Positions 1 to 64,000 of a stretch of DNA of 64,000 bases are shown here, piece after piece (position 1 is the stretch's first letter; every line of letters starts with the position of its first letter). Source of the stretch: Candidatus Altiarchaeota archaeon (GTDB lineage Archaea > Altiarchaeota > Altiarchaeia > IMC4 > SCGC-AAA252-I15); the NCBI GenBank assembly GCA_043800705.1, contig JAZDMS010000003.1, forward strand, positions 1 through 64,000. The letters run 5' to 3'. The notes beneath the pieces were generated by a model. It was given only the letters and a program-made list of their open reading frames with translations. It was not told the DNA's origin and made no database searches. A program made the position numbers and the translations under genes.

Positions 1-1
1 C

Positions 2-688
2 CTGACGGAGATGGACGGGTTCGAGAAGAAGGAGGGTGTGGTGGTGTTGGCGGCGACCAATGCCCCGTGGGACATCGATCCCGCCTTGAGGCGGGCGGGG
101 CGTTTCAGCGACCAGATATTCCTGCCCCCGCCGGACCTAAAAGGAAGGCAGGACATATTCAGGATACACTCCGGGAAGCTGCCTCTCGCCACCGACGTCG
201 ACTACCCCCTACTCGCCTACCTGACGGAAGGATACAGCTCCGCAGACATAAAGCTCATCTGCGACGAAGCCGCGAAAAAACCGTGGAAGGAGGGCGTCGA
301 GACCGGTAAGAAGCGGCCGGTCACGATGCTGGACTTCGAGGAGACGATAGCGCAGAGGCCGTCTTCGCTCATCCCGTGGTTCAGGCAGGCCAGGCAGCAG
401 ATAGCCGCCAGCGGAGAGGCAGACACGTACCCGGAGCTCGTCGCGATGCTCGGTCAGTACGACGCGAAACCGCCGGCGCAGCCATCCGACAAGGGCCTCG
501 AGATCATCCAACTGGAGAAGGCGAACTATGAGGCGATGCTGGATGAGCTCAAGAAAAGATTCAGCCAAGGCGGCATGACAGAGGAGATGCTCGCGGACCT
601 GTCGAAGGAGTACCTCGGCAAGATATTCGAGGCGGACGCGAAGATAAAAGTCCACGAGAAGCGGAACGAACAGGCGAAAAGGCAGTGA
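2..688 (+). CDS. AAA+ ATPase (CDC48/Vps4-like), C-terminal part; 5' end lies outside the window
   Basis: LTEMDGF...VVVLAATNAPWDIDPALRRAGRF second region of homology, lid GYSSADIKLICDEAA, C-terminal coiled coil. Confidence 0.9.
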   Translation: MTEMDGFEKKEGVVVLAATNAPWDIDPALRRAGRFSDQIFLPPPDLKGRQDIFRIHSGKLPLATDVDYPLLAYLTEGYSSADIKLICDEAAKKPWKEGVETGKKRPVTMLDFEETIAQRPSSLIPWFRQARQQIAASGEADTYPELVAMLGQYDAKPPAQPSDKGLEIIQLEKANYEAMLDELKKRFSQGGMTEEMLADLSKEYLGKIFEADAKIKVHEKRNEQAKRQ

Positions 689-723
689 CGCCTTCGGGCA
701 TAAGCGCAGTCTTTTGTTTTTTG

Positions 724-968
724 GGCATTACCGGCAACTTTTCGAAATAGTTTGATCAAAAACTATTTTAGCTATTACCAGCAAACTTTTCCGAAGAAAA
801 GTCAGATCTAACTGATTTCCCGCGGTTGTTTAGGCATTACATGTCTGCCCCCACTGATGGTATTAGGCACCAAGGCCAAACTTTTTGGAAAAAGTTTGAT
901 CAAAAACCTCTGCAAGAAATTTTTTTAGGCATTACATATTTACCGCCATTGATACTATTAGGCACTAC
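724..968. repeat. AT-rich intergenic repeat cluster with two interleaved unit types
   Basis: Unit A: CAAACTTTTTGGAAAAAGTTTGATCAAAAAC at 877-907 with degenerate copies at 735-763 and 782-808. Unit B: TTAGGCATTACAT...TATTAGGCAC at 830-870 and 925-965. Confidence 0.75.
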
Positions 969-1090
969 ATACGGTTTTTAAGCGGGGGGATTATATCTAA
1001 AACAGAAGACGGTCACTTTCTTAACCAATCCCTTGGGAGCTGGCGGATGAAACACTCCGCCAGATCCCCCCGGGATCGGGCGATCCTACA

Positions 1091-1276
1091 ATGGGGCATT
1101 CAATACATCACAAAAGGCATATCGGCTTCGGCCCTGCGAACATACTGAGGGGCCTCATCTTCGCCGTCGCAGTCCATCTGATCACGGGATCCATTGGCTC
1201 CCCCCTCATGTTCCTCGGATTCTACCTGTTATACATCGTAGTCGGCCAGCTCCTTGGATTGGAGGTGATGGAATGA
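1091..1276 (+). CDS. small membrane protein with His-rich N-terminus
   Basis: 61-aa ORF with two hydrophobic segments; stop overlaps the next start (ATGA); GGAGGTGA RBS for the downstream gene lies within it. Confidence 0.55.
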   Translation: MGHSIHHKRHIGFGPANILRGLIFAVAVHLITGSIGSPLMFLGFYLLYIVVGQLLGLEVME

Positions 1277-1758
1277 TCACCGATTCCATAAAATCCAGAA
1301 GGAGCGTGAGGAAATACTCCCCTAAAAAGGTTCCGGGTGCCGTAGTCGACGACATACTCGACTGCGGCCGCCTCGCACCGACCGCAAGGAACGCCCAACC
1401 GTGGCGGCTTTGCGCGGTGACGAGCACAGAAACCCTAAAGTCCCTCGGCCAGCTGGCGGATCACGGTCGGTTCATCGCGGAATCCGCGGTCTGCTTCGCG
1501 GTCTTCTGCCAGAAAGACGAGAAATACTACTTGGAAGATGGATGTGCCGCCGCCATGAATATTATACACGCCTGCCATGCACACGGCCTTGGCAGCTGCT
1601 GGGTCGCAGGGGACAAAAAAGCATATGCTGAAGCCGTAGGCAAACTGCTATGCGTCCCGATCGAGTATGCCCTCGTGGCACTCGTACCGGCGGGCTTCCC
1701 GGATGAAGCTCCAGCCCCTCAAAAGAAGCCGGCATCAGGCGTCCTGTCCAGGATTTGA
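1273..1758 (+). CDS. nitroreductase family protein
   Basis: IKSRRSVRKY, LAPTARNAQPW, GLGSCWV motifs. Confidence 0.92.
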   Translation: MITDSIKSRRSVRKYSPKKVPGAVVDDILDCGRLAPTARNAQPWRLCAVTSTETLKSLGQLADHGRFIAESAVCFAVFCQKDEKYYLEDGCAAAMNIIHACHAHGLGSCWVAGDKKAYAEAVGKLLCVPIEYALVALVPAGFPDEAPAPQKKPASGVLSRI

Positions 1759-1818
1759 GCGCAAAAGCTCAATAGAAAAGTTTTTATACTCGATTGACAT
1801 AAAGTTTTCACAGATATC

Positions 1819-2145
1819 ATGCCAGCCAAGAGAAAGCAGTCGCCGAAGACAACGAAAAAGAAAGCCTTTAAGACCACACCCCCAAAGAAGCCGAAGAAGC
1901 TCTCTGCGCCGAAGGCGTCCGCCGACGATGAGGAGCCGGCGGAGAAAAAAGTCTACTCAAGCGAGGAGCAGGAGATCATAAAGCGCAGGCGCCGCTCCCT
2001 GGACGACGATGACGCGCTGGAGGACCTGCCTAAGCAGCCTAAGAAGAAGGCGGTCTCGGAAGAGGATGAGCTCTTGAACGAGCCTCGCGTAGTCGACGGC
2101 GACGAATACTTCTACGAAGAGACCCACGACGACAGATATATGTAG
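1819..2145 (+). CDS. hypothetical protein, Lys-rich N-terminus and acidic C-terminus (likely disordered)
   Basis: 108-aa ORF with host-like codon use; TTTATA box-like sequence just upstream. Confidence 0.7.
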   Translation: MPAKRKQSPKTTKKKAFKTTPPKKPKKLSAPKASADDEEPAEKKVYSSEEQEIIKRRRRSLDDDDALEDLPKQPKKKAVSEEDELLNEPRVVDGDEYFYEETHDDRYM

Positions 2146-2260
2146 TCTTCGGTCTTCAGTTTCCTGTTTACGGTCTTCGGTTTTTCGTCTTCGGAAAGAC
2201 TAAGGACTTCGGACTCAGGACTGGAAACTGAGAACTGAAAACCGTGGACTGCAGACTGGT
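2145..2260. repeat. heptamer-built palindromic element, intergenic copy
   Basis: 7 GTCTTCG-like heptamers, a GAAA spacer, then 9 GACTGAG-like heptamers, filling the whole gap between two convergent stop codons. Confidence 0.9.
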
Positions 2261-3273
2261 CACGGATGATATGGGGGGCTGTCTATGCCCTCAGCCTCGT
2301 CGTATCCGAACATCAGGTTCATGTTCTGAACCGCCTGCCCGGCCGCGCCCTTGATGAGGTTGTCGATCGCCGATACCAGGACCGCCCGCTTCTTCTCCGC
2401 GTCGTAGAACACTGAGATGTCGCAGTAGTTCGAGTGCGTCACGTTCTTCGTGTACGATTCCTCGACGACCCTGACGAACGCCTCCTTCGAGTAGAACCTC
2501 TCATAGTGCTTCCTGAGGTCGACTCCTTCAAGGTCCCCGAACACGTGCGCATTCGAAAGTATCCCCCTGATCATCGGGACGAGCGTGGGCGTGAACGAGA
2601 CGCTAATATTCGGCACAATGGCCTTGAGTACGTGCTCGATCTCGGGCTGGTGCCGGTGTCCGACGGCCTTGTAGATCCTCATGGATTCATCGGCTTCGGT
2701 GTGCATGTAGACTGTTTCGGCCTTAGTCCCTGCGCCAGAAGTCCCGGACTTGGCGTCAACGACGACCTTGGATGCGTCGATTCTGTCCTTGAATGCGCCC
2801 ATCGGCGCAAGCGACAGGATGGCTGCCGTGGTGTAACAGCCGGGATTCGCAACGAGTCGAGCCTTCCTGATCCTCTCCCTGAAAAGCTCGGGCAGCCCGT
2901 ATGCTGCCTCCTTCAGGAGTTCGGGGCTCCGGTGTTTGACGTAGTATTTCTCGTACAGCGCCTGGTCGCTGATCCTGTAGTCCGCGCTTAGGTCGACGAC
3001 CTTTATCCCCCTCTCAAGGAGCTTCGGCACGTGCTCCATGGCCTGTCCGTGGGGGACGGCGAGGAAGACGACATCGGCATCGGCTTTAGAGGAATCGAAT
3101 GGAACGAAGCGTTTATCGTATATTCCGCGCAGGTTCTGGTGGACGCCGCTGACGGGCCTGCCTTCGTGGGCCCTCGAGCTTGCCTCCACTTCGTCGACCT
3201 TTCCGTGCCTGGCGAGTATCCTGACCAGGTCACCGCCGGCATATCCTGACGCGCCGACTACTATGGCTTTCAT
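2260..3273 (-). CDS. argC: N-acetyl-gamma-glutamyl-phosphate reductase
   Basis: VGASGYAG, DLSADYR, ANPGCYTT, SGTSGAG, DNLIKGAAGQAVQNMN. Confidence 0.97.
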   Translation of the reverse strand: MKAIVVGASGYAGGDLVRILARHGKVDEVEASSRAHEGRPVSGVHQNLRGIYDKRFVPFDSSKADADVVFLAVPHGQAMEHVPKLLERGIKVVDLSADYRISDQALYEKYYVKHRSPELLKEAAYGLPELFRERIRKARLVANPGCYTTAAILSLAPMGAFKDRIDASKVVVDAKSGTSGAGTKAETVYMHTEADESMRIYKAVGHRHQPEIEHVLKAIVPNISVSFTPTLVPMIRGILSNAHVFGDLEGVDLRKHYERFYSKEAFVRVVEESYTKNVTHSNYCDISVFYDAEKKRAVLVSAIDNLIKGAAGQAVQNMNLMFGYDEAEGIDSPPYHP

Positions 3274-3274
3274 C

Positions 3275-4360
3275 TCAGAACACCTTCACCCTGTCTTCGA
3301 CCGGGGCATGAGTCGGTTTCCTCTCATCCTCATCCTGCTTGAACATGTCCACTGAGGGGTCGGAGCGCTGCAGGTACACGAGGCTGACGTATCTTAGGAA
3401 GACGCTGACCGGCAGCGTTATGACTGTCGCGACGTATTCGATCGCTATCATCACGGGGACTAGCGCCAGGACGGCGACGGCGACAAGACCGTCCGGGGCC
3501 CCTGCGGCGCCTGCGCCGACGCCAAGCAGGAATAGCAGCATGAATATGGGGATGTAGAACACGAGGCGCACTACGAACTGGACGAACCAGCCGCACATGC
3601 CCAATCCGATCCTTAGGACGAGGTACACGGCGAACTGCCAGTGGTCCGCCTTCGCAAGCGCCTTCACGCGGCCGAATCCTGCGAAAAGCCCGCAGCCGGT
3701 GGCGTACATCAGCGGGACGACAAGTTCGGTGACGAGCCACATGAGTGCAATGAAGACTATCAATCCCGCGACGAATGCGAATATTCCTATGATTCCCAGG
3801 AAGATCTTCAGAAACGTCGAAGACAGGCCGCCGACCAAGGCGATGCCGCCGAATATGGCGGCAACTACCGCTGCGATGATGAAAACGAGGAATATTACGT
3901 CCAGGCTGAACAGTTTCAGCCCGTTCTCCGCCTGGCTCACGTAGAACTTTATCAGCTTGAGGTCGCCGGTCGCAAGAGCCTTGACGAAGACGAATTGCGA
4001 GATCGAGGAAAGGTATATCAGCACCAGGGCTAACAGAACGACTGCGGCGATTATCGCCACCAGGAACGTCATATTCGCGGCAATGTCCCCGCCTGCGTCC
4101 GACGGGCTCCCGAACGGGCCGGCAGCGGCCTGAAACGGGGTGATCATCGAGCCGTAGCTTTCAGAAGAGTCCGAGTTGAAGGAATCGCCTCCTGAGGAGT
4201 CGCTGCCTCCGCCGCCTCCGCCCCCGCCTCCGCCGCCTGCGCCGATGAGCATGACGACAAGTGCGAGTTTGAGCCAGAGGCCCAGCTTGAACGGGAACAG
4301 CAGCTTCTTGGTCCTGGCGACGGCCTCGTCCAATCCCTCGACCGCATGGTATTTCGTCAT
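3275..4360 (-). CDS. multi-pass membrane protein with poly-Gly tract
   Basis: Several TM helices; WLKLALVVMLIG followed by a Gly run, a pattern seen in a widespread archaeal membrane family. Confidence 0.8.
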   Translation of the reverse strand: MTKYHAVEGLDEAVARTKKLLFPFKLGLWLKLALVVMLIGAGGGGGGGGGGGSDSSGGDSFNSDSSESYGSMITPFQAAAGPFGSPSDAGGDIAANMTFLVAIIAAVVLLALVLIYLSSISQFVFVKALATGDLKLIKFYVSQAENGLKLFSLDVIFLVFIIAAVVAAIFGGIALVGGLSSTFLKIFLGIIGIFAFVAGLIVFIALMWLVTELVVPLMYATGCGLFAGFGRVKALAKADHWQFAVYLVLRIGLGMCGWFVQFVVRLVFYIPIFMLLFLLGVGAGAAGAPDGLVAVAVLALVPVMIAIEYVATVITLPVSVFLRYVSLVYLQRSDPSVDMFKQDEDERKPTHAPVEDRVKVF

Positions 4361-5250
4361 TTTATCCTCTTGTACCGCTCCATCACCTGGTCCCAGGTGG
4401 GCATGTTAGTCTGGCAGCCCCACTCTTCGACGACGTATGAGGCAGTAGCGTTAGCTATTTTCACGCTTTCATATATATCATAGCCCCTTATATGGCCTGC
4501 GATGAATCCCGCATTGAATGCATCGCCGGCCCCGGAGGCGTCTACGACCTTCGTCGAATATGCGGGAACGTCGACTTTGGTGTGCTTTTCGTGGATCGTC
4601 GCCCCCAGGTGCCCCTTGGTGATGATGTACTTCTGGCCGACGCCGATCCTGACCTTGAAGCCCGCCTTCTGTAAGTGGTCGAGTTCGTGGTTGTTCAATA
4701 CGATGACCTCGCACTCGTCCATGACTGTCTTGAACACCCTCGGTATCTTGTCGAACTTGAAAACGCCGTAGCCGGGGTTGTAGACCTTCAGCCTGTCGCA
4801 GTACATGTCGAGCACCTTCCTCTGCATCTGCAGGTAGGTCCTGGCCATGTAGGCCGCCTTCACGTCTCTCGGGAGCTTCTTTCCGAATTCGGCGTCGGGG
4901 TCGAGGCAGTCAAGCTGCTCCGTGACGCCCTTGTAGAAGAAGCTGATCTGCTCGGATGCGCTCTTGAAGAACATGCTCTTGGTCGTGTCGCCGAAGATGC
5001 CCTTCAAAAAGAGCCTGATGCCGGCGTCGTCCATGTACCTGCGGTAATCCTCGGCGTCCGTTCCGATGACGCTCACGAGGCCGACCTTGAGGCCGAGCCT
5101 GTTGGCGACCATCGCCGTATTGGCTCCCATGCCTCCGAAGAAACGCATGCTCCGGCTCACGTCGGAGGCTTCATTCGTCTTCGGCAGCTTCTGAACCTCG
5201 TAGAACTTGTCTATCGCAGTGTCTCCGAACACAAGAAGATCGAGTCCCAT
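4357..5250 (-). CDS. PfkB/ribokinase-family carbohydrate or nucleoside kinase
   Basis: GGMGANTA and VDASGAGDAFNAGF PfkB signatures. Confidence 0.93.
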   Translation of the reverse strand: MGLDLLVFGDTAIDKFYEVQKLPKTNEASDVSRSMRFFGGMGANTAMVANRLGLKVGLVSVIGTDAEDYRRYMDDAGIRLFLKGIFGDTTKSMFFKSASEQISFFYKGVTEQLDCLDPDAEFGKKLPRDVKAAYMARTYLQMQRKVLDMYCDRLKVYNPGYGVFKFDKIPRVFKTVMDECEVIVLNNHELDHLQKAGFKVRIGVGQKYIITKGHLGATIHEKHTKVDVPAYSTKVVDASGAGDAFNAGFIAGHIRGYDIYESVKIANATASYVVEEWGCQTNMPTWDQVMERYKRIK

Positions 5251-5287
5251 CCCAACTGTTATTAATCATCCGCCGTAATTAAATAAC

Positions 5288-6826
5288 ATGGGTGTTCTGG
5301 CGTCCATAATCAAAGACAGACGGACGCCGTATGCGGCTCTGGCTGCCATTTTTGTTCTAGCCCTCTACCTGCGGACCGAGGCGTATCTCTACGCCCCTGA
5401 CCTCCCGTTCGGGATGGGCGATGCTGCATTCCACTACCAGATACAGGAAAGGATATACAACGGCAAAGACACTGATCACATACCGAACGGCCTGCTGTAC
5501 AGCGAGTTTCAGGGACGTTTCTTCTTTCCCCCCTTCTCCTACTATCTGCCTGCATACGTCGCAAAGGCTGTCGGAGACTTCCAGCATTCGGTGTATCTCG
5601 TCAACGGCCTGTTCAACTGCCTCGCGGTCCTGAGCACGTTCCTTCTCGCAATGGAACTCTTCGGCGCATACCCTGCCCTGGCGTCCGCCTTGTTCGTCGC
5701 ATTGAGCATACGTGACGTATCATCACTGCTTTGGGGCCAGTGGCCTCTGACTTACAGCCTCCCTTTCATATCACTCGCACTCTACGCCGGCTTGAAGTCA
5801 TTGAGAAGCCCGAAATACATCTATCTATTGTCGGCATCGTTGGGGCTCTGCGCATTGACGTATCCCCAGATTGCCATTTTTTCCCTGTCATCGTTCGGGG
5901 GATTCCTCCTTCTGATCCGCCCGAAGAGGATGCCCTACGCCCCTAGGCATGTCCTCATATCCGTCGCCATATTCCTGCTCCTCGTCCTCCCGCTCCTCAT
6001 GCGCTGGAGCGACCTCGAGGGGAAGGTCGCCTCGGAGGGACCATCGAAGTTGGGCCTCTTATCGACCGCGTTCTCCTGGTATCCTGTGGACTACCTCGGC
6101 ATCTATCCCCCAAAATGGTACTCCTCCACATACAATTATGGCATCTTCGGGATCGCATTGGCCCTCCTTGGCGTCGGCCTGTTATATCTCAGGCGCGAAG
6201 ACAAGACGGCCAAGGCTGCCTTGGCCCTTTTCGCGTCGATGGCTGGCTCCCTGTATCTGGCCACCCACGTCACCCAGTCCTTCATCAGCCTACCCCGGGC
6301 GCTGAAGTTCATCCCTGCAGAGACATACGCGCTGGCGATCGTCGTGGCAGCCCCCTTTTCCAAGAGACTGACGAAGGACACGAGGATTCGCACCCTGGCC
6401 TTTATCCTGCTCCTCCTGTTCGCGGCAGACAATCTCCCCACCATGGCGGGCGCGGGCGAACGCATATTCCCCGTCGGAGTCCGCATCACACCCGGGCAGA
6501 TGGAAGCCGCCGCATGGCTGAAGGAGAACACAGGCGACGAGGCTGCTGCGGTATACTACGGTTTCGACGAACCATACATCGACTGGGGAACGGTTCTCAG
6601 CGGCCGCCGGATACTGGAACCTGAGGGCGACAGGTTCTTCTTCCAGAAGACGGAGGTGCCTCTGAAGGGCGAAGTCTACGCCATCCTCGACGGCAACATA
6701 CCCCAAGCTGAAGGGTCGATACGGGCTGGATATGTCCGGCAGCTCGAGGCTGCCGACAGGCTTCTCTCCGACAGGTCGGTCATTGTCTTCTCGAACGGCG
6801 AGGTGACAATCAGACGGCTCACCTAG
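5288..6826 (+). CDS. polytopic membrane protein, probable GT-C fold glycosyltransferase
   Basis: Many TM helices, GDAAFHY and FFPPFSY loops, C-terminal MEAAAWLKENT motif typical of GT-C/PMT-like proteins. Confidence 0.65.
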   Translation: MGVLASIIKDRRTPYAALAAIFVLALYLRTEAYLYAPDLPFGMGDAAFHYQIQERIYNGKDTDHIPNGLLYSEFQGRFFFPPFSYYLPAYVAKAVGDFQHSVYLVNGLFNCLAVLSTFLLAMELFGAYPALASALFVALSIRDVSSLLWGQWPLTYSLPFISLALYAGLKSLRSPKYIYLLSASLGLCALTYPQIAIFSLSSFGGFLLLIRPKRMPYAPRHVLISVAIFLLLVLPLLMRWSDLEGKVASEGPSKLGLLSTAFSWYPVDYLGIYPPKWYSSTYNYGIFGIALALLGVGLLYLRREDKTAKAALALFASMAGSLYLATHVTQSFISLPRALKFIPAETYALAIVVAAPFSKRLTKDTRIRTLAFILLLLFAADNLPTMAGAGERIFPVGVRITPGQMEAAAWLKENTGDEAAAVYYGFDEPYIDWGTVLSGRRILEPEGDRFFFQKTEVPLKGEVYAILDGNIPQAEGSIRAGYVRQLEAADRLLSDRSVIVFSNGEVTIRRLT

Positions 6827-6861
6827 GAGATTATTATTGACCGACGCATAATCCATAAAAG

Positions 6862-7539
6862 ATGAAGTTAGTGTTCTCGATCGGCGGAAGCATCCTCGCC
6901 CCGGGCGGCGTCGACCAGACGTATGTCGCGCTGCTTTCCGCGATGCTCAAGGAGCTTTCCACGAAGCATCAGATTGCGGTCGTCGTCGGCGGCGGAAGGC
7001 CGGCGCGGCAGAAGATCGCCGAGGCAAGGGCGAAGGGGGTTTCGTGGGCCGAATGCGACCATATCGGGATCATGGCGACGCGGGAGAACGCCAGGCACCT
7101 GGTGATGGCCCTTGGCAGGGAGGCCAACAGGACAATACCCGAATCCATATACGAGGCCGCATCAATCTTCGGCAAGCGGATAGTTGTCATGGGCGGCACC
7201 GAACCGGGCCATTCGACGGACGCGGTCGCGGCGCTCATTGCGGACTGGGTCGGGGCCGACGCGTTCATCAACGCCTCGAACGTAGACGCGGTCTACGACA
7301 AGAACCCTAAAAACTTCCCGGACGCCAAGTCCCTCGAAACGGTCCGGGTCGACGACCTAATCCGGCTCCTTGACGGCGAAGGCTTCAACGCAGGCGAATA
7401 TCCCCTCCTTGATCCGACCTCGCTGAAGGTCATCAAGAGGGCCAAGATCAGGGCATTGGTCCTCGACGGAAGGGACATCGACAACATGCGGGCAGCGGCG
7501 GAAGGAAGGCCATTCAAGGGGACGACTGTCGCAGAATAA
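6862..7539 (+). CDS. pyrH: UMP kinase (archaeal type)
   Basis: SIGGS, VVVGGG, GGTEPGHSTDAVAA, NVDAVYDKNP. Confidence 0.96.
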   Translation: MKLVFSIGGSILAPGGVDQTYVALLSAMLKELSTKHQIAVVVGGGRPARQKIAEARAKGVSWAECDHIGIMATRENARHLVMALGREANRTIPESIYEAASIFGKRIVVMGGTEPGHSTDAVAALIADWVGADAFINASNVDAVYDKNPKNFPDAKSLETVRVDDLIRLLDGEGFNAGEYPLLDPTSLKVIKRAKIRALVLDGRDIDNMRAAAEGRPFKGTTVAE

Positions 7540-7577
7540 CCCGCAGTTTTAACTTCTCACGGGTATTATTTCACCTT

Positions 7578-8591
7578 ATGTACAAGAAACGATTCATCCT
7601 CTTCTTCATCAGCGTCATGCTCCTTGGCATGCTCTTCTTCAGCCTGGACTATAACGAATTCCTCCGGGAGGCCTCCAAAATCAGCCCCCAGGCGGCGGCC
7701 GGCCTCATAATCGTCCAGTTGGGCATCATGGTCCTGATGGCTCTGAAGTGGTTCGTGATCATCCGGCGGTACGGGGTTTCGTTCATGAACGTCCTGCACA
7801 CGTCGTTCATCGGCGCCATGGTGAACAACCTGACTCCGGCGAGCATACTCGGAGGCGAGACGATTAAGGCGTATGCGATAAGCAAGACTGACAAGATCAA
7901 GATGGAGACGGCGTTCGCCACGGTCTTCGTCGACATATTCATCACGCTGTTTCCGATCTTCGTCCTGACGCTCCTGGCAATCATCCTGGCCCTTTCATAT
8001 TCGTTCGACTATAGGATCACGCTGACGCTCATCGCCGTCGGTCTCTTCACGCTGGTCCTCGTATACGCATCGGTCAGCGTTCTCATGAATCGCAAGCCGT
8101 CGATGTACCTGTTCAAAGGTATTGTCAAAGCGCTGAAGAGGGTGCCGTTCCTAAGAAACCAGATAACGGGCGTCGAATCGAGGGTAGACGAGATTTTCCT
8201 CAGCTTCCACAGGAGCATCAGGGACACCATGACCGACAAATGGACGCTCTACCTCTCCATATTCGTCTCATCCTGGGTGTGGATCCTTAGCATAGTCCGC
8301 ATATACCTCCTTCTGCACGCCCTTGGCATCCCCATGAGCTTCGGCCAGGTGACCATAATCTACACGATAATGATCGCCGTGAGCATCCTGCCGATACTGC
8401 CCGGGGCGCTCGGGATTTGGGAGATCATAGGCACCGGCCTTCTCACATTCCTCGGGGTTCCGATGGCGGCCGCGGCGGCGGTCGTGGTATTCGACAGGAT
8501 CCTGTCGTACTGGCTGCCGATTTTCCTGGGATTCTTATCTAGCCTTGTCGTCGGCATCAACGTGATGAAGCTCGTTGACGAGCATGCCTAG
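7578..8591 (+). CDS. UPF0104/lysylphosphatidylglycerol synthase TM-family flippase-like protein
   Basis: NNLTPASILGGE, LPGALGIWE, DRILSYW motifs; multiple TM helices. Confidence 0.88.
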   Translation: MYKKRFILFFISVMLLGMLFFSLDYNEFLREASKISPQAAAGLIIVQLGIMVLMALKWFVIIRRYGVSFMNVLHTSFIGAMVNNLTPASILGGETIKAYAISKTDKIKMETAFATVFVDIFITLFPIFVLTLLAIILALSYSFDYRITLTLIAVGLFTLVLVYASVSVLMNRKPSMYLFKGIVKALKRVPFLRNQITGVESRVDEIFLSFHRSIRDTMTDKWTLYLSIFVSSWVWILSIVRIYLLLHALGIPMSFGQVTIIYTIMIAVSILPILPGALGIWEIIGTGLLTFLGVPMAAAAAVVVFDRILSYWLPIFLGFLSSLVVGINVMKLVDEHA

Positions 8592-9676
8592 GCCATCCCC
8601 CTATAGAGCTCTTCCAGCCTGTCCACCGTCGCCTCAACGGAGTTTCTCTTCGCCTCCTTAAGGCATCCCGCCCCGAGGCTCCTTCTGTTAGCATAGCAGT
8701 CTGCGACCCTCTCAAGAAGCTCCTTCTTGTTCCCCGGCTCATAATGATATCCTGTGACCCCGTCTTCAATCGTAGATTTCAATGCCAGTACCGGAACTGC
8801 GACGACCGGGACGCCGCATGCCATCGACTCCAATGCGACAAGGCCCTGGGCCTCGCAGAAGCTCGGGAAGACGAATGCGTCGAGGGCGCTGTAAAACTCC
8901 CTCAGCCCCTCCCTAGGGAGGAATCCCAGCATCTTCACGTTCTTCCTGCCTGCGGCCAGCCTTCTATAATAGTCCTCCGCCGGCCCGCTGCCTGCTATCA
9001 ATACCGTGCCGTCGAAGCCGTCCGCCGCGGTTATCAGGTCTTCGACGTGCTTCTCATAGCCCAGCCTGCCGCAGAAGCCGATCACTTTTTCATCAGTCAC
9101 CCCGTGTCTCTTCCTGAACCCGCATGCGTCAACCTTCTGGAAGAGGTCGAGGTCTATCCCGTTGCTCATGACCTCAACATCATTCACACCGTTGCCAAGG
9201 AGCCTGTCCCTGATTACAGGGGATGCGGTCGTCACATGGCCGTACGCGTTGAACATCCTCCTCTCCCAGAGGAGATACGCCCTCCTGTAGACTCCCTTCA
9301 GTACGCTCGACCCCGGCAGGTAATCCAGGTATTCGTCACCCGGCGTGTGGAACGTGAGCAGCTTAGGAATCTTCCATGCCCGGGCTACCCTGAGGCCTGC
9401 GACCGCCATCCCGTAGATGCCGTGCTGATGGACTATGTCCAATTTCTCAGTCCCCTTCGGGACCCTCAGCGGGAACGCGACCCTGTAGTCGGGGTAGAAC
9501 CACAGCCTGAAGGAGGGGAACGGATACTCCCTCTCATTCGGGCAGTAAGCTCCGGAGGGATAGTAAACCGAGACCTCATGCCCCCGCTCCTGAAGCTCCT
9601 TCTTCCAGGCCTCGAGCGTGTATGTGACCCCGTTGACCTGCGGGAAATACGTGTCGGTGAAGAAGCCGATGTTCAT
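8588..9676 (-). CDS. glycosyltransferase family 4 (monoglycosyl-lipid synthase-like)
   Basis: FFTDTYFPQVNGV N-terminus; EAQGLVALE (EX7E) motif. Confidence 0.92.
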   Translation of the reverse strand: MNIGFFTDTYFPQVNGVTYTLEAWKKELQERGHEVSVYYPSGAYCPNEREYPFPSFRLWFYPDYRVAFPLRVPKGTEKLDIVHQHGIYGMAVAGLRVARAWKIPKLLTFHTPGDEYLDYLPGSSVLKGVYRRAYLLWERRMFNAYGHVTTASPVIRDRLLGNGVNDVEVMSNGIDLDLFQKVDACGFRKRHGVTDEKVIGFCGRLGYEKHVEDLITAADGFDGTVLIAGSGPAEDYYRRLAAGRKNVKMLGFLPREGLREFYSALDAFVFPSFCEAQGLVALESMACGVPVVAVPVLALKSTIEDGVTGYHYEPGNKKELLERVADCYANRRSLGAGCLKEAKRNSVEATVDRLEELYRGMA

Positions 9677-9742
9677 TTGATGTTATATTGGTCCTTCGCC
9701 GCCTAAATGCCCTAGTTATTTAAGTCGTTCCTAGTATCTACC

Positions 9743-10054
9743 ATGCAAAAGACCAGGGCTGTCGGCCAGGTTTCGGCACCGGAATTGGACGTAGGCCCTA
9801 TGGATCTTGAAAGGGGCTTTAATCCGCCCATTACGGGCGAGGGCGTGTCTGCTGCCGCCTTGTCGAGGTTCGCCTCAAGGGGTATGGAGGTGCTTTCGGC
9901 GCAGTACGGTCACATGTCTATGGCGAAAGGTCTTCAGGAGGATCCGGTTGTCTTGGATGGCATGGGGCGGCTTCAGCAGATTGTCAGGCGGCAGCATGAA
10001 CTTTTAACGGCAGTGTCGAAGCGGATCAATGGCTCAGGGAACAATGAACTCTGA
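9743..10054 (+). CDS. hypothetical protein
   Basis: ATG ORF after a TTTAAG box; overlaps the next gene. Confidence 0.5.
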   Translation: MQKTRAVGQVSAPELDVGPMDLERGFNPPITGEGVSAAALSRFASRGMEVLSAQYGHMSMAKGLQEDPVVLDGMGRLQQIVRRQHELLTAVSKRINGSGNNEL

Positions 10055-10802
10055 CGACCTTTTCCTCCAGTGTCTGGACAGGGAGAAATCCATAGAGGGG
10101 GGGCTCCTGCAGGAATACACGAAATACTATTCCTCCCTGAAGGACGACAACCTGCGTCTCATGATGAAGGAGATATTCCTGCTTGGGATCACTCAGATGA
10201 AGGTCGCAAACGAGATGATACGCTACATGCAGGAGAGGAAACCGGGGACTGCGGGGGTTCCGTCGTCCTCCTATGCGCAGTCCATCAGTCTGCCGGATGA
10301 GATAACCGGCTTCACCCCCCCCGATTCGATGATCGTGGAGGTGAGTCCGTGGGACTACGGGTCGTTCGTCGCCAAATCGATGAGGCACCTCGTCACCGAC
10401 CGCGGGCTTTCCTGCGTCTACGTCTCGGTGACCAAGCCCCTCGTCGTGATCAAGGACATGATGATCCAGGCGGGCGCGGACATGTCGAGGATAAGCTTCA
10501 TAGAGTGTTCGAGCCTGCAGGAGTCCAAGGACGCAGTATCTCCGGAAAGCCTTGAGGAGCTCAACTACAGGATCGACTCCCTTCTTGACAGGATGGGGGA
10601 CTGCGGCAGGTTCGTCGTCATCGACACTATTTCGGCGCTGAGGGTGTACAATGCGGAGCCGATCATACTCGACTTTGTCAACATAACGAACAAGAGGGCT
10701 AAGATCCGCGGATACGGGCTCATGCTGCTGGACATACCCTCGGAGAATGATCCCATCAATCCCGTGATGCGGACCTTCGTCGACAAGGTCGTGACTGCCT
10801 GA
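10029..10802 (+). CDS. hypothetical protein with degenerate RecA/KaiC-like P-loop domain
   Basis: CVYVSVTKP, ISFIEC, FVVIDTISAL, FVDKVV pattern without an intact Walker A. Confidence 0.65.
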   Translation: MAQGTMNSDDLFLQCLDREKSIEGGLLQEYTKYYSSLKDDNLRLMMKEIFLLGITQMKVANEMIRYMQERKPGTAGVPSSSYAQSISLPDEITGFTPPDSMIVEVSPWDYGSFVAKSMRHLVTDRGLSCVYVSVTKPLVVIKDMMIQAGADMSRISFIECSSLQESKDAVSPESLEELNYRIDSLLDRMGDCGRFVVIDTISALRVYNAEPIILDFVNITNKRAKIRGYGLMLLDIPSENDPINPVMRTFVDKVVTA

Positions 10803-10811
10803 TCTGCTTGC

Positions 10812-11807
10812 TCATCTTTCCAGGAGCGTCTCATAGGCGTGTTTCAGCCGTGCGCCGACCTTCTTCAGCGTGTGTTTCTGGCTCATCTCATAGGCCCTCT
10901 TTCCGAGCTTCTCCCCCGCCTTCCGGTCATGGATCAGGATGTTCAGGGCCCTGGCGAACTCGACGGTGTCCCTCGCCTTCAGGCAGTTGTCTCCGTCCTC
11001 CAGCCAGCCGTCGTACGTCGGGAGGTCCCTGACTATGAGCGGCTTCCCGCAGGCCGCGGCTTCCAGGATGCTTATGCCCTGGTTCTCGCACCAGCTCGGG
11101 AAAACGAAGATATCGCCGGCCAGGTACGCCGCCACGACGTCCTTGACGTAGCCGGTGAAGGTCACGTTGTCGGGCTTGTTTTCGACTGCTTCCTTTATCG
11201 CCCCGTCCACGAATCCCTTGTAGTTGCGGCCGACCCACATGAACCTGGTTTTTGGGAAATATTTTGCGAGTTCCATGAACTCGACGACGCCCTTCCTCTT
11301 GAAGACGTGCCCCACGCTGTACGGCACGATGCCTTCGAGGGCGTATTCCCGCCTGCACTGCTTCCGGGCCTTCTCGTTAGGCTTGAAGGCCTCCGTGTCC
11401 ACCCCGTTCGATATGACCGCAATAGTCCTCTTTACGCCGTAGTCCTTGAGGACGCCTTTGGTGTAGTCCGACGGGGAGACTATGAGGTCCGCTTGGGCGT
11501 AGAAGTACCTGAGGTAGCTCTTGAGCCTCGGCGCCAGCTTCGTCGAGAACCGGAAGCTGTCCTTTAGGTCCTCCACGGTCGTATGGCTGTGTATGACGAC
11601 GGGCACGCCGTTCCATCTCATCTTGTGGGCGACGTAGGCGCTCCGCGGCCCGATGGTGTTTATGTCTATGAGGTCGTAGGTGTCCTGGTAGTCCCTCGTG
11701 ACCTCCACCCCGTTCATCAGAAGCGCCTTCTCCTGGTGGTCTATGGCGCTGCCAATGCCGCTGCCCGTCAGCATCCGGCCGAGTTCGCCGTACAGACAGA
11801 CTTTCAT
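10812..11807 (-). CDS. glycosyltransferase family 4
   Basis: SGIGSAIDHQ, ISNGVD, FVFPSWCENQGISILEA. Confidence 0.92.
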   Translation of the reverse strand: MKVCLYGELGRMLTGSGIGSAIDHQEKALLMNGVEVTRDYQDTYDLIDINTIGPRSAYVAHKMRWNGVPVVIHSHTTVEDLKDSFRFSTKLAPRLKSYLRYFYAQADLIVSPSDYTKGVLKDYGVKRTIAVISNGVDTEAFKPNEKARKQCRREYALEGIVPYSVGHVFKRKGVVEFMELAKYFPKTRFMWVGRNYKGFVDGAIKEAVENKPDNVTFTGYVKDVVAAYLAGDIFVFPSWCENQGISILEAAACGKPLIVRDLPTYDGWLEDGDNCLKARDTVEFARALNILIHDRKAGEKLGKRAYEMSQKHTLKKVGARLKHAYETLLER

Positions 11808-11809
11808 GT

Positions 11810-12733
11810 TCAGACGCGTGCGAGCCAGTGCTCGAACGACTTGTCCGATCCTGCCACTATCTCAAAGAACCTATTCTGTACGGACTTGGTCACAGGTCCA
11901 GGTTTGCCTATCACGTGTCCGTCGACCTCCCGGATCGGCGTCACCTCGGCCGCGGTGCCTGTGAAGAAGACCTCATCCGCGGTATAGAGCATGCCGCGGT
12001 CCACGTCGGTCTCGACTACTTCGATCCCCAACGACTTGGCCAGCTGGATGACGCTGTCCCTCGTTATGCCCATGAGAAGGCTCGCATGCTCGGGGGGCGT
12101 GATGAGCCTGCCGCCTTTCACGAGGAATATGTTCTCGCCGGGGCCTTCTGAGACCATCCCCCTGTTGTCTAGGAGTATGGCCTCCTCGTATCCGGCCTTC
12201 AGGGCCTGGACCTTCGCGAGGATGCTGTTGATGTACTGCCCCGTAGCCTTTGCGCGGGTCGGTATGACGTTGCTGTTGAACCTTTCCACCGATGATATGC
12301 ACGCCCTTATCCCGTTCTTCAATCCCTCCTCGCCGAGGTAGGTGCCCCACGGCCAGACCGCCACTGCCACGTCAACGGGCGCGTTGAGCGGGTTCAGCCC
12401 CATCTCGCCGTATCCCCTGTAGATGATCGGCCTGATGTAGCATGCCTCGATCCTGTTCGCATTTATCGTGTCCTTTATCGCCTGCTCGACCTGTTCTACC
12501 TTGTATGGGACGTCCATGTAGTAGAGCCTCGCGGATTGGAACAGCCTCTCGACGTGCTCCCTCAGCCTGAAGACCGCGGGGCCTTTGTCCGTCCTGTAGC
12601 AGCGTATCCCCTCGAACACTCCGGAGCCGTAGTGCAGGGCGTGCGTCAGCACATGAATTTGCGCCTTGTCCCAGTCTACGAGCTTCCCGTTGTACCATAT
12701 CTTGTCCGTCTTCTTGATTGGCATAACCTTCAC
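11810..12733 (-). CDS. ilvE: branched-chain amino acid aminotransferase
   Basis: HALHYGSGVFEGIRCY, SEGPGENIF, LMGITR, FFTGTAAEVTP. Confidence 0.96.
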   Translation of the reverse strand: MKVMPIKKTDKIWYNGKLVDWDKAQIHVLTHALHYGSGVFEGIRCYRTDKGPAVFRLREHVERLFQSARLYYMDVPYKVEQVEQAIKDTINANRIEACYIRPIIYRGYGEMGLNPLNAPVDVAVAVWPWGTYLGEEGLKNGIRACISSVERFNSNVIPTRAKATGQYINSILAKVQALKAGYEEAILLDNRGMVSEGPGENIFLVKGGRLITPPEHASLLMGITRDSVIQLAKSLGIEVVETDVDRGMLYTADEVFFTGTAAEVTPIREVDGHVIGKPGPVTKSVQNRFFEIVAGSDKSFEHWLARV

Positions 12734-12737
12734 CCCT

Positions 12738-13772
12738 TTAGTAAATCACCCGTTCGAGTGCGAATTCGGCGTCCTTGTGCCTGATGGTGACGCCCGGCTC
12801 CTGGACGATCCTGCCGATCATCATCAGGTCGAAACGTTTCCCGTATTTCGCGACTATGTCCTTCCCGTCCGCCTCGGACACGATAGCGCATAGGCCGATT
12901 CCCATGTTGAACGTCTTGTACATCTCCTGGTCTGTGATCCTGCCGAGCTCCTGAATCTTCTTGAACACCATCTGCGGCTCCGGCATGTGCTCGAGGCGGA
13001 ACCCGTAGTTGGTGAGCCTGCAGAGGTTGAGGAATCCGCCGCCTGTTATGTGGGCCATCCCGTGGACGTCGTATCTGCCGAAGAGCTCCAGCGCCTCCTT
13101 GACGTATATCCTCGTCGGGGCAAGGAGGTTCATCCACATGTTCTTTGGGAGCACCTTCCTCGCGAGGGTGAGGCCGTTGGTGTGGATCCCGGAGCTTTTG
13201 AAGCCGAGGATGGCGTCGCCGGGCTCGATCTTCTCCCCGGTTATGATCTTGTCCTTCCTTACGATGCCGATGACTGCGGCAGCAAGGTCGAATCCCCTGT
13301 TTTCGACTCCGGTGATGATGTCCGGAAGCGACGCGGTCTCGCCGCCTACGATCGCGATCCCTGCCTCCTTCGCCCCGTCATGCAGTCCCTTGGATATGTC
13401 CCTGGCGATCTCGTCGTTGGTGTGGCTCATCGCGAGGTAGTCGACCATCGAGATCGGCTCCGCCCCGACGCAGATGGCGTCGTTGACGTTCGACGCGACG
13501 CAGTCTATCCCGATTGTGTCGTATTTTTCGAGCTCCTGGGCGACGAGCACCTTGCTGCCAACGCCATCGGTGCAGAAGGCCAATGCATAGTCTCCCATGT
13601 CTATGAGGTTGGCGAAGCTGCCGACGTCTACCATGACGGCCCCCGTCTTGCCTTCCCTGTATGCGAACGTCCTGCGTACCCAGTTTTGGATGTTTCTGAT
13701 GGTCCTGTCCTCCTTCCTGAAATCGACCCCGGCCTTAGCGTAGGTGTCCGGCCTCTCGGCGGGCTTCTTCAT
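12738..13772 (-). CDS. purM: phosphoribosylformylglycinamidine cyclo-ligase
   Basis: YAKAGVD, TDGVGSK, GGETA, SSGIHTNG, AHITGGG, TFNMGIG. Confidence 0.97.
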   Translation of the reverse strand: MKKPAERPDTYAKAGVDFRKEDRTIRNIQNWVRRTFAYREGKTGAVMVDVGSFANLIDMGDYALAFCTDGVGSKVLVAQELEKYDTIGIDCVASNVNDAICVGAEPISMVDYLAMSHTNDEIARDISKGLHDGAKEAGIAIVGGETASLPDIITGVENRGFDLAAAVIGIVRKDKIITGEKIEPGDAILGFKSSGIHTNGLTLARKVLPKNMWMNLLAPTRIYVKEALELFGRYDVHGMAHITGGGFLNLCRLTNYGFRLEHMPEPQMVFKKIQELGRITDQEMYKTFNMGIGLCAIVSEADGKDIVAKYGKRFDLMMIGRIVQEPGVTIRHKDAEFALERVIY

Positions 13773-13951
13773 AGACTAACCATATGGAAACCGCGTTTTA
13801 AAATAGGCCAAAGCGGGGGAATGGGCGTCAAATAGCGTCATATACGGCGAAATACGGCCATCCAATGGGATGTGTCAAAAGGACGGTCAAAACGGCAACC
13901 TAACGATAAAAAAAAAACAGAATCTGACGGGGTCTTCCCCCCGCCATATGT

Positions 13952-14431
13952 TCAGAACTTCTTGCCCTCTACTTCGCCGATCTTCATCGCCAGAAGCTTC
14001 CTCAGCTCCGAGATGTGTTCCTCCTCCTCCATCAGGATGTGCCTGACGTCGTGTTCGAGCCTGAGGAAGGTGTAGGGCAGGCTCGGCTTGTTTTCCCCTA
14101 TATTCTCCAATATGGCTCCATAGTATTCGACGGCCTCCATCTCGCCTTTGAGGTTAGCTATCAGTATCCCTTTTATGTCTTTCGCCTCTGTCGTCTTGGC
14201 GATGCCCATCGACGGCGTGCCGTCGAGGTAGTCCCCGATAAGTTCCCTGTACTTGGCCGCGTGCTTCGCCTCGTCGGACGCTATCTCCTTGAGCCTCTCG
14301 ATGATGGGTTCGCTGTTTATCCCGTCCACGAGCTCGGCATGGGACAGGTACTGGACGTTCGCCTGGTGCTCCATCTCCAGGGCCTTGTTCAAAAGCTGTA
14401 TGATCTCCTTTCTCACGTTATCATTGGTCAA
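13952..14431 (-). CDS. ferritin-like (bacterioferritin/rubrerythrin fold) protein
   Basis: E..Y / EAKH / EMEAVEYY / EEEH diiron ligand pattern; TTG start inferred from a GGTGAGGTGG RBS. Confidence 0.85.
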   Translation of the reverse strand: MTNDNVRKEIIQLLNKALEMEHQANVQYLSHAELVDGINSEPIIERLKEIASDEAKHAAKYRELIGDYLDGTPSMGIAKTTEAKDIKGILIANLKGEMEAVEYYGAILENIGENKPSLPYTFLRLEHDVRHILMEEEEHISELRKLLAMKIGEVEGKKF

Positions 14432-14561
14432 AAATACCACCTCACCAAGTATCTCTCTCATTGGAGCATAAATAGTCGACGGCCACCTAATCGTAAGTGC
14501 ATCCGCACGACTCAGCCGGCCTTCGGCCGACATTTTGGGCGATGCCAGCCAAGAAACAGGC

Positions 14562-15122
14562 CTAAGCCCCTTCGTTTTTCCTCTTAATCTCCTCTAACCT
14601 CGCCAGGTATGTCTGCGCCTCCTTTCGCGGGTCGTATCTGTCCCTTTCAGCGACGGATTTGATGGTCTTAAGCGCATGTTCCCTCGTCTTCGGATCCGAC
14701 ATAGGCAGGCTTATCTGCCCGATGAGGGCTCGGACGGCAGCAGCCCTTACGGTCGTCGGATATTTTCCGGCTTGGCCGTCAGTAAAGGGGGTGCTTAGGT
14801 ATTGGACGGCCTTCGGGCTGTTCATCGTGGCTAGAGTCTTTGCGGCGTATTCCCTGTCTGTCGTGGATGTTCCGTCTCCCGTCAGGAAACTCCCAACGGC
14901 TTCGGCGCACAGGTCCTTGAAGGCTTTGTCATGGCTCCCCATCGACAAGGATGCGATGGAATCCAAGGCCCCCCTCCTTCCGGATATCCTGGCTCTCAAG
15001 GCCTCCTTCAGCCCGTCCAACCGTTCTGTCGGGGTCTTTTCAGCGGCTTTGGGCGTCGGTAGTTTTTCCGCCTCAGGCGCGGCAGTGGCATTAGTATTCG
15101 CGGGATTGGCTTGGGTGCTCAT
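14562..15122 (-). CDS. hypothetical protein, HEAT-repeat-like
   Basis: DREYAAKTLA, VRAAAVRAL, PRKEAQTYL helical repeats. Confidence 0.6.
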   Translation of the reverse strand: MSTQANPANTNATAAPEAEKLPTPKAAEKTPTERLDGLKEALRARISGRRGALDSIASLSMGSHDKAFKDLCAEAVGSFLTGDGTSTTDREYAAKTLATMNSPKAVQYLSTPFTDGQAGKYPTTVRAAAVRALIGQISLPMSDPKTREHALKTIKSVAERDRYDPRKEAQTYLARLEEIKRKNEGA

Positions 15123-15167
15123 GTCAGATTCTGGGAAGCACAGGAATATAACCGGCTCCGATAAGGA

Positions 15168-15800
15168 TCACTTCAGCGACCTGATGTACTCCATCAGCTC
15201 CTCGTCTGTGTCGACTAATGCGTCGGGTTTCTCGGATGCCAGCCTGGCCCTCGAATGCAGGCCCCACGTCACGGCGGCTATCTTCATCCTGGCCTTCCTG
15301 CAGGCCTGTATGTCTTCGACCATGTCGCCTACGTAGACGCATTCGTCGGGGGTGACCCCCAGGGCGCTGCACGCGTAAAGGAGGGGTATGGGCGAAGGCT
15401 TCCTCTCCTCGAAGTCGTCGCCTGAGACGACGACCTTCATACCTGCCAGTATGCCGTTCCTCTCAAGCTCCCTCCTGAGGGGCTTCCTCGGCGCGCTAGA
15501 CACGACAGCCAACACATAGTCCTTCCCCATCTCCTCCTCGAAGCCGCTCACCCACGGATAGGCGAGGGGCCTCTCCGTCGCGATCTTGCGCTCCCAGTGG
15601 TCGATGAGGTACTTCGCATGGTCTGTGAGGCCCATGTCGTCGAGCATGTCCCTCCAGTCGTGGCGGAACTTCTCCTGGTACTCCTCCCGCGTCCAGGCCT
15701 GCAGCTTGAAGTGGTCGAATACCTCTGTATAGGTCTCCATCATGAAGTCGAGGATGTCCCAGAGCGTCCCGTCCCAGTCTAAAAGTACCGCCTTTATCAT
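15168..15800 (-). CDS. HAD-superfamily hydrolase (phosphoglycolate phosphatase-like)
   Basis: LLDWDGTL, KPSP, YVGDMVEDI; start set at MIKAV. Confidence 0.93.
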   Translation of the reverse strand: MIKAVLLDWDGTLWDILDFMMETYTEVFDHFKLQAWTREEYQEKFRHDWRDMLDDMGLTDHAKYLIDHWERKIATERPLAYPWVSGFEEEMGKDYVLAVVSSAPRKPLRRELERNGILAGMKVVVSGDDFEERKPSPIPLLYACSALGVTPDECVYVGDMVEDIQACRKARMKIAAVTWGLHSRARLASEKPDALVDTDEELMEYIRSLK

Positions 15801-16540
15801 GTCCTTATCTTCAGGAATTTCAGCGCGTTCTCTGTGGTCGCGGACGCGACGGCGTCGAAGGACTCGCCCCTCAATTCCGCGATCTTCTCGCAACCTCGTC
15901 GTACGTCGGACGGCTCAGACCGCCCCCCCCTGACGGGCGGTAGATACGGCGCATCCGTCTCCAGCACAAGGGACTCGATAGGCAGACTCTTCGCAAGCTC
16001 CTGCCTGCCCCTGGAATGCGTCACATTCGCGGGTATCGAGATGAGACACCCGGATTCGACGGCTTCAAAGGCCTCCATAAGGTTTCCGGAGAAACAGTGC
16101 ATTATAGCTCTTACCTTACGCTCCCTCAGTATATTAATACAGTCGGCTTCCGCATCCCTCGAATGCACGAGAAGCGGGAGGCCAAGTTCCAAGCTCAGGT
16201 CGGCGACCCTGATGAAGTGCTCCCTCTCGATCGCCTTGCCGGGCTCGTCCTTCACCCAGTGGTAGTCGAGGCCGGCTTCGCCGACTCCGACGATCAGTTT
16301 TCGGTTTTCAGTTATCAGTTCCATCATCCGCTGGAACTTTTCCCCGTCCAGCTCCGATGCTGATACGCCCAGCATGCATCGTACGTTCGGGTATTTGTCT
16401 GCAAGATCGAGCCCCTTCCTCACGGAATCGGGGTCTACTGTCGAATTGACTATCAGAATATCATTGGCTCGTCCCACGACTTCGTCCCTGTCGCCGTCGA
16501 ACTGGGGGAAGTCCAGGTGGCAGTGGACGTCAACCAACAT
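15797..16540 (-). CDS. tatD: TatD-family deoxyribonuclease
   Basis: DVHCHL, GEAGLDY, VHSR, HCFSG, LETDAPY. Confidence 0.94.
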   Translation of the reverse strand: MLVDVHCHLDFPQFDGDRDEVVGRANDILIVNSTVDPDSVRKGLDLADKYPNVRCMLGVSASELDGEKFQRMMELITENRKLIVGVGEAGLDYHWVKDEPGKAIEREHFIRVADLSLELGLPLLVHSRDAEADCINILRERKVRAIMHCFSGNLMEAFEAVESGCLISIPANVTHSRGRQELAKSLPIESLVLETDAPYLPPVRGGRSEPSDVRRGCEKIAELRGESFDAVASATTENALKFLKIRT

Positions 16541-17303
16541 ATTCCACCTGTATCGAGTCCCCGGCCCGCACGCCGAGGCGCTCCGCGGCGTTGCCATGGT
16601 TCACGTCGACTTCCAGGAGCCCGTGACTCCCCTTCAGCACCACAAGCTCGCCGGGATTGACGTCGCTGAACTTTACCGCGCCGACGGCGTCGAATTTCCT
16701 GGGGCCGTGGATGACCTGGAGCTTCATCCCGGGGCTCAGATCCTTCGCTATCGTGGTTATTATGTTGCCGAAGCTGTCGACGTGGATGACGGTGTCCTCC
16801 TTCAGGTCCAGGGGCTGAAGCTCCTTGATTCTCGTGCCGAGGGTGTCTATGTCGACCCCTCTCGTCAGAAGCCCTGCAGCGGGGGCGAAGACGTCCCTGC
16901 CGTGGAAGGTGGCGGACACGTTGGTGAGCCCGGCCCTCTCCTGTACGGTGAGCGGGTCGAGGTCGATGACTCTTACTATCTCCTGATCCTTCAGCGCCCA
17001 CCTGAGCACGCCGTTGTCGGGGCCCAGGAGGAAGCAGTAGTCGGTCTCTATCGCGATGGCCTTCCTCTTCGAGCCCACTCCGGGGTCGACGACGACCACA
17101 TGGACCGTGTTCTTCGGGAAATGTCTCCAGATCCTTGATAGGACGAAGGCTCCGCCGAATACGTTGTACCTTTCGATGGAATGCGTCACGTCGACTATTT
17201 CCGCATCGATGTTGACCTTCTTTATGACTCCCCTCATCTCGCCGACGTAGTGGCCTTCGCCGAAGTCGGAAGTCAAGGAGACCAGACGAACATGGCCGAC
17301 CAT
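16530..17303 (-). CDS. SAM hydroxide adenosyltransferase / chlorinase-fluorinase family (DUF62)
   Basis: SDFG, VVVDPGVGS, GPDNG, SATFHGRDVFAP, VDSFGN. Confidence 0.94.
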   Translation of the reverse strand: MVGHVRLVSLTSDFGEGHYVGEMRGVIKKVNIDAEIVDVTHSIERYNVFGGAFVLSRIWRHFPKNTVHVVVVDPGVGSKRKAIAIETDYCFLLGPDNGVLRWALKDQEIVRVIDLDPLTVQERAGLTNVSATFHGRDVFAPAAGLLTRGVDIDTLGTRIKELQPLDLKEDTVIHVDSFGNIITTIAKDLSPGMKLQVIHGPRKFDAVGAVKFSDVNPGELVVLKGSHGLLEVDVNHGNAAERLGVRAGDSIQVEYVG

Positions 17304-17323
17304 GGTACTGTATCAGAACGCAT

Positions 17324-18028
17324 TTAAAAAACTTCATCGGGCCTGAGTTTCCCCTCGTACAGCGCCTTCCCGAGGACGACTCCCCAGGCTCCGGCCTTCC
17401 TGCACGATTCGACATCGGCCTTGGAGGATATTCCCCCGGATATTATAACCGGCTTGTCAGACGCATCGACGACTGCCTTGGCTGCGCCGTAGTCTATGCC
17501 TTCCATCCTTCCTTCGACGTCGACATTCGTGTAGAGGAATCCCCACACATATTTTCCGCAGGCTCTCATCATGTCTTCAGTCTTCAGTCTCGAGTCTTCC
17601 GTCCATCCTTTTACCGTGACGTATCCGCCTTTGGAGTCTACTGCAACGATGATCCTGTCCATGTACTCCGCCAGAGCCTTGAGGGTCTTGAATTCCGGGT
17701 ATTCCCCCGCGGCGAGCGTCCCTACGACTATCCTGTCCTCCGGCTTCAGAGCATCCAGCGCGTTCCGTGCCGAATCGAGGCTCCTGATCCCCCCGCCGAA
17801 TTCGACAGGCAGTCCCGCGGCCCTTTTCACCTTCAATGCGAGGCCGAAGTTGTTGCCTCCCTCCAGGGTGGCGTCCAGGTCGACTATATGGAGCATCCTG
17901 GCGCCCCCCCTCTTCCACTCGAGAGCCTTCGACACCGGGTCGCCGAAATCCTTCTTGGTGTCCGGCTTTCCGCCCACCAATTGGACGCATCTGCCTCCCA
18001 TTATGTCGATAGCTGGTATGACTTCCAT
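17324..18028 (-). CDS. hisA: ProFAR isomerase
   Basis: IPAIDIMGGRCVQL, HIVDLD, GGGIRS, TNVDVEG, SGGISS, GKALY. Confidence 0.93.
   Translation of the reverse strand: MEVIPAIDIMGGRCVQLVGGKPDTKKDFGDPVSKALEWKRGGARMLHIVDLDATLEGGNNFGLALKVKRAAGLPVEFGGGIRSLDSARNALDALKPEDRIVVGTLAAGEYPEFKTLKALAEYMDRIIVAVDSKGGYVTVKGWTEDSRLKTEDMMRACGKYVWGFLYTNVDVEGRMEGIDYGAAKAVVDASDKPVIISGGISSKADVESCRKAGAWGVVLGKALYEGKLRPDEVF
17573..17603. repeat. short heptamer tract inside hisA
   Basis: GTCTTCA GTCTTCA GTCTCGA GTCTTCC GTC, encoding TEDSRLKTED. Confidence 0.55.
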
Positions 18029-18063
18029 GCTACTAATATAACCGGAAAAACAATATATACCCT

Positions 18064-18264
18064 ATGCCAAAGCGGTCTGTGCAGGCCCAAGCCAGGCACG
18101 AAGAGACGAAGCAGGCGATACAGTCGGAGCTGGAAAAATACGAGCAGATTGTGAGGGAACTGAGGACCTCGACAGAAAGCACCCTTGCAAGGACTCATAA
18201 GCAGAAGGAGTACCACCGGAAGATACTGGAGCTGCAGCAGAAGCTGCAAAGCCACGGCCACTAG
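18064..18264 (+). CDS. small coiled-coil hypothetical protein
   Basis: 66-aa ATG ORF divergent from hisA. Confidence 0.55.
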   Translation: MPKRSVQAQARHEETKQAIQSELEKYEQIVRELRTSTESTLARTHKQKEYHRKILELQQKLQSHGH

Positions 18265-18457
18265 GCTTTGAACCCTTTCTCCCTCAGCCTTTCGAGGCTG
18301 GCGCGCGCCGCATCCCTGACGAAGCCGATGCCTCCATCATCCCCGGCCACGGCATCCAGGATCCTGATCCTCTCCTTTATCCCTTATCGAGCTGCTCGTC
18401 CCGCCGACCAGCGGGCGAAGCATATGGAGGGGGTCTGCGACCCCTCATGCACTATCA

Positions 18458-18913
18458 TTAGTCTCCGAACATGCTGGCAAACCCTGATGCTGCCTCTTCC
18501 TCGACTTCCATCTTAGGCTCAGTCTCCAGTCCCCTGTCTTCGGTACTCGGTCTCCATCCCCCCTCCAGGTTCGCCAGTATCTTCGCGATGTTCTGGTCGA
18601 TCCTAGTCATCTTCCTCTCCAGCTCGAGGAGGGCGTGCGTCATCTGCTCTGGCGAGTAAACCGCGGCCTTTGCTGCTCGTTTGGCCTTTTCGAATGTTAT
18701 GTCGGCGCATCTTGCCTTCTTCGGGCACATGGCTGCGACGTCTTCGTACATCCGCTTTATCTTGCTCCTTTCCCCTTCGACGACTACCACTAGGTTCTTC
18801 GCCGCTGCCCTGAGTACGCTGCCTTCGAGGCCGTGGACGTGTATCTCCTCCTGCAGCCTGATACGGAACCAGTCTCCGTCCTCGCCGATGACGTGGAATT
18901 TCGCAGATACCAT
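18458..18913 (-). CDS. acylphosphatase-like domain protein with C-terminal coiled coil
   Basis: FHVIG..WFR...GLEGSV...VVVEG pattern; lacks the VQGVGFR loop. Confidence 0.6.
   Translation of the reverse strand: MVSAKFHVIGEDGDWFRIRLQEEIHVHGLEGSVLRAAAKNLVVVVEGERSKIKRMYEDVAAMCPKKARCADITFEKAKRAAKAAVYSPEQMTHALLELERKMTRIDQNIAKILANLEGGWRPSTEDRGLETEPKMEVEEEAASGFASMFGD
18522..18556. repeat. short heptamer tract inside the acylphosphatase-like gene
   Basis: GTCTCCA GTCCCCT GTCTTCG GTACTCG GTCTCCA, encoding WRPSTEDRGLET. Confidence 0.6.
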
Positions 18914-18937
18914 CTCATTCAGATATTTGGGGGAATC

Positions 18938-20224
18938 CTATTTTAACGACTTCAAGCCCTCCGATAGGTCTTTGAGGGCCTCTTCCGTCTGAAGCGGCCT
19001 CGGGCCGTCCTTGATCCTGCCGTATGTCTCCTTCGAAAGGAGGTTCTTGAATTCTATTCCCAGCCCGTTGCAGGCCTTCTTCAGCGCCTTGTATGATTCG
19101 CTGTCGTATTTTAGGAAGCAGGCGACGGCACTGTAACCGCCTGAATGCGTTGCGAGGTATTTCCTTATCCTGTCCGCAGTCACCTCAATATACCTCTCCT
19201 TGATCTGCGGGGTCTCAAGCGTTTCGTCCCAGTCGTAGCTTTCGAAGGGGTATCTGTCCTCGAATTCGCGGGGTATGAGCCCTGCGTTGGAGAGCATCAC
19301 CTCATGGAATCCGCCCCTTCCGGCCTCGTTCAGTGCGGCGATGAATCCCTGGTGCGTCCTGGACAGGGAATAGGGCTTCCTGTTCGCACACGGCAGGAAC
19401 AGGAGTATCCTGCCCTGCGGCGGCGCATACCATCTGACGAGATAGTCCTGCCAGACCTCGAAGTGGGGGTGTGTCAGGTGCCATTCGCCGACTCCCTCCA
19501 GCCTCTCCTTCAGCTCGTCGGGAAACGACGGCACGAACCTGAACGTCTCTTGGTCGAAATCTATCCGCGGGTCGTCCTTCCATCTTCCGATGACGTCCAT
19601 GAACTCTCGCTTCGCCAGGTAGTTCCATTCGCCCGAGAGCCACATCCTCGTCAGGGGCGCGTTGGCGTGCGGCAGCATGTTGATCAATACGACGGAATCC
19701 GAATGGTTCAGCGCGTATTCGACGCTCGCATCGAGGCTCTTCTTCAGCTCATCGACGAATGGGGGATTTACAAGGAGGTAGGTCCTGACCTTAAAACCAG
19801 AATCGTGTATCTTCCCCGCAGCCTCCTCGTACTCCCTCCTTCCGTAGCCTTTGTTCAGCCTCTTCAGGACCTTCTCGTCCGCGGACTCGAGTCCCATTGC
19901 AATAGTCACATCCAGGCCTTTGAATTCCTTGAGGGCGTCTGCGTGCACGAATTCCGGCCTCGACTCCAACGTGATCCTCTTCACGCCCCTCTTTCGGCAT
20001 TCTTCGATGAAGCGCTGCCTCGAAGCCTTGGGTATTTGCCTGTCGTCGAGGAAGCTTCCGGAGCCGAACACCTTCACCTCGTCGCCCTTGAGGCCGGCGA
20101 AGAATCGGTCCAGGCATTCGTCGACGTTCCTCCCTGTCGGTTCGAAGCCCCTGATCCTGCCGTAGCCGCAGAAGAAGCATCTGCCGTGGCTGCAGCGGCC
20201 GGAATTGATTATGAGTGTCGCCAT
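18938..20224 (-). CDS. radical SAM protein (RaSEA-like) fused to an ArcS/DUF5591-like domain; probable archaeosine biosynthesis
   Basis: CSHGRCFFCGY, KVFGSGSFLD, ESRPEFV, AMGLES, TYLLVNPPF in the N-terminal part; FLPCANRKPYSLSRTH, IPREFE..YPF..YDW in the C-terminal part. Confidence 0.82.
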   Translation of the reverse strand: MATLIINSGRCSHGRCFFCGYGRIRGFEPTGRNVDECLDRFFAGLKGDEVKVFGSGSFLDDRQIPKASRQRFIEECRKRGVKRITLESRPEFVHADALKEFKGLDVTIAMGLESADEKVLKRLNKGYGRREYEEAAGKIHDSGFKVRTYLLVNPPFVDELKKSLDASVEYALNHSDSVVLINMLPHANAPLTRMWLSGEWNYLAKREFMDVIGRWKDDPRIDFDQETFRFVPSFPDELKERLEGVGEWHLTHPHFEVWQDYLVRWYAPPQGRILLFLPCANRKPYSLSRTHQGFIAALNEAGRGGFHEVMLSNAGLIPREFEDRYPFESYDWDETLETPQIKERYIEVTADRIRKYLATHSGGYSAVACFLKYDSESYKALKKACNGLGIEFKNLLSKETYGRIKDGPRPLQTEEALKDLSEGLKSLK

Positions 20225-21285
20225 CAGCGTGCTCCGCGCAGCCTCTGCATCTCCTGCCTGACCCTCCTTGCGCCTATCTTGTCCCTGACTTCGTCGACGG
20301 AGACGCCCTTCTTCAGCATGAAGTCCACGTTTCCGAAAAGGTGCCTGACCGCCTCGACTGCGCCGTACTCTCCGAGTTCGGTGATCCAGCCCTCCACGGT
20401 CTTTTCGTCGGCGTTGAGCTCCCTCGAGATATCTTTCATGCTGGCCTTCCCCTTTTTAGAAAGCAGATAGAGAAGCTCGGTAGTGTCGCGGTCGGGACTC
20501 GCCTGCGCGGCGCTGATGACTGTATCCTGATGCGGGGCTGGCGTTTCTTCCTGATTGAGCGGGGCGTTCTTGGCGACCGCCGCAATAGGAGCCTCCTCTT
20601 TGGCCGTTGCCTCTTCTGCAGCAGGCTCCTTCACCCCGCTCTTGTACCACGACACCGCGGCCTCCTGTTTTGCCGGTGGTTCCTTCTCCTTCGGTGGCTG
20701 CGCCTTCGGGGCCTGGGGGATCGTGGGCACTTGGACGCTCTCATCATCCCTGCGTCGGATGATATCCTCTAGCCTCTTCCTCTCCGTGCGCTCGCGCTGG
20801 AGCTGGGTTTCGAATTCGGCAAGCCTCTCCGCGGAGAGGTTCCCTTTCTTCAGGGCCTCCACAGCCTCCTCCAGCTGTTGCCTTGCCTTATTCTCCGCCA
20901 CCAGGTCGTCGTTGAGGCCGGATATTATATGGTTCAGGTCCTTCACCTGCTGCTGAAGCCCGATCCTCATCTTCCTCTCCCTTGAAAGCTCTTCGGCAAT
21001 GATGGAACCGTCCTTCAATTCCTCTGACTGGAACCTCTCCCGGTATCCGCAGATTCTGCCGAGTATGTCGTCGGTCGGCTTGAGGACCGCGGCCTCGCCT
21101 TCCCCGACGGATTGGGCGTACCTTTTCTCAATGAGGGTCTTGGTCCATTCCTCGACGTCCTTCCTCTCCGCTCCGAGGATTTTGGGTGCATCGGTGACCC
21201 TGACCTCGCCCCTCTTGACGATCAGCTTGAACAGGTCCTTTGCGCTCCTGTTATCCCCCGAAATCGCCTCCCAACTGTCGTCCAT
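20224..21285 (-). CDS. hypothetical protein with N- and C-terminal winged-helix-like domains and a central coiled coil
   Basis: KDVEEWTKTL and KTVEGWITEL paired HTH-like segments; Ala/Pro/Glu-rich linker. Confidence 0.7.
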   Translation of the reverse strand: MDDSWEAISGDNRSAKDLFKLIVKRGEVRVTDAPKILGAERKDVEEWTKTLIEKRYAQSVGEGEAAVLKPTDDILGRICGYRERFQSEELKDGSIIAEELSRERKMRIGLQQQVKDLNHIISGLNDDLVAENKARQQLEEAVEALKKGNLSAERLAEFETQLQRERTERKRLEDIIRRRDDESVQVPTIPQAPKAQPPKEKEPPAKQEAAVSWYKSGVKEPAAEEATAKEEAPIAAVAKNAPLNQEETPAPHQDTVISAAQASPDRDTTELLYLLSKKGKASMKDISRELNADEKTVEGWITELGEYGAVEAVRHLFGNVDFMLKKGVSVDEVRDKIGARRVRQEMQRLRGAR

Positions 21286-21338
21286 GCTGAAAATATCTTA
21301 TCGGCAGCCAAAATATAAGGCTGCCTGCAGGCTGCGCA

Positions 21339-22268
21339 TCACTCCAGCGTCTCGCACTCGTTTTCCAGAAGAGACATCTGCTTTTCCTCTAGGGCGTCGG
21401 TGTTGACTGGGATGATCATCTTCGAATCCGACGTGGACACCTTGTCCCTCAGCTGCTGGACCAGTCTCAGCACGACCGGGAAATTGTTGTTCGAGATGAG
21501 GTATTCGATGCCTTCGAGCATCACGATCCCCTTCTCGTTCTCGTCGATGAAATTCGAGACGAGTATGCTCAGCTCCTGCAGCCCCGACACTGCTTCGGTT
21601 TCCTTGTCCGTCTGGACGCTCGTCAGCCACACGACCTTCGAGTCCGCGAGGAAGTTTTTCCTCCTGACGATGCCGGGATTGGAACGGGTCACCAAGAGGC
21701 CCCGCACACCGTTCCGTATCTCCTTCACGAACAATTTCATGCATCTGTCGTTTCTGCCCTCGGATACGATGTATGTCATACCGGGTTCGAGCTTCGCCTC
21801 TTCCTCCTCCTTCTCATCCGTCGCCTGCGGCTCCAGCGCCTTCGCATCCACCTGCGGCCCAGGTTCCGCCTCCTCCTGTTCCCCCGGCTTTTTCTCCGTC
21901 AGCATCTGCTTCTTCTGGAAGGTCCTGAACTTCTCTAGGACTTCGCCGGTGGGTTTGATGGTCGGATTGGGGTTATTCAGGCTTTCGACGCTTATGAGGC
22001 CGTTTCCGACAAGCGGGGGAATCCATTCCAGAATGACGCCTTTCCTGATCCCGAGTATGTCGGCGGCGTCGGCGGCCTTGATGCCGTTTGTGTAGACCGC
22101 GAGCTTTATGAGGCTCCTTGGGGTCTTCTTGCCCTCACCCATCTCGTCGACTATCTTCTTCAGATGTTCGATGTTCTCTCTGCGCGCACGCTCCCGCTCG
22201 TAGATTATCCCCCATTCGCGCCTTTTCTCGTCCAGCCCCTTCTTGCTGTCGTCTTCGTCGCTTGACAT
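21339..22268 (-). CDS. DUF835-type (inactive P-loop) domain protein with N-terminal wHTH
   Basis: GLLVTRSNP, VVWLT, VMLEGIEYLISNNNF..VLRL. Confidence 0.8.
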   Translation of the reverse strand: MSSDEDDSKKGLDEKRREWGIIYERERARRENIEHLKKIVDEMGEGKKTPRSLIKLAVYTNGIKAADAADILGIRKGVILEWIPPLVGNGLISVESLNNPNPTIKPTGEVLEKFRTFQKKQMLTEKKPGEQEEAEPGPQVDAKALEPQATDEKEEEEAKLEPGMTYIVSEGRNDRCMKLFVKEIRNGVRGLLVTRSNPGIVRRKNFLADSKVVWLTSVQTDKETEAVSGLQELSILVSNFIDENEKGIVMLEGIEYLISNNNFPVVLRLVQQLRDKVSTSDSKMIIPVNTDALEEKQMSLLENECETLE

Positions 22269-22300
22269 ATGCCTAAATGATTAATATTACGCTGTATATA

Positions 22301-24169
22301 TCAGCTTCTCTCGGGCTTTGCCGGAGGATGCTCCGTAGGCCTGAACCAGTCCGCCAGCTCGAATATGCAGTGGGAGAGCGGCAAAATCAGCGCGAAAAGC
22401 AAGAGGTCCAGCCACTGCGCCCGGTTGGGTGTGTCCGCCGAATATGCGTAGTCGGATTCGGCGCCGCAGGAGAATGGCACCTCCGCGCCGCCCCAGGCTA
22501 TGACCTGCCTTACGCTGTTCGCGGCCTTCCTGCCAAGGCCGCAGATGCCTTCGAAGTTGTACTGGTAGTATGCTATCATCAGGTTCTTGAACATGGCGCA
22601 CTGTTGCCTGTCCTTGAAGAAGAGGGTGGTGTATACCCTCCCGTCGCCGCGGTACTGGAAGTTGGGCACATATGCCGTGCAATACGATTCCATGGGCTCG
22701 GGCGCCGAATTGACGACGTTCATGATGCTGAACCACGAAGGCGGCCCTGCCACGATAAGGGAGTATTTTCCGGCAACCAGGTCGGACCTCAATGTCATCT
22801 CCTGCGGGCTCAGCTTACCATACGCCTGGGAGAAATTCGCGGTAATGTTCACCAATCCCCTCAGCTGATGTGCCCAATCGGGGCCCTCACCCTGGGAGAA
22901 GCCCCGCCCCCCCTCCGTGATCATGTCTATCCGCGACTCATCGAGCTGTGGCCACAGCTTCCGCATGTATTCCTTGTGCCCCGGCGGCCCCTCCATCAGT
23001 ATGTATCCCCTCTGGCTGGGGATGATCTTCAAACCGAACTCGACCTCCCTGACTGCGTCCATCGCCGGGTCATGGGACCATGTCCTCAAAGGCTGGGCCA
23101 GCGGGGTATGGAATATCGCGGGGTGAACGAGCGCGCCGACAACGATGATGGCAAAAGCCATCCTGGACCTCCTTCTGATAGCCAACATGGCGGCTATCAG
23201 GAACGGGGCGACCGGCAGCAGGTAATACTCCCCGAGCTTCGGATCCCCCGAAGCCATCAGAAGAAGCAGCCCATTTGCGATGAGCGTCACCTGCAGAAGC
23301 GGGAAAACGAACGTCTCCCTGTCGAAGAATCCCCTGTATACGGACCAGGCGACGCCTGCGAACAGTATGGCGGCGCCGAAGGACGACAGGAGCCACTGGT
23401 CAGCCATCGTCTCTAGCCCGGAGATGAGGCCTCCCTGCACCTGGTTGATGTGGGCATATATCGTGTATGCGGCGAGGTCGGGGTAGAAGTTGGAGAGGGC
23501 GGCGAACGCGGCCACGACGGCGGCTGCAGTGAGGATGAGGTGCCAGACCCTCCAGCCGGAGCCTTCGAACGAGATCGAGACTCCTCCGTCGCTGGTCCTT
23601 CTGATGCCGTCCCTTATAATGGAATATACCAGCACCAATGCGACGGGCATGGCTACAGAATACTTCGTTAGGATCGCCAGCGTGAACGGCAGCGTGGACA
23701 TAAGCACCCTATTTCTGTCATTCGACCCGTATGCGAGCACGAAGCCGACCATGAAAAAGGCGGTGGCGAGGCTTGATGCCGCCTCGCCGAAATACCTGAA
23801 GACTAGCAGGACGTATAGGAGGGGGTAAATGAGGGGGTCATAGAGTTTGTGCCTTTTCAGAATCGAGGCGAGGGATATGAAGATGACAATATGGGCGACC
23901 AGGCTTATGGCCGGCAGGGTCAGCTCCGGGAAGTAGGAACCGAGGGTGCTGTCGACGAGGTAGCCGGCATAGTATATGGTCGGGCTTTGGGCGCAGAAGG
24001 GCTGCCCCCCGTATAGTGTGCCGTCCCTCAGGTAGTCGAGGCACATCCAGAATCCTCCCCCTCCTGCGTTGAACGACCTGGGGAAGAGGACCAAACCCAG
24101 GGCGAGGATGAGTATGGTGTATGTAGCCAGTGCCAGGCGGGATTTCAGCATGGTCCAATCCTTCGCCAT
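22301..24169 (-). CDS. polytopic membrane protein, probable GT-C glycosyltransferase (paralog 1)
   Basis: GTLYGGQPFCAQSP loop, LAILTKY motif, multiple TM helices. Confidence 0.7.
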   Translation of the reverse strand: MAKDWTMLKSRLALATYTILILALGLVLFPRSFNAGGGGFWMCLDYLRDGTLYGGQPFCAQSPTIYYAGYLVDSTLGSYFPELTLPAISLVAHIVIFISLASILKRHKLYDPLIYPLLYVLLVFRYFGEAASSLATAFFMVGFVLAYGSNDRNRVLMSTLPFTLAILTKYSVAMPVALVLVYSIIRDGIRRTSDGGVSISFEGSGWRVWHLILTAAAVVAAFAALSNFYPDLAAYTIYAHINQVQGGLISGLETMADQWLLSSFGAAILFAGVAWSVYRGFFDRETFVFPLLQVTLIANGLLLLMASGDPKLGEYYLLPVAPFLIAAMLAIRRRSRMAFAIIVVGALVHPAIFHTPLAQPLRTWSHDPAMDAVREVEFGLKIIPSQRGYILMEGPPGHKEYMRKLWPQLDESRIDMITEGGRGFSQGEGPDWAHQLRGLVNITANFSQAYGKLSPQEMTLRSDLVAGKYSLIVAGPPSWFSIMNVVNSAPEPMESYCTAYVPNFQYRGDGRVYTTLFFKDRQQCAMFKNLMIAYYQYNFEGICGLGRKAANSVRQVIAWGGAEVPFSCGAESDYAYSADTPNRAQWLDLLLFALILPLSHCIFELADWFRPTEHPPAKPERS

Positions 24170-26019
24170 GATAATATCACGAATAAATAAATAATACGTC
24201 CTATCCGTCCACCAATCCTAAAAGTCCGTAGGCCAGGGGGCAGAAGCAGGAGGAATAGAAACAGATCCTCCATCCGGGCCTGGTTTGCCGGGGCCTCGTA
24301 TCTGTAGTCGTATTCGGCGTCGCAGGGGGTTTGGATTTCGGCGTCGTCATATGAGATGGCATTCTTCACGACGGTCTGGGCTTTCTGTCCGAGTTCGCAG
24401 ATGGCCGGGAAGTTTTCCAGATAGTGCGCGATCATGCTGTTTCTGAAGTCCTCGCATTGGCTGCGGTCCTTGAAATGCACGACCGTATGGGGCATGCCAT
24501 CGCCCCCATATTCGAAGTTCGGCACCAGAAGCCTGCAATAGGATTTCATGTATTCCTCCTCTGATCTGAATATCTCATTCAGGGTGAACCACGAGGGGGG
24601 GCCTGCAATCACAAGGGAATATTTTCCGGCAAGCAGGTCCGCCCTGATCGCCTCCTCCTGGGGCGTGAGGCGGAGGTGCGTCTGCGACTCGTTCGGGTTT
24701 ATGACGGTGAGGTTTCTCAGCTCCTTCGCCCAATCGGGTCCTTCGCCGAGGGAGTATCCCTTCTCCCCGGAAGGGATCATAACGATCCGCGACTGCTCCA
24801 GCTGCGGCAGGAGCCCCCTCACGTAACCCATCCTGTCCGGCAGCGCCTCCGTCAGGACATAGCCGCTTTGCGGGGGGATCAGCCTCAGTCCGTATCCGAC
24901 CTCCATCCTGGCGGCCTCCGAACCGTCATGGGACCAGAACCTGGCGGGGCCGCTCAGGGGCGTGGGAAAAATGGAGGGGTGGACCAGGACCCCAAGGACT
25001 AGCAGGGCAAATAATGCCGGCGACCTTTTTCGGACCGCCAACATCGTCGCCAGGAGGAACGGGGCGGCGGGGAGGATGTAGTATTCCCCGAGCTTCGGGT
25101 TCCCCGAGGCCATCAGAAGCAGCACGCCATTCGCCAGGAGGGTGACTTGCATGAGCGGGAAAATGGACGTCTCCCTGTCAAACCAACCCCTGATTACGGA
25201 CCAGCCAACCACTATCAGGAGTATCGCCGCCCCGAAGGATGACAGGAGCCTCTCTCCGGCCATCACCTTGAATCCAGACAGAAGCCCTCCCCTCACCTGA
25301 TTGGTATGGGCGTAGATGGTATATGCGGCGATGTTCGGAAAAATTCTTGCAAGGGCCAAGAAGGTCCCGAGGACGGAAAGCGCAAACAGGGTCACGGACA
25401 AGATTCTGTGAATTGCAGGGACAACGGACCCCCTCCAGTCTTTGGCCCTGAACGTCAGGCCATGCCTGGCGAGGGAGTACGCCATGACGATGGCAATGGG
25501 TAGAACGACCGAGTATTTGGTGAAGACGGCCAGCGTGAAGGGGATGATGGAAGCGTAGTTCCGCGCCTTGTCGTCGGACTCGTAGAAGAGCCAGAATCCG
25601 ACCATGAAAAACGCGGTCGCGAGGCTGGATGACACCTCGCCGAAATACCTGAATACGAGCAGGATATAGAGCAGGGGATACTGCAGGGGATAATGGAGTC
25701 CGTGGCGCCTCAGGGCCTGAAGGAGGGTGGTATATATGACGATGTGCGCAAGCAGGCTGATGACGGGAAGTGTCGCGGCCCCCGAGAGCGGGCCAAAGGC
25801 GCTGTCGACGGCGTACCCGAGATAGTAGATGACCGGCCCTTGGGCGCAGTATGGCTGGCCGCCGTAGAGCGTGCCTTCCCTTATGTAGTCGAGGCACATC
25901 CAGAATCCTCCCCCGCCGACGTTGAAGGATTCTGGGTAGAGCATCCATGCAAGGGACAGTATGAGCACGACGTATGCGGCAGATGCCAGGCGGGATCTGA
26001 TCGTACAATCCTCGGCCAT
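24145..26019 (-). CDS. polytopic membrane protein, probable GT-C glycosyltransferase (paralog 2)
   Basis: Colinear with the neighbouring gene (GGGGFWMCLDY, GEGPDWA, LVPNF). Confidence 0.7.
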   Translation of the reverse strand: MAEDCTIRSRLASAAYVVLILSLAWMLYPESFNVGGGGFWMCLDYIREGTLYGGQPYCAQGPVIYYLGYAVDSAFGPLSGAATLPVISLLAHIVIYTTLLQALRRHGLHYPLQYPLLYILLVFRYFGEVSSSLATAFFMVGFWLFYESDDKARNYASIIPFTLAVFTKYSVVLPIAIVMAYSLARHGLTFRAKDWRGSVVPAIHRILSVTLFALSVLGTFLALARIFPNIAAYTIYAHTNQVRGGLLSGFKVMAGERLLSSFGAAILLIVVGWSVIRGWFDRETSIFPLMQVTLLANGVLLLMASGNPKLGEYYILPAAPFLLATMLAVRKRSPALFALLVLGVLVHPSIFPTPLSGPARFWSHDGSEAARMEVGYGLRLIPPQSGYVLTEALPDRMGYVRGLLPQLEQSRIVMIPSGEKGYSLGEGPDWAKELRNLTVINPNESQTHLRLTPQEEAIRADLLAGKYSLVIAGPPSWFTLNEIFRSEEEYMKSYCRLLVPNFEYGGDGMPHTVVHFKDRSQCEDFRNSMIAHYLENFPAICELGQKAQTVVKNAISYDDAEIQTPCDAEYDYRYEAPANQARMEDLFLFLLLLPPGLRTFRIGGRIGRIIYLFVILSWRRIGPC

Positions 26020-26040
26020 GATATTATTCAGGACGAACCA

Positions 26041-28428
26041 TTAAAGAGCATGTCTTTCGTATCCTCCCCTGACGACCTTCCTTATCTCCTTGGCTTTCTT
26101 CTCCCCGATGCCTTCGACCTCCTCTAACTCCTTCTCGTTGGCGGTGATGACGTCTTCGACGGACCCGAACCGCCTAAGGAGCCTGTCGGCCAATACTGCG
26201 GACACGTTGGGGAGGGATTCGACGACGAACCTCTGCCGCTCGTGCATCAGCCTCGGCTTCCTCTCGCCCCTTAGGGCCACCTCCCTGCAGTTTTCCTCCT
26301 GCTCGCGCCTGGCGATGGCGATGAGCATCTGAGCCGTGTCCTGCTCGTCTTCCGTCGGGATTATGGGGATGTTGAAGTTGACTGCGATGGCGGCTATGAG
26401 GCCCCTGACCGCGTTGGGGTGTATGTTTCGCTGGGTGTAAAGGCCGTCCAATCCCTCGATTATCAGTATCGGTATCTCGAAGTTGCGCCTCATCTCCGTG
26501 AGTTGGGCGAGGAGCCTCTTGTCGATGATGCTCTGCAGGAAGTCTTTCATGGTCTTCCTCTCGACACACACCCTCTCGGACAAGAGATAGTCGCCGACCG
26601 GCAGCTGTATGAGGTCCAGTTCGCATTTATCCCGAAGCGCGGACATTATCTCGCGGTTTCTCTCCCTTACGTCCACGATGACTTTAAGCCGCCTCGCCAT
26701 TTCCGAGTCTCCGGTCTCCGGTCTTCCGTCTTCGGTCTCCGGTCCCCGGTCTTCCGTCTTCGGTCTTCCGTCTTCGGAGTCTCCAGTCTCTTCGGTGTCT
26801 CCGGTCTTCGGTCCGCTGTCTTGCGAGTCTCCGGTCTTCAGTCTTCCGTCTTCATCAAGACTGAGGACTGAGGACTGAAAACCGGGGGCTGTGGACTGAA
26901 GACTGTCATATTCTCCAATCGTCTTTTGTTTCTTCAGCCCTCCCCTGAGGCCCCGTACGATGTCGCCCATCTTCCGCTCCTTGTGGTACGACGACCAGTA
27001 GTATGCCTCGTCCCGGGTGCCTTTGGCCATAAGGACGTAGACTTCGCCGGTCGCGCTCCTGCCGGTCCTGCCCCTGCGCTGTATGGTCCTTATCTCGGAA
27101 GGGACCGGCTCGTAGAATACGACGGCGTCGACCTTGGGTATGTCGAGGCCTTCCTCGGCGACGGAGGTCGCGACGAGGGCAGTATACTTTCCCTCCCTAA
27201 AATTCTCCAGGGCCCGGACCTGCTCCTTCTGGCTCATCCCGGACTTTTCCCCCCTGCTCGCCTGCCCTATGAACTCGTGGCAGAGGATGTCCGCTGCGTT
27301 CAATCTCTCGATTATCATGTCTACGCTGTCGCGGTACTGGGTGAATACGAGAACCTTCTTTCCCTTGCATCCTCCGACGATCCTGACGAGCTCGTCCAGT
27401 TTCGGGTGGTCGATTCCGGCCTTCCTGAGCCTTGCGGTCTCCGACATCGCCTTCATGATCTCGTAGCTGTGCATGAGCTTCCTCACCGCCTTGCTGCCCT
27501 GGCTCCTAAGGCGGCTGAAGTACTCGTCAAGCGCCCTGATACCCTGTGTCTCCAGGAGCTCTATGCCGTGGTTGACCTTCATCGCGGCAGCCGCGCAGGA
27601 TGCGGCCTGGAAGGCTTCGATGCCTTTGGATATGTCGACCCTGACTTGGGCCTGCGCCTGAAGGAGCAGCCTCTTGCTGACTTTGGACAAGTCCGAGGAC
27701 CCTATGTATCCGAAGCCTTTGAGCCTCTCAAGCTCTCCCTTTAGCGTCTTCTGCAGGAGCTTCTGTATCTCCCTGAAGTCCTGGGGCAGGTCGACCTTCG
27801 CCCATTTGATGTTGACCTCCTGGACATAGGGCTTCACGTCGGCGTCGAGGTCGGTCTTCGCCTCCACGCACCTGATGCCGAGGTTCTTGCAGATTTCCCC
27901 GACCTTGTCCTCCTCGCTGGAGGGGCTTGCGGTTAGTCCGAGCGTCATCGGGTTCTTCGCTTGTTTCAGGTATTCCCTGGCGATGGAGACGTAGCTGTAG
28001 TCGCCGACCGCCCTGTGTGCTTCGTCGAATATGGCGAGTGAGACGTCCTTGAGCGTCGTTCCGCGGACTATGTCGTTTTCGATGGTTTGGGGCGTCGCGA
28101 AGACGACCCTGCTTCCCATCCACATCTCGTGCCTCTTCTTCGGGGCGTCCGCGCCGGTGAGGACGCACATGTCCTCGACGTTCAAGAGCTCCCGGAACGT
28201 CTTCAGGTGCTGCAGCGCAAGCGGCTTGGTGGGGGCAAGAAGGAGCACCTTCGAGCCGGGGTAGGCATGGAGCCTGTGGGCGGCGACCATCGCCGCGATT
28301 ACGGTCTTCCCAAGGCCTGTGGGCAGGACCACCAACGTGTTTTCATCCACAGCGCGGGATATGACGCTCTCCTGGTAGCGGCGAAGCTCGAGCCTATCCC
28401 CGCGGACGAGCGGATGTTCGACGAACAT
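26041..28428 (-). CDS. hef: Hef helicase/ERCC4 nuclease
   Basis: LPTGLGKT, DEAH, TAS, QRRGRTGR; C-terminal VDVRE, GDY, VERKT and HhH; linker carries a heptamer insertion. Confidence 0.96.
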   Translation of the reverse strand: MFVEHPLVRGDRLELRRYQESVISRAVDENTLVVLPTGLGKTVIAAMVAAHRLHAYPGSKVLLLAPTKPLALQHLKTFRELLNVEDMCVLTGADAPKKRHEMWMGSRVVFATPQTIENDIVRGTTLKDVSLAIFDEAHRAVGDYSYVSIAREYLKQAKNPMTLGLTASPSSEEDKVGEICKNLGIRCVEAKTDLDADVKPYVQEVNIKWAKVDLPQDFREIQKLLQKTLKGELERLKGFGYIGSSDLSKVSKRLLLQAQAQVRVDISKGIEAFQAASCAAAAMKVNHGIELLETQGIRALDEYFSRLRSQGSKAVRKLMHSYEIMKAMSETARLRKAGIDHPKLDELVRIVGGCKGKKVLVFTQYRDSVDMIIERLNAADILCHEFIGQASRGEKSGMSQKEQVRALENFREGKYTALVATSVAEEGLDIPKVDAVVFYEPVPSEIRTIQRRGRTGRSATGEVYVLMAKGTRDEAYYWSSYHKERKMGDIVRGLRGGLKKQKTIGEYDSLQSTAPGFQSSVLSLDEDGRLKTGDSQDSGPKTGDTEETGDSEDGRPKTEDRGPETEDGRPETGDSEMARRLKVIVDVRERNREIMSALRDKCELDLIQLPVGDYLLSERVCVERKTMKDFLQSIIDKRLLAQLTEMRRNFEIPILIIEGLDGLYTQRNIHPNAVRGLIAAIAVNFNIPIIPTEDEQDTAQMLIAIARREQEENCREVALRGERKPRLMHERQRFVVESLPNVSAVLADRLLRRFGSVEDVITANEKELEEVEGIGEKKAKEIRKVVRGGYERHAL
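26707..26906. repeat. heptamer-built palindromic element inserted in frame in the hef linker
   Basis: GTCTYCS heptamer run, ATCAA centre, then a GACTGAG run; 26841-26884 is the exact reverse complement of 49819-49862. Confidence 0.92.
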
Positions 28429-28429
28429 G

Positions 28430-29761
28430 TTATCCTCTCACCCTCCAATGTCCGCCCTTGTCGGGGCCGACCCTCTTCAAGAGTTTTTTTTCTTTGAGTT
28501 TTTTTATGTTCTTGTATACTGCGACTTCGCTGATATCCAATTTTTTAGAGAGTTCCTCCGTCGTTATGCGGCCGTTTTGAGCGATTAATCTGATTATCTT
28601 AAGTTCATTTTCTCCTAACTTTTCTCCTAACTTTTCTCCTAACTTTCCTCCGGCCCTGTCTGCTTTAGCCATGCTTTTTCGCTTGAAAACTGTGATGAAC
28701 TGCGTTCCTATCTCTCTAAAATCTGCCGTAGGTTCCTTTGAGAGGATAAGGCTTATTCCTCTGCCCCATTTTTCTATGAGGTGAATCCTATGAAGCAACT
28801 CTGCAATGAGCTCGTTTCTCCTCTCTGATACCCTATCCCTCCTTATCGATTTGATTGTAAGTCCCCCATATAACAATCCGGGGCTTCTGATTTCAAGGCG
28901 ATCTCTGAATACTGCTATGTTCACAGAGTCGTATTTCCAGTAGTCTCTGTGACAGAATGCGTTGATTATCGCTTCCCTGACGGCCTCCTTATCAATCTCT
29001 GGAACATCTATGCGGGCAAGGCCTTCTATCCTCATCCCAACGTTAATTTTATCCATTATGTATTTCTGTGCCTGTTCGATTAGGGTGAGCAGGTCGCCTT
29101 CGTAGTCTTTCATATCCAACGGGAGTGATGAGTCATTGGTTGCGAAGACTGCGCACCGTAACCTTGCATTTGGGAAGAATTTCTGCGGCTTCTTCGCAAA
29201 CATCATCACCGCGGAATTGAGTAACTTTCCATCTCTTATGATGTCTAACTTTGTAAGGGAATTTCTGGTCGAATCATATCTGAGACCTGCTTGTTTGAGG
29301 AAGCTTCTCAGCTTCTTAGGGCTTATATCCTCTACTTTAGCCTTCTCGCACACTGAAGTGTCCCATGCCAGTTTGTACCTGTTCTTCTTCAATATCATGT
29401 TTTCGAGTTCTTTGGCGCTCAGCTGTCTGTCTTCATCCCCAACACGCATATATGACCGCCCGTGGGCATAGTAGGGGATATTGACACCTTTGAATTCGAC
29501 ATGGATGCAGTCTCTTCCACCCAGTTCAGTCTTGCTGATTTTGGGGTAAATCTTAGGTTCGATATTTTCAGAGATAGCCCGTGAGACGTCTCTCATACTC
29601 CGCTCGCCGACTGCCTGCCCAATAGCGGTTCCGTCATTTCTAACGCCGAAGAATAACTCACCCCTATGGTGCTTGTTCAGCATTGCCACAACCGAAATCA
29701 CAGCCTCTTTCAGCTCTGACGTCGACTTCTTCAATTCAAGCGTCTCGGACTCCATTAGCAT
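28430..29761 (-). CDS. Schlafen/AlbA_2 + HATPase-like + HTH protein (often annotated RecG-like or transcriptional regulator)
   Basis: ESETLELK, AMLN..GELFFGV.NDG, REAIINAFCHRDY, IEKWGRG, RVGPDKGGHW; lower GC than its neighbours. Confidence 0.9.
   Translation of the reverse strand: MLMESETLELKKSTSELKEAVISVVAMLNKHHRGELFFGVRNDGTAIGQAVGERSMRDVSRAISENIEPKIYPKISKTELGGRDCIHVEFKGVNIPYYAHGRSYMRVGDEDRQLSAKELENMILKKNRYKLAWDTSVCEKAKVEDISPKKLRSFLKQAGLRYDSTRNSLTKLDIIRDGKLLNSAVMMFAKKPQKFFPNARLRCAVFATNDSSLPLDMKDYEGDLLTLIEQAQKYIMDKINVGMRIEGLARIDVPEIDKEAVREAIINAFCHRDYWKYDSVNIAVFRDRLEIRSPGLLYGGLTIKSIRRDRVSERRNELIAELLHRIHLIEKWGRGISLILSKEPTADFREIGTQFITVFKRKSMAKADRAGGKLGEKLGEKLGENELKIIRLIAQNGRITTEELSKKLDISEVAVYKNIKKLKEKKLLKRVGPDKGGHWRVRG
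28608..28651. repeat. 12-bp coding tandem repeat (GEKL units)
   Basis: TTTTCTCCTAAC x3 plus a partial copy. Confidence 0.85.
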
Positions 29762-29817
29762 GATACAATATCACCTCCACACGCAATATAATCGGAAGAG
29801 AGCCCGGGAAAAGTAAA

Positions 29818-30797
29818 CTATGCAGGTTTATGTTTTGCCATCTCGTATCTGTCCCTTATCGTCCTTCTCGACTCTTCCAGATTTTCGCCCACCGCAAGGT
29901 TAGACCGTGCACCGTCCAGCACCTTCGAAGCGGCCCCATTGAATTGGTCCATCGTCAGGCTCGTCTCCACGAGCTTCATGAGCCTGTCATGGGCTCGCAC
30001 AGGAGGTAATCTTCATTTTTCCTCATGTGGTCGTAGACACGGTAACAGTTGGTGAGGACTTCGCTGAACCTGTCATTACACCTTTCGCGCTCCTGTCCTC
30101 TGATGTCCCTGAAGCAATTGACCACAAAGCTGTTCTTTGCGATCCTCTCAGCAAGCCTCTGCCAATCCCCGCGTTTCGCACCTTCAGGCTCGAAGCAGCA
30201 TAAATGGGCCAGCACTTCCCCCAACGCCCTGTCGGATCCCAGACGCGCGTTGATGAAAAGATCCCTCCTGTGCTTTCTCTCATGCCTGATTGCCTCATAA
30301 TCCAGCAGGTCGTTGACTATGATCACTCCCGCATATGCGAGCCTGCCCTGGTTCGGCGCTATGACCAATCCCGCACCCTCCAAACCATTGAGTTTTCCGG
30401 CGACATAGGTGAAATCAGGGCTTTTATACGCCCTTGTCCGGGTTCCTATCCTCATCCTGTCAGATTCGTCAAGCGGCTCAAAATCTCCGATAATCCTGCT
30501 CTCCCTGAAGTATACGGCTCCGTATTCTTCGCTGAACCTCGCATGCTCGAAGTCTGACGGATGAAAAAGGCCCCGATTGCCGGGTTCTATTCCGGCGTCC
30601 TCATTCAATCCCTCCGCAAGGAATGTCATTGCCTTCTGAGCCTGTGAGGCATCCTTCGAATTGAGGCCAGCTAATACGGAGTCGACTTCACGAATCCTCC
30701 CCTCCCTTTGCCTAACAGCCTTCAGGGTCGGCACATCGGCGATGTTCGCCTTCAGGGACTCCAGCTGCCTCAGGGAACCGTCCTTGACGACCTCCAT
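29818..30797 (-). pseudogene. hypothetical HExxH-motif protein, apparently split by a frameshift near 30000
   Basis: ORF 29976-30797 (RHERKH...GEVLAH) overlaps ORF 29818-30000, which continues in another frame. Confidence 0.45.
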
Positions 30798-30905
30798 ATG
30801 TAGAAACCTGGAATCTCCGGGTAAAAACCGAAGACGCCTCTGTTTTCGGCGTTTACCGAAAGGAAACCTGGACGTTTTTATTCGGAACCGCGACTTATCT
30901 GTACC

Positions 30906-31697
30906 ATGACAGAAGAAACCAAGTCTTGCGGATGCTCAACGAAGGTGTACCACGTATTTTTCGCGGTCTTGATGATCGCAGCGGTGGGAATACTGTGCAT
31001 GAACGCTAACAGGGAAGCAGTCCCGAAAATAGTGCAGATCGACTCGATGGGGCTGCAGAAGGACACAATCACCGTATCCGGCAATGCCCAGATCACGGTC
31101 GCCCCAGACGAGGCCATAGCCTACATAAGCGTCGTCACCGACAACGCCACTGCGAAAGACAGCCAGGAAAACAACCGGGTCGTCTCTGACGTAGTCATGT
31201 CCTCGCTGAAGGGCATCGGCATCAGCCCCGCAGACATAGAGACAGACTCGTACTCCCTCACCAAACTGGAGGAATACGACCAGGAATCCGGAAAATACCT
31301 AGAGCGCGGATTCAGGCTCACCAACACGATCAAAGTGACCACACGCGACATCAAGAATGTCGGGGGCATAGTCGATGCCGCAGTCGGCGCCGGAGCCAAC
31401 GGCGTCGACAGCGTGACGTTCCAGCTGACTAAGGAATCGGAGAAAACCGTCCGCGACCAGGCGATGGTGAAGGCCACACAGGCGGCCATGTCCAAGGCCC
31501 AGAGCCTCGCGAAGACCGCGGGAGTGGGAGTCGGCAAGGCGGTCAGCATCCAGGAGCAGAACTTCTACTACGCGCCGTACGAGTTCAACGTCAGGAACAC
31601 CATGGTCGCAGGGGACGCGAAGCTCGCCCCGACCGTGATATCCCCCCAGAAGGTGGAAGTCACATCAAGCGTGCAGCTGATATACGCCATCAAATAA
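30906..31697 (+). CDS. SIMPL/DUF541 domain protein
   Basis: TITVSGNAQITVAPD, GAGANGVDSVTF, AQSLAK, N-terminal TM helix. Confidence 0.92.
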   Translation: MTEETKSCGCSTKVYHVFFAVLMIAAVGILCMNANREAVPKIVQIDSMGLQKDTITVSGNAQITVAPDEAIAYISVVTDNATAKDSQENNRVVSDVVMSSLKGIGISPADIETDSYSLTKLEEYDQESGKYLERGFRLTNTIKVTTRDIKNVGGIVDAAVGAGANGVDSVTFQLTKESEKTVRDQAMVKATQAAMSKAQSLAKTAGVGVGKAVSIQEQNFYYAPYEFNVRNTMVAGDAKLAPTVISPQKVEVTSSVQLIYAIK

Positions 31698-31852
31698 CCG
31701 GCTCTGACAGTTGCCGCATCCGGAATGATGCGGCCTACGTTTTTATCCGGCCGGCTCCCCATTGTTAACATGGCGGTGAGGGAGCCTTTGCCGGTCATTC
31801 AGCGATTCTCTGTCGGATTGAGAGATTTTTAAGTCGTATTTCGGTGTATAAT

Positions 31853-32071
31853 ATGATGCGAAAGTACAAGGTTGTTTTGCAGCCGGATGAAGAAGGCGGG
31901 TATAATGTCGTGGTAGTGGGTCTTCCAGGCTGCTTTAGTCAGGGTGAAACGAAGAAGGAGGCGCTAGCGAATGCCCGCGAAGCCATAGAATGCCACCTTG
32001 CCGCATTGCAGGATTCGGGAGTAAACATCTCCAAAATACCGAAGGCCTGTTTGGGCGTTGTCTCAGTCTAA
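31853..32071 (+). CDS. hicB: HicB-family antitoxin
   Basis: EEGGY.V...LPGCFSQGET..EAL.NAREAI. Confidence 0.92.
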   Translation: MMRKYKVVLQPDEEGGYNVVVVGLPGCFSQGETKKEALANAREAIECHLAALQDSGVNISKIPKACLGVVSV

Positions 32072-32292
32072 TGAAACTTCCAGTTGTCTCTGGCGAATCG
32101 TTAATTAAATTCCTGACGCATCACGGTTTTATCGTTGTGCGCCAGCATGGAAGTCACGTCACACTCAAACGTGTCAATATGCCACATACGCATGTGACGG
32201 TGCCGCTGCACAATACACTCAAGAAGGGAACCTTATTGAACATACTCAATCAGGCTGAAATAGACAAAACAGAATTCACCAGTAAAATTTGA
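32071..32292 (+). CDS. hicA: HicA-family toxin
   Basis: GFIVVRQHGSH, VTVPLH..LKKGTL..IL; TAATG overlap with hicB. Confidence 0.92.
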   Translation: MKLPVVSGESLIKFLTHHGFIVVRQHGSHVTLKRVNMPHTHVTVPLHNTLKKGTLLNILNQAEIDKTEFTSKI

Positions 32293-32428
32293 CAAAAAAG
32301 GTTTCCTCCCCCTCGGAGCTCCCACATCTTCTCCTAGGCACGTATCCTAGAGCCGAAATTCACCCCAAGATAAAAGTGGTTAGTTTATATGCAAAATCCT
32401 TAAGACAATAAGGTATGCGGTGGGAATC

Positions 32429-32917
32429 ATGAAATGTCCATTGTGTAAGGCAAATCTGAATGAAAAAGACCTTTATAATAATGTCCAAAAAATTGGGGGA
32501 ATCAATGAATTAAAAAAATTAAGCACTCAAACCCAACCCGCAGATGAAGATGAGGTACTTCTAAAAGTAAAAGCAGCATCATCTTTCGCTTGGGTTTGTC
32601 CAAAATGTGATTCTATCATCACAATATCCTCTGATAGCGGTATGGGGGGCATGCCTGGTCCAGATATTCCTACTGGAGAAATTTCTGGATTAAACAAATG
32701 GGAGTACCTCCACTTTTTAGGCACCTTTCCGAATGTGGAGGGTATAAGGAAGGATAGACCAGATTATGAAGATAATGGGGACACACAATATTTAGACCAG
32801 TTAGGTGATGAGGGTTGGGAGTTAGCCTCAGTAGTGCCATTCACTAATCAGGGAATTGTTCTCAGACTGGGTTACTTCCTCAAGAGAAAAAAACTACCAA
32901 ATTTAGATTCACCTTGA
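32429..32917 (+). CDS. hypothetical protein: zinc ribbon plus DUF4177-like domain
   Basis: CPLC and CPKC; KWEY...LDQLGDEGWELASV; low GC. Confidence 0.7.
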   Translation: MKCPLCKANLNEKDLYNNVQKIGGINELKKLSTQTQPADEDEVLLKVKAASSFAWVCPKCDSIITISSDSGMGGMPGPDIPTGEISGLNKWEYLHFLGTFPNVEGIRKDRPDYEDNGDTQYLDQLGDEGWELASVVPFTNQGIVLRLGYFLKRKKLPNLDSP

Positions 32918-33056
32918 AAGGAAGTATTTCGTCGTAACTGTTTAGTTTTCTGTAATGGCTTGATGAGGGCTTTCTAATGCATTTTATGGCATTATTCCCA
33001 AAAGGTATTGGTGAGGATTGGTTTGCCTTTGGCCAAAATTTTTGATAATAAGGTAG

Positions 33057-33932
33057 TCATTTTGAACCCAATGTACTAACAACCCATCTTTTGAAGGTCG
33101 TTTCTATACTGTCTTCTAATTTTGTCCCTTCAACTTTGAATATCATTTGGTGGGTTGTTTTGTCACTTCTGTTGGTTTTGGGTTCAGCTATCATATCTGC
33201 CTTTATGATAATCCTATAAGACTCGTTTGAGACGTATGGAGGGCACATTGCCTCCACCATTATGAGTTCTTTTGGGGGAATAATTTCATCTCCGGTTGGA
33301 GACAAAATTCTTGGATTTTGGCATTCCCGGTTTTCTTTCGAGATACTGATATTCTTAAAGGAAAGATAAGAGTCCGGAATATTTCGCCAACTCATATTAT
33401 CTGGAGAATAACCTAAATAAACAACATTTATGTGCATCGATTGTGCCAAATTTCCATCCGGATTATAACCCAGTAAGCCTGTTGAATTATAAAAAAAGTT
33501 AGATAATCCGGCTTTGAATGAACCATTTTTTTCGTAATACTCAAAAACATTCGGCTGATCCTCAGCCATCGATCCAGGTAAATAATAGCTCCCCGATCCA
33601 TTCAGTGCCCAGTCGAATCTAGGTGCTGGATCATAGACCGGAATCGAATTCCAATATTGTACCATATCCGGGATGTAGAAGAATAGACATATACAAAAAA
33701 ATTGAACCACAGCTAGTGTCCGACCGCAGATGAAAAATTTAGATTTCTCCTCAGTTTTTTCCTTTTTTCGAGGCCTGAAATAGAGCGCCGGTAGGCCCAA
33801 ACCTAGGATGAAGTTAAATGGAAAATAATCAGCAAAAGCATGTGTTATTATAGAAACAACTATTGACCCAGATATAATCTCATAGAGGTGCAGGCCATAT
33901 TCTTTAGAATTCCACCTATCAATAACTTCCAT
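33057..33932 (-). CDS. hypothetical membrane protein (transposon passenger)
   Basis: 291-aa AT-rich ORF with N-terminal TM helices. Confidence 0.7.
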   Translation of the reverse strand: MEVIDRWNSKEYGLHLYEIISGSIVVSIITHAFADYFPFNFILGLGLPALYFRPRKKEKTEEKSKFFICGRTLAVVQFFCICLFFYIPDMVQYWNSIPVYDPAPRFDWALNGSGSYYLPGSMAEDQPNVFEYYEKNGSFKAGLSNFFYNSTGLLGYNPDGNLAQSMHINVVYLGYSPDNMSWRNIPDSYLSFKNISISKENRECQNPRILSPTGDEIIPPKELIMVEAMCPPYVSNESYRIIIKADMIAEPKTNRSDKTTHQMIFKVEGTKLEDSIETTFKRWVVSTLGSK

Positions 33933-34005
33933 CCTATACTTTATTGGTCCACATAAAGATAAAACTGGGTTCGTGAGTGCCTACTTCAGAAAAGTCACCA
34001 GCAGA

Positions 34006-35034
34006 TTATCTTCTTTGTTCTCTTGGTCTTGTTCTCGTGACTGTATGTAGTTCCGGTTGAGGATTCCTCCCCGGTTCTGGCTCTTCTAAAGCGACCTGTG
34101 CTTCTAGGACGTCTGGGTCAGGTCGTTTTGGCGCAGTTTCGTCTTCTGGCTTTTTCTCCTTAGATGTTTGAGGTGATTCTGTGAAGGTACTTCCAGACCC
34201 TACCCTCTGCTCTCCCCTGAAGCTGACATATCTCGACAGTTTTTCGACCCGCTCAGTCTGCTGCGCTCCGTTTAAAATATCCCCTAGAACTGACACGTCC
34301 ATGTCGGGGTGGTTTCCGAGCCTAATTAACGCAGACTCTATGGCGTGGTCCGGGTTCCTGCCAGCTCTTTGTTCGATTGACGCAATATCAAAGAGATGAC
34401 TTACCGCCTTTTTTCCGTTTGTTTCATTGAGGTATCCCAGGGAGTGGTTTATTTGACTGCGTCCATGTGGGCTTACGGTGGAGGCAAGAAGTGCGGGTTC
34501 TCTCCATGCAGCAAGTTGGCGCAAGTTGCCGTCGAGACTATCTCCCTTTGCAAGTTCGCTGAACCTTCCTTTTTCGTCAAATTTATAGAGAGTTGAATCT
34601 TTTGGCGGTCTTCCATGCTGTCGGAGGTATGAGTCTAGACTCGTCACCCCTTCAGACGTTTTTAGGATTAGCTGTTCTTCCGGGATGCGCTCCATCCAGT
34701 CCTGGGGGACGGTTGCACGGTCAACATATTTGTCCCTGGGCATGTCACTTATAGCGGCGATATTCCTTTCCATCTGCTGCCTTGTCTCGTCAGTCAGCTT
34801 AGGGATCGGCTTCGGTAACTTTATAGCATCAGGCATAGTTGTCCTTTGATGTATCTCTTCAACAGGCATACCATATGATAATCTCTCAGTCATATGTTCT
34901 CCAATGGAGCGTACGACTCGTTTTCCAAGCCACATAAGTTCTCTGCCAAGTTGCCTTAGGGTTATCGGTTCAGGCTCTAGGTCTGCTGCTGTGAAAGTCC
35001 CTTGTCCCGGCTGAATGGTTCTCTCTCGTGGCAT
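34006..35034 (-). CDS. hypothetical protein (transposon passenger)
   Basis: 342-aa ATG ORF. Confidence 0.7.
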   Translation of the reverse strand: MPRERTIQPGQGTFTAADLEPEPITLRQLGRELMWLGKRVVRSIGEHMTERLSYGMPVEEIHQRTTMPDAIKLPKPIPKLTDETRQQMERNIAAISDMPRDKYVDRATVPQDWMERIPEEQLILKTSEGVTSLDSYLRQHGRPPKDSTLYKFDEKGRFSELAKGDSLDGNLRQLAAWREPALLASTVSPHGRSQINHSLGYLNETNGKKAVSHLFDIASIEQRAGRNPDHAIESALIRLGNHPDMDVSVLGDILNGAQQTERVEKLSRYVSFRGEQRVGSGSTFTESPQTSKEKKPEDETAPKRPDPDVLEAQVALEEPEPGRNPQPELHTVTRTRPREQRR

Positions 35035-35041
35035 GCTCTCC

Positions 35042-35338
35042 CTACAGTTTGTTTTTCTCTAATATTTCCTTGATGATATTTGAGTATAGGATCCGGTTTC
35101 TTTCGTCGATATCTGCATCTGCTATAGCTATCAGTGGCTTTTTCTGGGTTTCATCCCATACCAGCGCCAGGTGCTCAAGTTTGTTCGCCCCTAAGATGGC
35201 GTTGAGCCGTTGGTCTGATTCTACTGAGGATATCAAATCTTTTAATGAATCAAGCCTTAAGGCGGTAACTGGCTTCGCATTTATCTCCTTGTGCCTTTCA
35301 TGAAGCCGGCGACTCTGCTCTTCAAGCTCCGAGCTCAT
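35042..35338 (-). CDS. hypothetical protein (transposon passenger)
   Basis: ORF ending 7 bp upstream of the 342-aa gene; start set at MSSELEE. Confidence 0.55.
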   Translation of the reverse strand: MSSELEEQSRRLHERHKEINAKPVTALRLDSLKDLISSVESDQRLNAILGANKLEHLALVWDETQKKPLIAIADADIDERNRILYSNIIKEILEKNKL

Positions 35339-35392
35339 AATAACTACTCCGAATGATGAGGATATAAATACGCAAGTCAATAAGGAACTGTC

Positions 35393-35749
35393 ATGAGCCT
35401 AGACAAACGATTTATTGATGCATTTTCTCCGACACGATCCAGATTGATGGTCTTTTTCGTTTTGATTGTGGGATTTTTTTGGATAGTAGCCATGGCATAT
35501 CTAGGCGGAGGCAAGGTAGTCTCTTCTCGACATGCTTTGGTAAACTTTGTATATGAATATTTTGGAGAAACAGCACCGTTCAAGGGGTGGTCGCCTGCTA
35601 ACCCATTCGACCCTGCCGTATATGCAGCTCGACTACCCTCGATCATCTTCTTAATTATTTTCATCTACATTTGCGCCTGCTTCTTTGAAAGCGTGTTCAG
35701 ACGGATGTTTCAAAAAGAGAAGAGAAAGGTTGGATCAAACGAAAGTTAG
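35393..35749 (+). CDS. small membrane protein (transposon passenger)
   Basis: 118-aa ORF with two TM helices. Confidence 0.6.
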   Translation: MSLDKRFIDAFSPTRSRLMVFFVLIVGFFWIVAMAYLGGGKVVSSRHALVNFVYEYFGETAPFKGWSPANPFDPAVYAARLPSIIFLIIFIYICACFFESVFRRMFQKEKRKVGSNES

Positions 35750-35819
35750 GCTCCCTCCAATAATCAAAAAGAGCGGACTATAGCTACTCGCTATTTTCAT
35801 TCATCCTAGAGTCTCTTTC

Positions 35820-36755
35820 TTATTTATTTAAAATATCTTTTTTGATTTTTTGTTGGGCTTGATATTTTTCTGCCTGTTTCTTAATGCAATCGTCGCAATA
35901 GACGTAAGGTGGATTAATTATTTTGTTGCAATCACGGCAATTTGTTTTCTGTTCTTTTTTCCTCAGATATCCTACAAAATCCTCATGTATGCGCTCACGA
36001 GCTTGTGATAAGAGATCCTCAATTTTACATTCTAACCCGTTGGAATCGCGTAATTCCTTCAAGTGCTGTATTAAGTGATACATCCTCCATTGATACAAAT
36101 GTTCGTGGCATATGTTCAAAGAAAGTTCTAATTCTTTTAAGTGTTTCTCATCAACTTCAACATCTAATTTATCTAGGATTTTTCTATCTCTTTCATCAAA
36201 ATCTGAAATTCTTTTTTCAAATATTTTCTGCCATTTATCCAAATCTTCTTTTAATAATGGTTTTTTCCAGCGATTAATGTCCTTCTCATTTGTGCAATAA
36301 TCTGCAATATATCTAATGGCATTTTTTTGATCGATTATCATATCCTCTAAAACATCTTTTATTTCAAAATCTATTGGATTTCTCCATCTCCACAATGGCG
36401 CACCACATCTCATACAATGCCTACGACCATAATAGGTACTGTTTATAATTCCGCAAATTTTACATGTTCTTTTATAGTAGAAATCTTCTCCCCAAAGATA
36501 TTTTCCATATTTTTTATAAATTTTAAACAAAAAACCCTCAATTCTATAAAGAGGATATGGGAGAGAAGAATATCTTATTTCGCAAGGGAGGCATCTAGGT
36601 CCTGTATGATCTTTTGATATTTCATCTTTATTTTCATTTAAAAAATCATTGTATTTTTTGATTGGTTTTGAACAATACTTACAGGTTTTAATTTCATCCT
36701 GTTTTGGTTTTTCTCTATCTACGAGTTCGCTCATTAGATTGATATGGTTAATCAT
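35820..36755 (-). CDS. Cys-rich multi-zinc-ribbon hypothetical protein (transposon passenger)
   Basis: Six CxxC pairs (CKYC, CLPC, CKIC, CMRC, CRDC, CDDC); very AT-rich. Confidence 0.7.
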   Translation of the reverse strand: MINHINLMSELVDREKPKQDEIKTCKYCSKPIKKYNDFLNENKDEISKDHTGPRCLPCEIRYSSLPYPLYRIEGFLFKIYKKYGKYLWGEDFYYKRTCKICGIINSTYYGRRHCMRCGAPLWRWRNPIDFEIKDVLEDMIIDQKNAIRYIADYCTNEKDINRWKKPLLKEDLDKWQKIFEKRISDFDERDRKILDKLDVEVDEKHLKELELSLNICHEHLYQWRMYHLIQHLKELRDSNGLECKIEDLLSQARERIHEDFVGYLRKKEQKTNCRDCNKIINPPYVYCDDCIKKQAEKYQAQQKIKKDILNK

Positions 36756-36768
36756 TTATTATTAATAT

Positions 36769-38091
36769 GTGAATCCCTCATCGGAGGGTGGTGGCTGCAA
36801 GGAATGCGAGAAACTGCGCGCCAAATTGAAGGTTCTCCGCAAAGAGAACCGCATATTAAAAGAGCGTCTAGCATCCATTGAGGCATATTCTGTCAGTTTA
36901 CGGTGGTTTAAGCCTTCTGTAAAGCATCCTAAGAAGCGAAAGAAACCAGGCAGACATGAAGGTCATGCTGGCGCTGGCAGGCAAAGACCAGAGCGTGTGG
37001 ACGAAATAATCCCTGTCACTCTTGACCGTTGCCCGGACTGTGGAAACGGATTAAAAGAACCATATAGCATTCGCAGCCGCTATGTATGGGATGTGCCCCC
37101 ACCCACAGCAGTCAAAGCCACCGAATACCGGATACACAGGTATTGGTGTCGATGCTGCAGACGCAGCATAGAAGCCCAACCAGAACAACTGCCGTATTTC
37201 CGCCTAGGAATGGGCGCATGGGAGTGGGCATATGTGATGCATCACCAACTCAACGTCAGCTTCGACAAAATCAGCTGGTGGATGCGCGAAGTATGGCAAC
37301 TACCCATAACCAAAGGTGCGTTGACCCAAGGATTAGACTCCTTGGGAAAGCGTTTAACGCCAGCATATGACAGTATGATGGTGAACCTTAAAACAAGCCG
37401 ATACAGTCACACAGATGAAACCAGTTGTAGGGTTAATGGCGCGAACTGGTGGACTTGGATATTCCGAACACAAAACCAAATAATCTACCACACAGAAGGC
37501 AGCCGAGGCGGCGAAGTACCAAAGAAGATACTAGGGGAAGAATATAATGGCGTAATCGTTACCGATGACTATCCTGGGTATCGCCGCTTAAAATGCCAGA
37601 AACAAGCCTGTTGGGTACACTTGATACGAAAAGCAAGGGATTTGTGTGAGATGAAGAAACCACACCCAGAACATAGACGAGTACATCGTCACCTTCAAAG
37701 GATCTACCATGACATCAAAGAATATCAGGAGAAGCCCCCTCCACCAGATGAAAGGATGAATCATTTCCTCTTATTTGAGCAGAGACTCAAACGAGTCATA
37801 CGGAAAAAGTATAAGACAAAAGGGTCAAAAACGATAGCGGAACGGATACGAAAGAGACTGCCAGAATATCTCACTTGCATACTAGAGCCAGACATACCAC
37901 CTCAAAACAACCCCGCTGAACAGGCACTTCGGCATCAGGTGATTCACCGAAAAAACAGCACAATACGAGGCGAGACATCCGTGAAAACACATGACATACT
38001 CAACACCCTACTAGCCACGCAACTACAAACCACACCAAACCCTCTGGAAGCTACACACAAAATCTTAACACAACTCACTACAACGAACTAA
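36769..38091 (+). CDS. IS66-family DDE transposase (single-ORF type)
   Basis: Leucine zipper, KPGRHEGH, CPDCG zinc finger, HTDETS, TDDYPGY, QACWVHLIR, NNPAEQALR; stop codon lies inside the right TIR. Confidence 0.93.
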   Translation: MNPSSEGGGCKECEKLRAKLKVLRKENRILKERLASIEAYSVSLRWFKPSVKHPKKRKKPGRHEGHAGAGRQRPERVDEIIPVTLDRCPDCGNGLKEPYSIRSRYVWDVPPPTAVKATEYRIHRYWCRCCRRSIEAQPEQLPYFRLGMGAWEWAYVMHHQLNVSFDKISWWMREVWQLPITKGALTQGLDSLGKRLTPAYDSMMVNLKTSRYSHTDETSCRVNGANWWTWIFRTQNQIIYHTEGSRGGEVPKKILGEEYNGVIVTDDYPGYRRLKCQKQACWVHLIRKARDLCEMKKPHPEHRRVHRHLQRIYHDIKEYQEKPPPPDERMNHFLLFEQRLKRVIRKKYKTKGSKTIAERIRKRLPEYLTCILEPDIPPQNNPAEQALRHQVIHRKNSTIRGETSVKTHDILNTLLATQLQTTPNPLEATHKILTQLTTTN

Positions 38092-38273
38092 ACAGTTACA
38101 TTTCGTCGCTCACTCAAATGAGGGTTCCCTCTCCCTCGGGACTCCCCACCTCCCCTAAAACATGTGTTATGGCATAAAAAGAAAAAGCGCTCCCTCACCT
38201 CAACCTCGCTAATATCTCAATCCCTATTAATTTCTTAAGTTTAATTTAATAAGACCTTACTCAATTCTTTATT

Positions 38274-38765
38274 GTGAACAAAAATCTTGCATTAGTAATT
38301 GTCTTAATACTGATTGTGGCTGCGATAGTTTCTTATATCGTTTACAATCCAGTTAAATCCAGATATGTTATGGCTAAGAATCCCACCTTAGTAATCTCCT
38401 TAATCCTTATTGGAGCAGCCTCTTTTTTATTCGTCATCGCTTACGCACTTTACAACGAAAATAAATTCTACTTTATTAGGAACAAACATGTTGTAGTAGT
38501 AATTGTTTTATTAATTTCTCTAGTTGTGGTCATTTCCTACATTATTTATCACCAACATAAATTAGAAAAAGAACAGCAAGAACTACAAAAACAAATTAAC
38601 TATAATGCTTGGGAGACTGAAAATGTTAAATACAATCAGCGACAGGAAAGTTGCATAAATGCAAAGAAAGAGTGTATTCAAAACTGTCGGTACGATGATT
38701 TAAGCGAGGGTATGTGCATACAAGGTTGTAATAGCATTTATTCCCAGCTTTCAACTCCCTGTTGA
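38274..38765 (+). CDS. hypothetical membrane protein with Cys-rich C-terminus
   Basis: Three similar TM segments; AT-rich. Confidence 0.6.
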   Translation: MNKNLALVIVLILIVAAIVSYIVYNPVKSRYVMAKNPTLVISLILIGAASFLFVIAYALYNENKFYFIRNKHVVVVIVLLISLVVVISYIIYHQHKLEKEQQELQKQINYNAWETENVKYNQRQESCINAKKECIQNCRYDDLSEGMCIQGCNSIYSQLSTPC

Positions 38766-38934
38766 AGATTCCCCCTTCTCCTGCTTTCTATAAAAAAGCC
38801 CCCCATAAACACATTCCAAAAATATTAAACGGCGGTTTTTTATATCCGATAATGCGCAGAGATAGTTTTGCGCTTTATGGACAAATGCTCCCGTATTTGG
38901 GCTCGGGGTATTTATCCCCTGAAAATCGACCAAG

Positions 38935-39726
38935 TCAGTAGCTTCCCAGGTCCTTGAAATACGTCGTCCTCTCATTGATCCTGGCATGGAGCTGTTCGCG
39001 TTCCTGAGCCTTCATGGAGTTGTTCTCGTAGTCGAGGTAGAAGACGTATTCTCCGAGTTTCTTCCTCGACGGCCTGCTTTCTATCTTGGTGAGGTTGATG
39101 CTTTCGTCTGCGAACAGTTTCATGATCGAAAACAGCGCCCCCGGCTCGTCCTTGGTGGAGAATATGAGTGAGGTCTTCGGCCCCTCCCTGGCGCTCTTCG
39201 AAAGCGCTATGAACCTGGTCTGGCTGTCTTGGTCCTGTATGTTCTCTGCCAGGACATGTAGGCCGTATCTGAGGCCGGCCTCCCTGAAGCCGATCGCGGC
39301 GGCGTCGGCCCTGTCGGATGCCTCGATGATGGCTTCGGCGGTACTTGAGGTGTTGGTCTTCTTCGCCTTCGGGAAGTTTTTGTCAAGGTATTCCTTGCAT
39401 TGGCCGAAGACGTGCGGGTGGGATACGATGACCTTGACGTCCTCCCTTTTTACGCCCTTCTTCGCCATCATGTGGAGCCTTATGTCAAGCGTCGCCTCGG
39501 CCACGATCTTCAGGTCGTATTTCAGGAGGGACTCCATAGTCTTGTCGACTGAGCCTTCGAGCGAGTTCTCCAATGCGGCGACGCCGTCTCCCCTGCCGTC
39601 CGCGACGTATTCGAAGACGTCCCCGACGTCGCTGAGGTATTCTATCCTCGCCAAGGGATACATCCTCTTCGCGGCCTGCTCGCTGAACGTGCCTGCAGGC
39701 CCCAGTACGGCGACGGATTCGGTCAT
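38935..39726 (-). CDS. pheA: prephenate dehydratase
   Basis: LGPAGTFSE, ENSLEGSV, TRF, LTKIESRP. Confidence 0.96.
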   Translation of the reverse strand: MTESVAVLGPAGTFSEQAAKRMYPLARIEYLSDVGDVFEYVADGRGDGVAALENSLEGSVDKTMESLLKYDLKIVAEATLDIRLHMMAKKGVKREDVKVIVSHPHVFGQCKEYLDKNFPKAKKTNTSSTAEAIIEASDRADAAAIGFREAGLRYGLHVLAENIQDQDSQTRFIALSKSAREGPKTSLIFSTKDEPGALFSIMKLFADESINLTKIESRPSRKKLGEYVFYLDYENNSMKAQEREQLHARINERTTYFKDLGSY

Positions 39727-39904
39727 CCCTACGATATTCGCCGGGACGGAATATTAACCTTTATCGCGCCGGCTGCTTTAGAAGTCGGATGGTGCCCTGA
39801 GGCCCCCGATTAGTCGAGGGAATCGGCTGTGCCACAAGCTGCCCCCCACAGATGCGATAAGGGAATGGATAAAAGTGCGGCAGCATCGGTGGGCTGCCGT
39901 CTCT

Positions 39905-40153
39905 TCACTCGTTCTCCTTGCAGTATTCGATTATGGCCTCGAATAGCTTCTTCACGAATCCCTTGTTGAGTTTCGTCGTCCTCTCCGACACCTTTATCAG
40001 GACCTCCAGCTCCCTGTTGGGGTCCGCGACCGGCAGGCCGTGTTTCCTCTTCGCCTCCCCGATCTTCTTCGCCAAATCCACCCTCTCCTCAAGAAGCGAT
40101 ATGATTCTCGAGTCCACCCTGTCTATCTTCTCCCTGAGCTGTTCAATAGGCAT
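39905..40153 (-). CDS. chorismate mutase (AroQ type)
   Basis: LREKIDRVD..I..LL.ER..LAKKIG..K, DPNRE. Confidence 0.92.
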   Translation of the reverse strand: MPIEQLREKIDRVDSRIISLLEERVDLAKKIGEAKRKHGLPVADPNRELEVLIKVSERTTKLNKGFVKKLFEAIIEYCKENE

Positions 40154-40202
40154 CTTCAAATCACCTGATATAGATTACCCTTGGGGTTTTTAAAACGCCG
40201 GG

Positions 40203-41735
40203 TTACTTGGGGGTCGGTTGGCCGCCGTTCCATTCCCCCACTATGTCGACGTCCTCTCCGGATATCTTCGTGCTCCTGCGCCTTATCTTCACGGGTACCG
40301 GCATCCTGATGGCGGAGCCTACGATGATGGCCTCGCCCCTTCCGAGGCTTGGGAGGTCTCTGACTATGTCTTCGGTCACCGTCTCCACCGACTGCCTTAT
40401 GTACTCCTGGTCCGCGGGATTGACTATCTTCATGATGATCTGGGTGTTGCACTGGGAAAGGACGTCGGCGTCGAGCTTGTTCGGCCGCTGGCTGACGACG
40501 CAGAGGCCGAGCCCGAACTTGCGGCCTTCCCTCGCGATCTTGCGGATTATGGTCCTCGATGGGGAGTGGTCGTCTTCGGCCGCCCTCGGGGCGAAGTTGT
40601 GGGCCTCCTCCAGTACGATGAATGTCGGGGTCTTGATCCCGGAGCCGTCCTCCCTCCTCATGTGTCTCTTCCTGCCGTCGAATATGCCGCGGCATATGGC
40701 TGCCACGATTATGTTGCTCACCCTCTCGTCAGCCTCAGAAAGATTGATTACTGTCAGCTGGTTAGCCTTGACTATCTCGTTCAGCGGAGTGCCGTCCATG
40801 GAGAAGACGCCCATCCTCTCCAGGCGTTTGATCCTCCTCATCAGGGCGCCGACTGTGGAGAGGCCGACCTTCTTGGTGATGCTCTTGAGTATGTCGCTCG
40901 GGAAGTTGCGGCCGGCCTCGGATTTCTCCCCTTCCTTCACGTCGTAGACGGTCTCGAGGATGTCGTGGACCGTCTTGAGGTCGTATTTGTCGTAGAACCT
41001 GTCGGCGAGGCCGAGGACTTCGTCCAGGAGGTCCCGCTGCGTGCTCGTGAGGTCGGGCATGAGGTTGTTGAAGTCGCCGGTGGAAAGCGACGACACATCG
41101 ACCTTGATCCTCTTTGGGCCGTCGACGGTGTAAACGGAGACGTCCGCTCCCTGGAACTCCATCCCGAGGAACTCGCCGTGGAGGTCGAAGACCACTACCG
41201 AGCCCCTCTTGGCCATGAGCTCCTCGACGAGGACGCCGACTGTGTAGCTCTTTCCGGCGCCGGTCATCGCAAGCACGGCGCAGTGCCGGCTCACAAGCTC
41301 GTTGATGTTCAGATTCACCTTCACGCTCTCTCTTGTCGAGAGGGTCCCGACACACGCGGATTTCCCCTCATCCTGCTGCAGGATGCCCTTCAGGAGCTCA
41401 TCGGGCGCCAGATCCACTGTCGATCCGGGCTTGATGCCGTAGCGGGGTATCTCCAGGCCGTCGCCCGTCTCGACGCCGAGCACCTTGACGACGGGAACCG
41501 GATACTCCCCCTCCTTGAGGACGATGTCGGCAAGGCGGAGGTCGCGGCCGAACTCCTCAGGCAGGAGTTCGTTCGATATGACGATGTCCTTGACGACGCC
41601 CAGGATCTTCTTCTTCGACACCGCCTCTTCGACGATGACGAACTCGTCGCGCTTGACCTTCCCCTCCTGCCCCTCCTTTATCACGAACCTGAAGGCCCTC
41701 AGATTCGTCGCTCCGATGACCTGGCCGACGCCCAT
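40203..41735 (-). CDS. herA: HerA/DUF87-family ATPase
   Basis: N-terminal HAS barrel, RHCAVLAMTGAGKS, EEAHNF, IAREGRKFG, SQRP. Confidence 0.85.
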   Translation of the reverse strand: MGVGQVIGATNLRAFRFVIKEGQEGKVKRDEFVIVEEAVSKKKILGVVKDIVISNELLPEEFGRDLRLADIVLKEGEYPVPVVKVLGVETGDGLEIPRYGIKPGSTVDLAPDELLKGILQQDEGKSACVGTLSTRESVKVNLNINELVSRHCAVLAMTGAGKSYTVGVLVEELMAKRGSVVVFDLHGEFLGMEFQGADVSVYTVDGPKRIKVDVSSLSTGDFNNLMPDLTSTQRDLLDEVLGLADRFYDKYDLKTVHDILETVYDVKEGEKSEAGRNFPSDILKSITKKVGLSTVGALMRRIKRLERMGVFSMDGTPLNEIVKANQLTVINLSEADERVSNIIVAAICRGIFDGRKRHMRREDGSGIKTPTFIVLEEAHNFAPRAAEDDHSPSRTIIRKIAREGRKFGLGLCVVSQRPNKLDADVLSQCNTQIIMKIVNPADQEYIRQSVETVTEDIVRDLPSLGRGEAIIVGSAIRMPVPVKIRRRSTKISGEDVDIVGEWNGGQPTPK

Positions 41736-41768
41736 ACCTAATATAATCGCGCCGGTCATAATTAACAT

Positions 41769-42266
41769 ATGCGCTCACTGGTCGTCGGCCGCTTCCAGCC
41801 CCTGCACCTCGGCCATCTGAGGATGATCGAGCATGTGGCGGAGGAATCGAAGCACCTGGTCATAGGCATCGGAAGCAGCAACAGGGAACCGTCGGCGGAT
41901 AATCCGTTCACCGCGGGAGAGCGGGAGGAGATGTTTCAGGGCTCGCTGAAAAGCGGGAAAAAATTCGAACTCGTCCCGATTCCCGACTTCGGAGACGATG
42001 AAAAATGGATCGCGTGGATAAAAGAAAACATAGAATTCGACGTCTTCTGGACCAACAGCCCCAACGAGCGGAGGATATTCGAGGAGGCGGGCTGCAAGGT
42101 GAATCACATCCCGTTCTTCGACAGGGACGAATACTCCGCCACAGAGGTGAGGCGCAGGATGATGGAAGGCGGCGACTGGGAGAGGCTCGTGCCTGCAGGC
42201 ACCGCGAAGGTCATCGAACGGTTGGGCGGCGGTCAGCGGCTGAGGAGCCTCTCAAACGGCGGTTGA
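41769..42266 (+). CDS. nadM: nicotinamide-nucleotide adenylyltransferase
   Basis: GRFQPLHLGH, NPFTAGER, SATEVR. Confidence 0.93.
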   Translation: MRSLVVGRFQPLHLGHLRMIEHVAEESKHLVIGIGSSNREPSADNPFTAGEREEMFQGSLKSGKKFELVPIPDFGDDEKWIAWIKENIEFDVFWTNSPNERRIFEEAGCKVNHIPFFDRDEYSATEVRRRMMEGGDWERLVPAGTAKVIERLGGGQRLRSLSNGG

Positions 42267-42296
42267 ATTATAAGCCGCAGACGGCGATATGTAATC

Positions 42297-44492
42297 ATGT
42301 CCTTCCCCTATCGCAGCGGGAAAATAGGGTGCATAAGCCTCGTCTTCAGCGTCTTCTCCTTCCTTCTGATATCATACCTCCTATATGACCCCTACGGGTG
42401 GCTTGTCGGGCTCATCCTGACAGGCGGCGTATGGTGGCGGACGCTCATGGTCGTGCCCATCGCATCCTTCCTGATGGGCGCCTACACCCTTTTCGTAACA
42501 GACACGCCGAAGAAGGTATCCTTGGCTTCTTTCATCCTGAGCGCATCATCCGGCTATCTTGGACGGAGCGCCTATGTGCCTCTCGTATTCTTCTTCATCG
42601 CCTTGATAGTCCTCTCCAAAAAAGTCCTATTCGAGAGGCCTGGGCAATCACCGATATATTGGGCCACGATATCCTATCTCTCCATCTTTCTCGTGGCCGT
42701 ACTTTCCGTGCCGATGGACTATTTATGGCGGCAAGCGAGATACATGAACCCGAGCGAGGTCGTCAGCGAATTCCTCCTCAGGATCATCTTTACCATCGCC
42801 CCGTTGGCCTACCTCATGAGCGCATTCACCATCCTAAGGAGCCTATCGGAGCTTGTCCGCCAGCGGAAGGCTCAGACCGTCCTAGCCCTCGTCCTCTGCA
42901 CTGTCGCGCTCCTGGTGATGACAGGATTCGCTGTATCGTACCTGTTTTCGCCGTATGGTCCGCCTCCGGGCGTCCCTGGCTATTGCGTCTCATATGGGAA
43001 CGTCTCCTGCTTCCATGACAATCTGATATCGCGAGGCGGAGACGTGTATCTCTCCATAAAAAACGACATGGGATATGACATCTCATTGACGGGCGAAGCT
43101 GATGCGGCAGGCTCATGCAAGGGGATAAAACTGGAATCCCTCAATGACGGGGGTTTCCCCGCTGACCTCCAATATGTCAAAGGCTACGGGGGGTGGGGCA
43201 TCCTGAGGTTCAAATGCGGAAGCCTCAATGACGATTATTTCAAAAGCAACATCACCCTCTCCTACATGAACAAATCCGACGGAAGCCGGTCGAAGGCCGT
43301 CCTATCGCTGGTCGGCCGCGCTTCCGACGAGAAGCCGAACACCAAGCCGGCGATAGACCAGTATTATTCGGATGTCGCGGATTATACCGGCATATCCACC
43401 TTATGCACTTCCATCGACGACCTGAAAAAGCAGGGCTCTTGCGTGAAGAAGCATGCAAAGACGGGGGATGAATGCAAAAACGCCATCGACGTCCCCTCAA
43501 AGGAGGATTGTCTCCTCAACGTCGCCAAAAAAATCGGGAACGTCTCCCTCTGCTACGGAATATACCGCCCGAACATGATGGACAAGTGTTTCCTCAACGT
43601 GGGGACGGCGCGCAATGACGTATCCGCATGCAGAAGGATAAGCGACCAGTCGATGCTCTCCTCTTGCCTTGGAACAGTGGCTGCCGCCAGGGAAGATGTT
43701 GGCACATGCGTCGGCGACTACCCAGAATGGATGAGTCAGGCCTGCATACTCGGGGTCGCGCAAATAACGAAAAACGCCACCTTATGCGCTCAGATAAAGG
43801 ATGCGCTCAGGAAAGACGGCTGCCTCTCTCAGTCATTCGTCGCAGAAGGGGATTTCAGGCGATGCCAGGAGCTTCAGGCGCCGCAGAACCGCCAATATTG
43901 CACCCTGGAGATAGCGAAAAAGACGCAGAATATCAGCCTCTGCGGTCTTATGTCCGATCAAGCGGCCAAAGACGACTGCCTATACAAGGTGAACGAGGCC
44001 GTCCCCGCCAAAGATGGGACTGCTGCGGAATCGTGCGGCGATATCCAGGATGCGCGGCTGAGGGACAAGTGCTATCTGAGGGAATGGGTGAGGACAAAAG
44101 ACCCCGGAATATGCGGGAAGATATATTCGGGCGGGGAAAAGTGGGAGTGCGTGCAGGCCCAAAAACCGGGGGACCTGGGCATCGGCCTCTGCATGCAAAT
44201 CCCGGAAATCTACGTCCCCCTCACAGAGCCGTACTGCGGAAACTGCCAGCAGGACAAGGGCTGGGTACAGGCCCGCTGCATAATCCAGGTCGCCAAGAAC
44301 GCCAAAGACATAGGCATATGCGGCCTCATAAGGGTCGGGTCCGACTGGGCTGAAATCAAGAACGACGAATGCGTCACGGAGGTGGCGAAGTCGACGAGGG
44401 ACCTGACGCTCTGCAAGAAGGTGACGGAGGGATGGAGCAGGAACAACTGCCAGACCGACGTCCTCATAGAGATAAGAAGGCGGGGATCCTGA
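42297..44492 (+). CDS. membrane-anchored protein with extracellular Cys-rich repeats
   Basis: N-terminal TM bundle followed by many C..I......D.C...VA repeats. Confidence 0.8.
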   Translation: MSFPYRSGKIGCISLVFSVFSFLLISYLLYDPYGWLVGLILTGGVWWRTLMVVPIASFLMGAYTLFVTDTPKKVSLASFILSASSGYLGRSAYVPLVFFFIALIVLSKKVLFERPGQSPIYWATISYLSIFLVAVLSVPMDYLWRQARYMNPSEVVSEFLLRIIFTIAPLAYLMSAFTILRSLSELVRQRKAQTVLALVLCTVALLVMTGFAVSYLFSPYGPPPGVPGYCVSYGNVSCFHDNLISRGGDVYLSIKNDMGYDISLTGEADAAGSCKGIKLESLNDGGFPADLQYVKGYGGWGILRFKCGSLNDDYFKSNITLSYMNKSDGSRSKAVLSLVGRASDEKPNTKPAIDQYYSDVADYTGISTLCTSIDDLKKQGSCVKKHAKTGDECKNAIDVPSKEDCLLNVAKKIGNVSLCYGIYRPNMMDKCFLNVGTARNDVSACRRISDQSMLSSCLGTVAAAREDVGTCVGDYPEWMSQACILGVAQITKNATLCAQIKDALRKDGCLSQSFVAEGDFRRCQELQAPQNRQYCTLEIAKKTQNISLCGLMSDQAAKDDCLYKVNEAVPAKDGTAAESCGDIQDARLRDKCYLREWVRTKDPGICGKIYSGGEKWECVQAQKPGDLGIGLCMQIPEIYVPLTEPYCGNCQQDKGWVQARCIIQVAKNAKDIGICGLIRVGSDWAEIKNDECVTEVAKSTRDLTLCKKVTEGWSRNNCQTDVLIEIRRRGS

Positions 44493-44517
44493 GCTCACAT
44501 CAGCCTTTGGGTGTCCC

Positions 44518-44790
44518 CTATCTCCTGTAGATTTTATCGTGGTGGTCGAAGTCGTAGAAGATGATTTTATCCTCTGGTACGACGTATCTGAATGTCAGCA
44601 CAAACGGGCCGTTGACATGTACTCTTTTTAGGTGTTGGAGGGGCTTCTTAAGGTTCTTGTAGTGGTTGATGTCATTACAGGATAGGATCTCATCGATTTT
44701 GGCCATGATAGCCTCATATGTCCTCTTGTCTTTCTTCTGGAGTCTGATCAGTATCCTCTTTAGGTCGTCCTCAAGGGAGAATTCACGCAT
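44518..44790 (-). CDS. RelE/ParE-superfamily toxin
   Basis: HYKNLKKPL..LKRVHV..FVLTF...FDHHDKIY. Confidence 0.85.
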   Translation of the reverse strand: MREFSLEDDLKRILIRLQKKDKRTYEAIMAKIDEILSCNDINHYKNLKKPLQHLKRVHVNGPFVLTFRYVVPEDKIIFYDFDHHDKIYRR

Positions 44791-45028
44791 CCTCTATCTC
44801 CTTCCTCAATTCCTCCAGACTCTTGTAGCTTTTAAATTTACCGCTAGCTTCTATTTTCCTGATTTTCTCGATATATTCCGGCCTAAGCTCCGGCTCAAGA
44901 AAATTCTCCTCGTATTCGTTCACAACCAGATTAATCGCCTGGGACTTGTCTTTTAGGCCGTATTTCGCCTTTACTATGTTCAGAATCCTATTGACGTGGT
45001 CGTCGATGTTAATCACCGCTTGAACCAT
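44783..45028 (-). CDS. antitoxin (DUF2683-like)
   Basis: MVQAVINI...NRILNIVKAKYGLKDKSQAI...EPELRPEY; overlaps the toxin gene. Confidence 0.85.
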   Translation of the reverse strand: MVQAVINIDDHVNRILNIVKAKYGLKDKSQAINLVVNEYEENFLEPELRPEYIEKIRKIEASGKFKSYKSLEELRKEIEDA

Positions 45029-45074
45029 GTTACATCACATATATGCCTATGTATGCCGTATATATAAGCATATA

Positions 45075-45728
45075 TTATGCCAGCCCTAGTCCGTCCTCTA
45101 TCCTCTGCAGCTCTATGGGTGTCGTCTTCGACCCGGTGATGTAGCCGTTTCCGTTGGCTAAGAGGCCTGATTTCACGTACGGTATTCCGCAGTTGACTGT
45201 CCCCACCATGCCCTTGCATCCCAGTATGCCGTCGAGCTCCTTCAGCTGGTGTTCGGCGTCCGGGTGGGCGATATAGCCCTTGTTCGTCGCCATCACATAT
45301 GCTCCGACTTCGATGCGGCCTGCGATGTCGCCGGTGACGACCTCGACCCCAAGCACGTCCTCGATGGCCTTGTAGTCCCTGGTGAGGACACTGGAGACGT
45401 AGGCCTTTTTGTCGTTCACGGCCATCATGTTCCCCATTGCCGTGTAGTTGTCCCTGACCTTCAGGACCTCCACGCCGAGCGGCTTCATGAAATTGACGAC
45501 CGTATCATACTCCATGTCGGAGACGAAGTAGGGCACGAGGATGCCGTTTGAGTTGCCTGTGCAGAACATGCCGACGAGGTTCGTGCTGTAGGATTTCGCC
45601 TTGAGGGTCGGCACCCCGAGTATGCTCTCCTCTTCGAAGTCGGGGGAAACGAACGCGTATTTGTCCGTGGCGAATCCGAGCAGGCCTATGAAATCCTCCC
45701 CCCTTATGTTGACTTGTTCCGCTATCAT
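45075..45728 (-). CDS. eif6: translation initiation factor 6 (aIF6)
   Basis: GNSNGILVP, MGNMMAVND, GTVNCGIPYVKSGLLAN, TTPIELQRIE. Confidence 0.93.
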   Translation of the reverse strand: MIAEQVNIRGEDFIGLLGFATDKYAFVSPDFEEESILGVPTLKAKSYSTNLVGMFCTGNSNGILVPYFVSDMEYDTVVNFMKPLGVEVLKVRDNYTAMGNMMAVNDKKAYVSSVLTRDYKAIEDVLGVEVVTGDIAGRIEVGAYVMATNKGYIAHPDAEHQLKELDGILGCKGMVGTVNCGIPYVKSGLLANGNGYITGSKTTPIELQRIEDGLGLA

Positions 45729-45733
45729 CCCGT

Positions 45734-46156
45734 TCACCTTATGTAGCTCGTGTCCGACTCCTTCTCGTTGAGGCTCACCTGGGGCATCGGGATCGGCGAG
45801 GGAAGCTTCACGTCCCTGGCAAGGAAGCTCGCCTCGACTATGCAGTTCGTCAGTATGGTATTGTGGATGGACTCCGCCATCTCCTTCGGCAGCTTGGTTT
45901 TCCCGCTCTTTTCCCACTCGCCGAGGGCCTTCTCTATGTTCTCCGGGGATTCGTCCACCGTCAGGTCCCCCTCTATCCTTATGATCCCGATGTTCGGCTC
46001 ATAGGTGGAGCTGAAGACGAACCCTATGCTGAGCTTGTCCCCCTCCTTCGAGGCGGCGACTATCGTGGAGTTGTTGTTGATGTTGACCTGGCTTCTGACC
46101 ATGCCGATCCTCCTTGCGTCCAGGTTCTTGAAGGTTATGTTGAAGTTCATCATCAT
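45734..46156 (-). CDS. conserved archaeal hypothetical protein
   Basis: Beta-rich ORF (F.F...YEP.IG.I.IEG, LPSPIPMP) co-oriented with aIF6. Confidence 0.75.
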   Translation of the reverse strand: MMMNFNITFKNLDARRIGMVRSQVNINNNSTIVAASKEGDKLSIGFVFSSTYEPNIGIIRIEGDLTVDESPENIEKALGEWEKSGKTKLPKEMAESIHNTILTNCIVEASFLARDVKLPSPIPMPQVSLNEKESDTSYIR

Positions 46157-46199
46157 GTTGTATTATAACTGGGTAACCTTATATAACATCGGTTTAAAA

Positions 46200-46613
46200 A
46201 TGCTAGTTGTGGCAACTGGGGTCTTCGAGATCCTGCATCCGGGCCATCTGAAGTACCTGGAGGAGTCCAAGAAGCTCGGCAGCCGCCTCGTCGTCGTCGT
46301 CGCAGCTGACGAGACGGCGACGAAGAGGAAACGGAGGCCCGTCATCTCGGAGCGCCAGCGCCTGCACATGGTGAAGGCGCTCAAACCGGTAGACGACGCG
46401 ATAGTCGGCGAAGACGGCGACATCTACGACACGATCGTCAGGCTCAACCCCGGAATCCTCACGATCGGGCCCGACCAGGACTTCGACCCCAAGGAGGTGG
46501 AGGCGAAGCTTCATGAGCGCGGCCTGAAGACGAAGGTCGTGAAGATCAGGCACTACTGGGACGCGGGCCTGCACTCATCGAGGATAATAGTTGACCTCAT
46601 AAAAAGACAATGA
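46200..46613 (+). CDS. ribL: FAD synthase (archaeal cytidylyltransferase-like)
   Basis: ATGVFEILHPGH, LKPVD, GPDQ, SSRII. Confidence 0.85.
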   Translation: MLVVATGVFEILHPGHLKYLEESKKLGSRLVVVVAADETATKRKRRPVISERQRLHMVKALKPVDDAIVGEDGDIYDTIVRLNPGILTIGPDQDFDPKEVEAKLHERGLKTKVVKIRHYWDAGLHSSRIIVDLIKRQ

Positions 46614-46972
46614 ATTCGGCCAATTTCCTGAAAGGCAGGCGGAGCCTGAACGTCTTACTCGTCGTCGCCTGGATGGCTGTGATATTCATGGGGTCGTCCA
46701 TCCAAAAAGAGGACATGCAGCCCCAGTTCAGTCCGGTTGCCAAGGTCGGGCACCTGATGGAGTACGCGGTCCTCGGATTCCTTGCGTTCCCGCTCGCCGG
46801 CCAGTCGAAGAGGCCGCTTCTGTCCTGCGTCATTTTCTGCGCCGCCTACGCGGCCTCCGACGAGTTCCATCAGCTCTTCGTCCCAGGCCGCCACGGCACG
46901 CCCGTGGACGTATTGATCGACGCCGTCGGGGCGGTGATAGGCTCTTCTTTGTCCTGGAGGCTGATGGGATGA
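46610..46972 (+). CDS. VanZ-family membrane protein
   Basis: KVGHLMEYAVLG, DEFHQLFVPGR, DVLID. Confidence 0.9.
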   Translation: MNSANFLKGRRSLNVLLVVAWMAVIFMGSSIQKEDMQPQFSPVAKVGHLMEYAVLGFLAFPLAGQSKRPLLSCVIFCAAYAASDEFHQLFVPGRHGTPVDVLIDAVGAVIGSSLSWRLMG

Positions 46973-47967
46973 AGTTCCTCAAGGTGAAGAAGGAGAGGGC
47001 CCAGGAATTCCGCAGGAAGATACTGGCGGCAGGCGTCCTTGACGGTTCGGCGTCGGTCGAGCGGGAGGGCGAACACGTATTTTTCCCCGTGACATCCGAT
47101 CCGAAGATCAGGGGCGCCGCATTGGTGGAACGGGAGGGCAAGCGAAGGCAGCGGAGGCCGAGGTCGATGAAGGATGCGCTTAAGGGCATCCTCACCTGCG
47201 GGGAGATGGAGAGCCTGCAGAGCTCGTACAACGTCGTCGGAGACATAGCGATACTCGAGTTCGATGAGGAACTCCTCCCCAAGAGCGGACAGATAGGGGG
47301 GGCGATGCTGGAGACGTTCCATAACATCAAGGTCGTCGCGTTGAAGACCGAACAGGTCTCAGGCGAATACAGGGTTCCCGGAATCAAGGTCTTAGCGGGA
47401 GATAACAGGACCGAGACCATCCACAAGGAACACGGCTGCGTCTACAAGCTGGACGTAGCCGAGGCATACTTCAGCCCGAGGCTCGGACACGAGCGCCTCA
47501 GGGTCGTAGAACAGATAAGGGACGGGGAGCGGGTCCTCGTCATGTTCGCAGGCGTCGGCCCATATGCGGTGCTGGCTGCGAAGATGCGCAAATGCGAGCT
47601 CACGGCCGTAGAACTCAACCCCAAAGCGGTCGAATACATGCGGTGGAACGTCCTTAGGAACAAGGTCAAAGTCGACGTAATAGAAGGCGATGCGAAGGCC
47701 GTCCTCCCGACGCTTGGAAAGTTCGACAGGATCATAATGCCCTTGCCGAAGCAGGCAGACACATTCCTCAAGGTCACGCTGCCCGCCCTCAAGGCCGGGG
47801 GGATGATCCACTACTACACATTCGCCCACAACAGCCTCGAAGCCACAGGCCACCTCGCCGAGACCGTTGCCACCCTAGGTGGGAGGATCAGGGTCGAAGA
47901 CGCAGTGGAATGCGGAAGCTACAGCCCCTGCATGGCCAGGTACTGCGTGGACTTCACTTTACAGTAA
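46969..47967 (+). CDS. trm5: tRNA (guanine37-N1)-methyltransferase Trm5/Taw22 family
   Basis: VGDIAI, TIHKEHGC, YFSPRL..ER, MFAGVGPY, ELNP, DRIIMPLP. Confidence 0.9.
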   Translation: MKFLKVKKERAQEFRRKILAAGVLDGSASVEREGEHVFFPVTSDPKIRGAALVEREGKRRQRRPRSMKDALKGILTCGEMESLQSSYNVVGDIAILEFDEELLPKSGQIGGAMLETFHNIKVVALKTEQVSGEYRVPGIKVLAGDNRTETIHKEHGCVYKLDVAEAYFSPRLGHERLRVVEQIRDGERVLVMFAGVGPYAVLAAKMRKCELTAVELNPKAVEYMRWNVLRNKVKVDVIEGDAKAVLPTLGKFDRIIMPLPKQADTFLKVTLPALKAGGMIHYYTFAHNSLEATGHLAETVATLGGRIRVEDAVECGSYSPCMARYCVDFTLQ

Positions 47968-47972
47968 TACCA

Positions 47973-49325
47973 CTATCTATTGTGCTGCTGCCTCTTGATG
48001 TCATATGCATCGCGGAGCATTTTTTGAAGTATTAAATACTCGATTCGCCCTGATGGATATGCTCTCTGCTGTTTGAGCATTCCGTCTATTACCGCCTGCT
48101 TTTCCGTCTTGGTGGTATCAGTCCATTCCCTATGAAGGGGGTGCTTGAAGAACCTCGGCCACTCATCAGACATGTAAAAGCCGAGCACTTGTCCTTCGTG
48201 AAAAATCCTGAACAATCCCTTATAGACGTCGAAAACCATCGGCTTCTCGCGCTCCACCAGTATCGCCTCATCGGCGGACCTGATCAGGGCTGCAAGGTCC
48301 GAAACCGCCGCTCCGCCCCCGGTCTTCTGAGCCTCAGCCATCCGCCACCTGGTGTGCTCCATCTCCCCCAGGTCCGCAGGATTACAAACCCCCTTAGATT
48401 TCACGTAGAATCCCGGCTTCACATCTACCGCTCCATTCTTCAAGTACATGTAACCGGTTTCAGACTCCCCATCAATTTTAACGAAAACACCCCCCCTGAA
48501 ATTGCTGGTGTCGGGGTATTCCGCCTCCTTTCCATCATGTCCCTCAGCCCAATAGACAAGAGATTCTATTGGGCCTCCGTATGGGATCTTAATATTAGCC
48601 GCCATCTGCTTCATGGTTTCTACGGCAGCTCTTTCCTCCTCGTCTGTCGGGCCTCTCCACTTGGGGAAAATCCCGCCGGTGGATATTTTTATCTCCGTCT
48701 TGGGGGTCGTATGAACGTCTTTTTTGAATGTTACCCTGTATCTTACCCCATTTTTCGGTGTTGGCAACATCAACGCTCCTGTTTCATGTTCGTAGGTCTG
48801 TTCCTCAGCGGGCGCCGAACCCAGGGGCCTTCGAAGCAGTGCCACAACCCGCTTCCAGTCACGTCTTTTAGCAGCCGTCCTCTTTTTCCCGTCATCCACT
48901 TCGATGGCTTCTATTATGTCCTGCAGTGCCATAGAGGATGTGTTCAATGTGGCGGACGCCTTTTGGCCGCCAGGCAACTTGAATGCGAGGCGCTTTTTTT
49001 CATGGTCATAGTCGATTCCCAGCTCACGGTATATATCCGTTCTTGTAGTCGCGATCCGACTCATCAATTTGGGCAATCTATCGGAGGGCATATCCCCCCA
49101 AAGGATACCTTCACGCTCGACGACTAGGCCTTTATGCTTATCCTCCAGTTTCCGCACTGCGAAATAGTCTATCTCCCTTTTCATCGCCTTCCATTCTCTA
49201 TCTCGGCATATCCTAATAAATAGCCTACCATCCGGCCTCAGGGTCGGCATCTTCCGGATGGGAAGAGGGCGCAGTCTACTGCCAGCGAGCGACAAACGGC
49301 CCTTGAGGCTTTTATCAGGGGGCAT
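47973..49325 (-). CDS. hypothetical protein
   Basis: 450-aa ORF with no recognised motif; start uncertain. Confidence 0.65.
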   Translation of the reverse strand: MPPDKSLKGRLSLAGSRLRPLPIRKMPTLRPDGRLFIRICRDREWKAMKREIDYFAVRKLEDKHKGLVVEREGILWGDMPSDRLPKLMSRIATTRTDIYRELGIDYDHEKKRLAFKLPGGQKASATLNTSSMALQDIIEAIEVDDGKKRTAAKRRDWKRVVALLRRPLGSAPAEEQTYEHETGALMLPTPKNGVRYRVTFKKDVHTTPKTEIKISTGGIFPKWRGPTDEEERAAVETMKQMAANIKIPYGGPIESLVYWAEGHDGKEAEYPDTSNFRGGVFVKIDGESETGYMYLKNGAVDVKPGFYVKSKGVCNPADLGEMEHTRWRMAEAQKTGGGAAVSDLAALIRSADEAILVEREKPMVFDVYKGLFRIFHEGQVLGFYMSDEWPRFFKHPLHREWTDTTKTEKQAVIDGMLKQQRAYPSGRIEYLILQKMLRDAYDIKRQQHNR

Positions 49326-49340
49326 AGTATATCATAAACT

Positions 49341-50204
49341 ATGGACTACGAAATCCCCCTCCTAGCTGCGGTAGACCGCGGCTCAGGGTGGATGAGCTTC
49401 AGGTTCGGCATCCCGGAAGGCTACTCGTTCAAGGCGGGGCAGTTCGCGATGTGGCGCCTCGGGGAGGGGCTCATGAAGCCGTTCACGATCAGCAATTCCC
49501 CGACCGAGGGGGGATTCCTGGAGTTCACGACGAAGATGTCCGGCTCGGACTACAAGAAAAGGCTCTCGGCCCTCAGGCCGGGCGACAAGGTCAGGCTGTC
49601 GCAGCCTTTGGGCAAGTTCACGTACCTCGGCCAGAAGAAGATGGCGTTCCTGGCGGGCGGCGTCGGCATCACCCCCTTCCGGAGCATCATCAGATACCTG
49701 TCCGACACAGGGGCCGACTGTGACGTGATCCTCGTCTGGGGGGTCAGGTCGATGGATGAGGCGGTGTTCAGGGACGAATTCGAAAGTCTACAGTCCTCAG
49801 TCTACAGTCCTCAGTCTACGGTTTTCAGTCCTCAGTCCTCAGTCTTGATGAAGACGGAAGACCGAAGACGGAAGACCGAGGACGGGAGACCGAAGACGGA
49901 AGACCGGGGGCCGGAGACCGCAGACCGCAGACCGCAGACCGGGGACAGGGGGCCGGGGACTGAAGACTTCCAAAATGGCCGAAGACTGAAGACCGTATAC
50001 GTTCCGACTAATCCGCCAGCGGGATGGGCCGGCAGGAGCGGGTTCATCGATGTGGCATGCATCGCCGAAGAGGTCCCGGATTACGCCGGCCGCGTCTTCT
50101 ACGTGTGCGGGCCGCCGAAGATGGTGGAGGCCATGACGAAGGTCCTCTCGGAGCTGGGGATAACGGGCGAAAGGCTGGTCGTCGAACAGTTCAGCGGATA
50201 TTGA
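49341..50204 (+). CDS. ferredoxin-NADP reductase-like FAD/NAD-binding oxidoreductase with an in-frame repeat insertion
   Basis: FKAGQF, PFTISNSP, LAGGVGITPF, YVCGPPKMV, EQFSGY. Confidence 0.92.
   Translation: MDYEIPLLAAVDRGSGWMSFRFGIPEGYSFKAGQFAMWRLGEGLMKPFTISNSPTEGGFLEFTTKMSGSDYKKRLSALRPGDKVRLSQPLGKFTYLGQKKMAFLAGGVGITPFRSIIRYLSDTGADCDVILVWGVRSMDEAVFRDEFESLQSSVYSPQSTVFSPQSSVLMKTEDRRRKTEDGRPKTEDRGPETADRRPQTGDRGPGTEDFQNGRRLKTVYVPTNPPAGWAGRSGFIDVACIAEEVPDYAGRVFYVCGPPKMVEAMTKVLSELGITGERLVVEQFSGY
49785..49995. repeat. heptamer-built palindromic element inserted in frame in the oxidoreductase
   Basis: AGTCYWC run, TTGAT centre, then a GAAGACS/GCAGACC run. Confidence 0.92.
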
Positions 50205-50238
50205 GAGGCTATTAATCACCTTTCATTAAATAATTAGG

Positions 50239-50745
50239 ATGGAATCCAAACCCGTAGTGATCTCTGGGGACGAGGTGACCCACCTGACGAAGGGGCTGGC
50301 GCACCTTCGGCAAAAGCGCACCGATGATGCTATTACGGAGTTCAAGCGCATCATCGAACTTAATCCGAAAAACTTCCAGGCGCACTTCCTCCTCGGAAAC
50401 GCACACCTCTACAAGGGGGAGATGGAAAAGGCCCTGTCGGAATACGGGAAGACCGTCGAATTGGACAAAAAACACGTCGAAGCCCTGCACAACATCGGCG
50501 TCATACTGCTCGATCGCGGAAAAAAGGACGACGCCAAGGCGAAGTTCAACGAAGTCCTCAAGCTCAACCCGAAGCACGTCGAGGCATACAGCAACATCGG
50601 CCTCATCCTCTGCAACGAAGGAGACTATGCCGAAGGGGTCAAGAACTTCGAGAAGGCCTTGAAGATAGACCCCGATAGGCCGATAATACGGTCGAATCTG
50701 GAGATCGCGAAAAAGGGCAAAGCCAAGGCGAATAAGAAAAAGTAG
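50239..50745 (+). CDS. tetratricopeptide repeat protein
   Basis: About four TPRs (A...LG......G....A...Y..A..LDP). Confidence 0.92.
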   Translation: MESKPVVISGDEVTHLTKGLAHLRQKRTDDAITEFKRIIELNPKNFQAHFLLGNAHLYKGEMEKALSEYGKTVELDKKHVEALHNIGVILLDRGKKDDAKAKFNEVLKLNPKHVEAYSNIGLILCNEGDYAEGVKNFEKALKIDPDRPIIRSNLEIAKKGKAKANKKK

Positions 50746-50750
50746 GGGTG

Positions 50751-51971
50751 TTAGGTCCTCAGATCGTAATATGTCGCCTTCTTCACTTCGACCTCACTGC
50801 ATTCTCCAATCTTTCCGCCTTTAACTATTATCGGCTTGTACCACTCGTTCCTCCCCGTGAAGGTGCCGTCGGTGTTCTTCTCCGAAAGAATGACTTCCCC
50901 CTCCCATCCGACCCATCTCTTGTTCCTCTCCAAGCCCGCCTTCTTGAAGGCCTCGCCGACGATCCTGCTTCGCCGCTTGACCTCCGCCCCCGGCAGCTGC
51001 TTCAGGTTTGCCGCCGACGTATCGGGGCGCGGCCAGTATCTCGTCGAGTTCAGCACGTCCGGTTTTATCTCTTCCAGCAGGTCTATGGTGTTCTGGAACG
51101 CCTCTTCCCCCTCGGTCGGGTAGCCGACGATAACGTCGGTAGAAAGCGTGGTGTTATGCTTCCTGAACGCCTCCACCACCTCCTTGAACTCGTCGACGGT
51201 GTATCTGCGGTTCATGTCCCTGAGGACTCTGTCGTCGCCGCTTTGGACCGGCAGGTGCAGGAACTTGTAGATTTTACGGTGTCCGTATGCCTCGACTATC
51301 TCATCTAACATACTCAGTGCGAGGTCGGGGTTCATCATGCCGACGCGGATCCTGAACTCGCCATCGACGTCGGTCAGGGAATCCAAGAGCTCAGGCAGGC
51401 TTGTCCCGGTGTCGGCGCCGTAGGCTCCGGTGTCCTGTGCGGTGACCCATATCTCTTTGACGCCGTCGCGGACCATGTCCTCGGCCTCCTTCTTCAGCTT
51501 CCTTTGCGGATACGACCTCAGCCTCCCCCTGGCGTTCTTCGTCTGGCAGAAGCTGCAGCCGCCGAGGCATCCTTCGGCGATAGGCAATATCCCGACGATG
51601 GGATTCAGCCTGTTTCGCGGAAGGCATGATTTGTCGCCTGATTCAGCGATGTTCACGTATCTGCCGCCCGATCCCGCCGCCTTCACGGCTTCGACGACGT
51701 CCTTCACGTTGACTCCGATGAAGCTGAACGCCGAGAACTCTTCCGCAACCTGCGGCCTTGCGGCAGGTATGCATCCTGCGACGACGACTTTCCGGTTTTC
51801 GGTTTCCAGTTTTCGGAGGAGTCTCAGGATCTTCGTCTCCGTCGGGGATTTCACGGTGCACGTATTGACCACGGTGACGTCCGCCAAGTCGAGGCCGGAT
51901 TCCACAAGAAGGCCCTTTATCATCTCGGATTCGGCCTGGGCTACGGCGCAGCCGAAGGTGATGACGTCCAT
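50751..51971 (-). CDS. mtaB: tRNA threonylcarbamoyladenosine methylthiotransferase (MiaB-like, archaeal type)
   Basis: UPF0004 domain (TFGC, NTCTVK, AGC), EGCLGGCSFC, QDTGAYG, RVGMMNP, HLPVQSG, TRAM-like end. Confidence 0.88.
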   Translation of the reverse strand: MDVITFGCAVAQAESEMIKGLLVESGLDLADVTVVNTCTVKSPTETKILRLLRKLETENRKVVVAGCIPAARPQVAEEFSAFSFIGVNVKDVVEAVKAAGSGGRYVNIAESGDKSCLPRNRLNPIVGILPIAEGCLGGCSFCQTKNARGRLRSYPQRKLKKEAEDMVRDGVKEIWVTAQDTGAYGADTGTSLPELLDSLTDVDGEFRIRVGMMNPDLALSMLDEIVEAYGHRKIYKFLHLPVQSGDDRVLRDMNRRYTVDEFKEVVEAFRKHNTTLSTDVIVGYPTEGEEAFQNTIDLLEEIKPDVLNSTRYWPRPDTSAANLKQLPGAEVKRRSRIVGEAFKKAGLERNKRWVGWEGEVILSEKNTDGTFTGRNEWYKPIIVKGGKIGECSEVEVKKATYYDLRT

Positions 51972-52033
51972 GGACTACCTTAGGGCATAGCGGATTAAAG
52001 GGATATTTATGCCGCCGATTCCCGAATCTAATC

Positions 52034-52756
52034 GTGTCGAACATAATCCAGCCTCCTCAGAATGGCGGAGGATACCGACGTGGGGAGTCGCCTGTAGACT
52101 CAATCTCCCCCGCCCAGGCAGGCGGCTCAGAAATCGTCGCATTCACCCTTTTCAAGACGTGCTACCGCCTCGGCTTCAGGTCTTCCTCAAAGGGGACTGA
52201 ATACTTCGCTGAACGCGATGAGGGGGGGAAATGGATGCCTCTGATGCCGGATCAGTTCAACACCCTCGAGAAGAACCTCACCGACGAGATGAAGATGATG
52301 GGGCGGGGTAGGGACTCAACTAGGCTTGAATTCGAAGGCCCATATGACATATTCCAGGCAAGATTGGAGGCCTTGTTGGGCAGGCATGCGAGGCACATAC
52401 AACAGGCACTCGGAGAGAGGCCTGAGGCGAAGGACATGCGTAACGTCGTTGGTCCGATGATGCGGGCGGGGCTGACTCGAGCCCTATCGAGTGCTGGGTT
52501 CGACATGGACACCTCAGGCATAATGGGTTCTATGGACGAGGCGGTGGCGAGGGAATGGCTAGGCGTCGCAGAGCGCCAGTATCCGACTGATACACAGATG
52601 TTCGGCGCCAGGGTGTGCGTCCTCACCGCGGTGCAGGATTATGCCACCTCCAAGCTGAATGACCAACAGAACCCCCCGACAATGCAGGACATCGCGGCAT
52701 GGCTAAAAGACACGAAAACCGCTGAAGAAACCCTCAAACGGCTAAACAGCAAATAA
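52034..52756 (+). CDS. hypothetical protein
   Basis: 240-aa ORF; start uncertain. Confidence 0.6.
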   Translation: MSNIIQPPQNGGGYRRGESPVDSISPAQAGGSEIVAFTLFKTCYRLGFRSSSKGTEYFAERDEGGKWMPLMPDQFNTLEKNLTDEMKMMGRGRDSTRLEFEGPYDIFQARLEALLGRHARHIQQALGERPEAKDMRNVVGPMMRAGLTRALSSAGFDMDTSGIMGSMDEAVAREWLGVAERQYPTDTQMFGARVCVLTAVQDYATSKLNDQQNPPTMQDIAAWLKDTKTAEETLKRLNSK

Positions 52757-52824
52757 TGGATGGTATTGGGTGTAATACTAGCTTCTAATCCCCCCTTTTT
52801 TATTCCCTTCTTTCGGGTTCATCC

Positions 52825-53244
52825 ATGATGAAATGGTTGGTCGCATTAATCATCCTGGCATCTGGCTGCCTGAGCCAGACAATTACAGAGAAATTCGTCT
52901 GCTCAGACGGCTGGGTCGCCGACTCCCCTGACGGGTGCGTCGGCCATACGCCGCCATGCCCAAACTGCACCTGCAAGGCTCCGGCCTGCCCGAAGTGCGA
53001 GTCAGTGGCGAAGATAGTCTATGTGAACGTATCTTCCCTCCCCTCTGCCGACGCTTCATGCGCATCCCTCGGCTGCCCGCCGGGGACGGAATACGTGTCG
53101 AGCAAGTCGAGCGGCAAATACCACGCCTGCGGCTGCCGCTTCGCGGAAGCCCTCTCAAAGAAGAACCTCATATGCTACCCAAGCGCGGAAGAGGCGCAAG
53201 CCGCCGGCAAACTGCCATGCGGCATATGCGCAGTATCGCTCTAA
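52825..53244 (+). CDS. lipoprotein with Cys-rich region and Ada-type metal-binding domain
   Basis: LASGC lipobox; YVSSKSSGKYH..GC...I.Y.S.EEA.AAG..PC.IC. Confidence 0.82.
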   Translation: MMKWLVALIILASGCLSQTITEKFVCSDGWVADSPDGCVGHTPPCPNCTCKAPACPKCESVAKIVYVNVSSLPSADASCASLGCPPGTEYVSSKSSGKYHACGCRFAEALSKKNLICYPSAEEAQAAGKLPCGICAVSL

Positions 53245-53260
53245 CACGGAGGTGAAACAC

Positions 53261-53446
53261 ATGGCAAAGGGAAAAATGCCGGACTATGTCGCGTCGACTG
53301 TAGTCAACGACAAGGAATCCGGCAAGGACAGATGGACCCAGATAGGCGTCGCATTCAAGAACCAGGACAGCATAACCGTCCTCGTCGACGCCGTACCGGT
53401 CAACGGGAAGGTAATCCTGAGGCAGCCGAAGAAGAAGGAGACGTGA
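53261..53446 (+). CDS. small conserved beta protein (W..IGVAF motif; DUF736-like)
   Basis: GGAGGTGA RBS; WTQIGVAFKN..SITVLVDAVPVNG. Confidence 0.7.
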   Translation: MAKGKMPDYVASTVVNDKESGKDRWTQIGVAFKNQDSITVLVDAVPVNGKVILRQPKKKET

Positions 53447-53447
53447 C

Positions 53448-53479
53448 GGCCGGCTGTAGACTGGCCGGCCTTTTTTTTT
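53448..53479 (+). terminator. hairpin plus T-tract terminator
   Basis: GGCCGGC-9nt-GCCGGCC followed by T9 immediately after the stop codon. Confidence 0.7.
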
Positions 53480-53514
53480 AACCGCATTGGGCGGTCCAGG
53501 GCCCATCGAGGCAA

Positions 53515-54216
53515 TCAATATGCGACACAACCGGTCATCTCCCCGTTTTCTGCCTTCCGGGTTACGCTGCCGGAAACATTCATCTCATAGGGTATCGCTA
53601 TCTGGAGCGTGTATGCATGGTCCGGTTCCAATCTTTGGCAGCCGGTTGCGTTTATCCAGAATTCCGCACCTTGCGGGGCATTCTCCCGCTCAACGATGTA
53701 ATCCGTGCAAGGGCTTTCCCCAGATATGGACAGCTCATCCGCGATTATCCTTATCCTGGCGCCCGCTCCGTTCGTGAAGATGCATGAAAAAGTGCCGTTC
53801 TGCGACAAAATAAGGTGCTGCAGCTGGGGTTTGATACGGACAAACCCCTGGTACCTCGCGCTTCCCCTGCACAAATGGCTTTCAGGCTCGATGACGAAAA
53901 AATACCCGAGGAGCGTGCACAGAATCGCCAAGGCTAAGAAGGTGCGCCAGCCGCCTTTCCCCCTGGCAGGTAGCGATGCCATAAGGGCCCAGATGAAGCC
54001 GTTGAATGCTGCCATGAAAAAAACCACAGTAAAGCCCCCGAAGATTATCATATCTGCCTCGTAAGGCAGTTTGGTGAGGATATGCCAGGTGAATATACCC
54101 CCCGAAAACAATAGATTCAGATCATACGGGTATCCCAGAATGCCGACTGCGACAATCGAAGACAGGAAACCGAACAAGAAGCCTAAAAAAATAACGGTAG
54201 TATGTTTTCCTTTCAT
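53515..54216 (-). CDS. hypothetical membrane protein with an extracellular beta domain
   Basis: N-terminal TM helices, then a beta-rich domain with Cys residues. Confidence 0.7.
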   Translation of the reverse strand: MKGKHTTVIFLGFLFGFLSSIVAVGILGYPYDLNLLFSGGIFTWHILTKLPYEADMIIFGGFTVVFFMAAFNGFIWALMASLPARGKGGWRTFLALAILCTLLGYFFVIEPESHLCRGSARYQGFVRIKPQLQHLILSQNGTFSCIFTNGAGARIRIIADELSISGESPCTDYIVERENAPQGAEFWINATGCQRLEPDHAYTLQIAIPYEMNVSGSVTRKAENGEMTGCVAY

Positions 54217-54254
54217 GTGCTTTTTATTTATTTAATCCCCCATAAAAGGAGGGC

Positions 54255-54440
54255 ATGGTCAGCACATTCGCGGCAAGGAAGTTGAAATTCGACCTAGTCG
54301 CAATGTGTGTGTTGGCGGTCATCGTTGGTGCGGCAACGCTGTTCAATGATACCAATGTAAACATTGCCTTTCCGTATTTAATCGTGGCATTTGTCGTCGT
54401 TATCCTTTTTCTGAGGATAAAGTACCTGTTCTTCAATTGA
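54255..54440 (+). CDS. small membrane protein
   Basis: AAGGAGG RBS, ATG, two TM helices. Confidence 0.5.
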   Translation: MVSTFAARKLKFDLVAMCVLAVIVGAATLFNDTNVNIAFPYLIVAFVVVILFLRIKYLFFN

Positions 54441-54699
54441 AACGTGATAGGCCATGTCCATCGCCGCCTGGGGGCAGTTCAGTTTTCCCATGCTCTTGGC
54501 ATCTCTGTTTTAAGGCGGTCTCTTATCCCTTATCATCCGGTGCTGTGCGCACCGAACCACCCCCTGCGGTGAGTCAAATATGGCCGCGGGGGATTCGTCC
54601 CCCCGGCCGTCCACCTTCAAGGTTCAGCTCCTAAATAGTTAAAGGCGGCTTGACGGCTAGTAGCGGATGATCCTGCGGTCTATCTTCTAGGGGATATCC

Positions 54700-55260
54700 T
54701 CACTTCGTCTCAGGGCTTTTTGGCAGAGGCAGGCCTTGCTGGTTTTCCCGGAGTTTTTGTTCGAAAATCCTCTGTGCCTTGGGTATGGCGGTGAATACCT
54801 TTATGTCCCGCCAGGTATCCAAGACTGCGGAGGCCATGGCCAAAAGGCGGTCGGAGCCGTCCTCTGTGACTTGCGCCTCCTCAAGCACCCTGTTCCAATA
54901 GCCTCCAAGGTCGTTTAAATCGGCTTTGGGGACCGGCTGAAGCGTATCTATTTTTCCGTTAAGAAAATCATGGGTTTCGGAGACGGCCTCTGTTATCTGG
55001 TTTTCGGTTGTGCTCTGAAGCGCGACCCTGTCGAAGAATCCCCTCCTGTGGATGTTGCCTTCGACTCTGCCGACGAGGCCTATCACGCTCTTTGGCATGG
55101 CAGCCCTCACCTCCCGGCCGGCCTGCTCGAGGGTTTCAGGGTAGTGTGCGCCTAAACAGACATGGATTTCTTTAAGGTTGTGTCCGCCTCCTTCAAACCT
55201 GATTTCCGGAATCGGAGGATACTGTGAGCCTCCTCGCTTGGCTGAAACGACTTGTTCCAT
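54700..55260 (-). CDS. hypothetical protein
   Basis: ORF; start set at MEQVVSAK to avoid overlap with the divergent gene. Confidence 0.6.
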   Translation of the reverse strand: MEQVVSAKRGGSQYPPIPEIRFEGGGHNLKEIHVCLGAHYPETLEQAGREVRAAMPKSVIGLVGRVEGNIHRRGFFDRVALQSTTENQITEAVSETHDFLNGKIDTLQPVPKADLNDLGGYWNRVLEEAQVTEDGSDRLLAMASAVLDTWRDIKVFTAIPKAQRIFEQKLRENQQGLPLPKSPETK

Positions 55261-55337
55261 GTTAAAATGAGGGCAGTCAGCTAATAAAAGCGAGTATACC
55301 CAAGTTTTAACCAACAATCCGGAAGAGGGGTCTACAT

Positions 55338-58199
55338 ATGTCAAATCCACCGATTGAATCCGTCCTCGCGAGGGGCGTAGGGATAAACTCGGACCTGGTG
55401 GGTCAAGTCGGCACACTCCCTCTGAGGCAGCCAGTGTGGGCGCATTCTATCGCAGACCTTGACATGAGGCTGGCTGGCGGGGATCCGCCGAGGCCGACGC
55501 TGGGAGTCCTGTCTGAATATATCAACAGTAGAGACGACCTTGAGGCTTTCATCGGGTCGAAGCATGCATCGAGAATAGGGCGCTTTAAGGCCATGGTGTA
55601 CAACGCATACGGTAACCTTGAAGGGTTGATTCCAAGGAAGAGACAGGTCTTTGAGGAGTATGTCCGGGGACTCTATGGCTCATCAGTCCAGCCTGGCAGG
55701 TCCCTGCTGGACTCGGTGACAAACAATATGGGCCTCGCTTCCGCAATAGGGGCGGAATACAGCACCGATTCCATCGCATGCAAGCTCTTGGAGCACGGGC
55801 TTGTAGACTGGCGGGCGCCCAAGGCGCTAAGGAGCGGTAGAGGCGGTGGGATGTCGAGGCACCTGAGTTTGAAGATGATGTCAGCCGGTCAGACAGCGGC
55901 TAACGGCAGAAGAAGACTGAAGGAGAATCTTAAATCATACATTGATGACGTCGGAGTCCGGACGTTGGATGACTTAAACATGCGCAACGGGGTGGGAAAG
56001 GGCATTGCTGATGATGCAGGCACCGCAGAGAACCACATAAAGGGCATCGGTAGGGCCGTCTACTCCCTGGCAGGCCAGCAGGTGAATGGGGGCAAGCCAA
56101 GCCCGCTGGATGCTGCGAGGCTTTGCGTCGAGCACGGACTCCTGGACTGGCGCATGCCGTCGGATTTCTCCCCAACCAACCGGCAGACGAAATACCTTAA
56201 CCCGGAAGTCCTGCGCGGCGGCGAGGCCATCGAGGTAGGCCGGGAAAGGGCACTTGCGAACCTCGGATTCTACATTAAAAGCATCATCGGAGTCGAGTCG
56301 TTGGACGGCCTGAGCCAATCGGAAAAGCACGGGGTCTCGCTTCGCGGCATAGCATCGGCGTTCGGGAGGATAGATGGCGGCCAAAAGCCGGACTACAGCC
56401 CCGACCTTGTCGCCAGGGAATGCATAAGCCACGGCATATTCTCCGCACAATTGCCAGAACTCAACTATCTTTCCACCGTCCCTGGCATCCAGAGCAAATA
56501 CCTCCGGCCGGAGGTTGTGGGCAAGCAGCAGGCTGTGTCCAACCTGAAGCAACATGTTCAGGAGACTTACCCGGATATCGACAGCCTACTTGGCATGCAG
56601 AACGACAGATACGCCCACGAGGGATTCGCGCTGAAACTAAGGCAGGTGGGCCTTTGGCCGCGGGGACTTCCTGTGGCTCTTGACGCTGTCAGGGGCGAGA
56701 TTGAACGGCTGGGCTGGCTGGAATATTCGACGGCTGAGATTCCCTGTTTCAGGCCGTATTTTTCGCACGTGCTCCCGCCGGCCTTCAGGCATTCCCGCAA
56801 GGGGGGTGGGTCGGGTAGGTCAGCGGATCCGGAGGGGTCTGATGGTCAGAGGGGAGTGACGACGTTCGTCAAAGGCGAGGCCTTCGAGCAGCTGGTCGGG
56901 GTGTTTCTGGCATATGCCAACCCTGACGAGACAATAATACCACAGTTTTGCCTGTGCGTGGACAATATTGCGGGATATTTCGGGGCCAGGGTCGACTATA
57001 AGGCGGGGGATGGCCTTTACGAGGTCAAATGGGGCGGCGCTGAGGAGAAGATAGTCGAGTCGACGGAAAAGTTCAAGGGCATGCTTACGGAATCGGAAAG
57101 GCAGAAATACCACCTGATACGGCTGGATAAGGCCAAGGGCGAATCGGGCACCCTGTTCATGGAAATGCTGGAAAAACACGTCGCCGACGACGATAGGACT
57201 GGCGACGGGTTCGTCAGGCTTGCGGCGTTGCTCTACCGCCTGGGGCAGGACTCGCATAATGTCCGCAACATCGGGCTATTGCACCATTTCAGGGATTACA
57301 TGTACGGGCTGGTCGACGAATGCAATAGGCTGACCGGAGATGCCAGGCGGGTTTTCATATCAGCCTCCATACGGAAGATGACGGTGCTGCTTCCGGAATC
57401 CATGCAGAACCAAGAGCTTGACCGTCACATGGTGGCAGGCACCAGAGTCTCCTTTTCGCCGCTCGAGGCTCATTTCGAGTATGAAGGCAAAATCCACAGG
57501 GGCTTCATCTCCCCGAAAACCCTTTCCAATGAAAGGCGCGAGCTTTATCGGATGGCAGCCAAGGTTGGTGAGAAGCAGGCCGAATACCAGAGGCAGCTTG
57601 AAGGCGCCCCGGAGTATGTCCGCACACGCTTCAGGGAATTGCTGCCAGAGTTCATAAATTCATACAGCCCATCGAAGAAAGACGACCCGGACGGTAACGT
57701 CAGGGTCTTTCTTTCATCCGATATCTGCATGGATGTGCTATCAGACGACGTATTCAGCCCCGAGGGCGGCCTCAGCCCGCAATCGACCCGGGAGGTTACG
57801 GATCCGAAAGAGCTGATCCTGGATCCGAGGGTGCTTGTAAGGAGGATGATTGTGGCTGGTTTGAGAAAGGACGTGTCAGCATTCAGGCATGCCGCCCAAA
57901 GGCTTCTTGACCTGTCGGAGACGCCGCCGAAGGATGGGGAACACGCCTCCGCCTGGTCTGAAGCGAGGAAACATAGGGACAGGATACGGTACATCAGGCG
58001 CGAAAGCGGCCAGTTCATCAAGGCATTGGAGGATATCTGGGGCGTATATGAGAAACTCCTTAGAGATACGACGAACGGTGTTAGGGGCGAGGTTGAGCTC
58101 GTGGGGGGCATAGCCAATATCCTTGGTGCGATGGCGTCCGATCCCAGGATAGCGAAAATGGCGGCGGCACATCGTGGAACGAACAGGTCAGCCCCGTAA
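55338..58199 (+). CDS. large repeat-containing protein with a putative PD-(D/E)xK nuclease domain
   Basis: 953 aa; three ~100-aa repeats; KGEAFEQLV...RVDY...YEVKWG. Confidence 0.7.
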   Translation: MSNPPIESVLARGVGINSDLVGQVGTLPLRQPVWAHSIADLDMRLAGGDPPRPTLGVLSEYINSRDDLEAFIGSKHASRIGRFKAMVYNAYGNLEGLIPRKRQVFEEYVRGLYGSSVQPGRSLLDSVTNNMGLASAIGAEYSTDSIACKLLEHGLVDWRAPKALRSGRGGGMSRHLSLKMMSAGQTAANGRRRLKENLKSYIDDVGVRTLDDLNMRNGVGKGIADDAGTAENHIKGIGRAVYSLAGQQVNGGKPSPLDAARLCVEHGLLDWRMPSDFSPTNRQTKYLNPEVLRGGEAIEVGRERALANLGFYIKSIIGVESLDGLSQSEKHGVSLRGIASAFGRIDGGQKPDYSPDLVARECISHGIFSAQLPELNYLSTVPGIQSKYLRPEVVGKQQAVSNLKQHVQETYPDIDSLLGMQNDRYAHEGFALKLRQVGLWPRGLPVALDAVRGEIERLGWLEYSTAEIPCFRPYFSHVLPPAFRHSRKGGGSGRSADPEGSDGQRGVTTFVKGEAFEQLVGVFLAYANPDETIIPQFCLCVDNIAGYFGARVDYKAGDGLYEVKWGGAEEKIVESTEKFKGMLTESERQKYHLIRLDKAKGESGTLFMEMLEKHVADDDRTGDGFVRLAALLYRLGQDSHNVRNIGLLHHFRDYMYGLVDECNRLTGDARRVFISASIRKMTVLLPESMQNQELDRHMVAGTRVSFSPLEAHFEYEGKIHRGFISPKTLSNERRELYRMAAKVGEKQAEYQRQLEGAPEYVRTRFRELLPEFINSYSPSKKDDPDGNVRVFLSSDICMDVLSDDVFSPEGGLSPQSTREVTDPKELILDPRVLVRRMIVAGLRKDVSAFRHAAQRLLDLSETPPKDGEHASAWSEARKHRDRIRYIRRESGQFIKALEDIWGVYEKLLRDTTNGVRGEVELVGGIANILGAMASDPRIAKMAAAHRGTNRSAP

Positions 58200-58315
58200 T
58201 TCCTCCATGTGGCTCATCCCCCCAGCTGTCCCCAAGCCATGCTGCGTTGCAAAAAACTGCCCCACCGATGCGACACATATCTGGTCTTATTTCGTCATGT
58301 CCCCTTTTTTATTAC

Positions 58316-59209
58316 ATGGGTCATCGAACTGACGCTCAGATTAAGCCTCAACCTCATGTATTACCGTCGGTTGCATTGCCTGATGTATGGGGTCACGGTG
58401 ATGCCGCTTCAAATGCCAATAAATACCACTCGTCATTGATACATTATACCGCGTTTTCCCTGGCATGCTTGATTAAATTTTGCAGCGATCTGAGGGCTGC
58501 GAACCCGAAAGAGGACGTTTTGTTCGTCGGCAACGGAGGAAACGGAAGGCCTCAGGCACAGTTGCTTCAAAAGGATTTGGAGGCTCTTGGGTTTTGGGTG
58601 GATGTGGCGGCAAGGATAAGGTCTAAGGCGTATGACATAGCCAAGATCCAATCCGCACCAGTCCCCTTGGAGGGCGGAAAGGAGATGGTTGAATATGTGC
58701 TAAAGAGGAGCCCGATAGTTATCTTAGCCGACAACTCTAAGGGAAGGGTTGCATCCGCAATGTATGGGTATAGGGAGCTCGTCAACGGCCTCAATATACT
58801 CCATGGAAAGGAGGCCTTGTTTGATCCGGGGAGGAGGGCGGGTCTGAACAGTAGTCTGCTCTCAAGGTTTTCCGGTAGTGGACAACATCCAGCCTTCAAG
58901 GGATACAAACGGTTTCTTTTCTGGGACCCCCTGGATTATCTTGATCCAATAAAATCAGATGCCAGAATCAGCAGCGGAAGCCGGGTCAGGGAGGGGGATA
59001 TAGTGGCCGTGAACCTCCATCCGTCATTCGGGCACTCGGGTTTATTGGACAAGCCTGGCTCGGAGGCACTGAGGGGGCTTGTAGGTAATCTGTCTGAGAG
59101 GGATTTGATGCCATTCGAATTGGATTCATTGGACGGGCAAGAGGTTATTGAAAATTTAAAATCCGCGGACGGCAGGCGGCTCATAGAATATTACAAAAGG
59201 CTTCTCTGA
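58316..59209 (+). CDS. hypothetical protein
   Basis: ORF from the ATG at 58316; alpha/beta pattern (VLFVGNGGNGRP, IVILAD). Confidence 0.6.
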   Translation: MGHRTDAQIKPQPHVLPSVALPDVWGHGDAASNANKYHSSLIHYTAFSLACLIKFCSDLRAANPKEDVLFVGNGGNGRPQAQLLQKDLEALGFWVDVAARIRSKAYDIAKIQSAPVPLEGGKEMVEYVLKRSPIVILADNSKGRVASAMYGYRELVNGLNILHGKEALFDPGRRAGLNSSLLSRFSGSGQHPAFKGYKRFLFWDPLDYLDPIKSDARISSGSRVREGDIVAVNLHPSFGHSGLLDKPGSEALRGLVGNLSERDLMPFELDSLDGQEVIENLKSADGRRLIEYYKRLL

Positions 59210-59212
59210 CGA

Positions 59213-60538
59213 TCAGCCACGAAGCTGCTTCATAAGCCTTATTCTCTTCTCTATGAGGGCCTCTGTCCCTATGTCCTTGCGGAAGAAGAGCTTCCCCTTC
59301 ACATACGGCATGCATGAGGCGGCCGCCTGTTCCGCTTCCGTGATGGTGTCCGCTATGCCGACGACTGCGATGGCCCTTGACTTCGACGTCAGGATCTTTC
59401 CGTTTTCCTCCCTGACTGAGGCGTAGTATATGCGGCCTCCTTTTTCCTCTATCGCTTTCTCGTCGACTTCGACTTCCACATTGTTGAGGGGGCTGTCGGG
59501 GTATCCTTCTGGGACGAAGTATTTGCAGACCGTGGCTTTGTCCTTGAATTTAATCTGGTCGCCCAGCCTGCCTGCCGCGATGTTTTCGCATATCTGCAGC
59601 ATGTCGGATTCGAGTATGGACAGGATGTTCATGGCTTCGGGGTCGCCGAGGCGTGCGTTGTATTCTATGACCTTGACTCCCTCCCGCGTGGCCATGAATT
59701 GGCCGTAGAGGAAGCCCTTGTATTTTTCGCCCGTCTCCTTTTTCACGGCCTTTACGGTGGCCTCCATTATCCTGATGGCGTCGTCATAGTCCTTTTGGGT
59801 GAGGAAGGGGAGTATGTATCCTCTGTCGTTGTAGCTGCCCATGCCGCCGGTGTTGGGGCCGATGTCTCCGTCGTACGCCCTCTTGTGGTCCTGGACCATC
59901 GGCGTTCCCTGGACCCGCTGCCCGTCGACGAACGCCTGGATGGTGAATTCCTCCCCTATGAGTCTTTCCTCGAGTACGATCTTCGGTATGACCCCCATCT
60001 TCGTGGCGAAGATCTCTTTGATGTATTTTTTCGCGCCTTCGGAGTCGAAGTGTTCGCCCATTATCTGGACGCCCTTGCCGCCTGTCAGCCCCGCGGGTTT
60101 GACGACGAGGTCGCCGTCGTATTCGTCGATGAATCCGCAGGCGTCTTCAGCGGACTCGAAGAGCTCGAAGAACGGTGTCCCCTCCAGCCTGTGCCTCCTC
60201 ATGAGGGCGCGGCTGAACGCCTTGTCGCTCTCAAGCTGCGCAGGAATTCTCCTGGGGCCCACGCATTGGATGCCCTTCTTCTCAAGGACGTCGACGACTC
60301 CCGCGGCAAGCGGGGCCTCGGGCCCTATGACTGCCAGGTTCGCGCCGCATTTTTGCGCGTATGCGGCGACCTGATCCGGCTTGCATATGTCTCCGACCGC
60401 ATATTCTTTTGCGAGCCGTTTGATGCCGGGGTTCGCGGCAGGCATGTACGCGAAAAGTTCAGGTTTATTCGGGCTTCTTGCCAGTGCGGCGGCTATTGCG
60501 TGCTCCCTTGCACCACCGCCCACCATCAGGATCTTCAT
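59213..60538 (-). CDS. purD: phosphoribosylamine-glycine ligase
   Basis: VGGGAREHA, IGPEAPL, KPAGLTGGKGV, QDHKRAYDGD.GPNTGGMG, EYNARLGDPE. Confidence 0.97.
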   Translation of the reverse strand: MKILMVGGGAREHAIAAALARSPNKPELFAYMPAANPGIKRLAKEYAVGDICKPDQVAAYAQKCGANLAVIGPEAPLAAGVVDVLEKKGIQCVGPRRIPAQLESDKAFSRALMRRHRLEGTPFFELFESAEDACGFIDEYDGDLVVKPAGLTGGKGVQIMGEHFDSEGAKKYIKEIFATKMGVIPKIVLEERLIGEEFTIQAFVDGQRVQGTPMVQDHKRAYDGDIGPNTGGMGSYNDRGYILPFLTQKDYDDAIRIMEATVKAVKKETGEKYKGFLYGQFMATREGVKVIEYNARLGDPEAMNILSILESDMLQICENIAAGRLGDQIKFKDKATVCKYFVPEGYPDSPLNNVEVEVDEKAIEEKGGRIYYASVREENGKILTSKSRAIAVVGIADTITEAEQAAASCMPYVKGKLFFRKDIGTEALIEKRIRLMKQLRG

Positions 60539-60573
60539 GTTATAGATGATGGCGCGGGGAAATAAAAACCATC

Positions 60574-61494
60574 TCAGAATCCGATGAGGCCCATGAGCCA
60601 TTGGAAGAGGCCCTGACCCTGCGGCTCCTCCGCTGCGACGGCGTCGCCGATGACTGCGGGCTCCGGCAAAGTCGACGACGTAGTCGTTCCGATGGTGGAC
60701 GAAGTCGTGGTCGTCTTGTCCAGGAAGTGCGGAGGCGGCAGATAGGTCGTCGTGGTCGACGATGACGTCGTCGATGTGGATGTCGTCGTGGTCGTGGAGA
60801 CGTCGATGGTTATGTACGCCTGCGGATAGTCGGTTCCGGATACGAGGACCGTGTATATGCCCGCCTTCTCAAAGGGAAGCTCTGCCTCCCCCGTATAGTT
60901 TGATTTTGTCGACACCATCGGCATCGTGACGCCCACCAGTCCGGTGTATACCTCCAGCGTCGCGTCCCTGACGGGGGCGTCGGTCTTGTTGTCTTCGAAC
61001 CTGAACCTGACGGTGTCCCCGGGAGCTACGGCTTCTGGGTCCTGGGCGTATCTCATTATCTTCGGGATGAAGACCCTCGTGTCTACGCTCGAGCCTCCGG
61101 CGCACTCGCATACGTCGCAGAATTTGAGGTCGCCTTCGGGTTTTTCGCCGAATCCGCATCTCCAGCCTATCAATAGTCCCCCCTTTGCCTTTATCTCGGA
61201 GATGCCGACCATGCTCGTCGCGCCGTTCTTGAACAGGGCCCACCAGTGGGGGTTCTCCGTGCTATACGTGCATTCGAAGCCGTTGATGGCTGTGACGAAC
61301 TTCCCGAATCCGAAGTCCGAGCATTCGTACGATGACTTGTCGCAAAGCAGGTCCATTCCCGCCCCGTCGTCTGCGTCGTAGCAGTTCTTTGAAATCCCCC
61401 CCGCGCCGTTGTCCGCCACCACGGCCACCTTCACAGCATCAACCGTTGTTATCATCAAAAACGCCGTTAAAACCGCCCATATCGCCTTTTTCAT
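60574..61494 (-). CDS. secreted/anchored DUF4430 (transcobalamin-like) domain protein with Thr-rich stalk
   Basis: Signal peptide; GKFVTAING...WWALFKNG..SMVGI; Thr/Ser tract. Confidence 0.72.
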   Translation of the reverse strand: MKKAIWAVLTAFLMITTVDAVKVAVVADNGAGGISKNCYDADDGAGMDLLCDKSSYECSDFGFGKFVTAINGFECTYSTENPHWWALFKNGATSMVGISEIKAKGGLLIGWRCGFGEKPEGDLKFCDVCECAGGSSVDTRVFIPKIMRYAQDPEAVAPGDTVRFRFEDNKTDAPVRDATLEVYTGLVGVTMPMVSTKSNYTGEAELPFEKAGIYTVLVSGTDYPQAYITIDVSTTTTTSTSTTSSSTTTTYLPPPHFLDKTTTTSSTIGTTTSSTLPEPAVIGDAVAAEEPQGQGLFQWLMGLIGF

Positions 61495-61508
61495 AATGCA
61501 CACCTAAG

Positions 61509-61527
61509 GTTGGATAATTTATCCAAC
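61509..61527. promoter_or_regulatory. perfect palindrome, candidate operator of the divergent DUF4430 and ECF genes
   Basis: GTTGGATAA-T-TTATCCAAC, upstream of a TATATAAA box near 61548. Confidence 0.55.
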
Positions 61528-61590
61528 GCTTATTATTATGCATGACCTATATAAAAGCATGTCCGTAATCCGGGGGAGTTGGCTGCCGGC

Positions 61591-62457
61591 ATGAACACAT
61601 CGAACTGGGTCGCATGGGTGGCCCTTGCAATGCTCTACTGCGGGCTTACATACAACCCCTTCTATCAGCTTTTGCTCTTTCTGACGGTCTGCGCATGCGC
61701 CCTTGCAAGGAAGCTTCCCCTGAAGTCATATCTGAAGGCCGGGCTCCTCATGTCCGCCATCCCCCTCTTCATCAACGTCTTCTTCGTCCACCTGGGGAAG
61801 ATCGTCCTGTTCACAGTACCGCGGAACATACCGGTCGCAGGCTTCGACATCCCGTTGCTCGTCTTCTCAGGCCACATAACAGCGGAGGCCCTCGCGTTCG
61901 CAGCCATCATGGCACTGTTCCTCCTGAACATGCTGGTCTCTTTCCAGGTCTTCAACGGCTCCACGAGCCCTGATGCGATACTGCGGCTGATGCCTGCCGC
62001 GCTTCCCGCGGTGGGCCTTGTCACATCCATCGGCCTGAGGTTCGTCCCTACGATACTGAGGGACCATTCCTCCATCAGGGACGCCCAGATGTCACGGGGA
62101 GTGAAGATGGGATCGGGGCCGGCGCATGAGAGGCTCGCCAATCAGGCGGGAGTGATCGCTCCGACGGTCGTCACCGCGCTCGAGCGCGGATTCAACCTTG
62201 CGGAGTCCATGGCATCGAGGGGATACACTGGGCAGAGGACGAAGTATACACGGACCGGATGGACCAAGACGGAAAGGATCATACAGGCTGCCCTCATCCT
62301 GTCAGTGGCCGTCACCGTCTGGGCGAAGCTGTCCGGTGTCATGGACTTCTGGCCCTATGATTCCGCGGCGCTGCCTCAGCTTTCGCGACTGGCCATCGCG
62401 CCCCTCGTAGCATTAGCGATACCGTTGTTCACAAAGGATGAAAGCAATAGAACTTAA
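61591..62457 (+). CDS. ecfT: ECF transporter transmembrane T component
   Basis: LRFVP, AQMSRG, AESMASRGY. Confidence 0.9.
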   Translation: MNTSNWVAWVALAMLYCGLTYNPFYQLLLFLTVCACALARKLPLKSYLKAGLLMSAIPLFINVFFVHLGKIVLFTVPRNIPVAGFDIPLLVFSGHITAEALAFAAIMALFLLNMLVSFQVFNGSTSPDAILRLMPAALPAVGLVTSIGLRFVPTILRDHSSIRDAQMSRGVKMGSGPAHERLANQAGVIAPTVVTALERGFNLAESMASRGYTGQRTKYTRTGWTKTERIIQAALILSVAVTVWAKLSGVMDFWPYDSAALPQLSRLAIAPLVALAIPLFTKDESNRT

Positions 62458-63781
62458 GGGCGTCTCCTACAGGTACCCGGAAAGGGATGAATATGCGATA
62501 GAGGGGCTGGACCTCTCCGTCGAAGAGGGGGAATTCGTCCTCGTCACAGGCAGGTCCGGGTGCGGAAAATCCACCGTCTGCCGCCTCTTGAACGGCCTAT
62601 GCCCGAAATACCACGGAGGAGAGCTGTCAGGCAGCGTATTCGTCGGAGGCCATGACGTCTCGAAGAAGACGGTGGCGGAGATGTCAGCCCATGTCGGCCT
62701 CCTCTTCCAGGACCCGGAGGACCAGATAGTGATGTCGAAGGTCGAAGGCGAGATAGCGTTCGGGTTGGAGAACATGATGACCGAGCCTGTGACCATCGGC
62801 GGCCGCATCGGGTGGGTCTCCTCAGCGCTCGGGATAAGCCATCTCCTTGATAGGAGGACGGATCAGCTATCGGGCGGAGAAAAGCAGAAGATAGTTCTCG
62901 CATCCGTGCTCGCGATGAAGCCGAAGGTGCTCGCCCTCGACGAGCCCACGTCACAGCTGGATGAGGAATCCCGCGCAAGGCTGTTCGAGCTCCTGCGGGC
63001 GCTCAACGAGGGGGGGCTGACGATAATAGCGGTGGAGCACAACGTACGGGGCATCCTCGGATACGTCGACAGGGTCTTCGACCTCGAATCAGGCAAGGAC
63101 ATAGTAGTCGAGTCCGAGCTGCCGGCGGTAAAAAAGACCATGCATAAGAGCGGAAAGGTCCTCGTTCAGACGACGGGGCTCGCCGGCGGATACGGCGGCA
63201 GTCCGGTGTTCGAGGGCGTGAGCGTCACGGTTCGCGAAGGGGAATGCCTCGCAGTGACAGGCCCTAACGGGGCGGGGAAGAGCACGTTCGTCCGCCATCT
63301 TGCGGCACTGATGAAGCCGATGTCGGGGTCGGCAGTCGTCCTCGGGCAGGACACGCGCAAGGCGTCGGTCGAGGACCTGGCGGGGAAGGTCGCATACCTC
63401 CCGCAGAACCCGGCGGACATGCTCTTTGCCGACACCGCAGAGGACGAGCTGAGGTTCACGCTCCAGCACACCGGTGCGTCAGGGGACGTCGAAGCGGTCC
63501 TCGGGAGGTTCGGCCTCCTCGAACATAGGCACGACTATCCGAGGGACCTGAGTGTCGGGCAGCGGCAGCGGCTCGCGATAGCAGCCGTCCTCGTGGCAGA
63601 CCCCAAAGTGGTACTGTTGGACGAGCCGACGAGGGGGATAGACTCCGAAGCCAGGAGGGCGCTCGTCTCGTTCGTCCACGGCATGCTCGGGGAAGGCCGC
63701 GCCGTAGTCATGGTCACGCAGGAGAGGGACCTGGTCGACGAGCTTGCCTCGGAAGAGCTGAAGATGGTGGTGCGAGTATGA
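62438..63781 (+). CDS. ECF transporter duplicated ATPase (A-A' fusion)
   Basis: GRSGCGKST, LSGGEKQ, LDEP, and a second set GPNGAGKST, LSVGQRQ, LDEP. Confidence 0.92.
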   Translation: MKAIELKGVSYRYPERDEYAIEGLDLSVEEGEFVLVTGRSGCGKSTVCRLLNGLCPKYHGGELSGSVFVGGHDVSKKTVAEMSAHVGLLFQDPEDQIVMSKVEGEIAFGLENMMTEPVTIGGRIGWVSSALGISHLLDRRTDQLSGGEKQKIVLASVLAMKPKVLALDEPTSQLDEESRARLFELLRALNEGGLTIIAVEHNVRGILGYVDRVFDLESGKDIVVESELPAVKKTMHKSGKVLVQTTGLAGGYGGSPVFEGVSVTVREGECLAVTGPNGAGKSTFVRHLAALMKPMSGSAVVLGQDTRKASVEDLAGKVAYLPQNPADMLFADTAEDELRFTLQHTGASGDVEAVLGRFGLLEHRHDYPRDLSVGQRQRLAIAAVLVADPKVVLLDEPTRGIDSEARRALVSFVHGMLGEGRAVVMVTQERDLVDELASEELKMVVRV

Positions 63782-64000
63782 ACAAGGCAAAGCTCTTCGC
63801 ATGGCTCTCTCTCATCCTGGTCACCGTAGCGCTCGTATCCGGGTTCAAGGCGAGCTGGCTCATCTACACGTCCGCTATCGCAGCGCTCGCGACCCTCCTC
63901 GTCCTATCCGAGTTCGACGAGCGCAGCCGCGACCCGAGGACGGTAGCTCTGACCGGTGTCATCGTGGCACTGGCGGCGACTTCCCGCCAGCTCCTGCACG
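63778..64000 (+). CDS. ECF transporter S component (partial, runs off the window)
   Basis: ATG overlapping the ATPase stop; hydrophobic; EF....RDPRTVALTGVIVALAATSRQL. Confidence 0.7.
   Translation, partial: MNKAKLFAWLSLILVTVALVSGFKASWLIYTSAIAALATLLVLSEFDERSRDPRTVALTGVIVALAATSRQLLH

What the first reader, a model, noticed from the sequence alone, without database searches (positions are those of the whole stretch)
26707..49995. Palindromic heptamer-repeat element inserted in frame into unrelated genes, with an identical 44-bp core read in different frames
Seen: hef (26707-26906) and the FNR-like oxidoreductase (49785-49995) each contain about 200 bp of degenerate 7-mers. In each, an AGTCCTC-type arm faces a GAAGACC-type arm across a TTGAT centre, so the element can fold into a long hairpin. 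Both carry the identical 44 bp CGGTTTTCAGTCCTCAGTCCTCAGTCTTGATGAAGACGGAAGAC (49819-49862; reverse complement of 26841-26884) in the same orientation relative to the coding strand. It is translated as GFQSSVLSLDEDGR in Hef and VFSPQSSVLMKTED in FNR. The two proteins also share EDGRPKTEDRGPET. The insertions fall in tolerant places: the Hef helicase-nuclease linker and a loop of the NAD-binding domain. Inference: conservation is at the DNA/RNA level, not the protein level. This points to a non-autonomous mobile or expanding element whose 7-bp period cycles through the reading frames and stays mostly stop-free, letting it colonise CDSs. It is analogous to Rickettsia palindromic elements and cyanobacterial STRR heptamers, but here in an archaeon. 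No mobilising enzyme is evident in the window.
Basis: partly seen in the sequence, partly recalled or inferred. Interest (0 to 1): 0.85.

Follow-up and report, generated by a model that had tools for sequence, protein, structure and literature searches.

The report
Palindromic heptamer-repeat elements inside archaeal genes
An uncultured Altiarchaeales archaeon carries about 46 copies of a small palindromic element built from 7-base repeats, at least a dozen of them read through in frame inside ordinary genes, and the same repeats bracket the genome's only Avd-like four-helix-bundle gene, which points to a widespread and little-understood selfish cassette.

Summary
The 44-bp core is identical in hef and the FNR-like gene. 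Both inserts are missing from every orthologue compared: 19 of 19 for Hef, 5 of 5 for FNR.

They are two sister copies of a genome-wide family. I count 46 loci and 5,050 bp, built as 5'-(RGTYYTC)n-(GARRACY)m-3' with fixed polarity. Twelve of 16 spanning frames tested carry Pfam domains, including MetRS, an Asn-synthase-like gene, TatD and a PRMT-like methyltransferase.

The family was found in 2 of 49 genomes of the order. No reverse transcriptase, HUH or TnpB transposase, or RNase III was found.

New here: the genome's single 23S_rRNA_IVP (four-helix-bundle, Avd-like) gene lies between arms of the same repeats. In 80 metagenomic IVP genes chosen by protein similarity alone, 48 of 69 with usable flanks have period-7 runs on both sides. 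In 44 of those the two units are reverse complements. Distal control windows gave 4 of 69 and 3 of 65. Dispersed gene-less arrays match the flank unit of a resident IVP gene in all three genomes tested.

My reading: these are gene-less miniatures of an IVS-type cassette. They are copied by an unknown route, resized by slippage, and kept in genes only when the frame stays open. The copying mechanism is not shown.

The parts
26707..26906 (-). Heptamer-palindrome copy in the Hef helicase-nuclease linker (aa 508-574). On the + strand it runs as a (GGTCTTC)-type arm at 26707-26853, a centre near 26851-26864, and a (GACTGAG)-type arm at 26860-26905.
   Evidence: Pfam domains flank it. It is absent from 19 of 19 aligned relatives.
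26841..26884 (-). The 44-bp core, identical to 49819-49862.
   Evidence: 0 mismatches, 0 expected by chance.
49785..49995 (+). Sister copy inside the NAD_binding_1 domain of the FNR-like gene. Left arm 49785-49845, centre TCTTGATGAAG, right arm 49850-49962, then a non-periodic end module and two more units at 49963-49995.
   Evidence: A 59-aa insert is absent from 5 of 5 orthologues. It is 80% identical to the Hef copy over 178 bp.
49819..49862 (+). The 44-bp core.
26041..28428 (-). Host gene hef (DEAD/Helicase_C + ERCC4 + HhH).
49341..50204 (+). Host gene: FAD/NAD-binding oxidoreductase (FNR-like).
2145..2265 (.). Intergenic copy that fills the gap between the stop codons of two convergent ORFs: 1819-2145 (+) and 2260-3273 (-, aspartate-semialdehyde dehydrogenase type).
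16295..16319 (-). Four-unit mini-array in frame inside a TatD-type DNase gene (15800-16600, -). It encodes ...TENRKL...
17573..17603 (.). Short run of GTCTTCA units (4.4 copies). Context not resolved.
18520..18551 (-). Five-unit array.

Best explanation
The Hef and FNR inserts are two closely related copies of a genome-wide family of gene-less palindromic elements. Each element is an array of RGTYYTC units abutting an array of the complementary GARRACY units, always in that order.

The same two arms, in the same order, bracket the genome's only 23S_rRNA_IVP gene, a four-helix-bundle protein related to Avd. That layout (arm, IVP gene, inverted arm) is the usual setting of IVP genes in bacteria and archaea. 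It is also the layout of the intervening-sequence (IVS) cassettes of bacterial 23S rRNA. So I read the inserts as miniature, ORF-less derivatives of an IVS-type selfish cassette.

Inferred steps:
- Copies are made at new sites by a copy-and-paste process of unknown enzymology. This could be host recombination or template switching at sites that already resemble a unit, or an IVP-dependent step.
- Each arm then grows and shrinks independently by slippage.
- A copy that lands in a gene survives only if its length and unit variants keep the frame open. It then adds a Ser-rich stretch followed by a charged, probably disordered stretch (QSSVLS... then TEDGRPK/TENRKPK...).

Shown: the family, its architecture, in-frame residence in real genes, absence from orthologues, and the link to IVP genes. 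Not shown: the copying mechanism, any role of the IVP protein, and translation of the inserts.
For: Family and architecture
- The genome has 72 arms of at least 4 period-7 ACNG units, against 6 in a shuffled genome. These merge into 46 loci totalling 5,050 bp.
- In 17 loci a CNGT-type arm is directly followed by an ACNG-type arm. The reverse order is clear only at C20:16042-16152.

Residence in genes
- Twelve of 16 spanning open frames tested have Pfam domains: 9 of 10 and 3 of 6.
- The inserts are absent from orthologues in Hef (19 of 19), FNR (5 of 5), MetRS and the AsnS-like gene (5 of 5 each).

Copying
- Longest shared strings between loci are 45 and 44 bp. The null maximum is 39 in 40 unit shuffles. 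Five pairs share at least 30 bp, against a null mean of 0.65.
- Homology between copies stops at the element ends.

Distribution
- Arrays occur in 2 of 49 genomes of the order, G000 and G017.

Link to the IVP gene
- The PF05635 gene at C1:22662-23024 (E 1.4e-17) lies between a short left arm and a right arm, inside the largest cluster of elements.
- PF05635 is in 5 of 49 genomes of the order, including both array carriers.
- In G017 the gene is again flanked by the same units.
- In a metagenome sample of IVP genes, 69 loci had both flanks. Of these, 53 had an upstream run and 58 a downstream run, and 48 had both. In 44 of the 48 the two units are reverse complements. Control windows gave 4 of 69 and 3 of 65. 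Other periods gave 0-2.

Cognate families
- The unit CTAACNN occurs only in G019, whose IVP gene it flanks.
- In G052 the units of two different IVP genes occur in 334 and 148 windows, mostly as -/+ pairs.

Published precedent
- The Coxiella IVS has tandem heptamers upstream of S23p, with copy number varying between strains, and a 28-bp terminal stem (PMC4990558, passages read).
Against: - No target-site duplication is visible at the junctions inspected.
- No near-identical relative exists to show an empty site. The best non-self Hef homologue among 5.8 billion proteins is 68% identical.
- No RVT_1, Y1_Tnp or TnpB-type domain was found in G000 or G017. IVP has no known catalytic activity.
- The arms are not mirror copies of each other. 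They differ in length (25 against 11 units, 8 against 23), and pairing is no better than in unit-shuffled controls.
- Orthologues already carry unit-like strings at the FNR and Hef sites. This leaves room for growth in place.
- Arrays can occur without a detectable IVP gene. G053 has 363 windows and no PF05635 hit. None of 79 viral array loci holds one, and only 3 of 120 genome contigs array loci do.
- G008 has an IVP gene with no period-7 run detected beside it. G024 has a weak upstream run of the same unit type next to a masked stretch, and no four-unit GARRACY array was found in its genome.
- G000 is 87.6% complete, so absences are provisional.
Confidence: 0.7

Rival explanations
1. Microsatellite growth in place. 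Native sequences that happen to resemble a unit were expanded by replication slippage. A strand switch produced the inverted arm. No element ever moved, and similarity between loci is convergence plus occasional gene conversion.
For: - Orthologues carry unit-like strings at the very sites: a string one base short of two units at the FNR site in L023, and GCCGAAGA(T/G) in three Hef linkers.
- The arms are unequal and not mirrored.
- Heptameric repeats are reported as over-represented in many bacteria without a known cause (PMC4692102, passages).
- No transposase or target duplication was found.
Against: - The identical 44 bp spans the non-periodic centre and a distinctive order of units. Zero of 40 unit shuffles reach 44 bp.
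- Polarity is fixed in 17 loci against 1-2.
- End motifs recur (AGT... ...ACTT).
- The genome holds 46 loci, while four species of the same genus have none.
- The arrays match the arms around the IVP gene in three archaeal genomes, and two unit families in one bacterial genome do likewise.
Confidence: 0.15
2. The arrays are binding sites (a regulon) of the IVP protein rather than parasites. IVP recognises its own heptamer and controls transcripts or DNA that carry cognate hairpins, including its own gene. Copies in coding regions are by-products.
For: - Each IVP gene has its own unit, and dispersed arrays of that unit occur in the same genome.
- Some intergenic copies sit exactly between convergent stop codons: window 2145-2265 and C12:76827-77107.
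- A post-transcriptional role was proposed for TAACTGA repeats (PMC4679880, abstract).
Against: - It does not explain how sites arise at new places.
- At least 12 copies lie inside conserved enzymes, where a regulatory site is not expected.
- G053 has arrays and no IVP hit.
- No binding data exist.
Confidence: 0.1
3. The inserts are selected protein features (flexible linkers), and the DNA similarity is secondary.
For: - The peptides are hydrophilic and lie in a linker or in loops.
- Hef and FNR share EDGRPKTEDRGPET.
Against: - The shared 44 bp is read in different frames.
- The same units occur in intergenic DNA and on both strands.
- The Hef insert replaces a motif conserved in 19 of 19 relatives.
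Confidence: 0.03
4. Assembly artefact: the shared core reflects a collapsed or chimeric repeat.
For: - This is a metagenome-assembled genome in 43 contigs.
- Contigs of a related population break at the array.
Against: - Both host genes are collinear with their orthologues on both sides of the insert. A false join at the inverted cores would have swapped gene halves.
- The two copies are only 80% alike outside the core.
Confidence: 0.02

Closest known systems
Bacterial 23S rRNA intervening sequences (IVS) that carry the S23p/IVP ORF (Coxiella, Leptospira)
   Same: The gene family is the same (PF05635/TIGR02436). The ORF lies between terminal inverted repeats that form a stem. In Coxiella, tandem heptamers with strain-variable copy number lie upstream of the ORF. 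Distribution is sporadic, the cassettes are regarded as selfish, and how they move is unknown (PMC4990558, passages read).
   Different: The copies studied here have no ORF. They sit in protein-coding genes and intergenic DNA, not in rRNA: the assembled part of the G000 23S gene is collinear with the model up to position 2662 of 2987, where the contig ends. There are dozens of copies. No RNase III gene was found, and the copies in genes are kept in frame, so they are presumably translated and not cut out.
Rickettsia palindromic elements (RPE; recalled, no paper read)
   Same: Palindromic short repeats inserted in frame into unrelated protein-coding genes and tolerated as extra peptide segments.
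   Different: RPEs are fixed sequences of roughly 100-150 bp, not arrays of 7-bp units. They are found in bacterial endosymbionts, with no associated IVP gene that I know of. There is no sequence relation.
Heptameric repeats of bacteria: cyanobacterial STRR (recalled), TAACTGA repeats of Beggiatoaceae, Cyanobacteria and Bacteroidetes (PMC4679880), GGGAATC of Xanthomonas (PMC4692102)
   Same: Tandem 7-bp units, many sharing an ACTG core with the units here. Distribution is patchy, horizontal spread is suspected, and 'no mechanism is evident'. Occasional inverted pairs are reported.
   Different: They are described as mainly intergenic direct repeats. In the passages I read, palindromic architecture, in-frame coding copies and a link to IVP genes are not described.
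MITEs
   Same: Short, multi-copy and without a gene. They have inverted ends, a longer gene-bearing relative in the same genome, and a genome-specific burst.
   Different: No target-site duplication was seen. The gene-bearing relative encodes no known transposase. The arms are internally repetitive and variable in length.
REP/BIME elements with RAYT transposases
   Same: Dispersed palindromes, often found between convergent genes.
   Different: No Y1/HUH transposase in G000 or G017. The units are tandem heptamers.
Tandem repeats of Borg elements that create disordered protein regions (PMC9879509; search listing and start of abstract only)
   Same: Archaeal repeats that arise quickly and add disordered segments to proteins.
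   Different: Those are direct repeats. Here the unit is 7 bp, the array is palindromic, and the family is dispersed.
PARCELs (PMC2996958, abstract read)
   Same: Coding repeats whose DNA shows dyad symmetry, with patchy, HGT-like distribution.
   Different: PARCELs are a 25-residue amphipathic protein domain in surface proteins, not a 7-bp unit inserted into housekeeping enzymes.

Membership tests
IVS-type cassette (S23p/IVP ORF between inverted repeats) | Encodes a PF05635/TIGR02436 four-helix-bundle protein | tested here: met
   Met for one G000 element, C1:22662-23024 (Pfam E 1.4e-17; TIGR02436 E 1.3e-17). The Hef and FNR copies carry no ORF of their own.
IVS-type cassette (S23p/IVP ORF between inverted repeats) | Terminal inverted repeats able to form a stem around the ORF | tested here: met
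   The left arm and right arm flank the IVP ORF in G000. The same holds in 48 of 69 metagenomic IVP loci, 44 of them with complementary units.
IVS-type cassette (S23p/IVP ORF between inverted repeats) | Located in a helix of 23S rRNA | tested here: not met
   The G000 23S rRNA gene at C14:127059-129583 is collinear with model positions 16-2662, up to the contig end. The elements lie in protein genes and intergenic DNA.
IVS-type cassette (S23p/IVP ORF between inverted repeats) | Excised from the transcript by RNase III | not testable with these tools
   No RNA data: no RNA holder was listed. No PF14622 RNase III gene in G000, G017, G019, G001 or G003.
MITE | Terminal inverted repeats and many copies | tested here: met
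   46 loci with inverted arms.
MITE | Target-site duplication | tested here: not met
   No direct repeat at the junctions of the FNR, AsnS-like or MetRS copies or at the ends listed. The flanks instead extend the palindrome (GAAGT...ACTTC).
MITE | Parent element that encodes a transposase | tested here: not met
   The only gene-bearing relative encodes IVP. Y1_Tnp and the TnpB TNB domain gave 0 hits in all five genomes searched. RVT_1 gave 0 hits in G000 and G017; of the five genomes in that search only G019 had hits. Other transposase families were not searched.
REP/RAYT | Cognate HUH (Y1) transposase in the genome | tested here: not met
   PF01797 was absent from G000, G017, G001, G003 and G009, while 6 of 14 control genomes scored.
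Diversity-generating retroelement (Avd + RT) | Reverse transcriptase next to the Avd-like gene | tested here: not met
   No RVT_1 in G000 or G017. The neighbours of the IVP gene are an aminoacyl-tRNA synthetase, a DUF2085 protein and GatB.
Rickettsia palindromic elements | In-frame insertion of a palindromic repeat into unrelated genes | tested here: met
   This is a likeness in behaviour only. Sequence membership was not tested and is not expected.
Simple heptameric SSR (STRR-like) | Head-to-tail 7-bp units with length variation | tested here: met
   TRF period 7/14. Arms range from 3 to 25 units. Variation between individuals could not be tested.

The most novel reading that the evidence does not exclude
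Four-helix-bundle IVP/Avd-like proteins mark, and may give sequence specificity to, a widespread and so far unrecognised class of cassettes in bacteria and archaea that are bounded by inverted arrays of a cassette-specific heptamer. Their gene-less palindromic derivatives multiply within genomes. This would account for the long-unexplained excess and patchy distribution of heptameric repeats (STRR, TAACTGA, GGGAATC and the like). In this archaeon they also remodel proteins by in-frame insertion.
Probability: 0.35. Interest if true: 0.9.

Novelty: new variant of a known kind. Interest (0 to 1): 0.8.

Why it matters
In-frame palindromic repeats in genes are a textbook curiosity of Rickettsia. 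Here the same behaviour appears in an archaeon, with a quite different element. It reaches core enzymes (MetRS, Hef, TatD, an AsnS-like gene) and, in Hef, replaces a linker motif that all compared relatives keep.

More broadly, heptameric repeats have been reported as over-represented and horizontally patchy in bacteria, with no mechanism (PMC4692102, PMC4679880). The IVS/S23p cassettes of rRNA have been called selfish for decades, and how they move is unknown (PMC4990558).

The link found here has three parts. IVP genes are bracketed by inverted heptamer arrays. Each has its own unit. Matching gene-less arrays are dispersed in the same genome. This joins the two puzzles and makes them testable by binding assays, trap assays and strain comparisons.

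In my literature searches I found the heptamers noted only for the Coxiella IVS, not as a general rule. The library does not hold most subscription journals, and supplements were closed.

Tried and rejected
Hairpin selection. I tested whether the two arms of each element are mirrored copies by shuffling the units of one arm. They are not. I therefore dropped the idea that a specific stem is conserved in the gene-less copies.

Target-site duplications. I looked at aligned outer ends and at gene junctions and found none.

Mobilising enzymes. RVT_1, Y1_Tnp and the TnpB TNB domain were not found in G000 or G017. Other transposase families were not searched.

RNase III was not found.

IVS in rRNA. 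The assembled 23S gene is collinear with the model. The contig ends inside the gene.

Empty alleles. The best non-self Hef homologue is 68% identical, so no near-identical allele was available.

Sequencing runs. One sediment metagenome (X1) was listed, with a small share of words and no RNA holder. Laid on 25500-28500, it holds fragments of a relative that is mostly under 95% alike. Many short contigs pile on the array (summed depth 366 at 26712-26812), and contigs end at the array. No contig bridges the insert, so this says nothing about misassembly, alleles or expression.

IVP genes beside arrays. Three early scans were faulty. Through a naming slip of mine, searches scanned only L100-L120 of the genome-contig loci, and only L100-L160. 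One search is the correct scan: 3 of 120 genome contigs array loci hold an IVP homologue, each beside the array, and 0 of 79 viral loci do. Most arrays are therefore not next to an IVP gene.

A logo of the upstream units of the metagenomic IVP loci was not made; see the last paragraph.

The similarity 'AAATGGC' plus 'RRLK' at the right ends of the Hef and FNR copies proved to be two unrelated coincidences. The DNA match is in different frames, and the peptide match uses different codons and is native in the orthologues.

Papers and what I saw of each:
- PMC4692102, PMC4679880, PMC4990558, PMC3936711, PMC10053308, PMC10910872, PMC8700078 and PMC11602168: passages by 'find'.
- PMC4679880 and PMC2996958: abstract and outline.
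- PMC9879509: search listing only.
- Recalled, from no call: the STRR unit sequences; RPEs; Ralph and McClelland 1993 beyond what PMC4990558 quotes; the Avd pentamer; the PIP-box consensus; the PCNA-binding role of the Hef linker.

Full report
**1. The observation**

The 44-bp string is present exactly twice, at 26841-26884 (-) and 49819-49862 (+), and in none of 100 shuffles. Period-7 and period-14 arrays cover 26702-26905 and 49785-49960.

The host ORFs are a Hef helicase-nuclease (26041-28428, -, 795 aa) and an FAD/NAD oxidoreductase (49341-50204, +, 287 aa). Pfam places the Hef insert (aa 508-574) between Helicase_C (343-458) and ERCC4 (585-702). In the FNR-like gene it splits the NAD_binding_1 match in two.

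**2. A family, not a pair**

I laid the whole assembly in the script box: 2.0 Mb, 43 contigs, 87.6% complete, with the window at C12:1-64000.

Chains of at least four ACNG words at period 7 number 72, against 6 in a shuffled genome. They merge into 46 loci totalling 5,050 bp.

The build is constant. An array of RGTYYTC units is followed, often with no spacer, by an array of GARRACY units. In 17 loci the order is CNGT-type arm then ACNG-type arm. The opposite order is clear only at C20:16042-16152. Outer ends often read AGT... and ...ACT followed by T or A.

Further copies lie in the window at 2145-2265, 16295-16319, 17573-17603 and 18520-18551.

**3. Copies inside genes**

Eighteen loci are crossed by an open frame of at least 150 aa with at least 40 aa on each side. 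I tested 16 such frames with Pfam, and 12 have domain hits:
- (9 of 10): Hef, FNR, a tetrapyrrole methylase, a ferredoxin, a GNAT, an Asn-synthase-like protein, a PRMT-like methyltransferase, an HD protein and MetRS.
- (3 of 6): a metallophosphoesterase, an HhH-GPD glycosylase and TatD.

The encoded peptides are alike in all of them. One arm gives a Ser-rich stretch (QSSVLS, FSVSSS). The other gives a charged stretch (TEDGRPK, TENRKPK). This follows from 3 x 7 nt = 7 codons.

The elements are not generally stop-free. On average 2.26 of 6 frames are open, against 1.22 for shuffles. The Hef copy has one open frame, the one in use. Open copies in genes are best read as survivors of selection.

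**4. Lineage-specific insertions**

Names given to Hef homologues place the organism in the Altiarchaeales. The best non-self hit among 5.8 billion proteins is 68% identical.

- Hef: 19 of 19 aligned relatives lack the insert. They carry a conserved GQQS(L/I)xx(Y/F) motif that G000 has lost.
- FNR: 5 of 5 orthologues lack a clean 59-aa block.
- MetRS and the AsnS-like gene: 5 of 5 relatives each lack blocks of about 40 and 67 aa. One of those relatives is G017, which has the repeat family elsewhere.

**5. Evidence for copying between loci**

Hef and FNR are each other's best match over the whole element, 80% over 178 bp. Similarity stops at the element ends.

The longest identical strings between different loci are 45 bp (C12:76827 and C20:11305) and 44 bp (Hef and FNR). 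When units are shuffled within loci, the maximum over 40 trials is 39. Pairs sharing at least 30 bp number 5, against a null mean of 0.65.

Several results point the other way:
- I saw no target-site duplication.
- The arms are not mirror images of each other.
- Orthologues already have unit-like strings at the FNR and Hef sites.

Growth in place from a seed, helped by gene conversion, therefore stays a live rival.

**6. Distribution**

Five-unit and four-unit patterns occur only in G000 and G017 among the 49 genomes held for the order. G017 belongs to another genus of the same family. The four other species of G000's genus have none. G017 shows the same architecture and polarity.

Acidobacteriota, Planctomycetota, Bacteroidota, Chloroflexota and Cyanobacteria are among them. 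Some of these hits are inverted pairs with a spacer of 20-400 bp. The pattern also hit 79 viral contigs.

**7. The link to a four-helix-bundle gene**

On contig C1 the largest cluster of elements (22189-22577) and another element (23043-23124) enclose a 120-aa ORF. Pfam assigns it to 23S_rRNA_IVP and NCBIfam to TIGR02436 'four helix bundle protein'. Its nearest solved structure is 2rld (E 3.4e-5).

Read closely, a short left arm precedes the ORF and a right arm ending in CTGGAAACTT follows its stop codon. The neighbouring gene-less elements have the same ends. Deleting the ORF from such a cassette would give exactly the polarity seen in the gene-less copies.

PF05635 occurs in 5 of 49 genomes of the order, including both array carriers. 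The four other carriers look like this:
- G017: the gene is again flanked by the same units.
- G019: a more bacterial-type IVP gene is flanked by inverted arrays of a different unit. That unit is dispersed on at least 14 contigs of G019 and in none of the four other genomes searched.
- G024: a weak upstream run of the same unit type as in G000, next to a masked stretch.
- G008: no array was detected beside the gene.

**8. How general the link is**

Four of five array-bearing bacterial genomes have 7-10 IVP genes each. Only 1 of 14 control genomes has any.

Over 32 IVP loci from these bacterial and archaeal genomes, strong period-7 runs flank 10 on the upstream side and 16 on the downstream side. 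None occurs in control windows 540-800 bp away.

Those genomes had been picked for their arrays. I therefore drew 80 IVP loci from metagenomes by protein similarity alone. These were the best 80 of at least 598 matches to an Acidobacteria-type profile. Results for the 69 loci with both flanks of at least 150 bp:

| Measure | Count |
|---|---|
| Upstream period-7 run | 53 of 69 |
| Downstream period-7 run | 58 of 69 |
| Runs on both sides | 48 of 69 |
| Of those 48, upstream unit is the reverse complement of the downstream unit (at least 6 of 7) | 44 |
| Control windows 400-600 bp away, upstream | 4 of 69 |
| Control windows 400-600 bp away, downstream | 3 of 65 |
| Periods 5, 6, 8 and 9, at the stricter score of 10 | 0-2 loci per side |
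| Period 7 at that same stricter score | 44 upstream, 40 downstream |

The units differ widely between loci while the two arms of a locus stay complementary.

In one Acidobacteriota genome (G052) the units of two different IVP genes are each dispersed. One occurs in 334 windows. The other occurs in 148 windows, in that genome only among the five searched. Both occur mostly as -/+ pairs 40-100 bp apart.

Counter-examples:
- G053 has 363 windows of one of these units and no PF05635 hit.
- Only 3 of 120 genome contigs array loci, and 0 of 79 viral ones, hold an IVP gene. Where one is present it lies beside the array.

**9. What is known**

The Coxiella IVS is described as a selfish element in 23S rRNA with an S23p ORF. 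It has a 28-bp terminal stem cut by RNase III. Two to three tandem GACAGAT heptamers lie upstream of the ORF, and their number varies between strains (PMC4990558, passages).

IVP genes have been noted between cas genes (PMC3936711, passage) and as Avd relatives (PMC10053308, passage).

Heptameric repeats are reported as over-represented in bacteria with little study (PMC4692102, passages). TAACTGA repeats are described as horizontally patchy with 'no mechanism evident' (PMC4679880, abstract).

I found no paper stating the general rule, or in-frame coding copies in archaea. The library lacks most subscription journals.

**10. Mechanism**

No reverse transcriptase, HUH or TnpB-type transposase, or RNase III was found in G000 or G017.

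I therefore commit to the following, with the steps marked.
- Shown: the Hef and FNR inserts are gene-less members of the repeat family that brackets the IVP gene, and they are lineage-specific.
- Inferred: new copies arise by copy-and-paste, perhaps seeded at unit-like microhomologies, by host recombination or an IVP-dependent step.
- Inferred: the arms then change length by slippage.
- Inferred: selection keeps only open, in-frame copies in genes.

My confidence in this whole reading is about 0.7. That the family and the insertions are real is near certain.

Noticed in passing
window 26707-26906 (Hef aa 508-574); relatives L002-L020: All 19 aligned relatives have a conserved GQQS(L/I)xx(Y/F) motif in the Hef linker, just before the nuclease domain. 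By recall it resembles a PCNA-interacting box. G000 lacks it: the element occupies the whole linker. By coincidence or not, the element encodes GFQSSVLSL where a congener has GFGQQSLFQY.
   Followed up: partly
G000 contig C1:22189-23124 (outside the window): Five gene-less palindromic elements stand head to tail directly upstream of the IVP gene, each ending in CTGGAAACTT, and one more stands downstream. The cluster lies between an aminoacyl-tRNA synthetase gene (tRNA-synt_1b) and an unknown ORF.
   Followed up: partly
window 2145-2265; G000 C12:76827-77107: Two intergenic copies fill exactly the gap between the stop codons of convergent genes. One lies between an unknown ORF and an aspartate-semialdehyde dehydrogenase-type gene. 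The other lies between a transglutaminase-like gene and a tRNA-intron endonuclease gene. They might act as two-way transcript ends.
   Followed up: no
G017 loci L165, L166, L175: In G017 the heptamer arrays are often joined to a second short GC-rich hairpin module (a run of C, a few bases, a run of G, then A-rich sequence), which suggests composite elements.
   Followed up: no
L197 (G052:C84) 2657-2739: About 850 bp from one IVP cassette lies a gene-less palindrome of yet another heptamer unit, so different unit families can sit side by side.
   Followed up: no
L188 (G024:C1, about 250-360 bp upstream of its IVP gene): A masked stretch of 100 N lies between heptamer-like ends next to the IVP gene, so the array there could not be read.
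   Followed up: no
window 28608-28651: A 12-bp tandem repeat (3.7 copies, 96% matches) lies inside ORF 28430-29761 (-), where it encodes GEKLGEKLGEKLGE. It is unrelated to the heptamer family.
   Followed up: no
G000 C23:3952-4190: A direct duplication of about 185 bp carries heptamer arrays and the same non-periodic end module (ACTTCCAA...) as the right end of the FNR copy. The module is also seen at C25:70300-70330.
   Followed up: partly
Hef homologues P0034 and P0096: Two Hef homologues of about 1,260-1,280 aa carry intein-type domains (PF14528, PF14890), another kind of in-frame selfish insert in the same gene family.
   Followed up: no

What the first reader, a model, noticed from the sequence alone, without database searches (positions are those of the whole stretch)
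32926..38107. 5.17-kb IS66-family transposon carrying five passenger genes
Seen: a perfect 14-bp inverted repeat GTAACTGTTTAGTT (20 of 24 matches when extended) at 32934 and ending at 38099, flanked by the 8-bp direct repeat ATTTCGTC. Established: IS66 elements begin with GTAA and make 8-bp target duplications. The transposase occupies only the last 1.3 kb and has no left TIR next to it. The remaining 3.8 kb holds five orphan ORFs of mixed base composition. Inference: the whole block moved as one unit, a cargo-carrying IS66 in an archaeon. The left end could alternatively be the 3' end of a second decayed IS66 in inverted orientation, because both ends read ...AAC TAA ACAGTTAC.
Basis: partly seen in the sequence, partly recalled or inferred. 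Interest (0 to 1): 0.72.

Follow-up and report, generated by a model that had tools for sequence, protein, structure and literature searches.

The report
Archaeal IS66 transposon carrying five genes
A 5.2-kb stretch in an uncultured archaeon has the two ends, the insertion footprint and the unbroken enzyme gene of an IS66 jumping gene but also holds five extra genes, so it likely jumped as one package; bacteria have such elements, but this one carries a gene pair that likely comes from its own archaeal lineage.

Summary
Observation confirmed. A 5,166-bp block (32934-38099) has a perfect 14-bp inverted repeat, an exact 8-bp flanking duplication and an intact single-ORF IS66 (ISBst12-type) transposase. 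A profile built only from relatives' ends picks three sites in the genome, including both ends; nothing inside scores. Five of five close relatives with a readable left end have it 64-66 bp upstream of the transposase. Here about 40 bp of that left end are replaced by 3.8 kb of cargo.

The best reading is a passenger-carrying IS66 (tIS66 type, known in Pseudomonas) that moved as one unit into a 10.5-kb variable island. Movement is inferred: no second copy, empty allele or reads were found. There is no transposase remnant at the left end, so the 'second decayed IS66' alternative has little support.

One correction: not all five passengers are orphans. The 98-aa one belongs to an uncatalogued family found in 43 of 61 genomes of the phylum. 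Its extra copies sit directly upstream of mostly unrelated ORFs, as it does here with the 342-aa passenger. At least part of the cargo is therefore likely host-lineage DNA.

The parts
32926..32933 (.). Left copy of the 8-bp target-site duplication (ATTTCGTC)
32934..32955 (+). Left terminal inverted repeat: 14-bp perfect core, family-like to about position 22-24, then neither left-type nor right-type sequence
33057..33932 (-). Passenger 1, 291 aa. Hydrophobic N-terminus, then a probably beta-rich domain; likely a membrane-anchored surface protein (inferred). No relative found.
34006..35034 (-). Passenger 2, 342 aa. Starts 7 bp after the stop of passenger 3; charged, proline-rich tail. No relative found.
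35042..35338 (-). Passenger 3, 98 aa from the ATG (112 aa from an upstream TTG). Member of an uncatalogued small alpha/beta protein family of the host order; its extra copies precede variable ORFs.
35393..35749 (+). Passenger 4, 118 aa, two hydrophobic segments; likely a membrane protein. No credible relative.
35820..36755 (-). Passenger 5, 311 aa (304 aa from Met8). Several CxxC pairs (likely zinc ribbons), GC 0.31, divergent from the transposase. One weak relative (E 3.4e-4).
36769..38091 (+). IS66 transposase, 440 aa, uninterrupted. zf-IS66 and DDE_Tnp_IS66 domains; D216, D266 and E384 present; stop codon lies inside the right TIR.
38078..38099 (-). Right terminal inverted repeat
38100..38107 (.). 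Right copy of the 8-bp target-site duplication
28430..38934 (.). Context, not part of the element: a variable island of about 10.5 kb between the Hef-like helicase gene and pheA, into which the element is inserted
   Evidence: the two genes are adjacent in G001, G003, G004

Best explanation
This is a single-transposase IS66 element (ISBst12 type) whose inner left end, about 40 bp long in relatives, is replaced by 3.8 kb of passenger DNA, and its own transposase likely moved the whole 5,166-bp block into this island in one step, leaving the 8-bp duplication. Shown: both ends are family TIRs; one exact duplication flanks them; there is one intact transposase, no inner TIR, and relatives are compact. 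Inferred: the cargo was joined in earlier by recombination that kept the outer 22-24 bp of the left end and the transposase start codon, which is the one upstream position that leaves the element mobile. The cargo is a mosaic. It includes a small-protein-plus-variable-partner gene pair typical of this archaeal family, so the element likely shuttles accessory chromosomal genes within the lineage.
For: A 24-bp profile from 9 ends of foreign relatives scores only 3 of 4,005,290 genome positions above 17: both ends of this block (27.6, 29.2) and the left end of a compact sister element on contig C3 (31.6). The next score is 16.9 and the best inside the element is 7.5. The transposase scores 221.5 bits on NF033517 against a cutoff of 180. 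In 5 of 5 close relatives with a readable left end, the TIR is 64-66 bp upstream of the start codon. The 4 with both ends are 1398-1455 bp, and L007 has an 8-bp duplication. A profile of the inner left end finds the C3 sister (E 2.2e-6) but nothing in the element (best E 2.6), so that part was replaced, not split. No transposase remnant lies at the left end: best z 3.7 among 96 comparisons, against 13-35 for the true right end versus close homologues. The exact duplication, perfect 14-bp IR and open ORF suggest a recent jump. My inference: a random later insertion into a 1.4-kb IS would hit the 40-bp window that spares both TIR and ORF only about 3% of the time, whereas an element that moved after capture must look like this. 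The 98-aa passenger groups (SH-aLRT 99, quick tree) with three copies from the same genus and family, each followed within 4-6 bp by a 477-676-aa ORF. IS66 elements with passengers exist: 7 of 25 Pseudomonas entries (PMC12888890, section read).
Against: Only one copy is known. All five passengers are singleton clusters on one contig among about 15 billion proteins, and the cargo DNA matched none of 40 relatives. No allele with the island but without the element was found: the neighbouring orphan gene is in 0 of 60 other genomes. None of 15 related elements with both ends readable exceeds 2,013 bp, so cargo is not shown to recur in this clade, though most contigs are under 5 kb. The left end is no closer to relatives' left ends than to right ends beyond the core (z -0.05 to 1.65 against -0.84 to 1.72). 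The transposase has lost its normal upstream region, so its expression is unknown. The 98-aa passenger sits on a long branch with unusual composition.
Confidence: 0.7

Rival explanations
1. A compact IS66 landed first and made the duplication. The 3.8 kb then entered its left end in place, so the block never moved as a whole.
For: The duplication dates only the outer ends. The site is an insertion hot spot: a 10.5-kb island here and two different genes at the same place in G002. Only one copy exists.
Against: No integrase, second transposase or IS66-type inner end lies in the cargo, and no bounding repeat was seen among the repeats listed. The inner left end is lost rather than split. The insertion would have to hit a 40-bp window by chance while TIR, duplication and ORF stay pristine (inference).
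Confidence: 0.15
2. It is a collapsed composite transposon. The left end is the last 22-28 bp of a second IS66, possibly its right end in inverted orientation; both inner ends were deleted and the block moved as a unit.
For: The two ends share 14 of 14 first bases, against 11-12 of 14 in the four compact relatives (read). Positions 23-29 are slightly more right-like. Read outwards the left end gives ...ITEN-stop, like ...TTEN-stop in the transposase of L027. A compact sister IS66 exists in the genome.
Against: No transposase-like protein or DNA is found beyond the terminus. The first 24 bp match two true left ends (20 of 24) as well as the element's own right end (20 of 24). It needs two separate deletions.
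Confidence: 0.12
3. It is an assembly artefact or a chance pairing of a lone IS66 with an unrelated look-alike 3.8 kb upstream.
For: No reads could be examined (one search listed no run), and the genome is a 43-contig assembly.
Against: The chance of the 14-mer is 7e-5 and of the 8-mer 2e-5. The left end scores as a family TIR under an independent profile. A 14-bp repeat is too short to cause a mis-join (own knowledge of assembly).
Confidence: 0.03

Closest known systems
ISBst12 group of IS66, e.g. ISDge4 of Deinococcus geothermalis (PMC12898284, passages read)
   Same: One ORF of about 440-450 aa, 14-bp TIR starting GTAACT/GTGACT, 8-bp direct repeat.
   Different: This element is 5,166 bp with five passengers between the left TIR and the transposase; no passengers are described for ISDge4 in the passages read.
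tIS66, passenger-carrying IS66, e.g. ISPa75 with fosZ, ISPsp18, ISPa120, ISPa128, ISPsy43 (PMC12888890, section 12 read)
   Same: Passenger genes between one pair of IS66 TIRs with a single transposase set; capture of chromosomal genes from the host lineage is proposed there too.
   Different: ISPa75 has tnpA-tnpB-tnpC, is 2,996 bp and carries one passenger downstream of the transposase. Here there is a single ORF, five passengers upstream, 5.2 kb and an archaeal host.
Transposable modules (TMos) of IS1380-family elements (PMC3281130, passages read); ISEcp1-type one-ended capture (recalled)
   Same: One transposase mobilises neighbouring chromosomal DNA as a unit.
   Different: In those the IS stays whole and (recalled) the far end is a surrogate look-alike. 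Here the IS's own left end is missing beside the transposase and the far end is a true family TIR.
Compact single-ORF IS66 of the same archaeal order (L007, L018, L027, L029, G000:C3)
   Same: Transposases 58-69% identical for the four foreign loci, same TIR family, 7-8-bp duplication where readable.
   Different: They are 1.40-1.46 kb with no cargo and a conserved 64-66-bp left end.

Membership tests
IS66 family, ISBst12 group (transposase and ends) | IS66 DDE transposase with zinc finger | tested here: met
   PF03050 E 7.9e-37 and PF13005 E 2e-7; NF033517 221.5 bits, cutoff 180; D216, D266, E384 conserved (their role as the triad is recalled)
IS66 family, ISBst12 group (transposase and ends) | Single transposition ORF, no TnpA or TnpB | tested here: met
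   None of the five other ORFs matches an IS66 accessory family in Pfam, NCBIfam or PHROGs; definition from PMC12898284
IS66 family, ISBst12 group (transposase and ends) | TIRs beginning GTAA and an 8-bp target duplication | tested here: met
   comparable values in PMC12898284 and PMC3281130
Simple (compact) ISBst12-type insertion sequence | Nothing but the transposase between the TIRs; left TIR adjacent to the ORF | tested here: not met
   3,835 bp between left terminus and start codon, against 64-66 bp in 5 of 5 relatives; no inner TIR
tIS66 (passenger-carrying IS66) | Passenger genes inside one IS66 TIR pair bounded by one duplication | tested here: met
   term from PMC12888890
tIS66 (passenger-carrying IS66) | The unit is seen at more than one site or shown to move | tested here: inconclusive
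   Single copy in the genome; passengers are singletons; no run listed
Composite (compound) transposon | Two IS copies, whole or remnant, flanking the cargo | tested here: not met
   No second transposase or remnant; no inner TIRs. A 22-28-bp terminal remnant cannot be told from a left TIR.
TMo / ISEcp1-type one-ended unit | Intact IS plus a surrogate far end | tested here: not met
   The far end scores 27.6 as a family TIR against a background maximum of 16.9; the IS's own left end is absent
Integron-like cassette array (as source of the cargo) | attC-type site after each ORF, same orientation | tested here: inconclusive
   My attC scan found nothing in the island but also nothing genome-wide, so it had no positive control; ORF orientations are mixed
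Type III-like secretion chaperone (98-aa passenger) | CesT/SycE fold and binding to the adjacent gene's product | tested here: inconclusive
   Model pLDDT 84.7; Foldseek best E 0.74, with SpcU, SycE and ExsC rows only at E 1.5-2.1 and TM 0.27; VIA best Z 5.0 (rmsd 3.6, 65 aligned), within background; binding not tested

The most novel reading that the evidence does not exclude
The element is a vehicle for an undescribed two-gene system of this archaeal order. A small conserved protein (one core copy beside DUF167 in most genomes, plus lineage-specific paralogues) acts as a dedicated chaperone or neutralising partner for whichever hypervariable protein is encoded right behind it: HExxH, SLOG, AAA, glycine-rich hydrophobic or orphan proteins. 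This would resemble chaperone-effector or immunity-toxin pairs, and IS66 cargo elements would move such pairs between genomes.
Probability: 0.2. Interest if true: 0.7.

Novelty: new variant of a known kind. Interest (0 to 1): 0.38.

Why it matters
It is a clean, base-resolved case of an archaeal IS66 that has become a gene-carrying transposon, with compact relatives showing which part of the left end was given up. It suggests that about 22-24 bp of left end is enough for this transposase, which is testable. It also shows one route by which orphan-rich islands are filled in these uncultured archaea. The element type is known from bacteria, so the surprise is moderate. The larger lead is the passenger pair: it exposes an order-wide small-protein family with no Pfam, NCBIfam or PDB match, whose paralogues are tightly coupled to mostly unrelated variable genes.

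Tried and rejected
Sequencing runs: none was listed for 31500-39500, so the empty site, circles and junction reads could not be examined.

Other copies or other cargo:
- The transposase profile found 18 metagenome loci, 2 genome loci and 0 viral loci.
- A degenerate TIR pattern matched 4 of 61 genomes, all at elements already known; an exact 21-bp left end matched 0 viral contigs.
- Cargo DNA against phages and plasmids gave no match.
- The right end of the G026 element could not be read.

Passenger annotation:
- No significant Pfam, NCBIfam, PHROGs or PADLOC hit.
- The 342-aa protein found only itself. Its single-sequence model was poor (pLDDT 48) and was not fold-searched; its Atlas hits had TM by query below 0.3.
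- The 291-aa protein found only itself. Atlas hits were beta-sandwich-like, with TM by query at most 0.44, a lead only.
- The 311-aa protein was in 0 of 60 other genomes, with one weak representative.
- The one hit of the 118-aa protein (G033, E 5.4e-5) has two stops and lies antisense to another ORF, so I rejected it.
- The 98-aa family has no credible Pfam, NCBIfam, PHROGs or PDB sequence match and no fold match above background; this does not show the fold is new.
- A viral-contig scan with the family alignment could not be run.

Other checks: no tRNA in the window; no credible Rfam hit; the attC scan was uninformative; the sigma-70 scan was at chance level and does not cover archaeal promoters.

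Literature: searches for IS66 + passenger genes + archaea (6 papers listed), IS66 + circular intermediate + composite transposon, Altiarchaeota + insertion sequence + transposase (1 paper) and Altiarchaeota + effector + chaperone + DPANN (0) showed no description of this element or gene pair. The tIS66 search was swamped by unrelated papers. Two papers were not held. ISfinder was not available, and supplements were not opened.
Full report
1. Observation. The 14-mer GTAACTGTTTAGTT lies at 32934-32947 and, inverted, at 38086-38099; ATTTCGTC flanks both ends exactly. The ends agree at 20 of 24 positions. Given island composition, the 8-bp repeat has p = 2.2e-5 and a 14-mer partner within 10 kb has p = 7e-5. 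The ORF at 36769-38091 is an uninterrupted 440-aa IS66 transposase (PF03050, PF13005; NF033517 above cutoff). D216, D266 and E384 are conserved across 14 aligned homologues; their role as the DDE triad is recalled. No TnpA or TnpB is present, which fits the single-ORF ISBst12 group as described for ISDge4 (PMC12898284, passages). The host is an uncultured archaeon. The two genome-contig hits are titled 'uncultured archaeon' and 'Candidatus Altiarchaeota archaeon', and unchecked earlier notes on this genome say Altiarchaeota.

2. The left end is real. A 24-bp weight matrix built from nine ends of five foreign relatives, none from this genome, was run over 4,005,290 positions. Three sites stand apart: 31.6 (contig C3), 29.2 (right end) and 27.6 (left end). 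The next is 16.9 and the best inside the element is 7.5. The C3 site is the left end and first 23 codons of a compact sister IS66 cut by the contig end. So the left terminus is a family TIR, not a chance look-alike, and there is no TIR beside the transposase.

3. What relatives look like. In 5 of 5 close relatives with a readable left end (L007, L018, L027, L029, G000:C3) the TIR starts 64-66 bp before the start codon; a sixth (L002) is cut by its contig end. The four with both ends measure 1455, 1416, 1407 and 1398 bp. L007 has an 8-bp and L018 a 7-bp duplication; L027 and L029 show none. Among 21 distant loci (23-32% identity) both ends could be read in 11, spanning 1,008-2,013 bp; the longest has one extra 128-aa ORF. 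No other cargo-carrying member was found, but most of these contigs are under 5 kb, which biases against long elements.

4. How the cargo sits. Beyond the 14-bp core, true left ends resemble each other (z 5-10) and true right ends resemble each other (z 3-13). The window's left end resembles neither (z -0.05 to 1.65 and -0.84 to 1.72); family likeness stops at about position 22-24. A profile of the inner left end (positions 24-62) finds the C3 sister at E 2.2e-6 but nothing in the element. About 40 bp of normal left end are therefore replaced, not split, by 3.8 kb. The best z was 3.7 among 96 comparisons, likely from the TIR codons, against 13-35 for the true right end versus close homologues. 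The terminal 22-28 bp could still derive from a right end: the two ends share 14 of 14 first bases against 11-12 in relatives, and positions 23-29 are slightly right-like. But the first 24 bp match two genuine left ends as well as the own right end, 20 of 24 each.

5. Did the block move as one? The duplication proves only that the two outer ends were inserted together. Against a later in-place insertion: the cargo has no recombinase and no IS66-type inner end; duplication, TIR core and ORF are pristine; and the cargo occupies the one small upstream window that spares both the TIR and the start codon. That position is expected if the element had to stay mobile after capture and has about a 3% chance otherwise (my inference). 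For it: only one copy is known. All five passengers are singleton clusters on this contig, the cargo DNA matched none of 40 relatives, and no sequencing run was listed. I put the unit reading at 0.70, later insertion at 0.15, collapsed composite at 0.12 and artefact at 0.03.

6. Context. Of 5 relatives fetched at pheA, three (G001, G003, G004) have the Hef-like helicase gene directly next to pheA. G002 has two other genes there, and G019 is not syntenic on its short contig. So 28430-38934 is a variable island of about 10.5 kb, holding an AlbA/RecG-like gene, a HicAB pair and orphans, and the element is nested in it between two orphan genes. The left neighbour is in 0 of 60 other genomes, so no empty allele is available. 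Removing the element interrupts no ORF.

7. Passengers. Four have no usable relatives. From sequence alone, two are likely membrane proteins, one likely has zinc ribbons and one is soluble with a charged tail. The 98-aa protein differs. A single-sequence search hit 7 of 20 same-family genomes. An 11-sequence profile hit 43 of 61 genomes of the phylum (own included), 13 of 13 high-quality ones, and 0 of 12 outside the order. I examined 52 distinct copies out of the loci fetched, not all 86 matches. Of these, 22 form a core clade, 16 of them directly upstream of a DUF167-like gene. The other 30 are paralogues from families f1 and f3. Seventeen of them are followed within 53 bp by an ORF of 91-757 aa and 13 by ORFs of 23-77 aa (automatic calls, not curated). 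Among paralogue partners over 60 aa only one pair is homologous at E < 1e-3. Partners include two HExxH proteins, a SLOG-domain protein, an AAA protein and glycine-rich hydrophobic proteins. The window's copy groups (SH-aLRT 99, quick tree, long branch) with three copies from the same genus and family, each 4-6 bp upstream of a 477-676-aa ORF starting Met-Pro, as the 342-aa passenger does at 7 bp. This two-gene unit is therefore likely native to the host lineage, while GC of 0.31-0.49 shows that the cargo is a mosaic. The family folds confidently as a small alpha/beta domain with an N-terminal helix (pLDDT 84.7) but has no family or fold match. A cognate chaperone or immunity role is my guess from gene coupling only; binding is untested.

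8. Comparison with what is known. IS66 elements with passengers are described as tIS66: 7 of 25 Pseudomonas entries, such as ISPa75, which has tnpA-tnpB-tnpC and fosZ downstream (PMC12888890, passages and section 12). One-copy mobilisation of adjacent DNA is known for IS1380-type TMos (PMC3281130, passages), but the anatomy differs. A 2026 survey reports Altiarchaeota as IS-rich; 'passenger' and 'ISBst12' do not occur in its main text (PMC13343696, passages; supplements not opened and may list this element). The Gourbeyre 2010 IS66 review was seen only as a reference entry. Unchecked notes from this scan describe IS66-ended cargo blocks in other archaea, so the phenomenon is probably not rare.

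9. Verdict. A real, well-bounded element; a new variant of a known kind (single-ORF IS66, five upstream passengers, archaeal host); unit movement likely but unproven. Interest 0.38, mainly for the passenger pair and its family.

Noticed in passing
window 35042-35338 and homologues, e.g. G000:C14:72396-72710, C35:198389-198700, C39:1685-2041; L062-L115: An uncatalogued family of about 80-110 aa in 43 of 61 genomes of the phylum. A core copy usually precedes DUF167; paralogues are tightly coupled to mostly unrelated downstream ORFs. The three other copies in this genome precede glycine-rich proteins of 101-116 aa; several elsewhere precede similar 33-37-aa glycine-rich peptides. No core copy was found in this 87.6%-complete genome.
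   Followed up: partly
G000:C3:35746-35884: Left end and first 23 codons of a compact sister IS66, cut by the contig end.
   Followed up: yes
window 32293-32340 and 38110-38157; L125:1430-1490 (G003:C25): An imperfect pyrimidine-rich repeat of 45-60 bp with small hairpins. The two window copies each lie about 120 bp upstream of an orphan gene, one of them within about 10 bp of the insertion site; a third copy is in a same-genus genome. Single-sequence nhmmer did not link the two window copies, so its significance is uncertain.
   Followed up: partly
window 28430-38934: A variable island of about 10.5 kb between the Hef-like helicase gene and pheA, absent in three same-genus genomes; G002 has two other genes at the same spot.
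   Followed up: yes
window 32955-33047 (+): A 30-codon open frame without a start begins right after the left TIR and ends in a stop; it may be the tail of a gene cut when the cargo was joined.
   Followed up: no
window 38280-38527: Three copies of a 44-nt repeat inside the 163-aa membrane protein gene, matching repeated hydrophobic segments.
   Followed up: no
L022:851-2863 (G028): A 2,013-bp IS66-like element with a perfect 20-bp IR, a 6-bp duplication and an extra 128-aa ORF upstream of the transposase.
   Followed up: partly
L027:92-968: Two overlapping ORFs that look like a frameshifted IS5-type transposase (judged by eye) directly upstream of a compact IS66.
   Followed up: no
G000:C14:1853-12664: A perfect IR of 12 bp or more with a 7-bp flanking direct repeat spanning 10.8 kb; may be chance.
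   Followed up: no
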